Shown: one piece after another, positions 1 through 64,000 of the stretch | Numbering within the stretch: position 1 is the stretch's first letter | Layout: each line of letters opens with the position of its first letter | Source of the DNA: Amoebophrya sp. A120 | Taxonomy: Eukaryota; Protista; Dinoflagellata | Reading direction: 5' to 3' | DNA length: 64,000 bases | Assembly: GCA_905178155.1 (NCBI GenBank) | Contig: CAJINV010000018.1 | Coordinates: 254,479 to 318,478, forward strand | Notes under the pieces: model-generated | Told to the model about the DNA's origin: nothing | The model's input: only the letters and a program-made list of their open reading frames with translations | Database searches by the model: none | Program-made: the position numbers and the translations under genes

Positions 1-3000
1 CAAGTTTTTCGCCTCATTCGTTAGTTTTCGCATGTCGAGCATGTCGCAAGAAAAAACTGTTTCACTGTAAACTTGTAATGCAGAAAATGTATCTGAGAAG
101 TGTTTGTCTTGCTACACATGCAAGACAGTGGATTTTTGGCTGTGTTTCCCTTAGGAATCTCGCATAGCAAACTTTCTCTCTGGTGTAGAGCAAACTTGTG
201 ATGCAAAACTTGCAAAATCGTTACAGTGAAACACTTTTTTCGTACGATAGAGCAGCTCCCGCATGTAGTTCTGCTCGAGATTCGCAGCCTGGCAGGTCTT
301 GGCCTCCCCGATTTTCAGCAGCATATCCTATGTAAAAACGTCCCCACCCCGCCATAGTCAAAATGGGGAATCGGCTAGACAAATCCACAAGCCTTGGCTG
401 TTTCGCATGACAAATTTGGACGCGTACTGTAGTGCTGTTTGAGCTAGCTCAACAGCATTACAGATCTAGGACCTGCTCATGCTGATTAGAGCATGACAAA
501 TTTCAAAACAGCATGAGAAAACGCTCCTCATTGGGCTCCGCATGAGAAACATTTTAAGTATGCAGATATGCATGACAATTATGGTGTGGGGACGTTTTTA
601 CACAGGATACAGCAACCCAGCGACATACTGCATAACCTGAATCTCATAGGGCGGCGAAATGTCCTTCTTGTGCAAGAGGGGAGAAATTTGCAGTTCCTCA
701 TACGGGCAGCGGAGCGGGTCCTCTGGAGGTTTTGGGACGCCTTCTGGTTCTTCTGGTACTTCTGGTTCTTCAGCGGGGGGAGCAAAATCGTCTTTCTCCA
801 GAATCTGCTTCAAACTCCCGAGCACCGAGCGTTTCGGGCCAGCTAGCTTCTTCACCCGTGCTAAAAACCTCTCCGCGGAAGCGAATTCCGGGCTTTTGTT
901 CACCTCGTCTAGGAATTTGACGAACTCTTTTTGGATTACATCTGTCTGCCACTTCTCGATGCCTTCCTGCTTGTGTTTGGAGACGAACAGATTGTGGCGG
1001 TTCATCCACCGAACCATGATATTATACGTGTCCGAGTCGTATCAACTGCAAATATGTCTGGGTCTGGAAGGATGCAGCTTGTGATGCTGGATTTGGCTTG
1101 TACAATAAATCTGTATTGCATTAACAGTAAAAGAGGTCCAATTTTTGCTATGCGGAGAAGGCATTTCTCATGCGGTATGAGCATCAAAAAGCCCTCGCAG
1201 AATCTCTGGTGCTAGGGCATGCATCACAGACCCTATGGCTCATGCAAAATCTGCATGACAAACTCCTGCATTCTTCCAGACCCAGACATAATATTGCAAT
1301 GCATAAGTCGTCATTGATGGGCGGTAGCAGTTCTCCTCCGAGCTCTTCTGCTTTTTCGATTTTCTTCTCCTTTTTTTCAGTTTTTTCCGGGTCCTTTTTT
1401 TCCAGCATTTTTTTGACCATGGCGACAAGTTTCTCCGCCTGGACTTTTTTGTGATAATACACCCCCTTGTTCTCGTCCACAAAATCGGTCTCGATCGCCC
1501 TCACACCTTCCTGCAGAAGTCTCACAGCCTGCTCCGCACGACCGTCCGGAAGACGATCGTTCTCATTGTTATCTTTCACTATCAAATGCAAATACGTCTG
1601 GGTCTGGAAACTTGTAATGCTAGGGGAGTTAGAATGTGTAGGCCACAAATGATGGCTCAGCATCACAAGTTTCTGAGCTTCTAAGTCTTGCCTATTCTGC
1701 ATGACACGCTGCGTTTTTGCATCACAGGAAAATAGGGCCTTTGGGTAACGCGCATGACAGACTTAAGAGTCTTGCTAGCCTAGCATGACAAACCTTGCAC
1801 TTTTCCAGACCCAGACATCTTTGCAATCCATATTCGCCTTCGCGAGCCAATTTGCGAGCTTGGCTTCGTAGATCGCGGAGATCGTCTGGTTGATGCGGGT
1901 GATGTATCCCAGAGAAAAAAGCTAGCATGGCATATTTGTAATGCAAAAATAAACACACAAAGACAAAAAAATTTGTCATGGGCGGCCCCATAGCATCCTG
2001 TTTAGGATATGCAAGACAGATTTTTTGTGTATTTATTTTTGCACTACAAATACGACCGGCCTGCTTTTTTCTGTGTGATATGATGATCTCGTGTTCTAAC
2101 CTGTCCAGCTCGGTGGTTTCTGACGTTTCGTACTTGAAAGTCAATCTCTTCTCCCATAAGTGCATCGCTTTCCGCATCACTTCCTGCAGTTTGGCCAACG
2201 CTTTCTCCCCGTTCTTCTCTGCAAATTCCTTCCTCTGCTTCAGCAAAGTCGTCACCCTTTGCTCGATCCAGCTTTGCAAGTTTATCGGAAGTTTTTCGTT
2301 ATTCACATTCGGGTTTTGCATAATTTTTTTCACCAGCTTGCTGTTCTCCACCTTCGGATACCCGTCGCTTCCCTTCTCCGGCTTCAGCCATTCGTTGATT
2401 CGTTTTTGCTCGCCGGTGATTTTGTGAATCAAGGTCCAGATGTATTGCAGTGAAAAGTGCCCCCCACCCCTGAAATTGCAAAATTTGTGATGCGAAGTTT
2501 CCAGATGAAAACTTTGTTTCTGTCATGCATGGAAGGAGTATGGATCTTTCTGATGCAGAGTCTAGGCGTGTATCGCATCGCTTGCATGACAAGCGCCGCT
2601 CGTGCTGGGGCCTTTTGCAATACAAATTTTTGCTACTCACGATTGGAAACCTGTGATGCTGATAGATGAAAGAGGGCGAATGTTTCATTTGGAAAGGTTT
2701 GCAATACAAATGCGTTCACGTTCGGGAGTGGGGGCATTTTTCATTGTAATAAGATGTTCCGGAGCAGCCCCGGTTCTTTTTCTTTGCCCAAGAAGTGGGC
2801 GGCGAAGAATTCTTCGACAGCTAGTTTCTTGTCGATGCCGCGGAGGAACATCGACTGAATTTCGTTCAATTGCTTCACAAATTTGTTCGTCTCACTGATC
2901 CACTATCCCACAGAAAAAGACAGGCGGGGCATATAGTTTGTAATGCAAAAATCCACTAACAAAAACATCTGTCATAGTGGTCAAACCCATAGCGACGAGC

Positions 3001-6000
3001 TGTTTAGGATATGCAAAAATGCAGGTCTTTTTGTTAAATTCATTTTCGCATGTAATACAAATTATATGCCCTGCCTGCTGTCTTCTTCAGTGGGATATCC
3101 ACTCGTCGTCATTCAAGCCGAATGCTGTCTCCCACTTGTCCTCCTTCACCGTGTCATCCTTCATCGGCGTATTTAAAATTTCCTTCGCGGTAGCGGGAGA
3201 GAACTTCATGTATTGGTCAATCTCCTTTGTCCGCATAATGGTAGAAGTTGTTGTACTCCCTTGTTGCTGTTCTTCCAAAATACTCTCCGGAACCTTCTCA
3301 ACCTCCCCGTTTTCAGTAGGTTCAAAATTCGCGGAGAGTTCGACCAATTCCGAGTCCTTAATCGCGTCGGCCGCGGCAATTTCCAACAATTGCATCTTGC
3401 GTTGCAACACTTGGTGCGGCGTTTTGTTCATGCCAACGCAGGTCGTTTCGTAGAACTTCTTGTAGTGCTGCCTTAGCGAGAGAGCGATCTGCGACAATTG
3501 CTTCTCGTTGGTGATTCGCTCGATTAACCGTGGAATCACCGCTGCGAGTCGGTTTTCGTAGTTATCGCCAGTCGATTCGGAGACTTCCAGCTTCAAATCG
3601 GCGAGGACTTCCTGGGGAATGTTGTCGATTTTCTCGAGGATTTCGCTGACCGTCGGGAGTTTCCCCGTCAAGGAAGAGCCCGGATTGGTCTTCTTGCTCG
3701 CGGCTTGCAAAACCATAAACAAATTCTTCGGCGCCGATGGACTTGTTACACTTCCCCCGAGCACCGGGAACTTCTCCGCTTCACAGTTCGGGTATGACAG
3801 TGCACAACTCCCCCTCCCCTTCATTTGTATAGCACGAACGGCAATACAAGCATCAGCAAGAATGCCGGTTTTGCATGACAAATTTGCACTGGAGTTTAGT
3901 GCTATTTGGGCTACCAGAACTTGTCATGCAAACAGTGCCACAGGGCAAAGGGTGGACTTGGCATTTTGCATGACAAATGAGGCGGAGGTGGAGTTGTGCA
4001 CTGTCATATCGGGTCGAGGTCGTCACAAGTATTACGGGACGAGGAGCTAGACTGTGTGCGGTACAACTTCCTCGCACCGGCGGAGGAGCTACCACTACCA
4101 CCAGCACTTTTCCCCACTACGGCGAATCTGGAGGAGACAGTCAGTTCCTGAATCCGCAACGCGATCTCCTTTCTCAATTCCATCTTTCTCTTCGCAGTCG
4201 CCAGAGGAACCCGAGCGTTGATAATCTCCTCCGTCGGACACTTGCTGTCTAGCATCTTCAACCCGCGCTGCACCAACGGGTGGTGAGAGATCCGGTCGAA
4301 CTCCGAATCCAGCCACTTACCCGCGGAAGCGATCAGCGGCCGTTTGTCCGTGCTTCCGGGCAACAAGCGCCTGGATTTCGGGTTTTTCGTGCCAAAAGCC
4401 GCCACGAAAATTTGCCGGAGCTTCTTGCAGGTGAGATCTTTGCCTTTCGGGATCTCCTCGAATTCCGCTCGGTCGGTTTTCCAAGTGTCTGCGGTGTTGA
4501 GCAAGACCTGTTTCGCATCGTGCCACGCTCGCGCGGATTGGTAGAATTGCTTGCTGAGGATCAAGGAGGTGGAAGCGAGGTTAGTTCGGGCCTCTTTGTC
4601 TACCAGGTTCACAATGTTGTCTACGATCCAGTTCGGGTGGCTTCCCCTGGTCTTCATCGCAGTCACATCGAGCACCTGGTCGAAGAGGTCGCTCCAAGCC
4701 ATCGCGCTTTTCTTCTTCCTTCCTTGGTCCAGCAACTTCTTGTGCGTTTCAAACGCTGGCAGTAGTGGTTTCGTACACTTCTGCAACTTCTCTCCTGCTA
4801 GTTGTTCGTATTTGTCTGTATTCGGATTTTTCTTCGCGTTTTCTTCCGCGTGTTCTCTCAGCGTGTCCCACACCGGAGCCATTTTCAGAATGTGCTCCTT
4901 GGCGATAGGATCTTCGACCGTGTTCGCGGTTTCTTGGCTGTCAGAGGGCGTGAGAAAAATGTTCAGCAAGGACTCCTATCAAATGTAAAAATGTCTGGGT
5001 CTGGAAACTTGTGATGTTTGGCGGCGTCTCATGATGAGGCCACAAGTGCTGGCTCAGCATGACAAGTTTCTGAACTTCTAGGCGTTCTTGCCTATTCTGC
5101 ATGACAAACTGCGTTTCCGCATCACAGAAAAATGGAGCTCTTGGGTAACGTGCATGACAGATTTAAGAGTCATGCCAGACAAGCATGACAAACATGCATT
5201 CTTCCAGACCCAGACATTTTTGCAGTTGATAACTCTACCAGATGGGGTGGCACCTCCGTGCTTTCGTTCTGCTCTTGCAACTCCCACCACCTGAACAGTA
5301 TCCCAGAGAAAACAGCTGGCAGGGAATATTTGTAATGCAAGAATAAATACACAAAGAAATCTGTAATGCATATTCGAAGCAGCATGCTATGGGGCCACCC
5401 ATGACAAATTTTTGTGTGTATTTCTTTTTGCATTCCAAATATGCCCTGCCAGTTTTTTTCTGTGTGATAAACAGCAGCTGATACCACAGCAAAATCCGGC
5501 TGTAGAAGCTCTTCGGATCGTCAAAGGCGTTATCCTTCAACGTAATTTTCGCCTTTTCCTTGTCATCTTTCTTCACATACGGGTTGCAATCCAGCTTCAC
5601 TAAAGCGTTCGCCGGTCGGTCGTTTCCCCCCGTTTCCTCGATGAGCTTCAACCCCGGGCTGTAAAACGTGAATGCGTCGGAAGATTTGTCACCGACTCTG
5701 TTCAGTTTCTTCGTCGCACCGCTATGGATTGCAAATATGTCTGGGTCTCGAAGAGCGGAACCTGTAATGCTGTCTGCGGATTCTAAAAATATCTGTGTTG
5801 CATGAGCAGCAAGAGGAGTCAGTTCTTGGCACGCGGAGAGGGCATTTCTGATGCGTAATTGGCATCAACAAGCTCTCAAAAATTCTGGGATGCTAGAACC
5901 AGCATCACAGACAGCACGGGTCATGCAAAATGTGCATGGCAAGTCCCGGCTCTTCCAGACCCAGACATTTTTGCAATCCATAACCGTCCTTCCACAATAA

Positions 6001-9000
6001 GAACCCAACACGATCGGCACCGCGATTCTCCATCATCCTGAGTAAAAATGTCCCCGCACCAGAGTCAAGATGGGGATTTTGCAACACAAACCCTAAAGTT
6101 TTGGGGGCCACGCATGACAAGTTCTTGCAGGCTGTAGTGTAATGCAGTTTAGCAATGCAAGCCGCATAACAAATCCATCTTCTTATCCTGTTCACCGCAT
6201 TACAAGTTCCAAAGCACCACGATGGGAAATGCCTCTCATGGGGATGCGCGCTACAAATGCTCTTGTGCTTGCAGATCTGCATGACAACTCTGGGCTGGGG
6301 ACGTTTTTGCTCAGGATATCTATCGGTGCGTCGTCTTTTGGCCCCGCATTTTCATCGTCTCCGTCCTTCTTCTTTTTCTTGCTCTCACTCTTCTTGGATG
6401 GAATTTCATACAGCCGCGGCTTGTTTTGCTCATACTGCGTGCCCGGAATCGCCGAGACGACAATGAGATGGATTGCAAAAGTACCGCACTCGTATAAACG
6501 CATATACAAATTTCCTCAGCATGAGAGATAAAATTTGTAATGCGGATTTGCCTTGAGAAAAAGATTTGTAATGCATGATTGCAATACGAGAAATACGATA
6601 CTTTTGCAATGCATAAATGAAGCTGTCCTGTCGGTTCTTATCGGCGGTGGCAAGTAATTCCTCGCAAATCGCTTCCTTTGGGTCCTTGATATTCGCGGGT
6701 AGGTCGATGCGCTCGATTATCCTATGTAAAAACGTCCCCACCCCAGATGGGAAATCTGCTAGACAAATCAACCAGCTTTGGTTGCTGCGCATGACAAGTC
6801 TGGCTTCGTAGTGTAATCCTGTTTAGCTAGCTCCATCAGCATCACAGATCTAGCGTATCGCGCTGATTCGAGCATCACAAATTCCAGAACACGACTAGAA
6901 AATGCTTGTCATGGGGCTCCGCATGAGAAGAATTTTTAGCATGCGAACATGCATGACAGCAACGGGGTGGAGACGCTTTCACATAGGATATCGATGTTCA
7001 GCTTTAACTGATTGTTGTCAGAGGTTTTGTCAACATGATCCGAGTGCTGAAACAATCCAGCACCAGCACCACTCTTACTACCACCAGAACTTTTACCCGC
7101 ATGATCACTACCAGATCCCTGTCCGATTTTCATGGACCACACGGAAAGCAGATCCGCGGCAGAGACCTGCAATTCTGCGTTCGAAAGGTTTCCAAAATCC
7201 TTCTCGTTGTTCACACGTTGGTTCATGACGAACCCGGTCGTGTGGGCGAAGGAATATTGGTCTTGCTTCTTCTGTTCATCAAGAAACGTGTTCTTCCCAG
7301 AAATACCGGCATAGTTGTGCAAAAACTTCAACTATGAACTGCAAAAGTATGGTATCGTATTCGTATAAATGCATTACAAATTTCTTCAGCATGAGAAATA
7401 AAATTTGTAATGCGGATTTACCTTAAGAAAAAGTTTTGTAATGCATGATTGCAATTACTACGACTACGATACTTTTGCACAGGATATCAACACCATGTCG
7501 GATCCCACGCGCAGCGTACCGAGGTCGGAGACCGTGCCCGCTGTTCTATCAAAAGCAAAAATCCCCCCTCCCCATATCGAAGTGGGAATCTGTGATGCGG
7601 GATTTGCGTACACAAATCGGATTTGTCTTGCAGTAGAGGACTGCAGACAGATACAGAGCCGGACTAGAAGGGGTGTTTTGGCGTAGGCGCCTAGCAAGGC
7701 AGGCATATTTTCCGTAGGCCTTACAGCATTACAAATTGCCTGCAGAACGCGGCGGGGTTTCTGGATTTGCCCTCTAGCAATACAGAAACGATTTGTGGCC
7801 TCAAATCAGCATCACAAATTTTGAGAAGTATCCCGTTTTGGTATGGGGAGGGAGGAATTTTCCTCGCAATATGTTCCAGCATTCGATTGTCCATCCACAT
7901 CGTCCGATCCTTGTCCGGAGTGACCTCCTCCAAGCTCCGACTGTCTTTTCAGCATAATCGACGTAGCCAATTCCTTGAAGTGCTTGTTCTTTGCCCAAAT
8001 TCTTTCCCCGTTCAGAATCAGCTCCAAAAACGCGATTTTTCCGTCCTTCGATTGAAACAGCGGGTCCTCCTGCAACTCCTGAAGAGATTTCTTCAACACC
8101 AGCGGGTCCACCTGCAAGCGCTTTCCCGCTTCGTCGCGCTTTTCATACGCCTATCAAGTGCAAATATTGCTGGGTCTCCTGGAAGACGATTGCAAATTTG
8201 TCATGCTTGGCCGACAAGACAGAAAAGTCTGTCATGCTTGTTGTGCAGCTACAGTGTCACATATTTGTCATGCAAAAAGGCGATTTCTCATGCGATTATC
8301 GCTAGACATAGCCGCTCAGAAACTTGTCATGCGCAGCCACGTAATAGTGCAGGTTGCGCATCATGCGGTTATTAGCATCACAACTTTCCAGACTCAGACA
8401 CATTTGCAATGCATAACGCCGCTTGATCCGCGGCGGAGTGCCCGCGGCCCTCGCGAAGCAAATAGTGCAGCGAGTCTTCCCCGATGAACTCTGGAACGCC
8501 GTTCGTGATTTTAACCGCGTATTTTTCTTCCATACCGCTAGCCAGCTGGTTCAAGTGCGGCGAGGCAGCTGCGTGCAGCTGCCCTGCTGCCTGTCCACCG
8601 GAATGTTGAAGCAGCTCTGCATTCTTTTTCCCGGATTTCGAGAAGAACACCTCCTGTGCGAACATCATGGACCGCATCAGTTGAATGGCGGCTAGCAGCT
8701 GGTTGTTCGTGTCACTCTTCACCTTCGTCCACCAATTAGCCGGGGGGAGGCCGACCAAGCCGGAGTTTGTGTAGGTGAGTTTCACATCGGTGGAACTGTC
8801 TTTTTCAATCGGTTTGTTCGCGTTTCTCCACTTCTCAATTTGGTCGAAAGAAATCCCACCAGTGAAGCCGTCGTCCGCCAAACTGGGGCCGATGTTCACG
8901 TAGCGCAAGCTATCCCCGTGTTCGGACTTCTGCTTTTGCCGTAACAGATGCAGATCGCGATCGAAATCTTCTGCGCTGCCGCCAAACGCCGCTTGAAAAA

Positions 9001-12000
9001 CCTGCTCGTCTCCGTAGAGCTTCTTGACGAGACCGTGCGCCTCCCTCGCGTCCTGGAGCCTTTCCTCGCCGGCGAGTCTGAGCCGGTGGAGGAGAATGGA
9101 GGAGAGCAAGTGGGGCCTTTTCGCGACGACGTCCAGGGCCAGGAGCGAGAGGTTCGCGTACTTCCCTCGGTAATCGTCCATGGCTTTGCCCTTTTCGTGC
9201 TTCTCCAGCTTCTCCTGCAACTGTTTGTGCGAGTTCGTCTGCGAGGCGTTCTGCGCCGCCGTGTGCATGGAGGCTCCCAAGGCGATGCTGGAATCGGACT
9301 TCAGCGCGACGGTGTCTTCAAAAATTTCCAGCAGGTGCGCGAGGGATTCCTTCGACTTGAATAAGGCGGTTCTGAGTTTCAGAATCGGCTTCACGGGCTC
9401 GCTGCTGTTTTCACTCACGAAGTAGTACACGAATTTGTTCTATCAAATGTAAAAGTGTCTGGGTCTGGAAGATGCTGAGACTTGTCATGCATGTTTTGCA
9501 TGACTCAGGATGTCTGTAATGCACGACCTAGCATCACAGATTTTTAGAGGGCTTCCTGATGCCTACTCCGCATGACAAACGCCCTCCCCGCGTAGCACAG
9601 AATCGACTCCTCTTGCTGGTCATGCAATACAGATTTTTTGAGAGTCCAAAGTTAGCATCACAAGTTCCAACCTTCCAGACCCAGACATTTTTGCACTTGA
9701 TATGTTCTTTTTCAGCTCCTCGGTTTCTTCTTCCTTCTTTTTCGGGTCCATTTCCACATCCGCATTGGCATATCCTGTGCAAAAGTATCGCACAACTCGT
9801 ATTGCAATCATCCATTACAAATCTTTTTCTTAAAGGGAAATCCGCATCACAAATTTTATTTCTCATGCTGAGGAAATTTGCAATGCATTTATACGAGAAG
9901 TACCACGATTATACTTTTGCAATTCATATGGCATTCCCCTCCACAAATTTCACGTCCGCACGGTGGATCTCCAGCTCCGAAAACTGGTTGCACAAATCCA
10001 CGTGGTGGGGCAAGATGCTGAAGAACTTGTCAATGGTCGCGGTCTATCAAATGCAAAAGTGTCTGGGTCTGGAAGGATCCGAACTTGTCATGCAGATTTT
10101 ACATGGCCCGTGACGTCTGTGATGTATTCCCTGGCATCACGACAGATTTTCCGAGTGCTTCTTGATGCCTATTTCGCATGATAAATGGCCTCCCCGCGTA
10201 GCAGAAACTGGACTCCTCTTGCTGGTCATGCAATACAGATTTTTCTAGAGTCCGAAGTTAGCATCACAAGTTCCAACTTTCCAGACCCAGACATTTTTAC
10301 ATTTGATACGGTCTCCTCTTCGGATTCGTACGCGGTGAGAACAACCCGGCGAGTCTATCGTATTGAAACACGTTCCCACCCCAGTTTTGTAATGGAAATC
10401 TGCATGCTGAAAATGCTTCTCATGCGAAGCCACACGAGAAGCATTCTCTAGTGGCGTTTTGGGATTTGTCATGCTCCAATCAGCGTGATGTACTAGATCT
10501 GTGATGCTGCTGAGGTAGCTCAAACAGCACTACACTACGGGTCCAAATTTGTCATGCAAAACAGCCAGAACTTGTGGATTTGTCTAGCCGATTCCCCATC
10601 TTGACTATTGGGTGGGGACGTTTTTACGTAGGATAGGGTCACGTCCTTTTTCACGGTGAAATTCTCCTCGGTCACCACTTTCGGGTTATTGCAAGGAAAA
10701 ATCCCCCCTCCCCATACTCGGAACGGAAATTTCTCATGCTGAGTTGAGACCACAAATCTGGTCTGTCTTGCATAGTGGGCAATAAATTGGAGTCATTGGG
10801 AACATTCGACAGCCAATCTGTCATGCGCTTTTGCCTTCTGCAAACCTGTCTGCCATGCCTAACCGCAGGCCTTTTGCATTCCAACGAGGCTTAGAAGATT
10901 CCTCCAAGCGCTTCCTGCATTACAGCGCTGATTTGTGTACAGAAATCCAGCAACAGAAATTTTCTGTTTTGTATGGGCTGGTGGGGCTTTTTTCACTTTG
11001 ATACGGGTTGTACTTGGCGTCAACCGCCCGGCCGGTTAGTAATTTCAGCAATTTCTCCCGGGACTCAAATTTTCCGGGGAGCAGAATCGGCTCCGAAACG
11101 AATTTCCCCCCCTCTTCCCCCACAATCCTGCCCTTCCCGTCTAGCCGGACCAACGATAACGGCGTGATCGTTGTGGCTTGCCCCGGCACCGTTTGAACCA
11201 GCGTTTGTCTCTTCAGCGCGGCATCGTTGTCTTGGTACTTACACAGCCGCTTTCGCGTGAAGAGAAGTTTCCGCACCAGATTTCTCGGGAGCAGAACGCG
11301 CTTCCACTTCGAAACGTCCCCCTGACCGCCGTAGTCATCCAAGTGTGGACCGAGTTTCTTTAACAAGTGGTCAAACAGCAAGTACACGTCCTGCAGCTCC
11401 TGGTGCTTTGGCATCTCCTTCATGGGAAACGGGTTCAACAGTTTTAGGTGCTGGCTGGCACCGGCCAAAACTCGCTCCAAATTCTCCGCTATCAACTGCA
11501 AACATGTCTGGGTCTGGAAGGTTGGAACTTGTGATGCTAACTTTGGACTCTAAAAAACCCTGTATTTCATGACCAGCAAGAGGAGTCTACTTTGTGCTAC
11601 GCGGGGAGGGCATTTTTCATGCGGAGTAGGCATCAGGAAGCCCTCAAAAATCTGTGATGCTAGGTCATGCATTACAGGCATCATGGATCATGAGAAATAT
11701 GCATGACAAACCTGGCAATCTTCCAGATCCAGACACTTTTACATTTGATATCCGCCTCCAGCTTTGCCTCCGCCTGCGTTTTCGGCACGCCGGAAGTGTT
11801 GGCCGAGGAAATCGACTGCTCGGACGACCCACCGAGGCCTAAAGCGTTCACGCTAGCGGAAGTCGCGTCCAACAATCCTTTGCTGGCGAGTTCCAAGTGA
11901 GACAAATGAACCGTAGTTTCGTCGTTCAGTGACTGCTTGTACGCACTTAAGGACTTCTCCACCCGTTCCAACTCGCCGATCTGGCTCGCGTCGAGGATGT

Positions 12001-15000
12001 GGGATTTGTACTTGGCCTTCAGAGCTTCCCGCTTCAAGAATTGACTATGCTCTAGATTGTCCGCGAGAATGGTGAATTGGTTGTTGGACAGAGACTGGAG
12101 CACGACAATTTTCAAACCTTCCTTGCTCGATTCCCGTAGCATCTGTTTCTGGTGCTGATTGAAAGCCGCGTTCACGACAAAGTTGCCATATCCTGAGCAA
12201 AAACTTCCCCACCCCAGAGTTGTCATGCAGATTTGCAATGACAGGAAAATTTGCAATGCGCATCTTCTACATGAGAGGCGTTTATTCCAATCGTGCTTTG
12301 GCAACATTTGTAATGCTGCAAACAGGATAAGGAGATGGGTTTGTCGTGCGACTGTCCTTGCTAACCACTGCACTACACTACAGAGACGAGGAAGATGAAC
12401 TTGTCATGCCTGGCTCCCAAAACTTCTCGATTTGTGTTGCCAAGTTCCCAACTCGGCTATGGGGACGTTTTTACACAGGATATGCCAACTTGAATATTTT
12501 CGTCCCCGAAATCGATGTCCATCTGCTGGTATGAAATGCAAATCTGTCTAGGTCTGGAAGAATGCAAGATTTGTGATGCAGGTTTTCCATGACCTATGAG
12601 GTCTGGAATGCGAGAGCCAGCATGACAGATTCTCTGAGGTTTCTATCATGCCTTTCCTGCATGAGAAACTCCCTCTCAACTTGTTCAAAAGCAGACAGCT
12701 TTTGGCACTCACGCAAAACAGATTTTTGCATCATTCAGATTTAGCATGACAAGTTCTAATCTTCCAGGCCCAGACATTTTTGCATTTGATAGCTGGCTCT
12801 GCTCGTTGTAGCTCATCGTGTACTGGGTGGATAACTGCACTATCCCAGGGAAAAATCCCCCCTCCCCCAAGGTTGCAAAAAGTTGTGATGCGAATTTTCC
12901 AAATGAAAACTTTTTGTCATGCATGAAAGGAGTATGAATCTTTCTGATGCAGAGTCTAGGCGTGTTGCGCATCGCTTGCATGACAAACGCCGCTCTTGCT
13001 GGGATCTTTTGCAATACAAATTTTTGCTATAATTCACGATCGAGATGAATCTGTGTTGCTGATTGATGCAAGAGGGCGAATGTTTCATTTGGAAAGGTTT
13101 GCAATACAAATGCTTTCAAGTTCGGGGGTGGGGGCATTTTTCATTGTAATATGCACCACCCGGACTCGATCCACCCACCGGCCCTGATCATTACTAAAGT
13201 ACTCGTTGACGCAGTTGATAACGCGGGCCCACGCGGTCGTGTCTCCGGAGATCAAATCCAGCTGGGACCTTTCCCGCTCTTCCTGCAGGCGGAACTTTTC
13301 CGGCATACCGGAAGAATTGGATTCGTCGTCCCCTCCGCCGCTGTAGTAAATACCGAGGCAGGTGCCCTGGCGAATCCGGTCCACATGATCCAGCACAAAA
13401 TCGTCCGTGACGACGGCATTGGTGGAATACGGCCAAATCCACCCCTCCTTGTGCGGGTCCACGACACCGGGGTCAATCAAGGTTTCTTCGATTTTCAGAA
13501 TCGAGGCCGCAAAGTCGTCATCCTTGCCCGCCTCGTTGTACAGGTGATTGGATTCCTTGTCATCACTGGCTTCTTTATCCGTGTTTTTTTCCATTGCTTT
13601 CATCGGATTTTTCCTCTTCGTCAACTTCAGCACGGAGTTCCGTTCCTGCGCCAGCCTCGCCTTGGCTTCCCGCATCGCGCGTTCTGAGGAAGAGTTGTGC
13701 GTGCGCCACATTTCGGAAATCAACAGACCCAAAACCTGCTCCAAGCTTGTCATCTTCCGGAAACCGAGACTGGCTTTCACCGTGAGCTGGTTCGCAGGGA
13801 CGTCAAATTGGGACATCTTGTCGGTCAGCATGTTGCTCTGCAGTTCGCCGTTCGCACCGTACGCCGCCGATTTCATCTGCACATCAATCGGCCGGGATTT
13901 CGTCGGGTCGAACTCATAGCCCTCCTTCCGCAAAAACCTAGCGACCAAATCGTCCGTCTCATACCGTCGCTCCGCAAACCCGTACGGAACCAACTGCGAA
14001 GTCCGGTACAAATGGCGGTAGAAGGCGTCTTCTTCCTCCGATAAGGATTCCAGATTCGCTTTTAATTCCTCTTCCTCCTTCGTAACTTGCTCTTCGATAC
14101 TGGATTGGTACTCGCGCAATTCCTCCTCCAGCAACTCTACCTTTGTCAATGTCTTCAAAGTATGCGATGCAAAAGCAGCGCACTCTGGTACTTATTGCAA
14201 TATATGCATTACAAATCCAGATCTAAAGGGAAATAATCCGAATTACAACTTCCATTTCTACTAACGCTGAGGAAATTTGTATTGCAAAAATCACTACTTA
14301 AGTACTAGTACGATGCTTCTGCAGTTCATACAGTGTCTGTTCCGCTTTCTCCACAAGGTTTCCCCGTTCTCCGTCGTGCTGCTATGGATTGCAAAAGTGT
14401 CTGGGTCTGGAAGATTGCAACTTGTCACGCCAAATCCGAATCATGCAGAAATCTGTGTTGCGTGAGTGCCAAAAGCTGTCGACTTTCGACCAAGTTTGGA
14501 GGGAGTTTGTCATGCAGGATAGGCATGGCAGAGACCTCACAGACTCTGTCATGCTAGGGTCATGAAAAACCAGCATGACAAGTTTACACTCTTCCAGACC
14601 CAGACATTTTTGCAGTTGGTAGCTGCGCTAGGGACGCAAGTTTCTCAAACTCCTTGAACGGGTAAAAGCCATAGGAATGCGCATCCGCCAGCACCCCAGA
14701 GTCACTCTCCGGTTGGTCCAACGCAACGTCCTTACTGGTATTCCCAGTTGCCTGCTCCGCGGCGGATTCGCCGAGAGCGGATTTTCCGCGGTAGTGCTTG
14801 AACGCGAGCAAAATTTTTGGTTTCGCCTATCAAAAGGAAAAATGCCCCCAGCCCCGAACTTGGGCGCATTTGTATTGCAAACCTTTCCAAATCAAACATT
14901 CGCCCTCTTGCATCCATCAGCATCACAAATTTTCCATGCTGAATAGCGCAAATCTGTGATGCAAAGGAGCCCAACAGCAGGCGGATCTCTGATGCAAAAG

Positions 15001-18000
15001 ATACCTTGCGCAACTAGATTCTGCATCAGAAATGCTTGCGCTCCTTTCATGCATAGATAAAAAGCTCTTCATTTGAAAAACCTTATGCATGAGAAACTTT
15101 TGCAAATTCCGGTATGGGGGCACTTTTCACTGTCATATCGCCGTGACAAGAAACCCAGCTTTCGCCTGCTGCTGAATGGCGTAGTCGATGTGCTGGACCC
15201 ACAACGGGTTGATCATTTTCCCGCCAATCACATTCGATGAGATTTTCGTTAAATCCTGATACATCTCCTCAAATGCTTCATCCAAGCATTTTTGCACGGC
15301 AATGGAGCTGGTTTTCGGCGCTTCGTTCCCGATGCCCTCGTACATGTTGAGCATGGTATCAAACTTCCCAATCGCCGCCCAGTCGGCCATTTGCGACCGC
15401 ATGGTGATTATCAAATGCAAATATGTCTGGGTCTGGAAGAATGGAACTTGTAATGCTGGTCTTACATTCCTGTGAAATCTGTATTGCATAACCAACAAAA
15501 GTCGTAGCCTCTCTTGTCATACAAAAACGCAGTTTCTCATGCGGAGTGCGTATGAGAAAGCATTCTGCAAACTTGTCATGCTACTCTGCCTAAGGAAGTG
15601 TTTTCATCTTGCACAATTTAGCATCACAAGTTTCCAGACCCAGACATTTTTGCATTTGATAGTGACTCTTTTGTAGTTCGGCCAGAACTGAAGCAAGAAT
15701 TTGTGCGCGGCAATCAACAGCAAATCAGCCACGTGCACGAACCCCTCTTCCATCCCGTCCACCACGCGGATCACCGGCATCCGGGTGATCCTCGACTTAT
15801 CTTCCGTCCAGTCCCGTTCAAATTTCCGGCGCATCGTGACCAACGGCGAATTCCCGTCGTACTTCAAATTTTTCAGCACCGCGGACTTCGTATCAACTGT
15901 AAAAATGTCTGGGTCTGGAAGATTCTGACACTTGTCATGCACGTTTTGCATGAGCCATGATGTCTGTGATGCATACCCTAGCAATACAGATTTTTTGAGG
16001 GCTTCTTGATGCGTAATCCGCATGACAAATGCCTTCTCAGTGTAGCAAAAATTGCATTTCCTTTGGTAATCATGCAATACAGATTTTTTTGGAATCCAAA
16101 TGCAGCATCACAAGTTGCATTCTTCCAGACCCAGACATTTTTACATTTGATACTTCGGCCGTCCCGTCAGCCAGTCGCGGAACGCATACTTCCAGTGCTC
16201 ATCGGATATCCTGAGTAAAAACGTCCCCACCCCAGAGTTGTAATGCAGATTTGCAAAGACAGGAAGACTTGTAATGCGCATCCCCATGAGAGCCATTTCC
16301 AATCGTGTTTTGGAATTTGTGATGCTGCAAATAGGATGAGGAGCTGGCTTTGTGATGCGGCTGTCCTTCCGAAACTGCACTACAATACAGAGGGGAACTT
16401 GTCATGCGTGACTCCCAAAACTTCCGGGTTTGTGTTGCAGATTTCCCATCTTGACTATGGGGTGGGGACATTTTTCCTCACAATATCGGACACCACATCG
16501 TCTTCCCGCGCCCCCATTTGGGCCGTTGGTTGGAAGAAAAACCGGAGGACGAAGCGCTGCAAGGACCGCTTGCCCGGCTCGCCGAATAACCCCGTTTCGA
16601 ACTCCTTGATGTGGATAATTCTCGGCGTGGGAACCTCATCCGCGTTGTCCTCCAGGAAAAACCACCTGCGTTGATCCCTGGTCGCGATATGGTCGAAGTC
16701 TTTCGCTAATGGGTTCCGCTGCAACCGGACAAAGCGGTACTTCCTGGCCAAATCCGCTACCGTCCCCTTCCACGCGAGCGCCCGTTCGGATTGCCCGAAG
16801 CTCGGAAAGTTTTCCAAGTGGTGTCTCTGGATCCCGTTTGCGGCGCCAGTGGGATTGAGAATGCCGTGGAGTTTGTTCATGTTGTCTCGCTTCAACCCGA
16901 CTGCGAACTGTTCCAATTTCTGCACGAACGGGTTATTGTTGCCTCCGTTGTTTAGGGCGCCAAAACCCGTTTTGAGCAACTGCTCGGTCATGAAACTATT
17001 TCCCCGCAAAACGCCCTTCGCGTTGCGGTGGTAAGTGCGGCAGACCGCGTCTTGGCTCACCTGCACTTTCTTCCCCTTGTGCGCTGCGGTTTGTGTCTTC
17101 GTCGGGTCGCCGTCCTCCCAGAGTAGTCTGTGGGACAGCAACTTGTTCCGGGTTAAGTCCACGTGCTCAAACAACTCCTCGACCGTGATGATGATCAATT
17201 TGTTCTTGATCTCCACTCGCCGGTGCTTGTTGCGGCCCCAGCCCTGGTCGATCTCGGCCTGCTTTATGCAAAAAAAAAACTGCGTAAGTGTAAATCTGTG
17301 ATGCAGAAAATAAATGCAAAACTGTTACGATTGTCATGCTGGATGTGTGTCATGGGCCACTTCCCTACGTGTTCATGTTTTCACGTACTAGCTGCGCATG
17401 AGAGGTTTTCCCTCTAGTGCGAAACGAATTTGTGATGCTGTTCTTCCTACAAAGTTACACTTACAGAGTTTTTTCCCTGAATATGCTTGTCGTCCATTTC
17501 GTCCGCGAGTTTCGAGTACGACTTTTGTCGCCCCTGCTTTCGGAGCTGCTCGAGTTCTTTCTCATTGTCGGTGAACAGCGTCCCCTGGTGGAGTTCGATG
17601 TAGAAGTTTTTGTCCGTGTCTTCCATGTCGGCGATCAGACTGGAAATCGTCTCCGACCGGGCTTTCGCCATTCTTTCCCCAATCCGGAAATAATCCTCCT
17701 CATAAGACCCACGACCAATATACTGCTGCTGGGTGTAGGACTTGGTGAGCTTCGCCCCGTATCAACTGTAAAAGTGTCTGGGTCTGGAAGAGTGTTAAAC
17801 TTGTCATGCAGGTTTTCCAGGACCCATGAGGTCTGGAATGCGGGAACCTAGCATGACAGAGTTTGCGAGGTCTCTGCTATGCTTCCCCTGCATGAGAAAC
17901 TCCCTCCCAGCAACTTGGTCGAAAGTGGACAGCTCTTGGTCCTCATGCAACACAGATTTTCGCATTATTCGGATTTAGCATGACAAGTTGCAATCTTCCC

Positions 18001-21000
18001 GACCCAGACATTTTTGCAATCCATACCCCGCCCGCCATCACTTTCTGCTCCTTTTCCCGGGATAATCGCCCCATCGCGGATATCCTGAGTAAAAACGTCC
18101 CCATACCAGAGGCAAAATGGAGAACCTGCTAGACAAATCAGCCAACTTTGGTTGCTTCGCATGACAAGCTTGTCCTCGTAGTGTGATCCTGTTTAGCTAG
18201 TTCAGCAGCATGACAGATCTAGCATATCATGCTACATATAGCATCACAAATCCCAAAATACGACTCGAAAAAGCTTGTCACGTGGCTTCGCATGAGAAAC
18301 TTTTTTGGCATGCAGATTTGCATGACAACTCTTGGGTGGGGATGTTTTTACTCAGAATAGCGGAGTGCAGGCAGACCTTCATGGCGATTCCCAGCACCTT
18401 CCAGCGGAACTGGAGCTTATGAGCGAGAGATTCCTCGGATTCTCCGTCTGTCACCTCGATCAGATGCCCGTCAAAATCTTCGTCAGCCGGGTCCATTTGC
18501 AACGACGCTTTCACCGCAGACATCATCCCCTGTTTATCGTACGTCTCGTTCTGGTCCCGGTCCTCCTCGTACGCCTCGTTCTCTTGCTCAATCTGAGACT
18601 CCGCGGCGGTCAGTGCGCGCTTCTGCCCGGCGCCCACGAGTCTCTCGATTTTGTCGAACATGCGGCCAAGTTTTCGGAGACCGACTCCAGAGGTGATTAT
18701 CACACAGAAAAAAGCTGGCAGGGCATATTTGTAACGCCAAAATAAATACACAAAAAAAAATCTGTCATGGGTGGGCCGGTAGCATGCTGTTTCGGATATG
18801 CAATACAAATTTTTTTGTGTATTTATTTTTGCATTACAAATGTGACCTGCCAGTTTTTTTCTGTGTGATAGTGATGTCGTAAATCAAGGAAGAAACTTTC
18901 TTCATGATCATCTTCGGCAATTTTAGGAGTCCTTTCATGATCTTCCAAGGGGCGGTATGACAGTGCACAACTCCCCCTCCCCCTCATTTGTATCGCATGA
19001 ACGGCAATACAAGCCTAAGCAAGAATGCCGGTTTTGCATGACAAACTTGCACTGGAGTGTAGTGCTATTTGGGCAACCAGAGCTTGTAATGCAAACAGTG
19101 CTACGAGTCAAAGGGTGGATTGGGTATTTTGCATGACAAATGAGGGGGAGGGGGCGTTGTGCACTGTCATATGCGGACCAGGGGGTGGAATCCTGCCGCT
19201 CCTCTTCATCATATGTGTATTTCTCCGTCCGTAGATACGCTTTGAACTGCGGGATTTCGCTGTGTTATCAACTGCAAAAGTGTCTGGGTCTGGAAGATTC
19301 TCAGATTTGTCATGCATGTTTTGCATGGCCCAGGATGTCTGTAATGCACGACCGAGCATCGCAGATTTGTAGAGGGCTTCCTGATGCCGAATCCGCATGA
19401 CAAACGCCCTCCCCGCGTAGCACAAACTAGACTCCTCCTGCTGGTCATGCAAGACAGATTTTTTTAGAGTCCAAAGTTAGCATCACAAGCTCTAACTTTC
19501 CAGATCCAGACATTTTTGCATTCGATATGTGGTCGATCAAAACAAAGTTCTTCGGCAGTGGTTGGGATAAAGCGGTTAATTGCCCCGGGTTGATCGGCGC
19601 GGTATCCGATTCTTGCCCTCTTTCCACCGGTTTCCGCTCTGCGTCCAAAAACGTATTGATAGCGCCAACGACCGGACCTTCCAAAAACGGCGTGCCGATT
19701 TTCTCCACCATTGAGGAAAAACCGTAGGTCTTGAAGTCGTGCTTCTTCGTCTTGTCCCGCAAATAGTTCCGGCTGTTATCGCGGATTAGTTTCGAGAACC
19801 GCGAGTACTGCTGCAGGTATTTGTAGAAAACAAGCTTCGCGGTTTCCTCAATGTCTAAAGCCTCAACCGAAGTTGGGAAGAGCGCTTTCTTGTAGATCTC
19901 CGCGATCCCCTTGGGCCAGCCTTTCCGCTCGGACCCGGTGGTCTCATCGCCGAACGTCCAGGTTGCGTCCTCGTTTGTTCCAGAGTTGTTGTTTCCCGGG
20001 AGTTCTTTGTCATGGTCTGGATCGTCGGACAGCATGAGTTCCGCGAGTTTCTCGATGCCGCGAAACGGGGCGGCGACTTTCGTCACTCTTCGGCTGTTAT
20101 CAAGTGCAAATATTCCTGGATGTCTGGAAGGATACAACTTGTGATGCTACTTTTGGAATCTCCATAAAATCTGTATTGCATGAACAGCAAAAGAGGTGTA
20201 ATTTGTGCTACGCGGAGAGAGCATTTCTCATGCGGAATTAGCATCAGAATGCCCTCGGAAAATCTCTGATGCTAGGGCATGCATCACAGACCTCATGGGT
20301 CATGCAAAATCTGCATGACAAACTCCTGCATTCCTCCAGACCCAGACATTTTTGCAATCCATAGCTGTTTCCGGCTTGGAACTCCACTAGTTCCTCCAAC
20401 TTCGAGATTAACGCCCTCTGGTCTGCAATCTTGTATCCTGAGCAAAAACGTCCCCACTCCAGAGTTGTCATGCAGGTTTGCAATGACAGGAACATTTGTA
20501 ATGCGCATCTACATCATGAGAGGCATTTCCAATCGTGTTTTGGCATTTGTAATGCTGTAAACAGTATTAGGAGATGGGTTTGTCATGCGACTGTCCTTGC
20601 TAATCTGCACTACACTACGAAGACGAACTTGTCATGCATGGCTTCCAAAACTGCTGGAATTGTGTTGCAGAGTCCGCAACTTGACTATGGGGTGGGGACG
20701 TTTTTACTCAGGATATCTTGCCGATAATCGCCATCTTCTGCTTCTCCGCTCTGTCCGGGTGGATGGAAAAAACGTCGTTCCAAAAGAGCCGCATCCGCTG
20801 GCACTGCGTCCACAGCTGCTTCTGTTCCTCGTTCGTGAAATCGCCAAATGCGCCCTCGATGATGTCCCTGGCGCGCTCGGAATACAGCGCGTCCGCGTCT
20901 TCGATCGACCTTAGCCTATCAGTCGCGGCTTCCGTCGCCTCATTGGTCCGGCCCTGCAGCTTCAGCGATCGGGTCTTCGCCCACTCCAAGGTCGGGATAA

Positions 21001-24000
21001 CGCAGTTCCGATGCAAGTCGATCCGTTTCTGCTCCCTCCACCGCAATTCGCGGAAGTAGCGCAAGACCCGCCAAGAGCTGACTCTTGTGGACTGCAACTC
21101 GCGCCCCACTATGCATTGCAAATATGTCTACCTGGTCTGGTGGAAACTTGTGATGCAAGTCTGCGAGTGATGGGCGCAGTGCAATACGCAGCCGAGCATG
21201 ACAAGCTTCGGGGCTGCTATGTGTTGCGCATTCCGCATCACAAGCTGGGCTTTTGCATGAGAGGAAAAAGGCTCCTTTCCTGCTCATGCATCACAGAGTT
21301 AAGAGTCATGTGAGAAAGCATGACAAGCTAGCATTCTTCCAGACCCAGATATATTTGCGGTGGATACACACCCGCGTGTCCTCCTCTTCCTTCGCGGAGC
21401 CAGCAACGGAGAGGTTAGAAAGCGCATCCTCTTCTTCGTCATCCAAGTCCTCGGTTGGCTTTGAAGATGTTTTTGCGATCAGCTCTGGGTTCCCGTCGTA
21501 CGGCATGATTTCTGAGTCCAAGGTTTCCGAAGAAAATCGCATCACTGCATCCGAATCGTGCGTGGTCGCCCAGAAGTCGATCACCTGCTGACACAGCGAT
21601 TTGAACTCCGTTATCAACTGCAAAAATGTCTGGGTCTGGAAACTTGTAATGCTGCGTTGGGAATAGTGAATGCTCTGTAATGCACAGACAAGCATGAGAA
21701 ATATCTGCGCTTCTTTGTGTTGCGTTTTTCGCATGACAAACTGCGTTTTTGCATGACAGGCAAAAGGGTCTCTTTTTGGACACGCATCACAAGCTTTTTG
21801 GTCATGCCAGACAAGCATGACAAATGTCAAAATCTTCCAGACCCAGACATTTTTGCATTTGATATCCGTGACAACCGCGTCTACCTGGCGGTGGCTGCTG
21901 GAGACCTTGAGGTCCTGGTCCGCGTCGAAATTCTGTTTCAACTGTTTCACATTATTCACGTTTTCCGTCACTTTTTCTTCGATGGTTTTCGTGATGAAAC
22001 TGTCACTCTCCGAGGTCCGGATCACCTTGCCAGCATTGATAATTTCCAGCTGCTGCTTATCAAAGTGAAAAATCCCCTCCCCCCATATTGAAACGGGGAT
22101 TTCTCTTGCTAAATTCGTGTACACAAATTAGCTCTGTCTTGCAGTGAGGCACTGCAGGCAGAGCCTAGGCCTGCGTAGGAGTGTTTTGGTGTAGGTGCTT
22201 AGCATAGCAGAGGCCTGCCATGTAGCCGCGACAACATTACAAACCGCCTGCAGAATGTATGCGGCGGATTCTTTGGCGTTGCAGTCTTGCAAGAGAGACA
22301 GGATTTGTGGTCACAAATCAGCATGACAAATTTTTAGAAGAAGCATACTTTTTCAGTATGGGGAGGGGGAATTTTCCTCACAATACTGTTCGCGCGTGTC
22401 GACGTTGGAATATCCCTTCTTCACCGCTGCGGTCCGCGCCGTATCCAATGCAAAAATGTCTGGGTCGGGAAGGATGCAAGACTTGTCATGCATATTTCTC
22501 ATGGCCCATGATAGTCTGTGATGTATGCCCCAGAATTACAGATTTTTAGAACCCTTCCTGATGCACCTTCCGCATGAGAAATACCCTGTCCGTGTAGCAC
22601 ACATTGTACCCCTCTTGCTGGTCATGCAATACAAATTATTTTCGAGTCCAAAAACAGCATGACAAGTTGCAATCTTCCAGACCCAGACATTTTTGCATTT
22701 GATACGCCGCTGGCTGCAGCAAACTGGAGATCTGCTTGAAATAGTTCTGCAGGGTTTTGTATCAAATGTAAAAGTGTCTGGGTCTGGAAACTTGTGATGC
22801 TGAATTGCGCATGATTGAAGCGCTGCTAATGGCAGCCAAGCATAACAAGTTTTTGAGAGGCTTGCTGATGCCTAGCACGCATTACAAATTGCGTTTTTGC
22901 ATGACAAAGAAAGCCTCTGTTTTGCTGCTCATGCAACACAGATTTTCCAGGAATGCATGACACGCATTACAAGTTCCACTTTTCCAGACCCAGACATTTT
23001 TACATTTGATATTTTGAGGTACTTGTCAAAAGCCTCCTTCGCTTTCTTCGTTGCCTTCTCCTCCTTGATCTTCGTTACCCTCTCCTCCAGCGTTTTCAGC
23101 GCATCGGAGGGAGTGTACTTTTTCTGATCCCCCGAGCTCCACCCGATGACCTCCTTGCTAAATTGGAAAACTTCCTGCACCATGATTGGTGGGCGCGCGG
23201 CGAGTCTGAGCGGGAACGCCGTTTCGGCCAGCAGTCGGCAATGCCGCTTCGCAGTTCGGTCATTCAAATAATCCAGGATAAACGCACCGCCCGCAACGAG
23301 GAAGGGTTTTTGGCGGACAGAACCAGCAGAATCAGAACTCCCCTCGGATTTTTCCCAGGCGTCCTCGTCGTTGATGGCGCGGAGGTAGGAGTTTTGCAGG
23401 TGGTGCGGCATGGTGATCGTGCCGCAAGTCTCCATCGCACACTGCTCGGACATGACCCAGCCCTTCTGCTGCACTAGCAAACTGTTCACGACCGCATCCT
23501 GGTTCGGATCCCCGGAACTGTAAGCGGATGCTGCAGATGCTGATGACCCACCGCCGAACATTCCGAGAAAGCCGCGGTTCTGTTTTTTGCCCGTTGCAGC
23601 ACTATACGCATCCTCGGCTTCCGCAGCGGCGTTCGACTTTGCCCGCTCGTGGTAGATATCAAATGCAAATATGTCTGGGTGTGGAAGAGTGCGCGATTTG
23701 TGATGCAGTTTTTCCATGACCCGTGGGGTCTGGAATGCAGGACGTAGCATGACAGATTCTGTGTGATCTCTATCATGCCTATCCTGCATGAGAAACTCGG
23801 TCAACTTGGTCAAAAGTGGATGACTTTTGGTAATCATGCAACACAAATCTTTACATGATCTCTAGATTTAGCATGGCAAGTTGCATTTATCCAGGCCCTG
23901 ATATATTTGCAATCCATAGTAAATGACCCAGTGGTTCGGGTTGTCCCCGAGGAACATTTTTGCGTGGGAAATCTCCGATTTTTGTATGGATTGCAAAAAT

Positions 24001-27000
24001 GTCTGGGTCTGGAAGGTTGAAACTTGTGATGCTATCTTTGGACTCTAAAAAATTCTGTATTGCATGACCAGCAAGACGAGGAGACCGGCTTGTGCTACGC
24101 GTGGAGGGCATTTGTCATGCGGAATAGGCATCAGGAAGGCCTCTAAAAATCTGTGATGCTAGGGCTTCCATGACAGACATTCTGTGTCATGCAAAAACAG
24201 CATAACAAATTTCGGATTCTTCCAGACCCAGACATTTTTGCATTTCATATTTTCCGACCCCGGGCCGTTGTCCCCGTACCGATTCCACTCGCCCTGCGCC
24301 TGCCAGACCTTCGGATCCACGCCGAGCTGTATCAAATGTAAAAATGTCTGGGTCTGGAAGAGTGCAAGTTTGTCATGCTTGTCTGGCATGACTCTTAAAT
24401 CTATCATGCACATTACCAAAGAGCCCCACTTTTCTGTCATGCAGAAACGTAGATTGTCATGCAGAATAGGCAACACCGAGAAGCTCAGAAACTTGTCATG
24501 CTGAGCCAGCAATTGTGGCCCCCTCATGATACGCCACACAGCATCACAAGTTTCCAGACCCAGACATATTTGCATTTGATAAGCTGCCCCTTCGCCTGCG
24601 GCGCCGCGATTTGCGGAGCGGTGGCCGAGCCAGGCGCGCTTATTCTGATAAAAAACGTCCCCACACCAGAGTCAAGAGGGGAAATCTGCTAGACAAATCA
24701 ACCAGCTTTGGTTGTTTGGCATGACAAGTTTCGATCCTTGTAGTGTAATCCTGTTTAGCTAGTTCAGAAGCATCACAGATCTAGTATAGCATGCTGATTC
24801 CAGCATCACAAATTCCACAACACGAAAAGAAAATGCTTCTCATAGGGCTCTGCATGAGAAACTTTTTTGGTATGCAGAATTGCATGACAACTCTGGGGTG
24901 GGGATGTTTTTACACGGGATAGCCCCAGTGTACTCTTCACGCAGCTCCGGGTTCATTTGCAGCACGCAGTCGCCTATCGAATGCAAATATCCCTGGATGT
25001 CTGGAAGATTCTTAGACTTGTCATGCACGTCTTGCATGAGCCATGATTTGTGTGATGCATGCCCTCGCATCACAGATTTTTTCAGGGCTTCTTGATGTCT
25101 CCGCGTACCAAAAATTGCATTTCCTTTGCTGCTCATGGAATACAGTTTTTTATTTTTTTGAGATCCAAATGCAGCATCACAAGTTGCACTCTTCCAGCCC
25201 TAGACATATTAGCACTGGATATCGCCGAGTCTTTCCTCCATCCTGTCATCCATCGAGTACAACCCGGTTAAGTACAGCATTCGGTCTGGGTGCAAGGCGC
25301 CCCTATGCTCCACCGCGTCGGAGTCCTCTTCGTCGTCCGGCCGTTTTCGGTCTTCCACCAGCAAAACATGCGGCCGGCACTTCCGCATTCTCTGTTCCTC
25401 CGGCGACGCGTAGATTGGTGGCATGGAATCCAGGAAGGACTGGTGCCAGGCGGAGGAGAGAATGTAGTTTACCGAGTTTTCATCAGAAAAACGGGCGTTC
25501 ATGCCCCCGGACCCCGGGGCCAAATACTGGTTTTCCCGCTCCTTCTGCGACTTTGCTGAGTTCGACGTGATCTTGCTGTAGGCTTGCAGGTATTTTTCCC
25601 GAAGGTACTTCTTGATGACGTGCCGCTGACGGAGTAGTTGCCACTTCGTTTTGTCCTCCTCCATGTCGCGGCCATTGAAATCGTCATCCGGCCCCCCACC
25701 CACTGCGACGGCGCCGGGACCGGTAGATTTTTGCTTGTCCGTATACTTTGGCGGTGGCGGCCCGGACTCTTCCGTGGCGGAGTCTATAGCGTTCTCAACT
25801 GTTATATTCTCAACTGTTACATCATGCAAAATTGCAATACATATGCACATGATCAAGGTGCTTCGCATGACAAGAAGTTCTCGACGCAATGGATAGCATG
25901 ATAATCTGCGCCGAACTTCTTATGCAAAAGGCGCAAAAATCTTCTGCCTTGCACTTTTGCCATTCTTGCACTACAAATTCGTGTAACAGCTCAGGATGTA
26001 GCGTTTGAGAGCGCCATAGAGTCTAGCAGCCCCTTCGGGATCTCCTTATCCAAGAAAAAAACTGTGTTAGTTGTAACTCTTTTGGGAAAACTGCATCACA
26101 AGTTTGTCTGCCATGACAGGAAAAACTTGCCATGCGCACATAGGAAGGGAAAACACCTAGGAAGGGAGCCGCTCATGCATGTCAAGCATGACAAATGTAA
26201 CAGTTTTGCATTTTCTGCATCACAGATTTACACTTACACAGTTTTTTTCTTGCATATTCCTCGCGGACGATGTAGTCTTTTAAATCAGCGACGTTGTCGA
26301 TGTAGAGCACCGCGCCCAAGTATCCTGAGCAAAAACGTCCCCACCCCAGAGGCAAGTTCCTAGATCTGCAACACAAATCACCAAGTTTTGGGAGTTGTGC
26401 ATGACAAGTTTCCATCTGCAGTGTAGTGCTGGTTAGAAACAGCAGCCGCATGAGAAGGCCACTTTCTCATCCTGGTATACAGGATACACAAATTCCAAAA
26501 CACGACTGGAAATGCCTCTCATGGAGACCCGCATTACAAATGTTTCTGTCATTGCACGTTTGCATGACAACTCCGGGGTGGGAACGTTTTTGCTCAGCAT
26601 ACCAAATCTCTCGTCTTTCGCGCGTTGTCCGCGTGCTGTTTCCTCGTGTTTTTCGCGGTGTGCGATAACATCGTGTGGACCAGCAGCATGCACTTCTTGT
26701 ACGGTGTCCCCGTCGCCTCCAGCTTGTCCCGCTGATCTTGGTTCATACCCATGTACTCTGCGGAAAACAATTTCCATTCCTTTGCAAAAGTGCGCTGATT
26801 CCACGCCGCTTCCACCGCGACCTGCCCCGAGTCAACTTCCCCACCGCCCGATCGGTGCTCCCACGCTATCCCACAGAAAAAAGCAGGCAGGGCATATTTG
26901 TCATGCAAAAATAAGTACACAGAAAAATCTGTCATGCCTGGCCCCATAGCATGCTCCTCTTTATTAGGATACGCAATACAGACTTTTACTTTTTTGCGTA

Positions 27001-30000
27001 TTTATTTTTGCATTGCTAATTATATGACCTGCCTGCTTTTTTCTGTGTGATACAGGCATCCGGGGTGGTGTCATCGATATCCGGGTTGAAATCGTCGACG
27101 TCATCGCGATCGGTCTTTTTCTTCAGCGGGTCGTCTGTGAAGCCGTCATCAAATTTGTACTTATCGGTCTCGTCCTGCACGAGCGTTTTGATGTAAGCGC
27201 GCTCTTCCTCACTAACCTCGCGCGCCGCGCCGGTTTTTTCGTTTTTTCCTTCTCCTGGCGTTTCGAGCCACTTCTGCTCCAGAATTTCCTTGTGCTTGTG
27301 GTAAACATCAGAGTCAATGTACAGATCTAACTGCATCACATCTTCCTTCAGCTTTTCCAGCTTGGCATATGAGAGTGCACAACTCCCCCTCGCCCTCATT
27401 TGTCATGCAAAATACCTGTTTGCATGACAGATTCCGCAAGCCCAAACAGTACAACGCTAGGCGCATCGACTTGTCATGCGCAGGCTCCACAGGTGGGGCT
27501 GTCTGTATTGCTGTTCATGCAATACAAATGAGGGGGAGGGGGAGTTGTGCACTGCCATATGGCCCGCGCCTGCTCCAAAGCGCGGTCGGTCTTGGATCGC
27601 TTTTCCTCATCCTCCGCGAGCGCGGAACCAAAGATGTACATTACGGTCGTCGGGGCGGCGAGAAGCCGGGACGAGTTTTGTCTATTTCCTCCTTGTCCAC
27701 CTTTCTGCCACTTGCCCTGGAGTTTCTGCTCGAGTCGCAGAAACTCGTTCCGCATCTCTGCAACGTCAAATTCGCCCGCATCTGGATCCCTTCTTTGCTG
27801 CGGGTCCTGGAACAGGTCGGTGAGAACTTCCTGAGGGAGGACGAGAATTTCATCCTTGGCCAACCCCTCCAGTTCGTTCCCAAGCAGCTGAATCACTGCG
27901 TTGTTCTCTTCGTAGTTTTTCGTAATCTTGAAGCTGTCCCTCGACAACCCGAAGGCCTGCGCCTCCGCAGCAATCGCGCGAAGGACGGAGAGGTTCGATT
28001 TCAGCTTTTGCATCTGGTTCAACATTCTGGACACCCGCATCCCCGTCCGGGAAGCAGTCGAAAAATGAGAAGATTTTTCCTGACCGCTTTGGTTCCTGTG
28101 AGATGGTGAGTCAGTTCCTGAGAGAACATTTGCTGTTTTGTCAATTTCGGTCGCAGCCAAATCCTGCTTCGCGAGAAACTCGTCCACCACATTCCTGACC
28201 TTTTCCCCGTCAAAATTGTTGAACGCGCGGTCCGAGCTGGTCTTTTCGATGGAGGTCGTGAAGGTCGCGAAGTTCTTCGTTTCGCCCTGCCAGGTCAGCT
28301 CGTTCCGCACCAAATCTTCCGTCGATTTTTCCTGCTCGCCGGTTAAACCCCGTTTCGCAACTATGCAAGAAAAAAACTGTGTAAGTGTAACTTTGTCTTG
28401 CAGATGTCGCAATACAGTTACACTTGTCATGCCGGATATGCATCAGAGGCGATTTTCGTACGTGTTTTCGCGTACTAGCTACGCATGACAGGTTTTCTGT
28501 CATGCAAAACAAATCTGTGATGCTGTTCCTGCAAAATAGTTACACTTACACAGTTTTTTTCTTGGATAGCAACCTGCATCTGCGCGTGGCAGTAGCCCTT
28601 GGAAAAATACAACGTGGTCGCGAGCGCTTCCATATCGTATTTGGACAAAATTTCCGGGATATAACACAGAAAAAGCGCGCAGGTCACATTTGTAATGCAA
28701 AAATACATACACAGAAAAATCTGTCATGGGTGGCCCCATAACGTGCTGTTTAGGGTACGCAATACAGAATTTCTTGTGTATTTATCTTTGCATTACAAAT
28801 TATATGACCTGCCTGCTTTTTTCTGCGGGATACGGCACGCCGCCATTCGACCCCGCGTGGGAAATGATGGGAACGCAGATAGTGGAGTCTACTTCCTTGA
28901 TCGTTCCATAAGCAGAAGTAGATGTTGCGTCTGAAGTTGTACTTGACTCTGTGTCTGTGTCATTTTCATCGTCCTCCTCATTCCCCTCATTGTTGCCTTT
29001 GGGCATGAGTTGTTGCTTGTTGTGCAATATCAAATGTAAAAATGTCTGGGTCTGAAAGCTTGCCAGGTTTGTCATGCATTTTTTGAATGACCCACGATGT
29101 CTGTGATGCGTGCCCTAGCATCACAGATTTTTAGAATAGAGGACTTTGCGATGCCTCTACCGCATGAGAAATGCCCTCCAGAATGCATCCTCTACCGCAT
29201 GAGAAAATGCCTCCTCTACCGCATGAGAAATGCATGCACATTTTTTTTAGAATCCAGCGACAGCATTACAAGTTTAGAATCTTCCAGACCCAGACATTTT
29301 TGCATTTGATATGCAACTGCTTCAATTCCTCAACCCGGACGTCACTTTGCCACATTTTCCGGTAATTCAAATTCCCCTTCCACGCTTGCTTCGATATCCC
29401 ACAGAAAAAAGCTGGCAGGTCACATTTGTAATGCAAAAAAAAATACACAAGAAAATCTGTATTGCGTATCCTAAACAGCATGCTATGAGGCCGCCCATGA
29501 CAGATTTTTCTGTGTATTTATTTTTGCATTACAAATATGCCCTGCCAGCTTTTTTCTGTGGGATATTCGACACTTTGTCCGAATCCGAAGATTTTACCCC
29601 CTCGATACTGTCGCTGTTGCCGGTTTTGCATTTCAGCTGAAATTTCGCCTTCCGAAACTGGTACTCAAATTGGCCATACTGAGCTTCCGCGGTCGCGCCT
29701 TGGTGCTCACAGGCCGACGCCTCGTGAAACAATTGGTCCCAATACAGAAGGGCGACCGCCTCCTTGTAGACGCGGGACACATGTCTTCTTCTCAATTCCT
29801 CTTCCCGCTGGTACTTCGCCGCAGCCTATCCTGAGTAAAAACGTACCCACACCAGAGTCAGGATGGGGATTTTGCAATACAAGCCTAGGAGTTTTGTGAG
29901 TCACGCATGACAAGTTGCACTCTGCAGTGTAGTGCAGGTTAGCAAGTGCAGCCGCATCACAGATTCGTCTGCTCATCCTGTTCACAGCATCACAAATTCC

Positions 30001-33000
30001 ACAACACGACTGGAAATGGCTCTCATGGGGATGCGCATTACAAGTCTTCCTGTCTTTGCAAATCTGCATTACAACTCTGGTGTGGGTACGTTTTTACTCA
30101 GGATACAGCCAGCTTGGCCGCCATCAACGCAGGTAACGCCCCAGACGCAGATTCTTCGGCGGCACCCAAGCTGTTATCTGACTGGACGCAGAGGGGCTTA
30201 ATGTCGCCGTTGGACTCGAATAATTCCGTTGCGCGCGCGCCTAACGCGTGGAGCAACATGATACCGGAGTAGGATAACTCCAACGACGCTTGGTCTTCGT
30301 CTTGCACCATGCTGGCGGCCGTTTTCCGCGGGACCCAGGAGTGCTTTTTCCTCTCATAAATGTTCGCAAACAGGGGCGGCAGGCAGTTACGCTGGGATAA
30401 AGTTGGTGCACTAGATCCTGCTCCTTCTCCCGCTCCACTCCTGGTCATTGCGGTTGGCTTACTCTTGCCTCCCTGCATTTCACCCTGTACCAGAATCTTA
30501 CTTACCGGCTCAGGCTTCCCCTCCTCCGCGGCCTTGGTCTTTTCACTCTTCACTTTCCGCTGCAGCCTTTCCAGCACTTCCTGCTGAATCTGGGTGACGT
30601 CGAAAAGCGTTTTCACGCCGTTCTTTATCAAGTGCAAAAGTGTCTGGGTCTGGAAGATTGCATGTTTGTCATGCTTATCTGGCATGACTCTGAAATCTGT
30701 CATGGACGTTACCCAAGAGCCCCACTTTGCTGTCATGCAGAAACGCAGTTTGTCATGCCGAATAGGCAACACCTAGAAGCTCAAAAGCTTGTCATGCTGC
30801 GCCAGCACTTGTGGCCTCTTCATGATACGCCACCCAGCATCACAAGTTTCCAGACCCAGACACTTTTACAATGCATATTCTTCAGTCTCGGCCCCGCGGC
30901 GCTGTTTTCGGAGTGGGACTCGAGGATTATCCTAAGGAAAAACGTCCCCACCCCAGAGTTGTCATGCAAATTTGCATCCCAAAAAAGTTTCTCATGCGGA
31001 GCCTCATGAGAGCCATTTCCTAGTCTTGATTGTAAATTTGTGATGCTATAATCAACATGATATCCTAGATCTGTGATGCTTCGGAACTAGCTAAACAGGA
31101 CTACACTACCAGGACAAACTTGTCATGGGAAGCAACCATAGCTGGTTGATCTGTCTAGCAGATTTCCCATCTTGACTCTGGTATGGGGACACTTTTACTC
31201 AGGATAAGGATACCCTCGGATTCTTTCAAAAATTTCTCGATCTTGTAGTCGTTAGAGGTCGCCAAGTCACCCAGAATGGGGTGCCGGGACGAGGACGAGT
31301 GCTGGCTTTGGCTGTCTTCCTTGTTCTGGCCCGCACGCTCACCATCCTCGTGCCCGACGTACTCGGCGGTGTTTTGGTTGAAGTAGGCTGAGCGATCGAA
31401 GAGCACTTCGACGGACCAGTTCCACTGTGGTGTTTTCTCGAAGTCCATCGAATCGCCGGCACCCCTATCCCCCTCATCCTTCCGCCTGGTCAAAACGTAG
31501 TTCACCAGGTTCCAGGTGCCCTGCCGCCTATCCGACAGAAACGGCGCGAGCCGCGCGAACTCCTTCACCGGCTGAAAGAAGTTGATCGCGATCGCCGAGT
31601 TGTCCTGAAATTTCACCCGCTGCTCGCCGATGGTCTGGTGCGCGTATCCAAGAAAAAAACTGTGTTCGTGTAAGTCTTTTGGGAAAACAGCATCACAAGT
31701 TTGTCTGCAATGAAAGGAAAAACTTGTTATGCGCAGATAGGAAGGGAAAACACATAGGAAACGAGCCGATCATGCATGTTGAGCATGACAAGTATAACTG
31801 TTTTGCATTTTCTGCATCACAGATTTACACTTACACAGTTTTTTTGTTGCATAGCGCGTTGGGGCGATTCAACAGGTCCTGACAAGCTTGCAACACCGGG
31901 AAAATGTACTTGTTCACCAAATTTTTCAGCTCTTGTATCCTGAGTAAAAACGTTGCCACTCCAGAGCTAACATGGGGATTTTGCAACACAAACCTTGAAG
32001 TTTTGGGGGTCACGCATGACAAATTTCAGTTCGGACAGTAGTGCAGCTTAGCGTGGAAAGCCGCAAGACAAATCCATGTGCTTTTGCTGTTTACAGCATT
32101 ACAAATTTCAAAACACGACTGAAAATTATACCTATCAGGGGTGTTCGCATCACAAATATTCCTGTCATTGGAAATCAGCATGACAACCTTGGGGTGGGGA
32201 CGTTTTTCCTTAGGATATCCTGCTCCCTGTTGTCGATGAACTCTGGGTCGGTCAAATCCAACACCGGTAGGTAATACCGCCCGCGGTGCCAGGTGTTGGT
32301 CTTCAACAGCGCGCCTTTCTGATCCCCGACCGTCTTCAGGAAGGGGCAGGTCTGCGTTTGCTGGGATTTTGAGCCATCGGCGGTGAGCTCCAACTTCGTT
32401 TGGCTGGTCTCTTTCAACGTTTCGATGAAATCCTTGACAAAGAGCTCGGAGTATTCGCGTCCCGGAGTGATCAAACCTTTAATCCTCTCCAGGAACACAT
32501 TGTTCGCCAGAACGGGCTATGGATTGCAAAAGTGTCTGGGTCTGGAAGATTGCAACTTGTCATGCTAAATCCGAATCATGCAAAAATCTGTGCTGCATGA
32601 TTACCAAAAGAGGTCCACTTTTGAACAAGTTTAGAGGCAGTGTCTCATGCAGAATAGGCATGAGAGAGACCATACAGACTCTGTCATGCTAGGTCCCGCA
32701 TTCCAGACCTCAAGCAAGGGTCATGGCAAACCTGCATGACAAGTTCACACTCTTCCAGACCCAGACATTTTTGCATTTGATACGGGCTGGACTGCGCCGA
32801 AAGTCATCTCCCAGACTATAACCCGCTCAGGTGTTACAATCTCAAACGGTACAATAGAATATGGAAATCTGTGATGCAAGATTGCATGATCTAGCCAACT
32901 CTCATAGGATTGCGCATGACAAGTTCCGGAGCCCAAAACCCCCCTGCAATCTGGCGAAATTTGTATTGCAAAAGGTGGCACGCTGTGCGAGTCTGTCATG

Positions 33001-33489
33001 CTCATCATGCAACACAAGTTCTAGATTCGATTGTAACGTTTGAGATTGTAACGTTTCAGCAAGTCATACAGACAAGCAGCACCGGAAAGAACAGCATTGC
33101 GGCTGTTCGAATGGTATCAAATGCAAATATGTCTGGGTCTGGAAACTTGTAATGCAAAAAGTGAAGAATCAGAGTTCCACTGCAATACGGAGCCAAGCAT
33201 GACAAATTTTTGGGCTCCTATGTGTTGCGTGTTCCGCATGGCAAACTGCGTTTTTGCATGACAGGTAAGAGGACACCTTCGTGCCCATGCATCACAGATA
33301 TTTGAGCCATGTCAGGCATGCATGACAAATGTAGCAATCTTCCAGACCCAGACATATTTGCAGTTGATAAATGGAGCTGCTGCGGTGAGAGGTCTTTTTG
33401 GAACCACCCGAAGTGCCGGACGTCGCTTGTTTTTGTCCTCGCCATACCACAGACGTTGAACCCGACATCTTGTGGCTTGTTTCGTGCAT
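1..33489 (-). CDS. Giant hypothetical protein (>=5,518 codons in window, 3' end runs off the left edge), 68 exons separated by 67 introner elements; possible N-terminal signal peptide
   Basis: ATG at 33489 (alternative ATG 33097). Removing each element plus one TSD copy gives MHETSHKMSG...RSSSI|RTAAMLFFPVLLV|WEMTFGAVQP|VLANNVFLERIKG...; junctions at both ends of the gene were translated by hand. 33489 - 16600 (elements) - 335 (67 TSDs) = 16554 nt = 5518 codons, ending in the only open minus-strand frame at 1-36 (DMRKLTNEAKNL). Long exons match minus ORFs (4004-4969, 8378-9430, 13085-14158, 27474-28430). No recognised domain; not every internal junction was translated. Confidence 0.85.
42..249. 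mobile_element. Introner family H
   Basis: Family H TIR ~TATCNCANGAAAAAACTGTWTCACTGT (left end TGT variant); TSD GAGCA/GAGCA. Confidence 0.9.
324..609. mobile_element. Introner family B
   Basis: Family B TIR ~TATCCTGAGTAAAAACGTCCCCAC; TSD CAGCA. Confidence 0.9.
1040..1305. mobile_element. Introner family A
   Basis: Family A TIR ~TATCAAATGCAAAAATGTCTGGGTCTGGAA; TSD AGTCG. Confidence 0.9.
1580..1832. mobile_element. Introner family A
   Basis: TIR A; TSD TTCAC/TTCGC. Confidence 0.9.
1905..2080. mobile_element. Introner family C
   Basis: Family C TIR ~TATCCCACAGAAAAAAGCTGGCAGG; TSD TGATG. Confidence 0.9.
2443..2751. mobile_element. Introner family D
   Basis: Family D TIR ~TAT-N7-AAAATCCCCCCTCCCC; TSD AGATG. 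Confidence 0.9.
2904..3097. mobile_element. Introner family C
   Basis: TIR C; TSD TCCAC. Confidence 0.9.
3793..4008. mobile_element. Introner family E
   Basis: Family E TIR ~TATGACAGTGCACAACTCCCCCTCCCC; TSD TCGGG. Confidence 0.9.
4977..5231. mobile_element. Introner family A
   Basis: TIR A; TSD ACTCC/ACTCT. Confidence 0.9.
5299..5469. mobile_element. Introner family C
   Basis: TIR C; TSD AACAG. Confidence 0.9.
5723..5982. mobile_element. Introner family A
   Basis: TIR A; TSD ACCGC/ACCGT. Confidence 0.9.
6034..6318. mobile_element. Introner family B
   Basis: TIR B (left end CAT variant); TSD TCCAT/TCTAT. Confidence 0.88.
6467..6615. mobile_element. Introner family G
   Basis: Family G TIR ~TAT-N5-GCAAAAGTATCGTACTCGTA (left end GAT variant); TSD AATGA. 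Confidence 0.88.
6718..6990. mobile_element. Introner family B
   Basis: TIR B; TSD TCGAT. Confidence 0.9.
7333..7486. mobile_element. Introner family G
   Basis: TIR G; TSD TCAAC. Confidence 0.9.
7547..7871. mobile_element. Introner family D
   Basis: TIR D; TSD TGTTC. Confidence 0.9.
8152..8415. mobile_element. Introner family A
   Basis: TIR A; TSD ACGCC. Confidence 0.9.
9441..9702. mobile_element. Introner family A
   Basis: TIR A; TSD TGTTC. Confidence 0.9.
9771..9928. mobile_element. Introner family G
   Basis: TIR G; TSD TGGCA. Confidence 0.9.
10045..10308. mobile_element. Introner family A
   Basis: TIR A; TSD CGGTC. Confidence 0.9.
10356..10635. mobile_element. Introner family B
   Basis: TIR B; TSD GAGTC/GGGTC. 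Confidence 0.88.
10687..11003. mobile_element. Introner family D
   Basis: TIR D; TSD CGGGT. Confidence 0.9.
11490..11750. mobile_element. Introner family A
   Basis: TIR A; TSD TCCGC; reverse-complement orientation relative to 9441-9702. Confidence 0.9.
12189..12482. mobile_element. Introner family B
   Basis: TIR B; TSD TGCCA. Confidence 0.9.
12530..12791. mobile_element. Introner family A
   Basis: TIR A; TSD GCTGG. Confidence 0.9.
12841..13151. mobile_element. Introner family D
   Basis: TIR D; TSD TGCAC; close relative of 2443-2751. Confidence 0.9.
14161..14330. mobile_element. Introner family G (degenerate)
   Basis: Diverged TIR G; TSD CAAAG/CAGTG. Confidence 0.75.
14383..14621. mobile_element. 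Introner family A
   Basis: TIR A; TSD GCTGC. Confidence 0.9.
14828..15137. mobile_element. Introner family D
   Basis: TIR D; TSD TCGCC; opposite orientation to 12841-13151. Confidence 0.9.
15409..15661. mobile_element. Introner family A
   Basis: TIR A; TSD GTGAT/GTGAC. Confidence 0.9.
15891..16152. mobile_element. Introner family A
   Basis: TIR A; TSD CTTCG. Confidence 0.9.
16207..16485. mobile_element. Introner family B
   Basis: TIR B; TSD TCGGA. Confidence 0.9.
17265..17483. mobile_element. Introner family F
   Basis: Family F TIR ~TATGCAAGAAAAAAACTGTGTAAGTGTAA; TSD TGCTT. Confidence 0.9.
17760..18025. mobile_element. Introner family A
   Basis: TIR A; TSD CCCCG. Confidence 0.9.
18081..18359. 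mobile_element. Introner family B
   Basis: TIR B; TSD GCGGA. Confidence 0.9.
18698..18870. mobile_element. Introner family C
   Basis: TIR C; TSD GTGAT. Confidence 0.9.
18956..19171. mobile_element. Introner family E
   Basis: TIR E; TSD GGCGG/TGCGG. Confidence 0.9.
19266..19527. mobile_element. Introner family A
   Basis: TIR A; TSD TGTGT/TGTGG. Confidence 0.9.
20098..20363. mobile_element. Introner family A
   Basis: TIR A; TSD GCTGT. Confidence 0.9.
20434..20715. mobile_element. Introner family B
   Basis: TIR B; TSD TCTTG. Confidence 0.9.
21110..21366. mobile_element. Introner family A
   Basis: TIR A; TSD CCCAC/CACAC. Confidence 0.88.
21612..21864. mobile_element. Introner family A
   Basis: TIR A; TSD TCCGT. 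Confidence 0.9.
22058..22385. mobile_element. Introner family D
   Basis: TIR D; TSD CTGCT/CTGTT. Confidence 0.9.
22442..22704. mobile_element. Introner family A
   Basis: TIR A; TSD CGCCG. Confidence 0.9.
22760..23011. mobile_element. Introner family A
   Basis: TIR A; TSD TTTTG. Confidence 0.9.
23657..23918. mobile_element. Introner family A
   Basis: TIR A; TSD GTAGA/GTAAA. Confidence 0.88.
23985..24249. mobile_element. Introner family A
   Basis: TIR A; TSD TTTTG/TTTTC. Confidence 0.9.
24330..24581. mobile_element. Introner family A
   Basis: TIR A; TSD AGCTG. Confidence 0.9.
24641..24921. mobile_element. Introner family B
   Basis: TIR B; TSD GCGCT/GCCCC. Confidence 0.85.
24975..25221. 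mobile_element. Introner family A
   Basis: TIR A; TSD TCGCC. Confidence 0.88.
25785..26018. mobile_element. Introner family I (rare)
   Basis: TIR TATAGCGTTCTCAA...TTGAGAGCGCCATA; TSD GAGTC. Confidence 0.8.
26047..26256. mobile_element. Introner family F
   Basis: TIR F; TSD CTCCT/TTCCT. Confidence 0.9.
26321..26601. mobile_element. Introner family B
   Basis: TIR B; TSD CCAAG/CCAAA. Confidence 0.9.
26867..27052. mobile_element. Introner family C
   Basis: TIR C; TSD CACGC/CAGGC. Confidence 0.9.
27368..27559. mobile_element. Introner family E
   Basis: TIR E; TSD TGGCA/TGGCC. Confidence 0.9.
28362..28568. mobile_element. Introner family F
   Basis: TIR F; TSD GCAAC. Confidence 0.9.
28660..28832. 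mobile_element. Introner family C
   Basis: TIR C; TSD CGGGA/CGGCA. Confidence 0.9.
29028..29311. mobile_element. Introner family A with internal triplication
   Basis: TIR A; TSD TGCAA; CCTCTACCGCATGAGAAA(A)TGC x3 at 29154-29233. Confidence 0.9.
29395..29565. mobile_element. Introner family C
   Basis: TIR C; TSD TTCGA. Confidence 0.9.
29827..30105. mobile_element. Introner family B
   Basis: TIR B; TSD CAGCC. Confidence 0.9.
30626..30877. mobile_element. Introner family A
   Basis: TIR A; TSD TTCTT. Confidence 0.9.
30928..31206. mobile_element. Introner family B
   Basis: TIR B; TSD AGGAT. Confidence 0.9.
31645..31853. mobile_element. Introner family F
   Basis: TIR F; TSD GCGCG. Confidence 0.9.
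31936..32217. mobile_element. Introner family B
   Basis: TIR B; TSD TCTTG/TCCTG. Confidence 0.9.
32518..32782. mobile_element. Introner family A
   Basis: TIR A; TSD CGGGC. Confidence 0.9.
32817..33068. mobile_element. Introner family I (rare)
   Basis: Imperfect TIR with subterminal GTTACAATCTCAAAC / GTTTGAGATTGTAAC; TSD CAGAC. Confidence 0.85.
33115..33369. mobile_element. Introner family A
   Basis: TIR A; TSD AATGG. Confidence 0.9.
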
Positions 33490-35636
33490 CCCACAGATGA
33501 AATAACAGATTTCAGTAGGGACAAAGGTTCGGAATATAAATATTTTACACGGGTAGTAGAGAAATGTTGTATTTTTATCGAACGAGACAAGAACAAAAAT
33601 GTGGGCGGAGGGTAGTTTTCTGAAGTTATTTTCTAGCAGAAGTTCTTGTGGTTCGTTGTATGTAGTAGAAATCCTTCGTGCGATGTTGAAATAAAGTGTC
33701 TACTTACACTCCCAACCGAAGCCAGAATCTTCGCAAGCCGAACGAGATTTCTTGGAAATTCGCTTTGATGCTTGCGAGAAGGCTTGGAAGAAGTAGAAAA
33801 GCAGCCGTAGTTGTATTGTGATATGTAATATTTTTGGTCGACGTCGCGCTGTGACCGTGAAATATTGATAAGCTCTAGAAGCCTGATTTATGTGCTCTTA
33901 TCTTACGCTTCGCGTAAAACAAGGCTTGTTGCTGTGACAAAATAAAACTAAGTGATAAACAGAGGCGGACTTTATTTTCTAGTCTGCGACTTTGTTGTAG
34001 ATGAAGATGTGATAACGGAAAAATAAAAAGAAGCGGAAAGAATATTTTAACAACAGGGCTCAGTGTCGGTTTGGGAGGTCTCTAGATTTTGATGAGGAAA
34101 TATTCTCGTCGTAAGTTTACTACATTCAGACAGGTAAAAGAGAGTGCTTCGAAGATTTCGAAATTATAACCCTAGCAGCCGCCCGAAAACGAATTCAGGT
34201 GCTGACTGCTACGGCATAGAATTAGTAAACACAGAAATAATTTCGTTGATGGCAGGTTCTATACTATAGAATGCCGAAGGAAGATTGCCTGGGGATTATA
34301 TTTGTGGGGAGATTTTATTACATCGTGCAGTTCTTGGAAGGTTCTTCATGCAAATAGTTGTGCCACGATGTCATCGTGGACGATCAGTTGGTGGAGCTGC
34401 CTGCTATCGCCACGCTCTCATCCGCGCAAAAACTTTTTCGCCACGGAGAGGCGGTGATACAGGAGTGGTATAGTACTTACATCACCGTGACTCTAGAACT
34501 ACAGGATCGCGAACCAACTGCGGTGCAAGCTATGCCTCGACTAAGAATGAAGATCATCTGTAAAAAGATCGGAGTCCTTGTCCTCTGTCTGGCTAACAAT
34601 AGATCAAGGCAATACACATCATGCTGACCACTAAATCGCATGCAATAGCGAACGTTGCGTAATGAAATGCGTGATCTCCAACTCGAGAAGCAGTCTTCCA
34701 AGGGAGAGTAAAGTTTAAAGCGAGGAGATCTTTTCCGCCTATCCGGTCAGTAAAATTGAGAGAAACTATCTTGGTGACAGTAAGATGCGGTTGGTGGACA
34801 CGCTCGGAGATCTTGATCTGCTAGCAAGTAGTGAGGACCAGTTATTGAGCGCCACCGTTCGTAATATCACGATGCTCTGTGCAGCTAGTGCAAATATAGA
34901 TCTGCGTCACGACAAGTTGATCATCTGGGAGTTGTTGCATTAGCCACAGCTAATGCTTCTGAACTTGCCATCTTGAAAGAGAAAATCGTCCATGTTCTTG
35001 GAGCCAGAGAGATTCTTTATCCGAGTAGACGGCCTGTCAAGATCAATCAATATATCCGGCGAATCAGCCAACACGAAACAGAGCGTCATGCTGCTTTTTC
35101 CGTTCTTGCGAACGGAAACTACCGAGAAAAAGACGACCGAGGAATAAATAACAAAGCCGAGAACCGATTGATTCCAATTTTGGAACGCTCGAAACTTACT
35201 CCCATTGCTGCGGTGGTGTATCTATATTCCACAAGAAGCGTCCTCGCTCCTGTGCAGGAGCTCCTGCACTTGATCGTTTATTTATCATATTCATAAGGGG
35301 GTTTCAATATAGTGTGTGGCTTTCGGAAAAATCTTTGCTAGCCCTCTTCCAGCAATAAAGCGACATTGATGTTGGTTTCTGTAATAGACGCTGCCACGTA
35401 ACTCGACCACACGCTATCTTCGTGCTCCCGCTTTGCTTAGTGGTAGTTTTGGGCTCTTGTGAACCCAAAACTTGTTTTTTTTGTGAAAGTTCTGCAGTAG
35501 TTGTATTCTTTTCTTTCATTTCCGCTTCTTTTCTAAGTACATTATTTCCTTAAGTGGTTAAAAAAAAACTTATTTCGTTGCAAGAAGAAAAGTCGTGTGT
35601 GTGTGAAATTATAACCACTCCATCCAGAGGTGGAAT

Positions 35637-35922
35637 TATGCATCGCAAATATGTCTGGGCCTGACAGATTCCGAGATTTGTCATGCAGTTTCTCAAAGCT
35701 TCCGCAAGTCTGAAATGCCTAGCATCACAGGTTCTGCAGCCCCTTCGTGATCATGCCTAAGTATTCTGAATGAGAGATTACACCCTCTCAGCATGACCTG
35801 ACCAGAAGAAGTGAGCACCTATTGAAGGAAATCACACACGAGAACTCTGTGTGAAGATCCGCAACTCGCAACACATTCACAAGTTCGGACCCTTCCAGAC
35901 CCAGACATATTTGCACTTGATA
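35637..35922. mobile_element. Family A element outside the predicted CDS (degenerate)
   Basis: Right TIR A intact, left end diverged; GAATT repeat flanks it, 1 nt out of register. Confidence 0.75.
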
Positions 35923-36226
35923 GAATTGGTCCGTTGATGTCATAGCACAGTTCGAACCACTAGCGTATCGAAGTGAGAAGTCGCCCTCTCCGTGCTGCGC
36001 GAGAGATTTGCGCCGAATGAAAAAGATTTGCGCAATAGCAAATCGGATTATACTTGTACTGCGCAACAAAGCAGCAGGACAAAGCCAGAATAAACTCTCC
36101 CATAGTCAGCTTCCTGAGGGCGTAATATTCCGTTCTTAGGCTCCACGTTATATATTGATGCAATATTAGTACTAGTACAGGACGAGCTCTAGTACTTGTT
36201 GCGTAGTACCAAAAAATGTGCAAAAA

Positions 36227-37070
36227 TCAGTCCGCGCAAATCCGTTTTGAGTTGTATGGAGGAGGGCGATTCCTCGACATAACATTCGCGATCTTTCGGA
36301 TGATATCTCTCTTCCGCTGCGGCTTTGCGCCGATGGGGATGCTGTTCTTGGGCGTTATCCCACGAAAAAACTGTATCACTGTGACGATTTTGCAAGATCT
36401 GCATCGCAAGTTTGTAGTTCCACATGACAAACAAAACTTGGCATGCGTGCTTCCTTCACTCTACGGGAAAACACAGCTAAAAATCCAATGTCTTGCATGT
36501 GTAGCAAGACATCAAACACATTTGCATTCCGTTCAATGCATCACAAGTTCACAGTGAAGCAGTTTTTTCTTGCGATACTAGGCGTGGACGCGGCTGTACT
36601 GTGACTCACGGACGACACTTTCCGTGTCGCGGTGGGGTGCACGTGGTGTTTTTTCGTGATTTTTTGCTGATCCTTCTTGGTCATTTCGGCCTCCTCCAGC
36701 CCGCGCAGGTAGTCCCCGAAGTTGATGCCCTTCAGCTTGTGAGACGAAGTGGGAGGACGGGCCTTTTCCTCATCGATTTCGGGCAACAAATAATCGCAAC
36801 ATCAAATAGCAAATATATGTGAAGTCCTCCGGGTCGTAGTTACTGAGAAATTTATAACTGATGCAACTAAATACTCAATCGTGGCGCTGCTCCAAATCTA
36901 TCAGACATACTAGTACCACAATGGAGGCTGGTTTTGCAAATAATACGCCGCTTCTGTCCATGACACAAATGGCGCAACTGCAACTGTTTCATCAATCTTG
37001 TTTCTCACGACCCGACCTCACATGATTTGACGTGCGGGATAAGGCATGGAGCACGGATTTGGATGTCGGG
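36227..37070 (-). CDS. Small hypothetical protein, 3' exons (5' structure unresolved, may extend to ~37550)
   Basis: ORF 36541-36789 (PEIDEEKARPP...STP) joins in frame to KNSIPIGAKPQRKR...ICAD* (stop 36227) after removing the family H element 36356-36580 plus TSD GGCGT; a probable decayed element lies upstream at 36786-37041. Confidence 0.5.
36356..36580. mobile_element. Introner family H
   Basis: TIR H; TSD GGCGT; extra CTA between the right TIR and the TSD. Confidence 0.85.
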
Positions 37071-38212
37071 TACATTTTTTTCGTCTGCACAATATGCCAC
37101 ATCTATCACATAGAGAAATCTACTTCGAGACAAGCAGCCCCTTTTTACTGTGAACAAATCTATTACAGGACATTTTATTTTTCCCACGACCCGCCATTGG
37201 CTCGCAAGCTGTGCCGGTTCATGACATCAAGGTGAGACATAGAGACGCTGTGACGAGGAGTACTAGAATCATAATAATTACGCACACAGATGAAGATCAT
37301 GACCGATCCACGACCACATGCCACACGGACAGCTGCGTTAAAGTTCTTGTTTCTCGTGATAAGGTTTTAAAGTCCCGCGTCATCCCAGCGTTCTGCTCGG
37401 CCTCCGTGAGGGGGTCTGCCATGATTGGCTCCACACGACGTTCTTGGGGGGTAGTCGTCGTACGTTGTTCCTGCACATAGACATCACGCTCTTCGAGCAT
37501 GTTCAAACTGTGACGAGAGGTTGTAGAGCGTCTCATTTTTCGTGCAAAGCACAAAGTAGAAAAAAAAGCAAAGAGGGTTCAATATATAAAACTCGGTTTA
37601 TTTGTTTACACAGACTCGAAAAATCAATACGGTATTAAAAACCGGAACATCAACGTAACAGATAGAATTTCGAAAAGACCTTTGACCTCTGTTTCTCTCG
37701 AAAAAAAAAAACCACTCTGGCAGGACTGGCAGGACTTCTTCGTCCACGTGCTTCAAAATAACTTTACTCGAGCTTCTAATCAAAACTATGTTTGGAGAGG
37801 AAATGACACAATATTTTCCAGCGCGCCGCAACGAGGACACGCGGGCGAACTCGCGAGACCATGCCTGCTCTAGCTCTAGGCAGACCTTTGTATAGAACCA
37901 CGAAAGCTGCAAGATACTGCCGGGGCATCAAAGAGAAGAAACAAAACTGCTGATCCACAAAAACTCAAGTAACCAATTAATTCACATTACGCACTGATCG
38001 AAAATGATATCCAAGTTTGGAGAACGAAAAAATGAAAAAAAAAAACTGCTAGTTCACCAGACCGAAAAACGTTGCAGACCGCAGCGAAGCTTTCACGGCT
38101 CGAGAAGGACTGCCTCGCGGCCTTAGAAGAAATCGTCAAACGATACGCAACAGCGAAAGTGTACGTTGCGCCGTAAAAATAAGTCCTAGCCTCGGAAAGA
38201 ACAGACATCCTG

Positions 38213-39542
38213 GACGAGAACACCGAACTGCTCATCAACTAGTTTGCTGCATGCGCTCCAGCTCCAGGTGGTGGTGGCCCGAATCACGCACCCAGAAATC
38301 ACGCACCTAGAATCACGCATCCACCACTCACACGCACCCAAAAGGTGCGTGTTGGGGGTGCGCGCGCGGCAGGTGCGCCGAGATGAGGCGGGCGGCCCGA
38401 TGAGGTCGGGGCCCGCACCGAGGAGCGCGCCGGGCTGGATTGGTAGGCCAACACAGATAGGCTAGGCCGAACGGCAACACGACCGCGCCAGGCAGTGCGC
38501 TAGCGACACCGGCGAGGGAGTGAGACGGGGAAAATCAAGCACCGCCTTGCGCGGGCTCCGACTTCGGCCGGCCGCGACCCCCGGGCCACCACCCACCGAC
38601 CGCCCCCCCGGAGGGACTTCGACCTCGGCCGGCCGGGGCCTCGGCGGGGGGCGGAGGCTTCGGCGCGCCGCCTCGCTGGCTCGAGCTTCGGCCCCCCACC
38701 ACAGAAATACACACCGAGGGGGGGCAGGGGCCGTTTAGGTCGAAGTCGAGTGTCTGTGTTTTCGAGCCCGCGGCAGTAGATTAAGTCCTGCGCTGTGGCT
38801 GCTGGATGAAGAATCCAAAACCAGCTTGGCCGGTCGTGGGCCCGAGTCGGTGACTTGGGGTGCGTGGCTGAAGTGTCTTGCCAGCCGCTCTGCTCCGAGT
38901 GGGGTTTCGTCCGCCGACAGGGTCACCACCGCGGACTCGCTTCCCCCGCCCGGCCAGACGCGGCCCTGGGGAAGCCGGGGGCGTCCAGGCACGGCGCCCC
39001 GGCCATCCATCGCCTCCCTCGAGACCGGCTCCGGTCAGCCCCGAGAGTCGGGAAGCGGTCGCGCTTGTGGCGCCTCCTGTAGCTTGTGGCGCCCACTGCT
39101 GAATCGTCGGCGTGTGTGCGCTCCACGACATGGAGAGCTGCTGTCAAAGCGCGCCGACGCTCAGGCCATTGGGCTTAATTACTTCAGGGGAGGGCGCCGG
39201 ACTTACTCTAGCACAGGCCGCTTCCCAGCTCATATCACCTCCGGGCTGCTTGACTTACTATAGCGAACGCCACGGCTCCCAAGCAAAAGCAGGCGACGGC
39301 CACGCCCGGCTCACAGTGTCTGTCCAATGGCTCGACGCGGGGCCACAAATCTGGCAAGGACACAACGAAAAGGGCACGGAGCCCGCGCTGCTCCTCGCCA
39401 TTTAATCTCGATCCTCGTTCTATTTACTTACTTTCCCCTGGTAGCTTCCCTTGGAATATCTACTACTTGAAAAAGTGCACTGCTGTCATTGCTTGACGAG
39501 AACACCGAACTGCTCAGCAACTAGTTTGTTGCACGCGCTCCA
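38213..39542. repeat. 48-bp direct repeats (38213-38260, 39495-39542) flanking a ~1.23-kb GC-rich insert
   Basis: GACGAGAACACCGAACTGCTCA(T/G)CAACTAGTTTG(C/T)TGCA(T/C)GCGCTCCA, 45/48 identical. Confidence 0.85.
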
Positions 39543-41123
39543 CGCAAGCTAAGCTGCGGTGTGTTTGTCCTGCTCGAGATGGGCTGAGAAACAAGATCTA
39601 CTTCCTCATTTCGCGGACTGCGAATCATATTACCGGTCGTTTTGAGTCCTCCTGCCAAACAGCAAAATTCCTGAAATCTTTCTTGTTTATCCCGGCGCAT
39701 TGACCACAATAGATATTGAACAAGGCGAGACAACACACCACCGCTGGTTCAACCCCGTAATATCTTTTCCTGAAATCTTCACTCCCGTTCAACCTTGAGT
39801 GTCAGCTCGAGCTGGTTCCTGAGTTGTTGCGGTACTAGGAGCAGACTCCATTAGCTCGCAACGGTGCGACGTACCAATGGTCTTCCTGAAGTTGTAGCCC
39901 CTGTTCATCCGGCGCGTTCTTTCGCAGAGTGGCGGAGGAAAAAAAACTTGTGCACCCGGCGGACCTTTGACAGCGGTTTGACACGTCATGTCACCGACTG
40001 CCTCCACCTCCAAGCATTATCTCCGGCTCGGCAACCATCTTGTGTTTTCAGCTGGTGCAGAGGGAGCAGCAACCTTGCGGTTGTTGTCCATCTAGGAACA
40101 AATTGTCTAGCGTCCTGCCGAGAAATTGAAATACCCTGCTTTATTTTCTACTGCAAAAGAAAGATCCAGAAGACGACCGCGATTTCTACTCGGCAGGCCC
40201 GCCGTTGTAAGGAGCAGGATCCGAATATTGTGGCTACCGATCTATACATCGTGCAGCAGATGCTGAACCGCAAAAACTTCACTTTGGCTGAACTCCAACC
40301 AGTCGTGCGTTTTTCTTTGCAGCTGAGCTCGAGATTTTGTCACCATCTGCACCATCCAACTCAATGATCCGGAAACCGATATGTCTGTAGTGATTCTGTG
40401 AGCAGAAATAAAATACCTAAAAGAGGCTATTTTCGTCTGATAAATACGGGTGTGGATCTTTTTTGACAAGGAAATAGAACAACTAGCCCCCTGGTGCATC
40501 TCTTGTTCGATGTAATCGATTAGATCGTTAATACCACTGCCGCATGACGACCGAAGGATGAACGTCTCACTTCGAATTATTTCTGGTTTCTGTGACCGCG
40601 TCGAGACCTTCACGTCTCGGTTTCTTTTCTGGGAACATAGTTGCATCTTCGTGGCCTCGACTAAAATACTTCTTGTTGCCGGAAGCTCTTAACCTTCAAT
40701 ACGCGCTTTCGCAGCTCCTGCACAACAAATTTACTTGCTTGTCTAATGTGCTCCACTCGCATAAGTAATTGCGGTTGCGCTGTTGATCTTTCCTATCCCT
40801 TCGGGCCCAATTTGTCGAGATTAGGGGGCTCATTGATCTTGAAAAAATGAAATCCGCGAGGAGGAATTTTCTTGCATTTTCTGCACGAAAGTCATACTAA
40901 ATCGTCCTCGCGGGCAGCGGACTTTGACAGTAGCAATCATGTAGCACTTGTTTCTTTATTACCTTTTTTCATCTCTGGTGTAGTGCTCATGTGATGTCCT
41001 CCGTAGCGTTTGCGATAGTTCAACTACGGGAACCGTTTGCAGCTTGTAATTCGGATGCAGAAGTAGAAATGCCATAGATGAAGCTCGACAATTTATTCCA
41101 AACGTGCCAATCGAATAAACCAA

Positions 41124-44100
41124 TCACCTCCACGATTGCCCCTTTCGACTGGCCCTGATTTCGGGAGATTTGTTCGTACTGCTATGGTCCGCGTGCATAG
41201 TTTCAAGTTCTGCACGACCAGCACCTCCCGAGGTTGCAGCCGCCTCTTATCCTGTGCAAAAGTATCGTACTCGTAGTAATCGCAATCATGCATTACAAAT
41301 ATTTTTCTTAAGGTAAATCCGCATGACAAATTTTCTTCCTCATGCCGAGGGAATTTGTAATGCATTTATACGAGTACGATACTTTTGCTGTGCATACCTC
41401 TTCATCTTGGTTGATGTTTTCTATTTCTTCCCCTCCATGGCGTGCTTCTTGCGCTGGTGCGGCAAAATTATCGGAGCTTGTAGTTGTAGTTCTTTCTGCA
41501 ACATTGATTCTATCTTCGTGTTCTATTCTATCGGGTAGCCCGGTATTTCTCGTCCTCGCACTGGTACTAGCTTGTCTTGCTCTTGCAGTATTCGACGCCG
41601 CCTCCTCTGCCTGGTCGAGCTCCCGTGTTTATCAAAACGAAAAATCCCCCCTCCCCATACTGACAAGTCACGTTTTTGAAAATTTGCGTTGCTGATTTGT
41701 GACCCCAAATCGTCTCTGTGTTGCATGAAGGCAGCTCCACAGGCTCCGCTGCATTCTACAGGCGGGCTGTCATGCTGTTGCACCTACAGCCTAGATATCT
41801 TTCGTGCAACGCGCCAAGGCCAAAACCCGTCTCCTCAGGCTTAATATGGGCCTCCAGTCCTCGCCAGCAAGACAAATCCGATTTGTGTACGCAAATCCAG
41901 CATCAGAAACTTCGATTTGATATGGGGAGGGGGGATTTTTCATTCTGATAGTGCTAATTTGAGGATGGGAATGAAGTGCTCTTCACTTGCTCTCCCTGCT
42001 TCAGTATCAAATGTAAAAATGTCTGGGTCTGGAAGAATGCAACTTGTGATGCTAACTTTGGATTCTAAAAAAATCTGTATTGCATGACCAGCAAGAGCAG
42101 GCGCCCAGTTTGTGCTACGCGGGGAGGGCATTTGTCATGCGGGATAGGCATCAGGAACGTCTCTAGAAATATGTGATGCTAGGTCATGCATTACAGACAT
42201 CCTGAGTCATGCAAAATATGCATGACAAACCTGGTAACCTTCCAGACCCAGACATTTTTACATTTGATATTCAGCTTCTCCACCCGCTTCTACTTCTGCT
42301 GCCGCATAATTCGAGGAAGCTGCTGTGTCTTCTTCTAGTTCCGATGGTTTGATTTCATTTTGGAGATCATCACTTGGCATGGCCTTGTAACTACCCGAGT
42401 AGCGGTTATCAAGTGCAAATATGTCTGCGAGAGTGCAAACAAACTTGTCATGCAGAATTTCCATACCGCATGAGGTCTGGAATGCAGGACATAGCATGAC
42501 AGAGTCTGCGAGGTCTCTATCATGCCTGTTCTGCACGAGAAACTTCCTCTCATGGTGGTCAGAAAGGGGCGTCTTTTGTTGATCACGCAAGACACATTTT
42601 TGTGTGATCCACCGGACGCATCACAAATTCCATCCTTCCAGACCCAGACATATTTGCATTTCATAGCGGTTGACAACTTGACTTTTCCCCTTGTAGAAGG
42701 AGGAAACCCGCGGGTAGAGCTTCCGGCGGCCCAGATCAAAAGACAGAGTGATGCTCTTCCTGTATTGTGAGGGAAAATCCCCCCAACCCATATTGAAAAA
42801 GCAGCATCCTTCTGAAAATTTGTGATGCAGATTTGTGATCACAAATCATTTTTGTCTTGCAAGAAGGCAAATGCATAGGTCTGCGCCGCATTATGGAGGA
42901 AATTTGTCACCCTGTCTGGCCTGCAGGGCAGGCCTTTCCCGTGCTAAACAGCTAGACCTTCACGGTTCATCCCAACAAGCTGAGAATCTACCTGCAGTCT
43001 TCTACTGCAAGACAGAGTCCATTTGTGTACGCAAATCTAGCATCAGAAACCTCGGCTTGATATGGGCAAGGGGGATTTTTCCTTTTGATATCATGGTTTG
43101 GCTGTTCAGCTGCAGTTTGTTCAAAGCCTTGGCCTATGCATCGAAAATACGTTTGGGTCTGGAAGCGTACAACTTGTGATGCTGACTTTGGATTCTAAAA
43201 AATTTTGCCTTGCATTAGCAGCTAGAGGAGTTTAGTTTTTGCTGCGCAAAGAGGGCGTTTGTCATGCGGAATGAGCATCAAGGCAAACTCAAAAAATCTG
43301 TGATGCTAGGGCATGCATCACAGACACAATGGGTCCGTGCAAGATGTGCATGACAAACGTTGCATTGTTCCAGACCCACACAAATTTGCGTTTGATATGG
43401 CCTGCAGACTCCCAAATTCGGCGGACGACTTGTCGTAGACTCGAAAATATGAATTGCAAAAGTCTCGTACTCGTATAAATGCATTACAAATTTCCTCAGC
43501 AAGAGAAATAAAATTTGTATTGCGGATTTGCCTTAATAAAAAGATTTGTAATGCAAGACTTGCCTTTATACGAATACGATACTTTTGCATTTCATAGAAA
43601 AAGCTCGGGCATCAAGAAGAAAAAGCCGCCACTCCCCATATCAAAACTGAAACCTGTATGTCTAACTCTATAGAGCATCACAAACCCCCTACATTCATAC
43701 TGCGGCGAAAACTCGGGCAGCTCTGCTCTTTCGCAAGACAGACACGATTTGTAACCACACAAATCAGCATCGCAACTTTCATACAAGTGTGCCTTTCTGG
43801 TACTATGGGGACGAGGGGGGATTTTTCCTTATCGGATATCGGGGAACGGGACTTCATCCCAGATGCTGAAGTGCCCTGCCGTGTCTGCGGTTTGGGTGTA
43901 TAATTCTTCTTTTCCTCGCGGCTGCACATCCAGGTCCCAGTCCGCCGTTTCGCGCCCGGCGACCAGATCGTGGTACCGCTTCGCAATGCCCTGTATGATC
44001 CAGTTGCGCCTGCTTTTCTTGGGCTCGAACACACTGTGCGAGTTGAAGGGCCGGGTGCTATCGAAAGGAAAAATCCCCCCTCCCCATATCAAAACGAAAT

Positions 44101-47100
44101 CTCTGATTTTGGAAGGCTAAGGGCAGGGCGTCCCTTTAACGAAATCCAGTACAAACTGTGAACCGCGTACCCGGTAAACGTCATGAAGGAATTTTGGATA
44201 CCCGGTAAACGTCATGAAGGTATCATGTAAAACGAAATCTCTGATGCTGGATTTGTGCACACAAATCCGCGCTGTCTTGCTGGAGAGCACTGCAGGCCCA
44301 TACCAAGTGCGAGCGCAAGGGTTTTGGCTTAGCCGCTTAGCATGAAAAACGCCCGCGCTGTAGGCCCAACAGCATGACAAACCGCCTGCACAATGCGGCG
44401 GAGCCTGCGGAGTTGCCTTCTTGCAAGACAGACGCGATTTGTGAACACAAACCAGCATCACAAATGTTCAAAAATATACCTTTTCGGTATGGGGAGGCGG
44501 GATTTTTCCTCTCAATACGTGCTGAAGTTGTGGTAGGCTGCGAGCAGGGGCAGGAAAAAGACACAGTACATGAAAAAAACTTCGGCCGCAAAAGACAGCC
44601 GGGATACGCGCAGTTGAAACTCCCGACAACGGTACAGGTTTTGTGTCGTTTCGGTGGCCGTGCTCATCTCCTGAGTGATCCGCCCCTCGGTTACGTCTCC
44701 GCTCCAGTCGATTGGTTCAGTTGATGCTCTCCTGGCGACAGCAGTTTGTTCTACTTCATGATCCGTAGTTCTTTCGGATCGCCCCTCGTCCTCCACCTCC
44801 GTCGGGTCCTTACTCGTTGCATCGGCGCTCGTAGCCTTGCTTTGCTCCCTTTCCGCGGCGAACCGTTTCATCAGTGTCTCTTCGCGATAGTTCGCACAGA
44901 AGATCACGCCCTGGATATCCTCAGTAAAAACGTCCCCGCCCACAACTTGTCATGCAAAACCGCATCTACTCAAAGTGTTTCTCATGCCATTAGCTAAGCA
45001 GGACTTAATACGACGCCACCAGCTTAAATTTTTATTTTTCATGCGCAACAGCCAAACTTTGCTGCTTTCTGTAGCAAAGTAGTCCCCATCTTGAGGACTC
45101 TGGGAGCGGAACGGGAACGTTTTTACATAACATACTGGAAGGCGACGAGCGTAAAACCGAACAGAGTCGCCAGCAGCAGGCAGAGGAGTCGCGCCCAGAC
45201 CATTCGGTCCCACGGTCGGGCCCGATCGGGCTTATCGCAGGAAAAAACTGTTTCACTGTGATGATTTTGCAAGATCTGCAACACAAGTTTGTTACACATG
45301 GCACAGAACATTTGCCATGCGCACTTCCCAAGGGAAAACACCCTCGAAAATCCAATGGATTGCATGTGCAGCAAGACAAATAGCTGTGTGTTCCATTCCA
45401 TGCATCACAGTGAAACAGTTTTTTCGTGGGATAGGGCTCGGTCAGGGTGTAATCAAAGCAACCGATGTGCCACTGGTAGCCATCTTGCAGATATCGAGGA
45501 TGAAAAAAACTGTGGTACAGTAGCTGTCTTGATGGTGTGCTGACAGCATGACAAATCTGTTCTGCATGACAGACAAAGCCTGTCATGCACAGCTAATCCG
45601 TGAAGAGACGACGACACATGGAAGAGGACAACTCCATACCTGGCTTCTAGCGTATAAAATGTAAACTCTGTCGCATGTAGTTGTTTTGCGTATACTGACA
45701 GTAGAGTTGTTACAATTAGTACACAGCTTTTTTCTTGCATAGCAGAATAGGGTTCGCGTACACGTTGGCAGACCGCTCCTCGGTATCAAATATCGCCGTC
45801 ACGTAGGAGAGGGGTACGGCCTCGCCCCACACCAGCTGTAACCACTCGAAGGAAAACAAAATCAGCGACCCGGCTGCAGCGGAACAGTTGTGAATCACCC
45901 CGAGCCAGTTTGTGAAGGTGTTTGCCTTGGCGTTTCGAATTCTTGTCGCCGATCGATGTCCTACCAGGTCCACGTTCTCTTCGGCAAAAACCATTGAGAG
46001 GAAAAGTCCCCCCTCCCCATATCGAAAAGGTATGTTTCCGAAAATTTGTCTTGCTGATTTGAGGCCACAAATTACGTCTGTCTTGCAAGAAGACAACTCC
46101 ACAGGCTCTGCCGCGTTATGCAGGCAGTTTGTGATGCTGCTGTTCTTACAGCATAGTCGTTTCTCATGCTAAGCGCCCAGGCCAAAACTTCCCTACTCAG
46201 GCACAGCATAGGCCTGCAGTCCTCTCTAGCAAGACAAATCTGATTTGTGTACGCAAATCCAGCATCAGAAACTTCGTTTTGATATGGGGTGGGGGCTTTT
46301 TTCACTTTGATAAACACGGACCGGATGTTTTTCGCCATCTCGCTATCCTGAGTAAAAACGTACCCACACCAGAGTTGTAATGCAGATTTGCAAAGACAGG
46401 AAGACTTGTAATGTCCAATCGTGTTTTGGAATTTGTGATGCTGTGAACAGGATGAGCAGCTGGATTTGTGATGCGGCTGCACTTGCTACCCTGCACTACA
46501 CTGCAGAGTTCAACTTGTCATGCGTGACTCACAAAACTCCTACGTTTGTGTTGCAAAATCCTCATCCTAACTCTGGCGTGGGTACGTTTTTACTCAGGAT
46601 ACTCGCGCTCCGCGATCACGTCATACACAGCGGGGATCACGGCCGTGAGTACGAAGCAGAAGCTCGGCACCACGATATCCTGACCAAAAACGGCCCCACG
46701 CCAGAGTTGTCAGGCAAATTTGCTTGCCCAAATGGTGTCTCATGCGCAGGCCCCATGAGGAGCATTTTCTCATGCTGTCTGGGCGACCTTTGTCACGCTG
46801 TAATCAGGATAAGGAGCTAGATTTGTGATGTAGCTTTACTAGCCAACCACGAGGATTATACTACAGATGTAAGCTTGTCATGCGCAACAGCCAAACCTTG
46901 TTGATTTGTGTTGCAAAATCCCCACTTCGACTCGGGGGTGGGCGGGACATTTTTCCTCAGGATACACGAGCCACACGCCCCGCAGCAAAATTTCCTCCGC
47001 GGGCGCCAACCGCGCAAGCCCCGGATCCCCGCGGTCAATCTCCAAGAACTCAGTCCGCCGCCAGGGGCAAAAGGACTCGTAACACTCGAAGGGGTGCCGG

Positions 47101-48760
47101 GCGAGCAGGGTCGAAATCATGTACAGTGTGAGCGTGACCGTAAAAATGCGGCCTTGCGGGCTGCTCTGGTGCTTACAGCAATTCGACAGCGTTCCACGTC
47201 GATGGAAGTCGTGGGGCAGCCCCTGCTCCGCCTCTTCGGCATCGAGCTCTTCTTTCGAGAGCTCCTCACTCAACCGGTTGTCGATGCCGATCGGATATGC
47301 TCTGCAAAAGTATCGCACTCGTAGCCATTGCAGTTATGCATTACAAATCTTTTTCTTAAGGCAAATCCGCATTCGAGATTCTATTTCTCATGCTGAGATG
47401 AAAGTTTCAGTTTGTAATGCATTTTTACGAGTACGATTTACGTTTCTTTGCAAACCATACCAGAAGTTTCACCTTCGAAAAAGGGGAGAACACCAGGTAC
47501 CAGGGAAGCATGGTGCCCGTCACCACCGACAGATAGCCCGTATCAAATGCAAAAGTGTCTGGGTCTGGAAGAATGCAACTTGTGATGCTGCATATGGATT
47601 CCAAAAAAATCTGTATTGCATGAGCAGCAAAGGGAGTGCGGTTTTTGCTACGCGTAGTAGTAGTGACCATTTCACTCCTGGCGGGTGGGCATTTGTCATG
47701 CGGAATAGGCATCAAGATGCCCGCAAAACGTCTGTGAAGATGCTAGGGCATGCATCACAGACATCATGGCTCATGCAAAACGTGCATGACAAGTCTCAGA
47801 ATCTTCCAGACCCAGACATTTTTGCATTTGATAGCCCGTGACCAGCAACAACATCGCCAGTGCCTTGTCTGCCGCAATGACACCAAAAACGACGGCGAGC
47901 AGTAAGCGGACCAACGACCAGGTGACCGCACCGCAAAATCGGATGTGTTGCTGTGTGTGGAACAGGGCTTCGCGCCAGTTTTCAACATCTTCATCTTGGG
48001 GACGAGTCTGACTTCCTTGCTGCTGCGCCAGTAAAACTTCTTCCCTCAAACTGTTCATCTCCTCCGTGTGCCTTTCTTTCATATGCTGCAGCTCGGTCGC
48101 CAGTTGGCTGTTTTGCTGCTGGACCGCGTAAAGTGCCTGGAGGATCTGTGACTGGTCGACTACAGCTCCACTGCTTGAAGTACTGGAGGCCATGTTTGAA
48201 GAGATAGCGTTGCTTGCTGATTCTGTAATTGAATCAACATCAACATCTGTCGGCGCCAGGGCGTCGCCGTGGCTGATTGCCTCGTTCTCAAGCTGGAGCG
48301 CAGAGGATGATGATGCGGTAGGAAGAGCTCCTGCGCGATGTTCAGAATCAGAAGGCAGTGACCGCCGGACAAGAAGATCATCTCCAGAAGAGTCCTGGTC
48401 TTCTGCAAAAATCTTCCCGATTTTATTTTCACTACGTGCGCGATGATCCTCTGGGTTTTTACCACTTCTACCGACAATTTCATCGTCATCTCGTGATGGG
48501 GAAAATTCTGCACCTTCCTCGATAATCAACTGCGCAGTCTTTTTTTGTCCTCGACCGCGGAGATTCGGCGTGTGCGTGTTTTCATCTCCCAGATCGCTCT
48601 CGTGCTGCAGGGCCCAGAGCTGCACCTGGGCGGACTGTGCTAGCAAGCAAAGCAGCACGATATGATGTCGAAAAGCGACAGCTCGCGAGGTCGTGGGGGC
48701 GCGAACAAGTTGCCCGAAAACGAATTCTCGGCCGCACCAGGAGCTCATAGATGAAGACAT
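41124..48760 (-). CDS. Multi-pass membrane protein, 1,044 aa, 18 exons / 17 introners; hydrophobic N-terminal segment; weak Frag1/DRAM/Sfk1-like motifs (inference)
   Basis: ATG 48760, TGA 41126-41124; 7637 - 4417 - 85 = 3135 nt = 1045 codons. Hydrophobic segments include LLLAVVFGVIAADKALAMLLLVTG, RIFTVTLTLYMISTLLA, IHNCSAAAGSLILFSF, RLLCLLLATLFGFTLVAF and FAAEVFFMYCVFFLPLLAAY. Confidence 0.8.
41248..41396. mobile_element. Introner family G with GT-AG-compatible ends
   Basis: TIR G; TSD CCTCT (AGAGG on the coding strand). Confidence 0.9.
41630..41950. mobile_element. Introner family D
   Basis: TIR D; TSD GTGTT/GTGCT. Confidence 0.9.
42005..42269. mobile_element. Introner family A
   Basis: TIR A; TSD TTCAG. 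Confidence 0.9.
42407..42665. mobile_element. Introner family A
   Basis: TIR A; TSD GCGGT. Confidence 0.9.
42763..43090. mobile_element. Introner family D
   Basis: TIR D; TSD TCCTG/TCATG. Confidence 0.9.
43135..43397. mobile_element. Introner family A
   Basis: TIR A; TSD TGGCC. Confidence 0.88.
43448..43596. mobile_element. Introner family G
   Basis: TIR G; TSD GAAAA. Confidence 0.9.
43610..43838. mobile_element. Introner family D (internally deleted)
   Basis: TIR D (left end CAT variant); TSD TCGGG. Confidence 0.85.
44059..44517. mobile_element. Introner family D carrying a 121-bp secondary insertion
   Basis: TIR D; TSD GGTGC/CGTGC. Confidence 0.88.
44916..45134. mobile_element. Introner family B (shortened)
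   Basis: TIR B; TSD CTGGA. Confidence 0.85.
45233..45433. mobile_element. Introner family H
   Basis: TIR H; TSD GGGCT. Confidence 0.9.
45492..45741. mobile_element. Introner family F (degenerate)
   Basis: Diverged TIR F; TSD GCAGA. Confidence 0.82.
45992..46312. mobile_element. Introner family D
   Basis: TIR D (left end CAT variant); TSD AAAAC/AACAC. Confidence 0.88.
46344..46601. mobile_element. Introner family B
   Basis: TIR B; TSD CTCGC. Confidence 0.9.
46676..46964. mobile_element. Introner family B
   Basis: TIR B; TSD CACGA. Confidence 0.9.
47296..47459. mobile_element. Introner family G
   Basis: TIR G; TSD TCGGA/CCAGA. Confidence 0.82.
47541..47833. mobile_element. Introner family A
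   Basis: TIR A; TSD GCCCG. Confidence 0.9.
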
Positions 48761-49595
48761 CGTCGGCTATTTCTTTTGAGTTCTAGTACTAGTAACCAAG
48801 GAAGCAGGTGCTTCCATTTCTCCCTCTGAGTGCGCTTCTCTTGTGGGCTACTGTGCAGGAACGATGAAGACCGGACAGCGGAAAGCGAAACTTTATGCAA
48901 AACACATCAACAAGAAGCAGGAGTCCGGTGAGACTTTTTTTGTTCATCTTGTACTTCTAGGTAGCGCCAGCACTCCAACATGTCGTCCCTCTTGAAAATC
49001 AATACCCTGGCGGGTTCGGGAAAGCAGTAAGTATACAACTCCACTCGCAACATGAGATTTTCCGACCCGGTGAACTGTGCCTCGAATCAGCACCAGTTTA
49101 CGATGCATCAACAAGAAAGGTTGTTGCATATTACCCGGCAAAGTCGAACACCGGGACAGGCAAGTAAGACAGATACATAAAAATAGCACAGCCCTGCACC
49201 TCACTTTGAAATTTCAAACGTGGTATGCATATTTTTTACTTCACGAACTTGATGAAAACTACAGCCGAATCTTTCATTCTATATTCGCCTATCAAAAAAA
49301 CGACCACGCAGCCAACGCTTTCACCATAGCGCAGTGTTAGAAGAACTGACGTACTGTAGTCAGCTGCATACTGTAACTGTTGCCTTGTAGTTTGTTTCCA
49401 TTCAAAGGATGCCGTCGTGTTCCATTCAAAGCGATGCTAGACGCTGCCGCACAGGTCTAGTGCTAGATGATTGTTTAATATTTCCGTTGCTCTACCAAAG
49501 AAGTGGTTTGATGTCGCTGGTGCCCTCGAACAAGAAAGATTCATGTATACAATCGATGATCCTTGTAAACATCATGTATACTCTTCCACCCTCTC

Positions 49596-52500
49596 TTACA
49601 TCCTATTCGTCAATGTCGTGATCATCAAGATCGCAGTCGCCACGTTGGTGCTCGCCCCACGGATTTGCACCTCCCGCATGTTGTCTTTTCGGTCGCCCTT
49701 GCGGTCCGTCGTGATTTCGCAGTTTGACGACTGCTATCAAATGCAAATATGTCTGGGTCTGGAAGGATGCAAACTTCTCATGCATATTTGCCATGCCATA
49801 TGAGACTTGGAATGTAGGGCCTAGCATGACAGGTTCTGCGACGTCTGGTCTCTATCATGCCTATGTATCCTGCATGACAGACTGCCTCTAAACTTGTTCA
49901 AAAGTGGACAGCTTACTTTTGGTAGTCATGCAACACAAATTTTTTGTACGATGCAGACTTAGCATGACAAGTTCATGTTTTGCCAAACCCAGACATATTT
50001 GCAATGCGTAACTGCCGAATTTTGTTGATCTCTTCCCCGTTCCGGCCGATGATCTTTCCCATTATCCTGAGTGAAAACGTCCCCACCCCATAGTTGTAAT
50101 GCTAAAAGGAATTGCAGCACACTTTGCCCCCCCCTCTGCCCCAGGCCGCAGATGGCTTGACACGCAGGGGGGGTAGGTCAGGCGGACACCGAAGAGCCAT
50201 CACCATCATCTCCCGGCCGCTCCATACTATACTCGCAAACAACCAACTTTTCGCCACCAACCAACTTTTTTGCCAACCACCAACATTTTTTGCCAACAGT
50301 ATCAACCTCATTTCCTACCAACTTTGCCAACATCCTACACGCACACACTGTACAAGGAGCAAGCCAGGCTACCAGCAAGAAACATTGCATGGGAGCCTGC
50401 AGTAGCACCTTTGAATTACTATACGGGAGGAAGCAAACCCCATAGTTGTATATGCAAATCCGCACGCTGAAAGTGTTTCTGATGCGGACCCCCACGGGAA
50501 GCATGCACTAGTCGCGTTTCGAAATTTGTCATGCTCCAATAAGCATAACGCGCTAGGTCTGTGATGCTGCTGAACTAGCTAAACAGGATTACACTAGGAG
50601 GCCAAACTTGTCATGCACATCTCCCAAAACTTGGAGATTTGTGTTGCAGATTTGCCAACTTGACTATGATGTGGGGACGTTTTTACATCGGATACCCATC
50701 GTGTTTTCCTTCACCTGCAGGGTGCACACGCACTCCAGTTCGGTCGCCGATCTTATCCTGAGTAAAAATGTCCCCACACTAGAGTGGTCATGCAAATCTG
50801 CATGCCAAAAAAGTTTCTCATGCTGAGTCCCATGAGAGGCATTTACGAGTCGTGTTTTGGGATCTGGGATGCTATAATCAGCACGATATTCTAGATCTGT
50901 GATGCTGCTGAACTACCTGAACAGGATTACACTACAAGGAAAAACTTGTCATGCGAAACAGCCAAAGCTGGTTGATTTGTCTAGCAGATTTACCATCTTG
51001 ACTCCGGTGTGGGGACGTTTTTACTCAGGATAGATCTCTCGCTGTGTTCTTGGTGGATCTTACTCTGAGTCTGCTGGATCGTTTGGTTGCCGTCCACCCG
51101 CCTGCGCTTCTGGGAGTTGGTACTGGTAAGAACTTGCTGCGTCGGCGCCCCCGGATTGTTGTTGTTGTTTTCGGTGCCGATAATTTCGTCGATCACCACA
51201 TTGGAAGAACCGTTGTTCGCTGTACCTCCGCCGCCCATCGCGAAGGGGTTATTCGCCGGCGCAAAGTGTCAAATGCAAAAATGTCTGGGTCTGGAAGAAT
51301 GCAAGGCTTGTCATGCTTGTCTGGCATGACCCACGATGCTTGTTGTAATGCATGACCCAGCATCACAGATTTTTGGAAGGCTTTCTGATGCCATTTCCGC
51401 ATGACAAATGCCCTCCTCGCGTAGCACAAACGTGGCTCCTGCTCTTGCTGGTCATGCAATACAGATTTTTTTAGACTCCAAAGTTAGCATCACAGTTTCC
51501 ACCTTTCCAGACCCAGACAGTTTTGCATTTGATACAAAGGGGTTGTTCAAATCGGGAAAATTGGTTGTGCTGGCGCCCGCACCGGACAACTCCCGCAGAA
51601 AATCCTCCTCCGGGTTGCTGTCCAGCTTCACCACATCGTCAAAAGTGATGTTCTGGTTGTCCGGCCGCTTTTGCGTCTGCTTGTTCGCGGCGTTGCCGGG
51701 GTTGTTGGCCTTGCTGGCAACGTTGCGCTGGGTCGGGTTGTTGTTGGCCCGGGCTCCCTATCAACTGCAAAAGTGTCTGGGTCTGGAAACTTGTGATGCA
51801 AAAAGTGGATGATAGCCGGACTGCAAAACGCAGCTATGCATCTACAAATTTTTTGGCTGCCATGTCTTACGTATTCCGCATGGCAAACTGCGTTTTTGCA
51901 TCACAGGTAAGAGGGCCTTTTCGTGCCTATGCAACACAGATTCTCGAATCATGCCAGAGAAGCATGACAGACTTTCATTCTTCCAGACCCAGACATTTTT
52001 ACACTTGATACTCCCTGCTGGGCATTGTTGTTCACGCTGACAGAGCGCTGCTGCGCGAGCCCGGCACCGCCCTCCTTCGCCTGCATATGCAAGAAAAAAA
52101 CTGTGTAAGTGTAAATTTGTGTTGCAGAACATGCAACAGAGTTGCGCCTGTCATGCCAGACAGCCATGAGGTCCTCTTTTCATGTGTGTTTTCCTTTACA
52201 AGCCACGCATGACAGGTTTTCTCTGTCATGTAGAGCAAATTTGTGATGCTGTTTCTCGAAAAAAGTTACACTTACACACTTTTTTTCTTGGATACTGCAG
52301 GTTGATCAAACACTGCTCCAGCACTATTGTGAGGAAAAATCCCCCCTCCCATACCAAAAAGGGGCACTTCTGAAAATTTGCGATGCTGATTAGTGACCAC
52401 AAATCGCCTCTGTATTGCAAGAAGGCGAATCCAGATACTCCGCCGCGTTTTGCAGGCAATTTGTAATGTTGCATGGCCTACAGAGGACGCGCCTGCCTTG

Positions 52501-54229
52501 CTAGGCGCCTACACGAAAGCACCCGGCTCAGACTTTACATCTGCCTGCAGTCCTTCACTGCAAGACAAATCCGATTTGTGTACACAAATCCAGCATCACA
52601 GATTTCCTTTTCGATATGGGGAGGGGGGATTTTTTCTTTTGATAAGCACGTCGGCAATGCTCACCGCAGCCTCCTGTAACTCGATAGAAGAGCCGACGAG
52701 ATAGAAGTACCTGACGTGATTGTTTGTATCAATCAAGCAGCTTCATCTTCAACATGCATGACACATTCAACTACTGCGCTGACAGATTTTGAATGAGAAG
52801 TTTTCTACTCAAAAATGTTCACTTCACACGGCCTGTTTGAACCATAAACAGCTATAGTAATATTTTACCTGTACACCCGATCACTTTCGTCATTCTTCAC
52901 GTCAAATTGGCACTTCGGCCACTCTGCCCGCCACCCATTCAGATTCGCGCCACCCTTGCCGATCAGGCCTCCCGCGATCTTGATCGGAATCTTTAATTGA
53001 ACGGTCAACCGGTTTATCAATTAAAAATATGTCTCAGTCTGGAATATTGCCAGGTTTGTCATGCATACTCTGCATGACTCACACCCAGCATGTCTGTAAT
53101 GCACGACCTAGCATCCAGATTTTTAGAGGGCTCCCTGATGCAGCCTATTCCGCATGAGAAATGCCCCTGTAGTTCCGCGTTGCAAGAGCTGGCGGACTCC
53201 TGTTGCTGGTCATGCAATACAACTCTTTCTAGAATCCAAACACAGCATCACAAGTTGTAACCTTCCAGATGACCCAGACATGTATTATTTGCATGCAATA
53301 CGGTTCACCAAATTCGGGTTTTTCTGCGCGAATTATTGAGAGGAAAAATCGCCCCTCCCCATACTGAAAAGGTATATTTTTGGAAATTTGTGATGCTGAT
53401 TTGTGGTCACAAATCGTGTCTGTCTTGCAAGAAGGCAACTCCGCAGGCTCCGCTGCATTGTGCAGGCGGTTTGTCATGCTGTTGGGCCTGCAGCGTGGAT
53501 GTTTTTCATGCTAAGTGCCTAGGCCAAAGCCTCGCTACTCACACTTCGTCAGGGCCTGCAGTGCTCTCCAGCAAGACAGCTCGGATTTGTGTACACAAAT
53601 CCAGCATCAGAAATTTCGTTTTGATATGGGGAGGGGGGATTTTTCCTTTCGATACGAATTTCTCGTCCAAGTGCAACGACTTGATCACCTCACAGAACGC
53701 ATCCTATGTAAAAACGTTCCCACCCCAGAGTTGTCATGCTAAGCAAAATGCGACGCACTTTGCCCACCCCAGAGTTGTCATGCAAATGCGCAATGACAGG
53801 AACGTTTGTAATGCGCATCCCCACGAGAGGCATGATTTCCAGTCGTGTTTTTGCATTTGTAATGCTGTAAGCTGAAACAGGATCAGAAAGTGGCTTTCTC
53901 ATGCGGCTTTCCTTGCTAACCAGCACTACACTGCAGATGGAAACTTGTCATGCAGAACGCCCAAAACTTGGAGACTTGTGTTGTGGATTTCCAATCTTGA
54001 CTCTGGTGTGGGGACATTTTTAGTCAGGATAGAACGCACACCACATCTGCACCCACTCCCCGTGGATCTTCAACAAGCGAAACCCATTCCGGGCGGCCTC
54101 GCGGTCGGTCTGGATTTTTATACCATCGAAGCTCTGGCGAATTTCGCTCATGCGGCTGCCGCCCTGGCCGATGATGCAGCCAAAAGCCTCCTGGGGGAGG
54201 TAGGCCTCGATGGAGTCGAGGGAGGTCAT
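49596..54229 (-). CDS. Triple KH-domain RNA-binding protein (PCBP/hnRNP K/Nova-like layout), 416 aa, 12 exons
   Basis: Exons 54229-54032, 53694-53655, 53328-53301, 53009-52869, 52710-52645, 52319-52295, 52080-52011, 51753-51535, 51261-51033, 50748-50695, 50057-50011, 49729-49596 = 1251 nt. Three GxxG loops: FGCIIGQGGSRMSEIRQ, AGGLIGKGGANLN, MGKIIGRNGEEINKIRQ. 10 introners plus 1 GT-AG intron; N/Q-rich linker between KH2 and KH3. Confidence 0.9.
49735..50010. mobile_element. Introner family A
   Basis: TIR A; TSD ACTGC. Confidence 0.9.
50063..50694. mobile_element. Introner family B carrying a 334-bp secondary insertion
   Basis: TIR B; TSD CCCAT; insert 50103-50436. Confidence 0.88.
50754..51032. 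mobile_element. Introner family B
   Basis: TIR B; TSD GATCT. Confidence 0.9.
51267..51534. mobile_element. Introner family A
   Basis: TIR A (left end TGT variant); TSD CAAAG. Confidence 0.9.
51759..52010. mobile_element. Introner family A
   Basis: TIR A; TSD CTCCC. Confidence 0.9.
52086..52294. mobile_element. Introner family F
   Basis: TIR F; TSD CTGCA. Confidence 0.9.
52325..52644. mobile_element. Introner family D
   Basis: TIR D; TSD AGCAC. Confidence 0.9.
52711..52868 (-). other. Canonical GT-AG intron (158 nt) in the KH gene
   Basis: TACAG|GTAAAA...GTCAG|GTAC; removal completes KH2 (DRVYR-YFYLVGSSIELQEAA). Confidence 0.85.
53015..53300. mobile_element. Introner family A
   Basis: Diverged TIR A; TSD CGGTT. 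Confidence 0.85.
53334..53654. mobile_element. Introner family D
   Basis: TIR D; TSD CGAAT. Confidence 0.9.
53700..54031. mobile_element. Introner family B carrying a 23-bp insertion with a 21-bp duplication
   Basis: TIR B (left end CAT variant); TSD GAACG. Confidence 0.88.
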
Positions 54230-55897
54230 GGTCGTGTGGTCGAGCTAGATAGGGACGTCGAGATAGTTAAATTTTCTTGGAAGAAAATGCTCTGTGGTCG
54301 GTGCGTCGAAACAGACGCTGCTGGGAAGATCCACTAATGTAATTTATCAACGTGTCGCATGAATTGTGAAACAAGAGGAAGACTTACTTTCGTGGTCTCG
54401 ACAAAATCAAGTGCGATCCAGGTACTATGGAAAGCGTTCCGCCGTTCTAAGTTGACCTCCCTTGTATCGTATCAAAGCAAAAGCTTCCAGCTTCTACGAC
54501 AATTGGTACGAGTAATAGATCGATGCTTCGTGATGTTTCCATTTTTAATATTCGTCCAACTGTTAGAGTTAGTCAAAGTCGCCTGACAATACTTTGAAAA
54601 CAAAAATGTGATTGAAAGCAAAAAAAGGATCACAAAGATGTTCTGGCCGGAATTCTCTTACCGGGATAATTTCTCGTGCTTACAGTTGAAGATCTCTGCT
54701 GAAGATCATTGATGGGTCGTGGAGCGGGCGTGGCAGAGTCACACTTCTTTTTCTTTGCGGAAGTAGACGGCGCAGCGGATCTCGCAAACAAAAGTTCTTC
54801 GTTTTGCATTCTTCGGGAGCGAGGAGTCAACATGAGCATATTATACATTTTTGCTTGTAGGCTACAAAACGAGGGAGATGTTGATGTCGGTTTTCTACCT
54901 CTGGTCGAACACCCGCTGTATTCACAATCTATTGGGAGCATTGGCCACGAGTAGAAAATTCTTCAGTCATCAGATATTGCCCTTGAAACGGTTGACAGGA
55001 CGTTCTTCACAAGATCTTCACTTCGAGCTAACTTTAATGTCTCGACGTGCGAAAGGGACAAATCCACGCGGATAGATACCTTTTCGCACTGCTGATGCAT
55101 ATATTATATCGAAGTACTTATCGAATGTGTAGTTGCCTGTTGCACACACATGTTTCCCACGTTGGAAAAAACCTATTTCCAGACATGAAAGTGCGGCGCA
55201 ACTTTGTTTTCCTAACAGCAAAATCGAAGTTTAGAAATGCTGCTTCTCGTTATATTTCTGGAGGAGTCTAGTACTTCGCATCGCATTTAGACAACAGTGG
55301 AATTATTATGCGTCGACTTCCCGATCTTTATCTCTGACGAGCAAACAAATACAGTATTCGTTATGTGTTCGTGCAAGAATAGAAGTAGTGCGCCAAGTAG
55401 AATTGTAAAATAAGCGAGTTGTGCCGTATATCAACGCACACGCGATCCTTAGATTTGATTTACATGAAGTTTTCGCTGTTCGATGCAGGTGCTGTCTATA
55501 ATTCTTTTACAAAAGGCAAAAAAAGATCGTTAGGTGTCTTCAAACGAGATTCTTTCTGTGCGCTTTGTAAAAAGGTATCAACAACATCATTGGTTGCCGA
55601 GTTAACAGATATAATGCAGCTCATTGTCCACGATAAAAATCTTTAGTATAATTCTTCTTTCTATCAAAATATCTCTGAGTAGTTTATCGTGCGTGGATTA
55701 GATGAGAAGTTTCAAAATCATACACGTACATCAAAAAGCTTTGTTGAAAAACAAGCAGAACCTCCGAGGCTGCAGCATCGGGGAACCTGCCGTGACATAA
55801 AACGAGGACGCCAAGGAAGGGCGAGAAATTAGGTCGAGAAAACTTGCAAGGGGCAAATTGATAGTAGATTTTTGTTCGAAACAATACATGATACTGC

Positions 55898-56093
55898 GAT
55901 TAGAGTTGAGGTATTTCATCTAGACATTTTGATAATGTGATTAGAGTTGAGGTATTTCATCTAGACATTTTGATTGAAGTTTGTTTGTTTGTTTGTGTTC
56001 ATGCGTGAAGGTGGGAACGCGTTTACACACCTTTTTTCCTCTAGCGCTATGAGGAATTTGATTAAAGTTGAGGAATTTGATCTAGACATTTTG
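55898..56093. repeat. 36-bp repeat (2 exact copies, 1 degenerate) and a short GTTT microsatellite
   Basis: GATTAGAGTTGAGGTATTTCATCTAGACATTTTGAT at 55898 and 55939; degenerate copy at ~56060. Confidence 0.8.
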
Positions 56094-56564
56094 GTTCTGA
56101 TAATGACAAGATAAGAAGAAAAATCTCAATTATTTCCGTTGTAGTTTATTCCGAATAGCGATATCCGCTTTTTGTAGTTTTGTAGAAAGGCTATTTCATC
56201 TGCATCTGCACACGCCGGTGGGAGTATTTTGATGTCCCAGCATTTTGCTTCCGGCGAAAAAAAAAGCAGAAAATATATATAAAGGTGCTAAAGAGCGTAG
56301 GGGTAGGTGCAATACTGACGGCTCCAATGTGAATCACGACCAGCATCAGACCTACACATCAGATACTAGCACCTGGGTTGCATTCTTTTGTTTTTTGGCG
56401 TGCATGCGTCCCCTACATTTTGCAGGGTTCGACTTTTTGTCGAACCTTGTGGGGGAAAAACATCGCCATCATAGTGTCATCAGCATGAGGTCCTCGTGGG
56501 ACATCAACTGCTAGGATTTGTTATATGCGAACATATTTTCCTTTCGATTTTCGTGTGGATACTA

Positions 56565-59500
56565 TCAATTCGGTTTCCACCACCCCACATGTGGAACAAT
56601 GGTGTGCGCCGCCACTTCATCCCGGGTCCAGCGCCTCTGGCGATTCTGCCTCGGTGCAGCGCCACTTGCGTTCGCGGCGTGAAAGCCGGCAGCGGTCGGG
56701 TCCACCGTGGACATCTTCACTAAGCCCAGGTGTTTCTTCACCATGCGCAGTTGCGGATTGTGCTTCAAGTTCCAGCGGTCGGCCCCGAGATGGGTGTTTT
56801 CCGCGACGAGAATAGCCTCCTTCAAGAAATTCGCATAGGAAAACCCGGTGATCTCACTGGACCCTGTATCCTGTGCAAAAGTGTCGCACTCGTACAAATG
56901 CTAACGCAAGTCTTGATCTTGTTTCCAAGGCAAATCTGCATTACAAAATTCATTTGTCATGCTAAGGAAATTTGTAATGCATTTATACGAGTACGATACT
57001 TTTGCAGTTCATACCCTGGAGTGTATTGCAGCGTTTGGGCCGGGGTGGGCTCAGAGCCTGGAGCGGAGGAGAGCGGGGAGACCTGAAGTTGTTTTTTTGA
57101 AGGGAGGTGGATTTTGCAGGAACGGAGCCTATGGCTTTATCTGCAGCAGGAGGAGGAAAGAAAATTATACCAATAAATTATGCAACATGACCGATTCAAT
57201 TTGGGATCATGTGGTACTCAAGAACATATATTTCAGAAATAAATGTTCGGACTTTCACGTCCTATAATGCAACATTTCAATGAAATGTTGCTGCCTCTAC
57301 AAATAAAGCATACGTAAAAAGAGCCTACACATCTATCAAGGTGGAGGCAGCCCGCCTGCTAGACAGATTTAACATTTCTGTCATCTCGTCCGATTATCAA
57401 TACCTTAAAGTCCCCGTGCTTCAGCAGCCGCTCCACCGCGTTGTTCTCATCGTCTCCGAGCTCCTTGGACGCCGTCCCGCCCAGCAGCACCTTGTGCCGC
57501 TGGATCGCCTTCCTCAACCCGCCGGCGGACCGGGACAGAATCGTTGCTTCCGCGAAAATCACGGCTCTTCTCCGCACGTCCACGACCACCCCGACCTGTT
57601 CCAGCAGAGAGGTTATCAAATGCAAATATGTTTAGGTCCGGAAGATTGCAAGATTTGCCACGCATATTTTGCATGATCCATAATGCCTGTAATGCATGGC
57701 CTAGCATCACAGATTTTCAGAGCGCTTCCTCATGCCTATTCCGCATGACAAATGCCATCTCCGCGGAGCACAAAATCTATTTCTCTCACTGGTCATGCAA
57801 TACAAATTTTTTTCGAATCCAGAGACAGCATGACAAGTTTAGAATCTTCCAGACCCAGACATTTTTGCATTTGATAGAGGTCAAGTCCTTCTTGTACTGC
57901 ACGTACGAATCATCCGCCCAGATCCTGTCGTCCGCTTTGGGCCGGTGCAGCGACGTATGAATTGCAAAAGTATAATCGTACTCGTATAAATGCATTACAA
58001 ATTTCCTCCGCATGAGAAATAAAATTTGTAATGCGGATTTGCCTTAACCTTAAGAACAAGATTTGTAATGCATGATTGCAAAAATACGAGTACGATACTT
58101 TTGCACAGGATACGACGGCAATGTCCTCGACTCGTCCCGAATCTGCTCCGTGTGCCAGGGGGACCGGTGCACAAACTGCCGCTCGATTTGCTCGGGGTCG
58201 TATTTAGTACTCGCAGTGTGGTCCAACACCGCGGGATCCCAGCTCTGGTGGAAGTTCCAGTACTCGTAGAGCGCCGGGAAAATCTTCTCTTTCCCCTCTT
58301 CGCGGAAGAGTTCCTGCGCCTGCTTTAGCTCCAAAGCACCGGTCGCCGGGTACCAGCATTTGTTGTCCGAAGAAGCAATGCTGTTAAACCCTAAATTGTC
58401 GGTGATGAAGTACTATGCATGGCAAATATCAGTCTGGGTCACTCCTGGATAATGAAACTTGTGCTGCTAGTAGTTCCTGAATGGCAAACGCACTTCTGAC
58501 ATATGCAGCATGACAATCTTATTTCTCTCCGCTCCCACTTGTTTCGCTTTCCGCATGGCATGGCAAACTGCATTTTTGCATGACCGACAGGAGGCAAGGT
58601 TGTGTGGTCCCTGCGGATGCATTTTTACAGATTCAAGAGTTATGTGCTGGGACAAGCATGATAAAGTTGCATTCTTCCAGACCCAGCAGACTACATATTT
58701 TCACTTGATAAATATTCCCGAAACAGCATCTCCTTCTTCCTTTTCGGAAGCTTAAACGCCTGTTCCCCGGAGTGGCACTGCTCAACAACACCGCTGTTCG
58801 AGGTGGAGACTAGCTGCGCCGTGAATCGTGCCGCCTCGATGTCGGTGACGAAAATTAGTTTCTCTTTCATCTCTATGAGAGTGCACAACTCCCCCTCCCC
58901 CTCATTTGCGTTGCATGAACAGCAACACAAGCGCTGGCAAAGATGCAGCTTTTGCATGACAAATTCCGAGGAGACTGTAGTGCTGTTTTGGATTCCCGAA
59001 TCTGTCATGCAAACAGCGCTAACAGGCAAAGGGTGGATTTGGAATTTTGCATGACAAATGAGGGGGAGGGGGAGTTGTGCACGTTCATAATCTCTAACTG
59101 CCGCACCCGCTGCCAATTGTTCCAGATGTCCGTGACTTTCTGCGGGAGAAAATCTGTGGCGATCACCGGGATACCATCCTTGTATTTTTTGCCCAGAAGA
59201 GCCCGGTTCAGATTTTTTGTGTGCAGGTCCGGGTTGATTTCGTACAAGGTCTTATCCTGAGTAAAAACGTCCCCATACCAGAGTTGTATATGCAGATTTG
59301 CAAAGACAGGAAGACTTGTAATGCGCATCCGCATGAGAGCCATTTCCAATCGTGATTTGGAATTTGTGATGCTGTGAACAGGATGAGCAGACGAATCTGT
59401 GATGCAACTGCACTTGCTAGCATGCACTACACTGCAGAGTGCAACTTGTCATGCGTGACTCACAAAACTCCTAGGTTTGTGTTGCAAAATGCCCATCCTG

Positions 59501-62500
59501 ACTCTGGTGTGGGTACGTTTTTACTCAGGATAGGTTTCCAGGATCGTTTTGGCCGGGACTCCCTGCAACAGTCTATCAAATGTAAAAGTGTCTGGGTCTG
59601 GAAAGTTGGAACTTGTGATGCTAACTTTGGACCCTAAAAAAATTTGTATTGCATGACCAGCAAGAGGAGCCACGCTTGTGCTACGCGAGGAGGGCATTTG
59701 TCATGCGGAAATGGCATCAGCAAGCCTTCCAAAAATCTGTGATGCTGGTTCATGCATTACAAGCATCATGGGTCATGCCAGACAAGCATGACAAGCCTTG
59801 CATTCTTCCAGACCCAGACATTTTTACATTTGGTACGGTCTCTCCGTCTGCAACACCTTACGGAACATTCCTTTCTCTCTATCCGTCAGCCCGTTTGTCA
59901 TGTCATCCCACTGCATAATCAACGGCGCCTATGCAAGAAAAAAACTGTGTTAGTGTAACTTTTTTGGAGGAACAGAATTACAAATTTGCTCTACACGACA
60001 GAGAAAACCTGTCACGCGTGGCTCGTAAGGGAAAACACACATGAAAAGAGGACTTCATGGCTGTCTGGCATGACAGGTGTAACTCTGTTGCATGTTCTGC
60101 AACACAAATTTGCAATTACACAGTTTTTTTCTTCGATAACGCCAGGAAGTGGGGGATGCGCAGGAAGTCCGCGTTTCCGTGAATCCCGATTCGGCGGGAA
60201 ATCAGCGGCAGGGTTTTCTCCTGGTGCTTCTTGAACAGCCTATTCATCTTCTTCCACAGCAGCGCGCACTTCTTCGCCAAATTGGTCCAATGTTGCCTCT
60301 CAGCAGTGTCCTCCGGCTGGAGGACCACTGTGTAGTCCGCTTCAACAACACTACCGCGGCTATCAAATGCAACTGTGTCTGGGTCTGGACGAATGCAAGA
60401 GTTTGTCGTGCAGATCATTTTCGATGATCCATGAGATCTTCAATTTAACAGGATCTTCTAGCATGACAGATCATTCTGTGAGATCTCTATCATGCCTATC
60501 CTGCATGAGAAACTGCGTCGCTACAACTTGGTTAATAAATGTGGACACCTTTTGGTAAGCACGCAACACAGATTGATTTTTATGCGATCCAGCCTCAGCA
60601 CGACAAATTGCAGGCTACTTGCAGACCCAGACATATTTGCAATGCATAGCCGCGCATCGGCTGCCCGACGCTTCTTGGAGAGCCGCTCGCGGGGCTACCA
60701 CTAGCCGCTCCTGTTTGATGGGGACTTTCCTCCTCCCCATTTTCCTCTGCCTCCCTTGCTTTTTGCTCGGCTTCCTTCTGGGCCTGTTTGTTCATTTCCC
60801 GCATGAGTTCTTCGGCCTTCTGTTTGAGCATGGTCCGCCAGTAGCCAACAGCCTCGGTGTCATCTTTGTCTAGATTTAATAGTAGCTTGTCAATGTCATC
60901 CTCGTCCGGTTCAATGGAATCCGCAGCCGAGGAGGATCCTCCTGGGGGGCCACCCGCAGGTTTTTGATCGGAAGTAGAACCACTACCGCTGGAAGGCTTG
61001 TCAACACTCGTCCCTGTCACAGGTGCGGCTCCACTACTGCCGAACAGACTAGTCTTCACGTACCAGTGACTCGGGAAATCTGCGTGGATATCGACAATGG
61101 AATCCGGTTTCCAGGGCGATTGAACATGTTTTTTGAAAGCAGTTCTGACAGATTCTGCAAAATGGTGTATCCTGAGTAAAAACGTCCCCGCACCAGAATC
61201 AGGATGGGGATTTTGCAACACAAACCTAGGAGTTTTGGGAGTCACGCATGACAAGTTGCACTCCGCAGTGTAGTGCAGGTTAGCAAGTGCAGCCGCGTCA
61301 CAGATTCATCTGCTCATCCTGTTCACAGCATCACAAATTCCAATACACGATTGGAAACAAATGGCTCTCATGGGGATGCGCGTTACAAGTCTTCCTGTCT
61401 TTGCAAATCTGCATTACAACTCTGGTGTGGGGACGTTTTTACTCAGGATATGGTGCCGGGCGTAGTCCGGTAACTGCCACGACACCGGGCCTTTTTTCCC
61501 GAGATCGTTCAAAGCTCGTTGCTTGTCCTCGTCACCTCCAGGCGCAAGTCGTATCATGAGTAAAAATGTCCCCACGACCCCATAGTCAAGATGCGAAATC
61601 TGCTACACAAATCAACCACCTTCGGCTGTTTCGCATGACAGGTTTGTCGTCGTAGTGCAGTGCTGTTTCAGGTAGTTCAGCAGCATCACAGATCTAGTAT
61701 ATCATGCTGATTGGAGCATGACAAACACAAATCCCAAAACACGACTAGAAAAGAACGCTTCTCATGGGGATTTGCATGGGAAACATTTTCATCATGCAGA
61801 TTTGCATTACAAGAACCATGGTCGTGTGGGGACGTTTTTACTCAGGATAAGTCGGTAAACGGAGTCGAAAATTTTGTTTTGGTGGATTTTCCGGGAGTAC
61901 CAGTGGGTATCAACTGTAAAAATGTCTGGGTCTGGAAGAATCCAACTTGTCATGCTGATTTTGGATTCGCAAAAAAATCTGTATTGCATGAGCAGCAAAA
62001 AGAGTCCAAGTTTTGCTACACGGAAAGAGCATTTATCATGCGGTATAGGCATCAGGAAGCCCTCACAAAATCTGTGATGCTAGGGCCTGCATCACAGACA
62101 TTAGGAGGCATGCAAAGAAAATGTGCATTACAAACCTGGCAATCTTCCAAACCCAGACATTTTTACAATTGATAGTGGGTGTTATGGAAGGAGCCTTCGC
62201 GATCGGAATTCCGGAGCATCTGATCCGTTCCGTCGTTATCATTCGTGAAAAGTCCCCACGGTTTTGCTTTTTGATACGCAACGGACTCCACATGTTCTTC
62301 GTACTCTTCCTGAATGAACGACTTCTCCCGCTTCACTCCGAGATTCAAATGGTGGTCCGGCACTGCTTCCGCCCCCAAGGACATTCCCAGGTCGTCTCCG
62401 AACCCGAGCAGTTTCCGCATCTTAGTTGCGAACCGGAACATCAGCTCGGACTCTGTGTCCTCCGCTTTATGCAATTGCGACAATTCGTGCTCCGAAATCT

Positions 62501-64000
62501 GCACAGAGAACTGCAGCCAGAGAACTCTGTAGTCCCTCTCCTGCTTCATTTGGTCAAGTTTCTCTCGTTCATCATCATCCATTTGCGACGGACCTTTCGC
62601 GATTGATGTCGGAAGATGACTCGGGGCGGCAGAAGATGGGGCATGAGTATCAGCTTGTTGCGCCGCTTTATCAGGGACTGCAGTAGAGCTGCCGAACAAG
62701 CTCCCGGACAGACCCGCAAAGACGGAACTAGATTTCGCTCCACTGCTCGCGGAAAGATTTTCATATCAAAAGGAAAAAACCCCCCTCCCCATATCGAAAA
62801 GGAAATCTGTGATGCTGGGTGTGCATACACAAATCAGATTTGTCTTGCAGTAGAGGACTGCGCGCAGATTGCCAGCCTAGATAGGGGCCTTTTGGTGTAA
62901 GCGCCTCGCATGGTAGACGGCTGTCCTGTAGTCCTTACAACATCACAAATCGCCAGCATAGCGTGGCAGAGAGCCTGGATTTGCCTTCTCGCAAGACAGA
63001 CAAGATTTGTGGCCACAAATCTGCATCACAAATTTTCAGAAGATACGTTTTCAACAATATGGGGAGGGGGGATTTTTCTTTTTGATATTTCAGGTTCTTT
63101 CCTTTTACTTTCGATCTTCAGCAGTTCTGTGTTTCTCAGCTCGGACTTTGCGTTCAACCCCAACTGCCCGTCAGACACCGTCCCGGTTGGGCTTGTCCCT
63201 TTGATACCCCACATTTGCCGGAACTGCTCGTAGACGAAGCTTATCAAATGCAAATATGTCTGGGTCTGGAAGAGTGTAAACTTGTCATGCAGAGGTTCCA
63301 TGATCCATGAGGTCTGGAATGCGGGACTTAGCATGAGAGACTCTGCGAGGTCTCTGCCATGCCTATCCTGCATGAGAAAGTCCCTCCCAACTTGGTCGAA
63401 AGTGGATAGCTTTCGGCACTCATGCAACACAGATTCTTGTATGCTTCAGATTTACCATGACAAGTTACCACCTTCCAGACCCAGACATATTTGCAATTCA
63501 TAAAGCTGAACACCTCGGAGTTCGACTTGAAATCTCTTTCCGGGTCCGCTTTCTCTGATATAACAGTGCACAAATCCCCCTCCCCCTCATTTGTATAGCA
63601 TGAACGGCAGTACAAGCATCAGCAAGACTGCCGGTTTTGCATGACAAATTTCCACTAGATTATACATAGTGCTATTTTGGCCACCAGAACTTGTCATGCC
63701 AACGGTGCCAAGAGGCATAGGGTGGATTTGGTATTTTGCATGACAAATGAGGGGGAGGGGGAGTTGTGCACTCTCATATCTGAGCCTTTTTTCAACGCGG
63801 TCAGACCTTGATCCAGGGTTTCCTCGTAGTCGCGCCGGTCCGGGGACTCCTCCCATTTCAGGTCGGTCAAGGAGACTTATCAAATGTAAAAATGTCTGGG
63901 TCTGGAAGAATGCAAGATTTGTGATGCAGTTTTTCCATGACCCATGAGGCCTGGAATGCAGCACCTAGCATGACAAACGCTGTGAGGTGTCTATCATGCC
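56565..64000 (-). CDS. Large hypothetical protein, 3' part (5' end beyond the window); 16 introners plus 1 GT-AG intron
   Basis: Minus ORF pieces (62163-62699, 60595-61254, 58050-58334, 57359-57625, 56565-56897) are exons. The 3' junctions were checked in frame: KKDLT|SLLEQ, GDFK|VSPL, YTPG|SSEITG...WWKPN*. Confidence 0.8.
56867..57013. mobile_element. Introner family G
   Basis: TIR G; TSD CCCTG. Confidence 0.9.
57083..57403 (-). other. Canonical GT-AG intron (321 nt)
   Basis: TTAAG|GTATTG...CTTCAG|GTCT; removal keeps the frame (HGDFK-VSPLSS). Confidence 0.8.
57614..57876. mobile_element. Introner family A
   Basis: TIR A; TSD GAGGT. Confidence 0.9.
57956..58112. mobile_element. Introner family G
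   Basis: TIR G; TSD CGACG. Confidence 0.9.
58414..58710. mobile_element. Introner family A (degenerate)
   Basis: Diverged TIR A; TSD AGTAC/AATAT. Confidence 0.8.
58874..59089. mobile_element. Introner family E
   Basis: TIR E; TSD ATCTC. Confidence 0.9.
59253..59532. mobile_element. Introner family B
   Basis: TIR B; TSD GGTCT/GGTTT. Confidence 0.9.
59574..59835. mobile_element. Introner family A
   Basis: TIR A; TSD CAGTC/CGGTC. Confidence 0.9.
59930..60138. mobile_element. Introner family F
   Basis: TIR F; TSD GCGCC/ACGCC. Confidence 0.9.
60361..60648. mobile_element. Introner family A
   Basis: TIR A; TSD GCGGC/GCCGC. Confidence 0.88.
61168..61450. mobile_element. Introner family B
   Basis: TIR B; TSD TGGTG. 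Confidence 0.9.
61552..61849. mobile_element. Introner family B
   Basis: TIR B; TSD AGTCG. Confidence 0.9.
61908..62174. mobile_element. Introner family A
   Basis: TIR A; TSD GTGGG. Confidence 0.9.
62764..63087. mobile_element. Introner family D
   Basis: TIR D; TSD TTTCA. Confidence 0.9.
63242..63502. mobile_element. Introner family A
   Basis: TIR A; TSD AAGCT. Confidence 0.9.
63559..63778. mobile_element. Introner family E
   Basis: TIR E; TSD TCTGA. Confidence 0.9.
63878..64000. mobile_element. Introner family A (truncated by the window edge)
   Basis: Left TIR TATCAAATGTAAAAATGTCTGGGTCTGGAA. Confidence 0.85.

Follow-up and report, generated by a model that had tools for sequence, protein, structure and literature searches.

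Introners are already on record from the genome of the marine parasite Amoebophrya sp. A120, where they crowd the genes. In the available text of Farhat et al. 2021 (PMC7789003), they have a mean length of about 240 nt, end in inverted repeats of the form TAT, 7 nt and AAA, lie between direct repeats 3-5 nt long (5 bp according to the legend to Fig. S19), and are removed at the RNA level, the introns having been RNA-validated against DNA. The same text reports variable splice motifs, treats the position of the borders as unknown, rules out a general transposase and, as far as it is available, reports no transposase in A120. Gozashti et al. 2025 (PMC12130899) give A120 TIR families of 149, 209, 252-260, 278 and 305-321 bp (58/58 A120 rows), most of them of 'Unknown' superfamily, with automated TSDs of 2-6 bp and mixed mechanisms. 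In contrast, the 64-kb window analysed here, by which we mean the whole stretch of DNA presented above, holds elements that are uniform in TSD length and in type of end, a comparison of families made by description and not by sequence. With the introners of Farhat et al. these elements share the organism, the inverted repeat, the direct repeats, the non-canonical ends and, in the text available, the lack of an internal transposase, and nothing sets them apart in kind; the kinship proposed in the earlier note is borne out by the 5-bp repeats and TAT-N7-AAA ends already published for A120. What goes beyond that work is the reading of motif variety as an alignment effect, the favouring of one cut register, and an internal motif common to all families.

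The window contains 111 complete TAT...ATA elements and one truncated at its end (63878-64000), which gives the total of 112 counted in the earlier note (Table 1). Every element is flanked by 5-bp repeats, and 110 lie in coding DNA, a family A copy at 35637-35922 being the sole one outside it. A symmetric scan for TIRs plus repeats returned 105 candidates, 97 of which score at least 40, against none at 40 and a maximum of 36.7 in three Markov shuffles; seven degenerate copies were added through BLAST and a boundary search, and candidate 56042-56163, with a weak score and no family, was excluded. Read in transcript orientation, 107 of the 111 start with TAT and 104 end with ATA, in line with the 'nearly all' previously claimed, and the repeat is free of mismatches in 80. 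At both ends TAT is followed by seven looser bases and then by A at positions 11-13 (101-109 of 111). The elements have the properties of MITEs, being short, numerous and without coding capacity, with TIRs and a TSD of fixed length. They make up 51, 59, 71 and 52% of the length of the four main genes, again close to the half of genic DNA first estimated, and read-through is possible for just one of the 110 coding elements. The proposed division into nine families agrees with ours except in the 209-nt group, which we divide differently. In run X1 the read depth over elements, which measures depth and not copy number, is far higher than over unique DNA. Searches of the window for tRNAs and against Rfam gave no match, and the end of family A had no occurrence in viral contigs. 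Three copies have peculiarities of their own: a foreign insert in family B copy 50063-50694, an internal duplication in family D copy 44059-44517, and three extra bases beyond the TIR of element 36356-36580.

Table 1. Elements and genes of the 64-kb window, in window coordinates
Feature	Position	Strand	Description
Family A	1040..64000		42 complete copies, 239-297 nt, plus cut copy 63878-64000; orientations 22/20; examples 1040-1305, 9441-9702, 42005-42269, 63242-63502
Family B	324..61849		22 copies, mostly 258-298 nt; orientations 11/11
Family D	2443..63087		14 copies, mostly 309-328 nt; orientations 8/6
~209-nt family	42..60138		10 copies; orientations 5/5
~149-nt family	6467..58112		9 copies; orientations 4/5
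~173-nt family	1905..29565		7 copies; orientations 2/5
~216-nt family	3793..63778		5 copies; orientations 4/1
Singletons (I)	25785-26018, 32817-33068		TAT...ATA ends, repeat and internal motif as in other families
Gene 1 (giant)	1..33489	-	>5,518 codons, 3' end past window; 67 elements
Small exon-like frame	36226..36830	-	One element, 36356-36580
Gene 2 (CAD7970749.1 / GSA120T00014685001)	41127..48760	-	1044 aa; 17 elements
KH-domain gene	49596..54229	-	416 aa; 10 elements and one GT-AG intron
Ordinary GT-AG intron (GTA...CAG) of KH gene	52711..52868	-	158 nt; required to join the frame
Exon-like frame	56568..57136	-	139 codons; one element, 56867-57013
Gene 4	57362..63876	-	Open frame of 940 codons, start past window; 14 complete elements

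Judged by the coding sequence, the elements leave the messages exactly, as the earlier note had held. Deletion of the 67 elements of gene 1, with one repeat copy each, leaves a stop-free frame of 5521 codons. The 16554 nt formerly given as the total of this gene run from the ATG at 33489 to the window start and are not the whole gene, because the frame runs off the window; the total of 3135 nt for gene 2 (1044 aa plus stop) stands, and that of 1251 nt for the KH gene is reached only when the 158-nt GT-AG intron (52868-52711) is also taken out. The KH domains are indeed rebuilt: Pfam KH_1 matches KH1 and part of KH2, and KH3, which two elements interrupt, aligns to KH1 once they are removed (E 1.6e-6). 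The product of gene 2 is likely a membrane protein. No known family was recognised for gene 1, ten exons of which gave nothing above the Pfam cut-off, and homologue searches among proteins of up to 2000 aa returned none for gene 1 or gene 4 (304-2000 aa for the latter). An orthologue of gene 1 is nevertheless available in Amoebophrya AT5.2 (P0002, g269.t1; 44% identity over 2167 aa).

Two comparisons speak to exactness at individual junctions. First, gene 2 with each element and one repeat deleted matches the deposited A120 protein, itself the product of a transcript-based annotation pipeline, residue for residue at 17/17 junctions, whereas models removing 3 nt more or less produce 17-21 differences; the 100% identity also confirms the taxon. 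Second, orthologue scores favour exact removal at 11/11 well-aligned junctions (one tie) and at 25/30 alignable ones (3 ties), though the alignment had been made with the exact-removal sequence and is biased towards it. Three RNA runs (X5-X7) placed 41, 26 and 85 reads on 44001-64000, too thin to inform, and with no joint. Since removal restores a stop-free frame and an identical deposited A120 protein, the elements are the introners already published for this genome (Farhat et al. 2021), and the system is a known one. We found no later mechanistic paper on A120 introner removal in a literature search whose coverage extends to few subscription journals.

Where the cut falls can be expressed as a register k within the 5-bp repeat, k=4 placing the invariant U discussed below at intron position +2 and k=5 at +1. 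The deposited gene 2 protein is obtained for k=3 or 4 only: the junction at 41630 requires k of at least 2, contrary to the preference of an aligner, and the upper bound of 4 comes from one junction (47296) at which an aligner would prefer GT anyway. At two sites the orthologue, with D (19266) and W (21110), agrees with the upstream repeat copy and k of at least 4, and in the available text of Farhat et al. (PMC7789003) the 5' end is preceded by four bases of the repeat. Within the upstream repeat the cut comes near the end, most likely a single base ahead of TAT, with a cut flush with TAT as the next candidate. An intron consisting of the element plus 2 nt (NT...AN, one additional codon), an idea taken from Table S4, was ruled out by the protein, the orthologue and the published end spectrum, stop codons alone being indifferent to it. 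The register and the internal motif may perhaps be visible already in Figs 3 and S19-S25 of Farhat et al. or in Figs 2F and S9 of Gozashti et al.

The end spectrum also bears on the splice motifs published for A120. For family 2 of the published table (n 9716), which was matched to no particular family of the window, the frequencies are 0.688 for NT and 0.679 for AN. Exact removal combined with an aligner that picks the most GT-AG-like register gives 0.707 and 0.663 (r 0.99 and 0.95), and no single fixed register reproduces the spectrum. Because sliding of the aligner inside the repeat reproduces them, the published 'diverse splice motifs' need not be real. More generally, published border tables of TSD-flanked introns can be aligner artefacts; here a vague 'hypervariable splice motif' becomes a single testable rule.

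Conventional splice signals were sought in the window and in an outside set, for which 251 of 438 elements were used (95 lacked a strand call, 63 had a short flank, 24 were without the motif, 3 were long and 2 were duplicates). At any register GT-AG is attainable in 1/111 window and 14/251 outside elements, and GC/GA-AG is possible in 9/111, so the elements do not have the U2-type ends G[TC]...AG; a search for branch-point and polypyrimidine signals likewise found none. Target composition is close to the coding background, with no clear sequence preference (best p 0.017 among 18 positions). One base is polar, however. Over 361 elements the first T at the transcript 5' end shows no deviation against 13 at the mirror A (p 2.4e-4; 0 vs 5 in the window, 0 vs 8 in the independent set), although the elements sit in both orientations. 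This polarity is restricted to position 1; a branch A candidate suggested by an asymmetry at position 3 (-7) in the window did not replicate outside it (2 vs 2). Ten of the 13 mirror-position deviations are A to G, a change that a terminal U-G wobble would equally permit.

We consider it probable that these transposon-derived introners are removed by a relaxed spliceosome in which cut positions are set by the element ends instead of GT-AG. The 5' cut would quite likely precede TAT by one base and the 3' cut follow ATA by four, giving an intron N-UAU...AUA-NNNN whose invariant U would occupy +2, like GUA donors freed of the requirement for G at +1. Bringing the ends together, in place of recognition by U1 and of AG, might be the work of the long terminal stem itself or of a protein that binds it. 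Published descriptions of A120, as far as available, credit it with almost the full set of spliceosomal proteins and with U2, U4, U5 and U6, U1 being undetected. That the remover is the spliceosome and not a separate enzyme is the part to which we lean with somewhat less assurance: the U that never varies, at what is likely +2, weakly favours a modified spliceosome, and to that extent tells against the 'dedicated' excision system of the earlier note, whereas its suggestion of one rule for all families is upheld by shared ends, internal motif and polarity.

The alternative with most in its favour, though we think it doubtful, is a separate non-spliceosomal RNA machinery, of the sort proposed for the nonconventional introns of euglenids and equivalent to the 'dedicated' system of the earlier note. 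The paired ends would be its recognition signal, the cuts would be made at set distances and the exons would then be joined; we know of no enzyme of this type here. It would account for the want of GT, AG, branch and pyrimidine signals and for the undetected U1. The terminal stem is present in the predicted fold of 105/108 elements, the outer TIR positions 4, 5 and 7 pair poorly in a manner resembling a frayed end, and Euglena offers, in the available description, a precedent of a paired motif with fixed spacers to the cuts and introns leaving as circles. Selection on RNA pairing is unsupported, however, because stems show no excess of G-U (104 vs 102; 251 vs 234) and sense strands fold no better than antisense (p 0.33). 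Moreover, a single polar base suits a spliceosomal +2 U, and the same genes also hold GT-AG introns with GTA donors.

It is less likely still that removal is exact in length but floats, with the cut anywhere in the 5-bp repeat and either copy reaching the mRNA. Registers 0-5 are all stop-free, and repeat mismatches are synonymous in 55/96 cases (19/34 and 36/62 in the two sets), above the 39-50% expected with a fixed cut and one free copy (p 3e-4 to 0.10). This excess loses significance once a spectrum biased from GC to AT is assumed (p 0.10), and five of five informative coding differences, from the deposited protein and the orthologue, fit one register. Excision at the DNA level before or during transcription, ciliate-IES-like or transposase-mediated, has TA-bounded TIR ends, exact restoration and a DNA-like symmetric motif to recommend it, and we regard it as very improbable: a 776-nt contig from run X1 spans element 44916-45134 without a difference, at a depth of 42 against 43-44 in unique DNA (the run covers intergenic DNA evenly, contigs drop rare variants, and 15 of 2468 joints are listed), conservation is polar to the transcript despite insertion in both orientations, and the introns of Farhat et al. 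(PMC7789003, available text) were validated in RNA against DNA. Dead genes or rough removal through cryptic sites can be set aside, given 5521 stop-free codons, a conserved orthologue, the exact match to a deposited protein and the fit of the end spectrum.

Returning to a relaxed spliceosome acting on element ends, the elements share one further feature. An inward-pointing 8-bp motif, TGT[ACG]ATGC, occurs in 111/111 elements of the window (333 copies within elements vs 2 outside) and in 414/438 elements of other contigs; being common to all nine families, it suggests one mobiliser. This is probably an integrase-like DDE transposase, related to IS3EU, Ginger or the Copia integrase, that would mobilise every family and bind the common TAT-N7-AAA ends together with the motif. 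A search of 64 kb plus 526 kb turned up no autonomous partner sharing these ends, and no long element combined such ends with an ORF; Pfam gave no match for 12 ORFs of two long elements or for two motif-bearing ORFs, the 2 scanned of 120 long ORFs. The earlier note held that neither machinery nor mobiliser had been settled; a lead to the mobiliser exists in A120 family 38, which in the available part of Gozashti et al. (PMC12130899) has TA/TA termini and a 5-bp TSD, is labelled Ginger, and measures 808 bp with Copia/Gypsy-related coding remnants. Insertions are clustered 35-70 nt apart, with no significant nucleosome-like period. A bolder and tentative proposal is a ruler code without border dinucleotides (1 nt before, 4 nt after, a single required U at +2) that applies to every family of one transposon lineage, in which a protein reading TGT[ACG]ATGC, perhaps a domesticated DNA/RNA-binding domain of the transposase, would replace U1 and U2AF and would also steer new insertions 35-70 nt from older ones. 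If true, insertion at any coding site and in either orientation would be instantly harmless. The polar U and the shared motif are handles for locating machinery and mobiliser.

Among transposons, IS3EU/GingerRoot elements have TA..TA termini like those found here and a TSD of 6 bp instead of 5, whereas Ginger2/TDD elements have a TSD of 4-5 bp, as here, and Ginger ends are TGT (PMC10045372; PMC2836005), a type seen in just 2/111 of our elements; in the accessible descriptions, TAT ends and a 5-bp TSD together occur in no known group. Among introns, the nonconventional introns of euglenids have paired ends, fixed unequal cut distances, TSD-like repeats and no GT-AG (PMC12501133, available text). 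Their signature, N3-CDG...CHG-N5-6 followed by R after the cut, differs from N-TAT...ATA-N4 in A120, an unrelated lineage, and neither CDG/CHG nor a purine after the 3' cut characterises the window elements. In Fritillaria borealis, MITE TIRs have given rise to genome-wide non-GT/AG introns handled by a modified U2 spliceosome (10.1101/2025.08.15.670264; PMC11282704), and the tunicate may by analogy serve as an earlier example of MITE introns taken out by the spliceosome. As far as the available accounts go, the Fritillaria ends favour certain dinucleotides (AG-AC, AG-AT), insertion there prefers particular targets, and U1 is intact; in A120 the base at either terminus is supplied by a random target site, and no U1 has been detected. 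Introners of Aureococcus, Micromonas, Symbiodinium and Polarella are likewise MITE-like and gene-biased, with a TSD at the borders (Roy et al. preprint; Gozashti 2022; available parts). They take G[TCA] and AG from the element or the TSD, which constrains their target and orientation; in the A120 elements neither is constrained, and if the spliceosome is responsible, it works here without G at +1, without AG and possibly without U1.

Scanning the window for inverted ends with a flanking direct repeat gave 105 candidates, 97 of them scoring at least 40, against a maximum of 36.7 in three shuffles. With one weak candidate removed and seven degenerate copies added, the catalogue holds 111 complete elements (28,475 nt in all) and one truncated at the window end, which together account for the 112 counted in an earlier note on this DNA. 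TAT opens 107 of the 111 and ATA closes 104, the 5-bp repeat (TSD) is perfect in 80, and all the larger families occur in both insertion orientations. Every element carries the motif TGT[ACG]ATGC on either strand, with 333 copies inside elements and two outside, pointing inward from both ends (first copy a median of 43 nt from the element end). A pattern scan of metagenome contigs yielded JACKZZ01 loci with the same families (526 kb, 438 elements; hereafter the outside set), and here the motif is present in 414 of 438. In both data sets, the arms of the terminal inverted repeat (TIR) disagree far more at positions 4, 5 and 7, which are paired in 54-63 of the 111 window elements, than at positions 8-30.

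Coding sequence makes up about 70% of the element-free window, but holds 110 of the 111 elements. Of 103 distances between neighbouring sites, 33 are 35-70 nt (13.4 expected) and one is below 20 nt (9.3 expected); in the outside set, whose loci were picked around family A ends, the counts are 80 and 0 of 303.

Coordinates of genes, individual elements and other features
Feature	Position	Strand	Length	Observation
Gene 1	1..33489	-
Gene 2	41127..48760	-	1044 aa
KH-domain gene	49596..54229	-
Family B element	50063-50694		632 nt	length owed to unrelated insert with short internal repeats; frame still restored
Family D element	44059-44517		459 nt	internal tandem duplication
Element	36356-36580			three extra bases between repeat and TIR, transcript 5' side; frame intact either way
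Element	44916-45134			crossed intact by DNA-like run at depth of unique sequence
Candidate left out of catalogue	55900-56165			AT-rich intergenic, internal repeats; weak TIR/TSD-like score
GC-rich island (~60%)	38200-39500			repeated stretch at both sides (near 38215 and 39500), no clear ORF; possibly another mobile element
Long outside element	L022:505-1608		1104 nt	TAT...ATA, perfect 5-bp repeats; TIR differs; ORFs without Pfam match
Long outside element	L030:632-1465		835 nt	TAT...ATA, perfect 5-bp repeats; ends as family A; ORFs without Pfam match

All genes of the window are on the minus strand. When the elements, each with one repeat copy, are deleted from 1-33500, a single stop-free frame of 5521 codons results that crosses 67 elements, and read-through is conceivable for only one of the 110 coding elements. 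The gene totals claimed earlier are indeed multiples of three, though 16554 nt is not a whole gene, being truncated by the window edge, and 1251 nt is reached only if an ordinary GT-AG intron is also taken out. The gene 1 protein exceeds 5,500 aa, with a hydrophobic stretch at the N-terminus; its orthologue in Amoebophrya AT5 is 44% identical over 2167 aa, and a search of Pfam and of 1.84 billion representatives showed no other relative.

With its first exon, gene 2 hits a single protein, CAD7970749.1 from Amoebophrya sp. A120, at 100% identity. Rebuilt over 17 elements, gene 2 equals this protein at every residue if the upstream repeat is cut after base 3 or 4. The A120 gene models derive from transcript alignments made with GT-AG-biased aligners, and introns of strain AT5 are reported as canonical (PMC7789003, available text). 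Against the AT5 orthologue of gene 1, in an alignment made from the exact-removal sequence, exact removal scores best at all 11 well-aligned junctions (with one tie) and at 25 of the 30 that could be aligned. For A120, Farhat 2021 describes 29,850 introns with TAT, seven looser bases and AAA, and repeats of 3-5 nt (5-bp in a figure legend; PMC7789003). The ends and repeats in the window are those of this description and the genome is the same, and the system is therefore one previously described in A120; the observation itself is real and striking.

The position of the cut can be read only at mismatched repeats. In CAD7970749.1 the upstream copy supplies bases 2, 3 and 3 and the downstream copy base 5; the protein's choice opposes aligner preference at 41630 and coincides with it at the other two junctions. 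At 19266 and 21110, AT5 residues correspond to bases 1 and 4 of the upstream copy, and in the wording of Farhat 2021 four repeat bases precede the 5' end (PMC7789003). All informative cases and this wording are consistent with a cut following base 4; the only case that speaks against a cut after base 5 is a weak one. Of 96 repeat mismatches 55 are synonymous, where a fixed cut that leaves one copy free would allow 39-50% at most (p 3e-4 to 0.10), and this excess is the chief sign that the cut might float within the repeat. Insertions in the outside set are spread unevenly over the codon phases (124/76/51; 49% phase-0 introns if the cut follows base 4), those in the window are not (39/33/38).

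No splice signal was found at the borders, where target sites and flanks are like coding background; one of 111 window elements and 14 of 251 others would allow GT-AG at some register. Introners of Symbiodinium, Polarella and Aureococcus, as far as the available descriptions go, have G[TCA] and AG of their own or recruit them, whereas the A120 elements do not. Removal by a separate, euglenid-like machinery would fit such borders, but the polar first T described below speaks against it, and we consider it rather unlikely.

Published A120 tables give NT-AN as the most frequent ends; a cut leaving an extra codon, as a reading of NT-AN, is ruled out by the deposited A120 protein and the AT5 orthologue. 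Exact removal, with an aligner choosing the most GT-AG-like register within the repeat, gives 70.7% NT and 66.3% AN over 278 perfect-repeat elements, compared with 68.8% and 67.9% in family 2 of Gozashti 2025 (9716 introns; PMC12130899), the comparison being by end spectrum and not by sequence. Modelled and published frequencies (16 each) correlate at 0.99 and 0.95, and no fixed register matches both ends of the published spectrum for these 278 elements, which supports exact removal at genome scale. Since aligner sliding reproduces the published ends, annotated ends do not show the true cut, and the published motif diversity is explicable as an aligner artefact.

A codon model, which gave the correct strand for all 106 confident window calls (and the correct frame for 105), oriented 251 outside elements. 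The first T, at the transcript 5' end, is invariant, while deviations of its mirror A at the 3' end occur in five window and eight outside elements (pooled 0 vs 13 in 361, p 2.4e-4); positions 2 and 3 show no such polarity (2 vs 5; 6 vs 2). A process acting symmetrically on DNA would be blind to transcript direction and would not explain the first T. Terminal U-G wobble could lie behind the mirror-A deviations and would cover 10 of 13, but neither neighbouring pairs nor the stem favour it (104 vs 102; 251 vs 234). Predicted sense folds of the elements are not better than antisense folds. In GU donors, U is intron position +2; with a cut after base 4 the invariant T would likewise be +2, in the context N-UAU, like the GUA donor of the window's GT-AG intron.

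Three RNA runs aligned to 44001-64000 were thin, with 41, 26 and 85 reads, and gave no joint. Together, the literature, this polarity and the intact DNA-like run place removal almost certainly at the RNA level. As to mechanism, we lean towards the elements being MITEs of a single transposon lineage that a relaxed spliceosome removes exactly, with the element ends as guide. The removal question becomes directly testable through the fixed-register rule, the aligner artefact, the polar U and the shared motif.

The common motif, ends and TSD length suggest a single mobiliser for all families, judged from sequence. No transposase was found in the window or the outside contigs, where the Pfam scan covered 12 ORFs of two long elements and two motif-bearing ORFs out of 120 long ones. 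Family 38 of A120 is described as having TA/TA ends, a TSD of 5 bp and remnants related to Copia/Gypsy (PMC12130899, available text). From the accessible descriptions, IS3EU/GingerRoot share the TA..TA ends but have a 6-bp rather than a 5-bp TSD (PMC10045372), whereas Ginger2/TDD share a TSD of 4-5 bp but end in TGT rather than TAT (PMC2836005). The elements fit neither group, but integrase-like transposons are the best lead.
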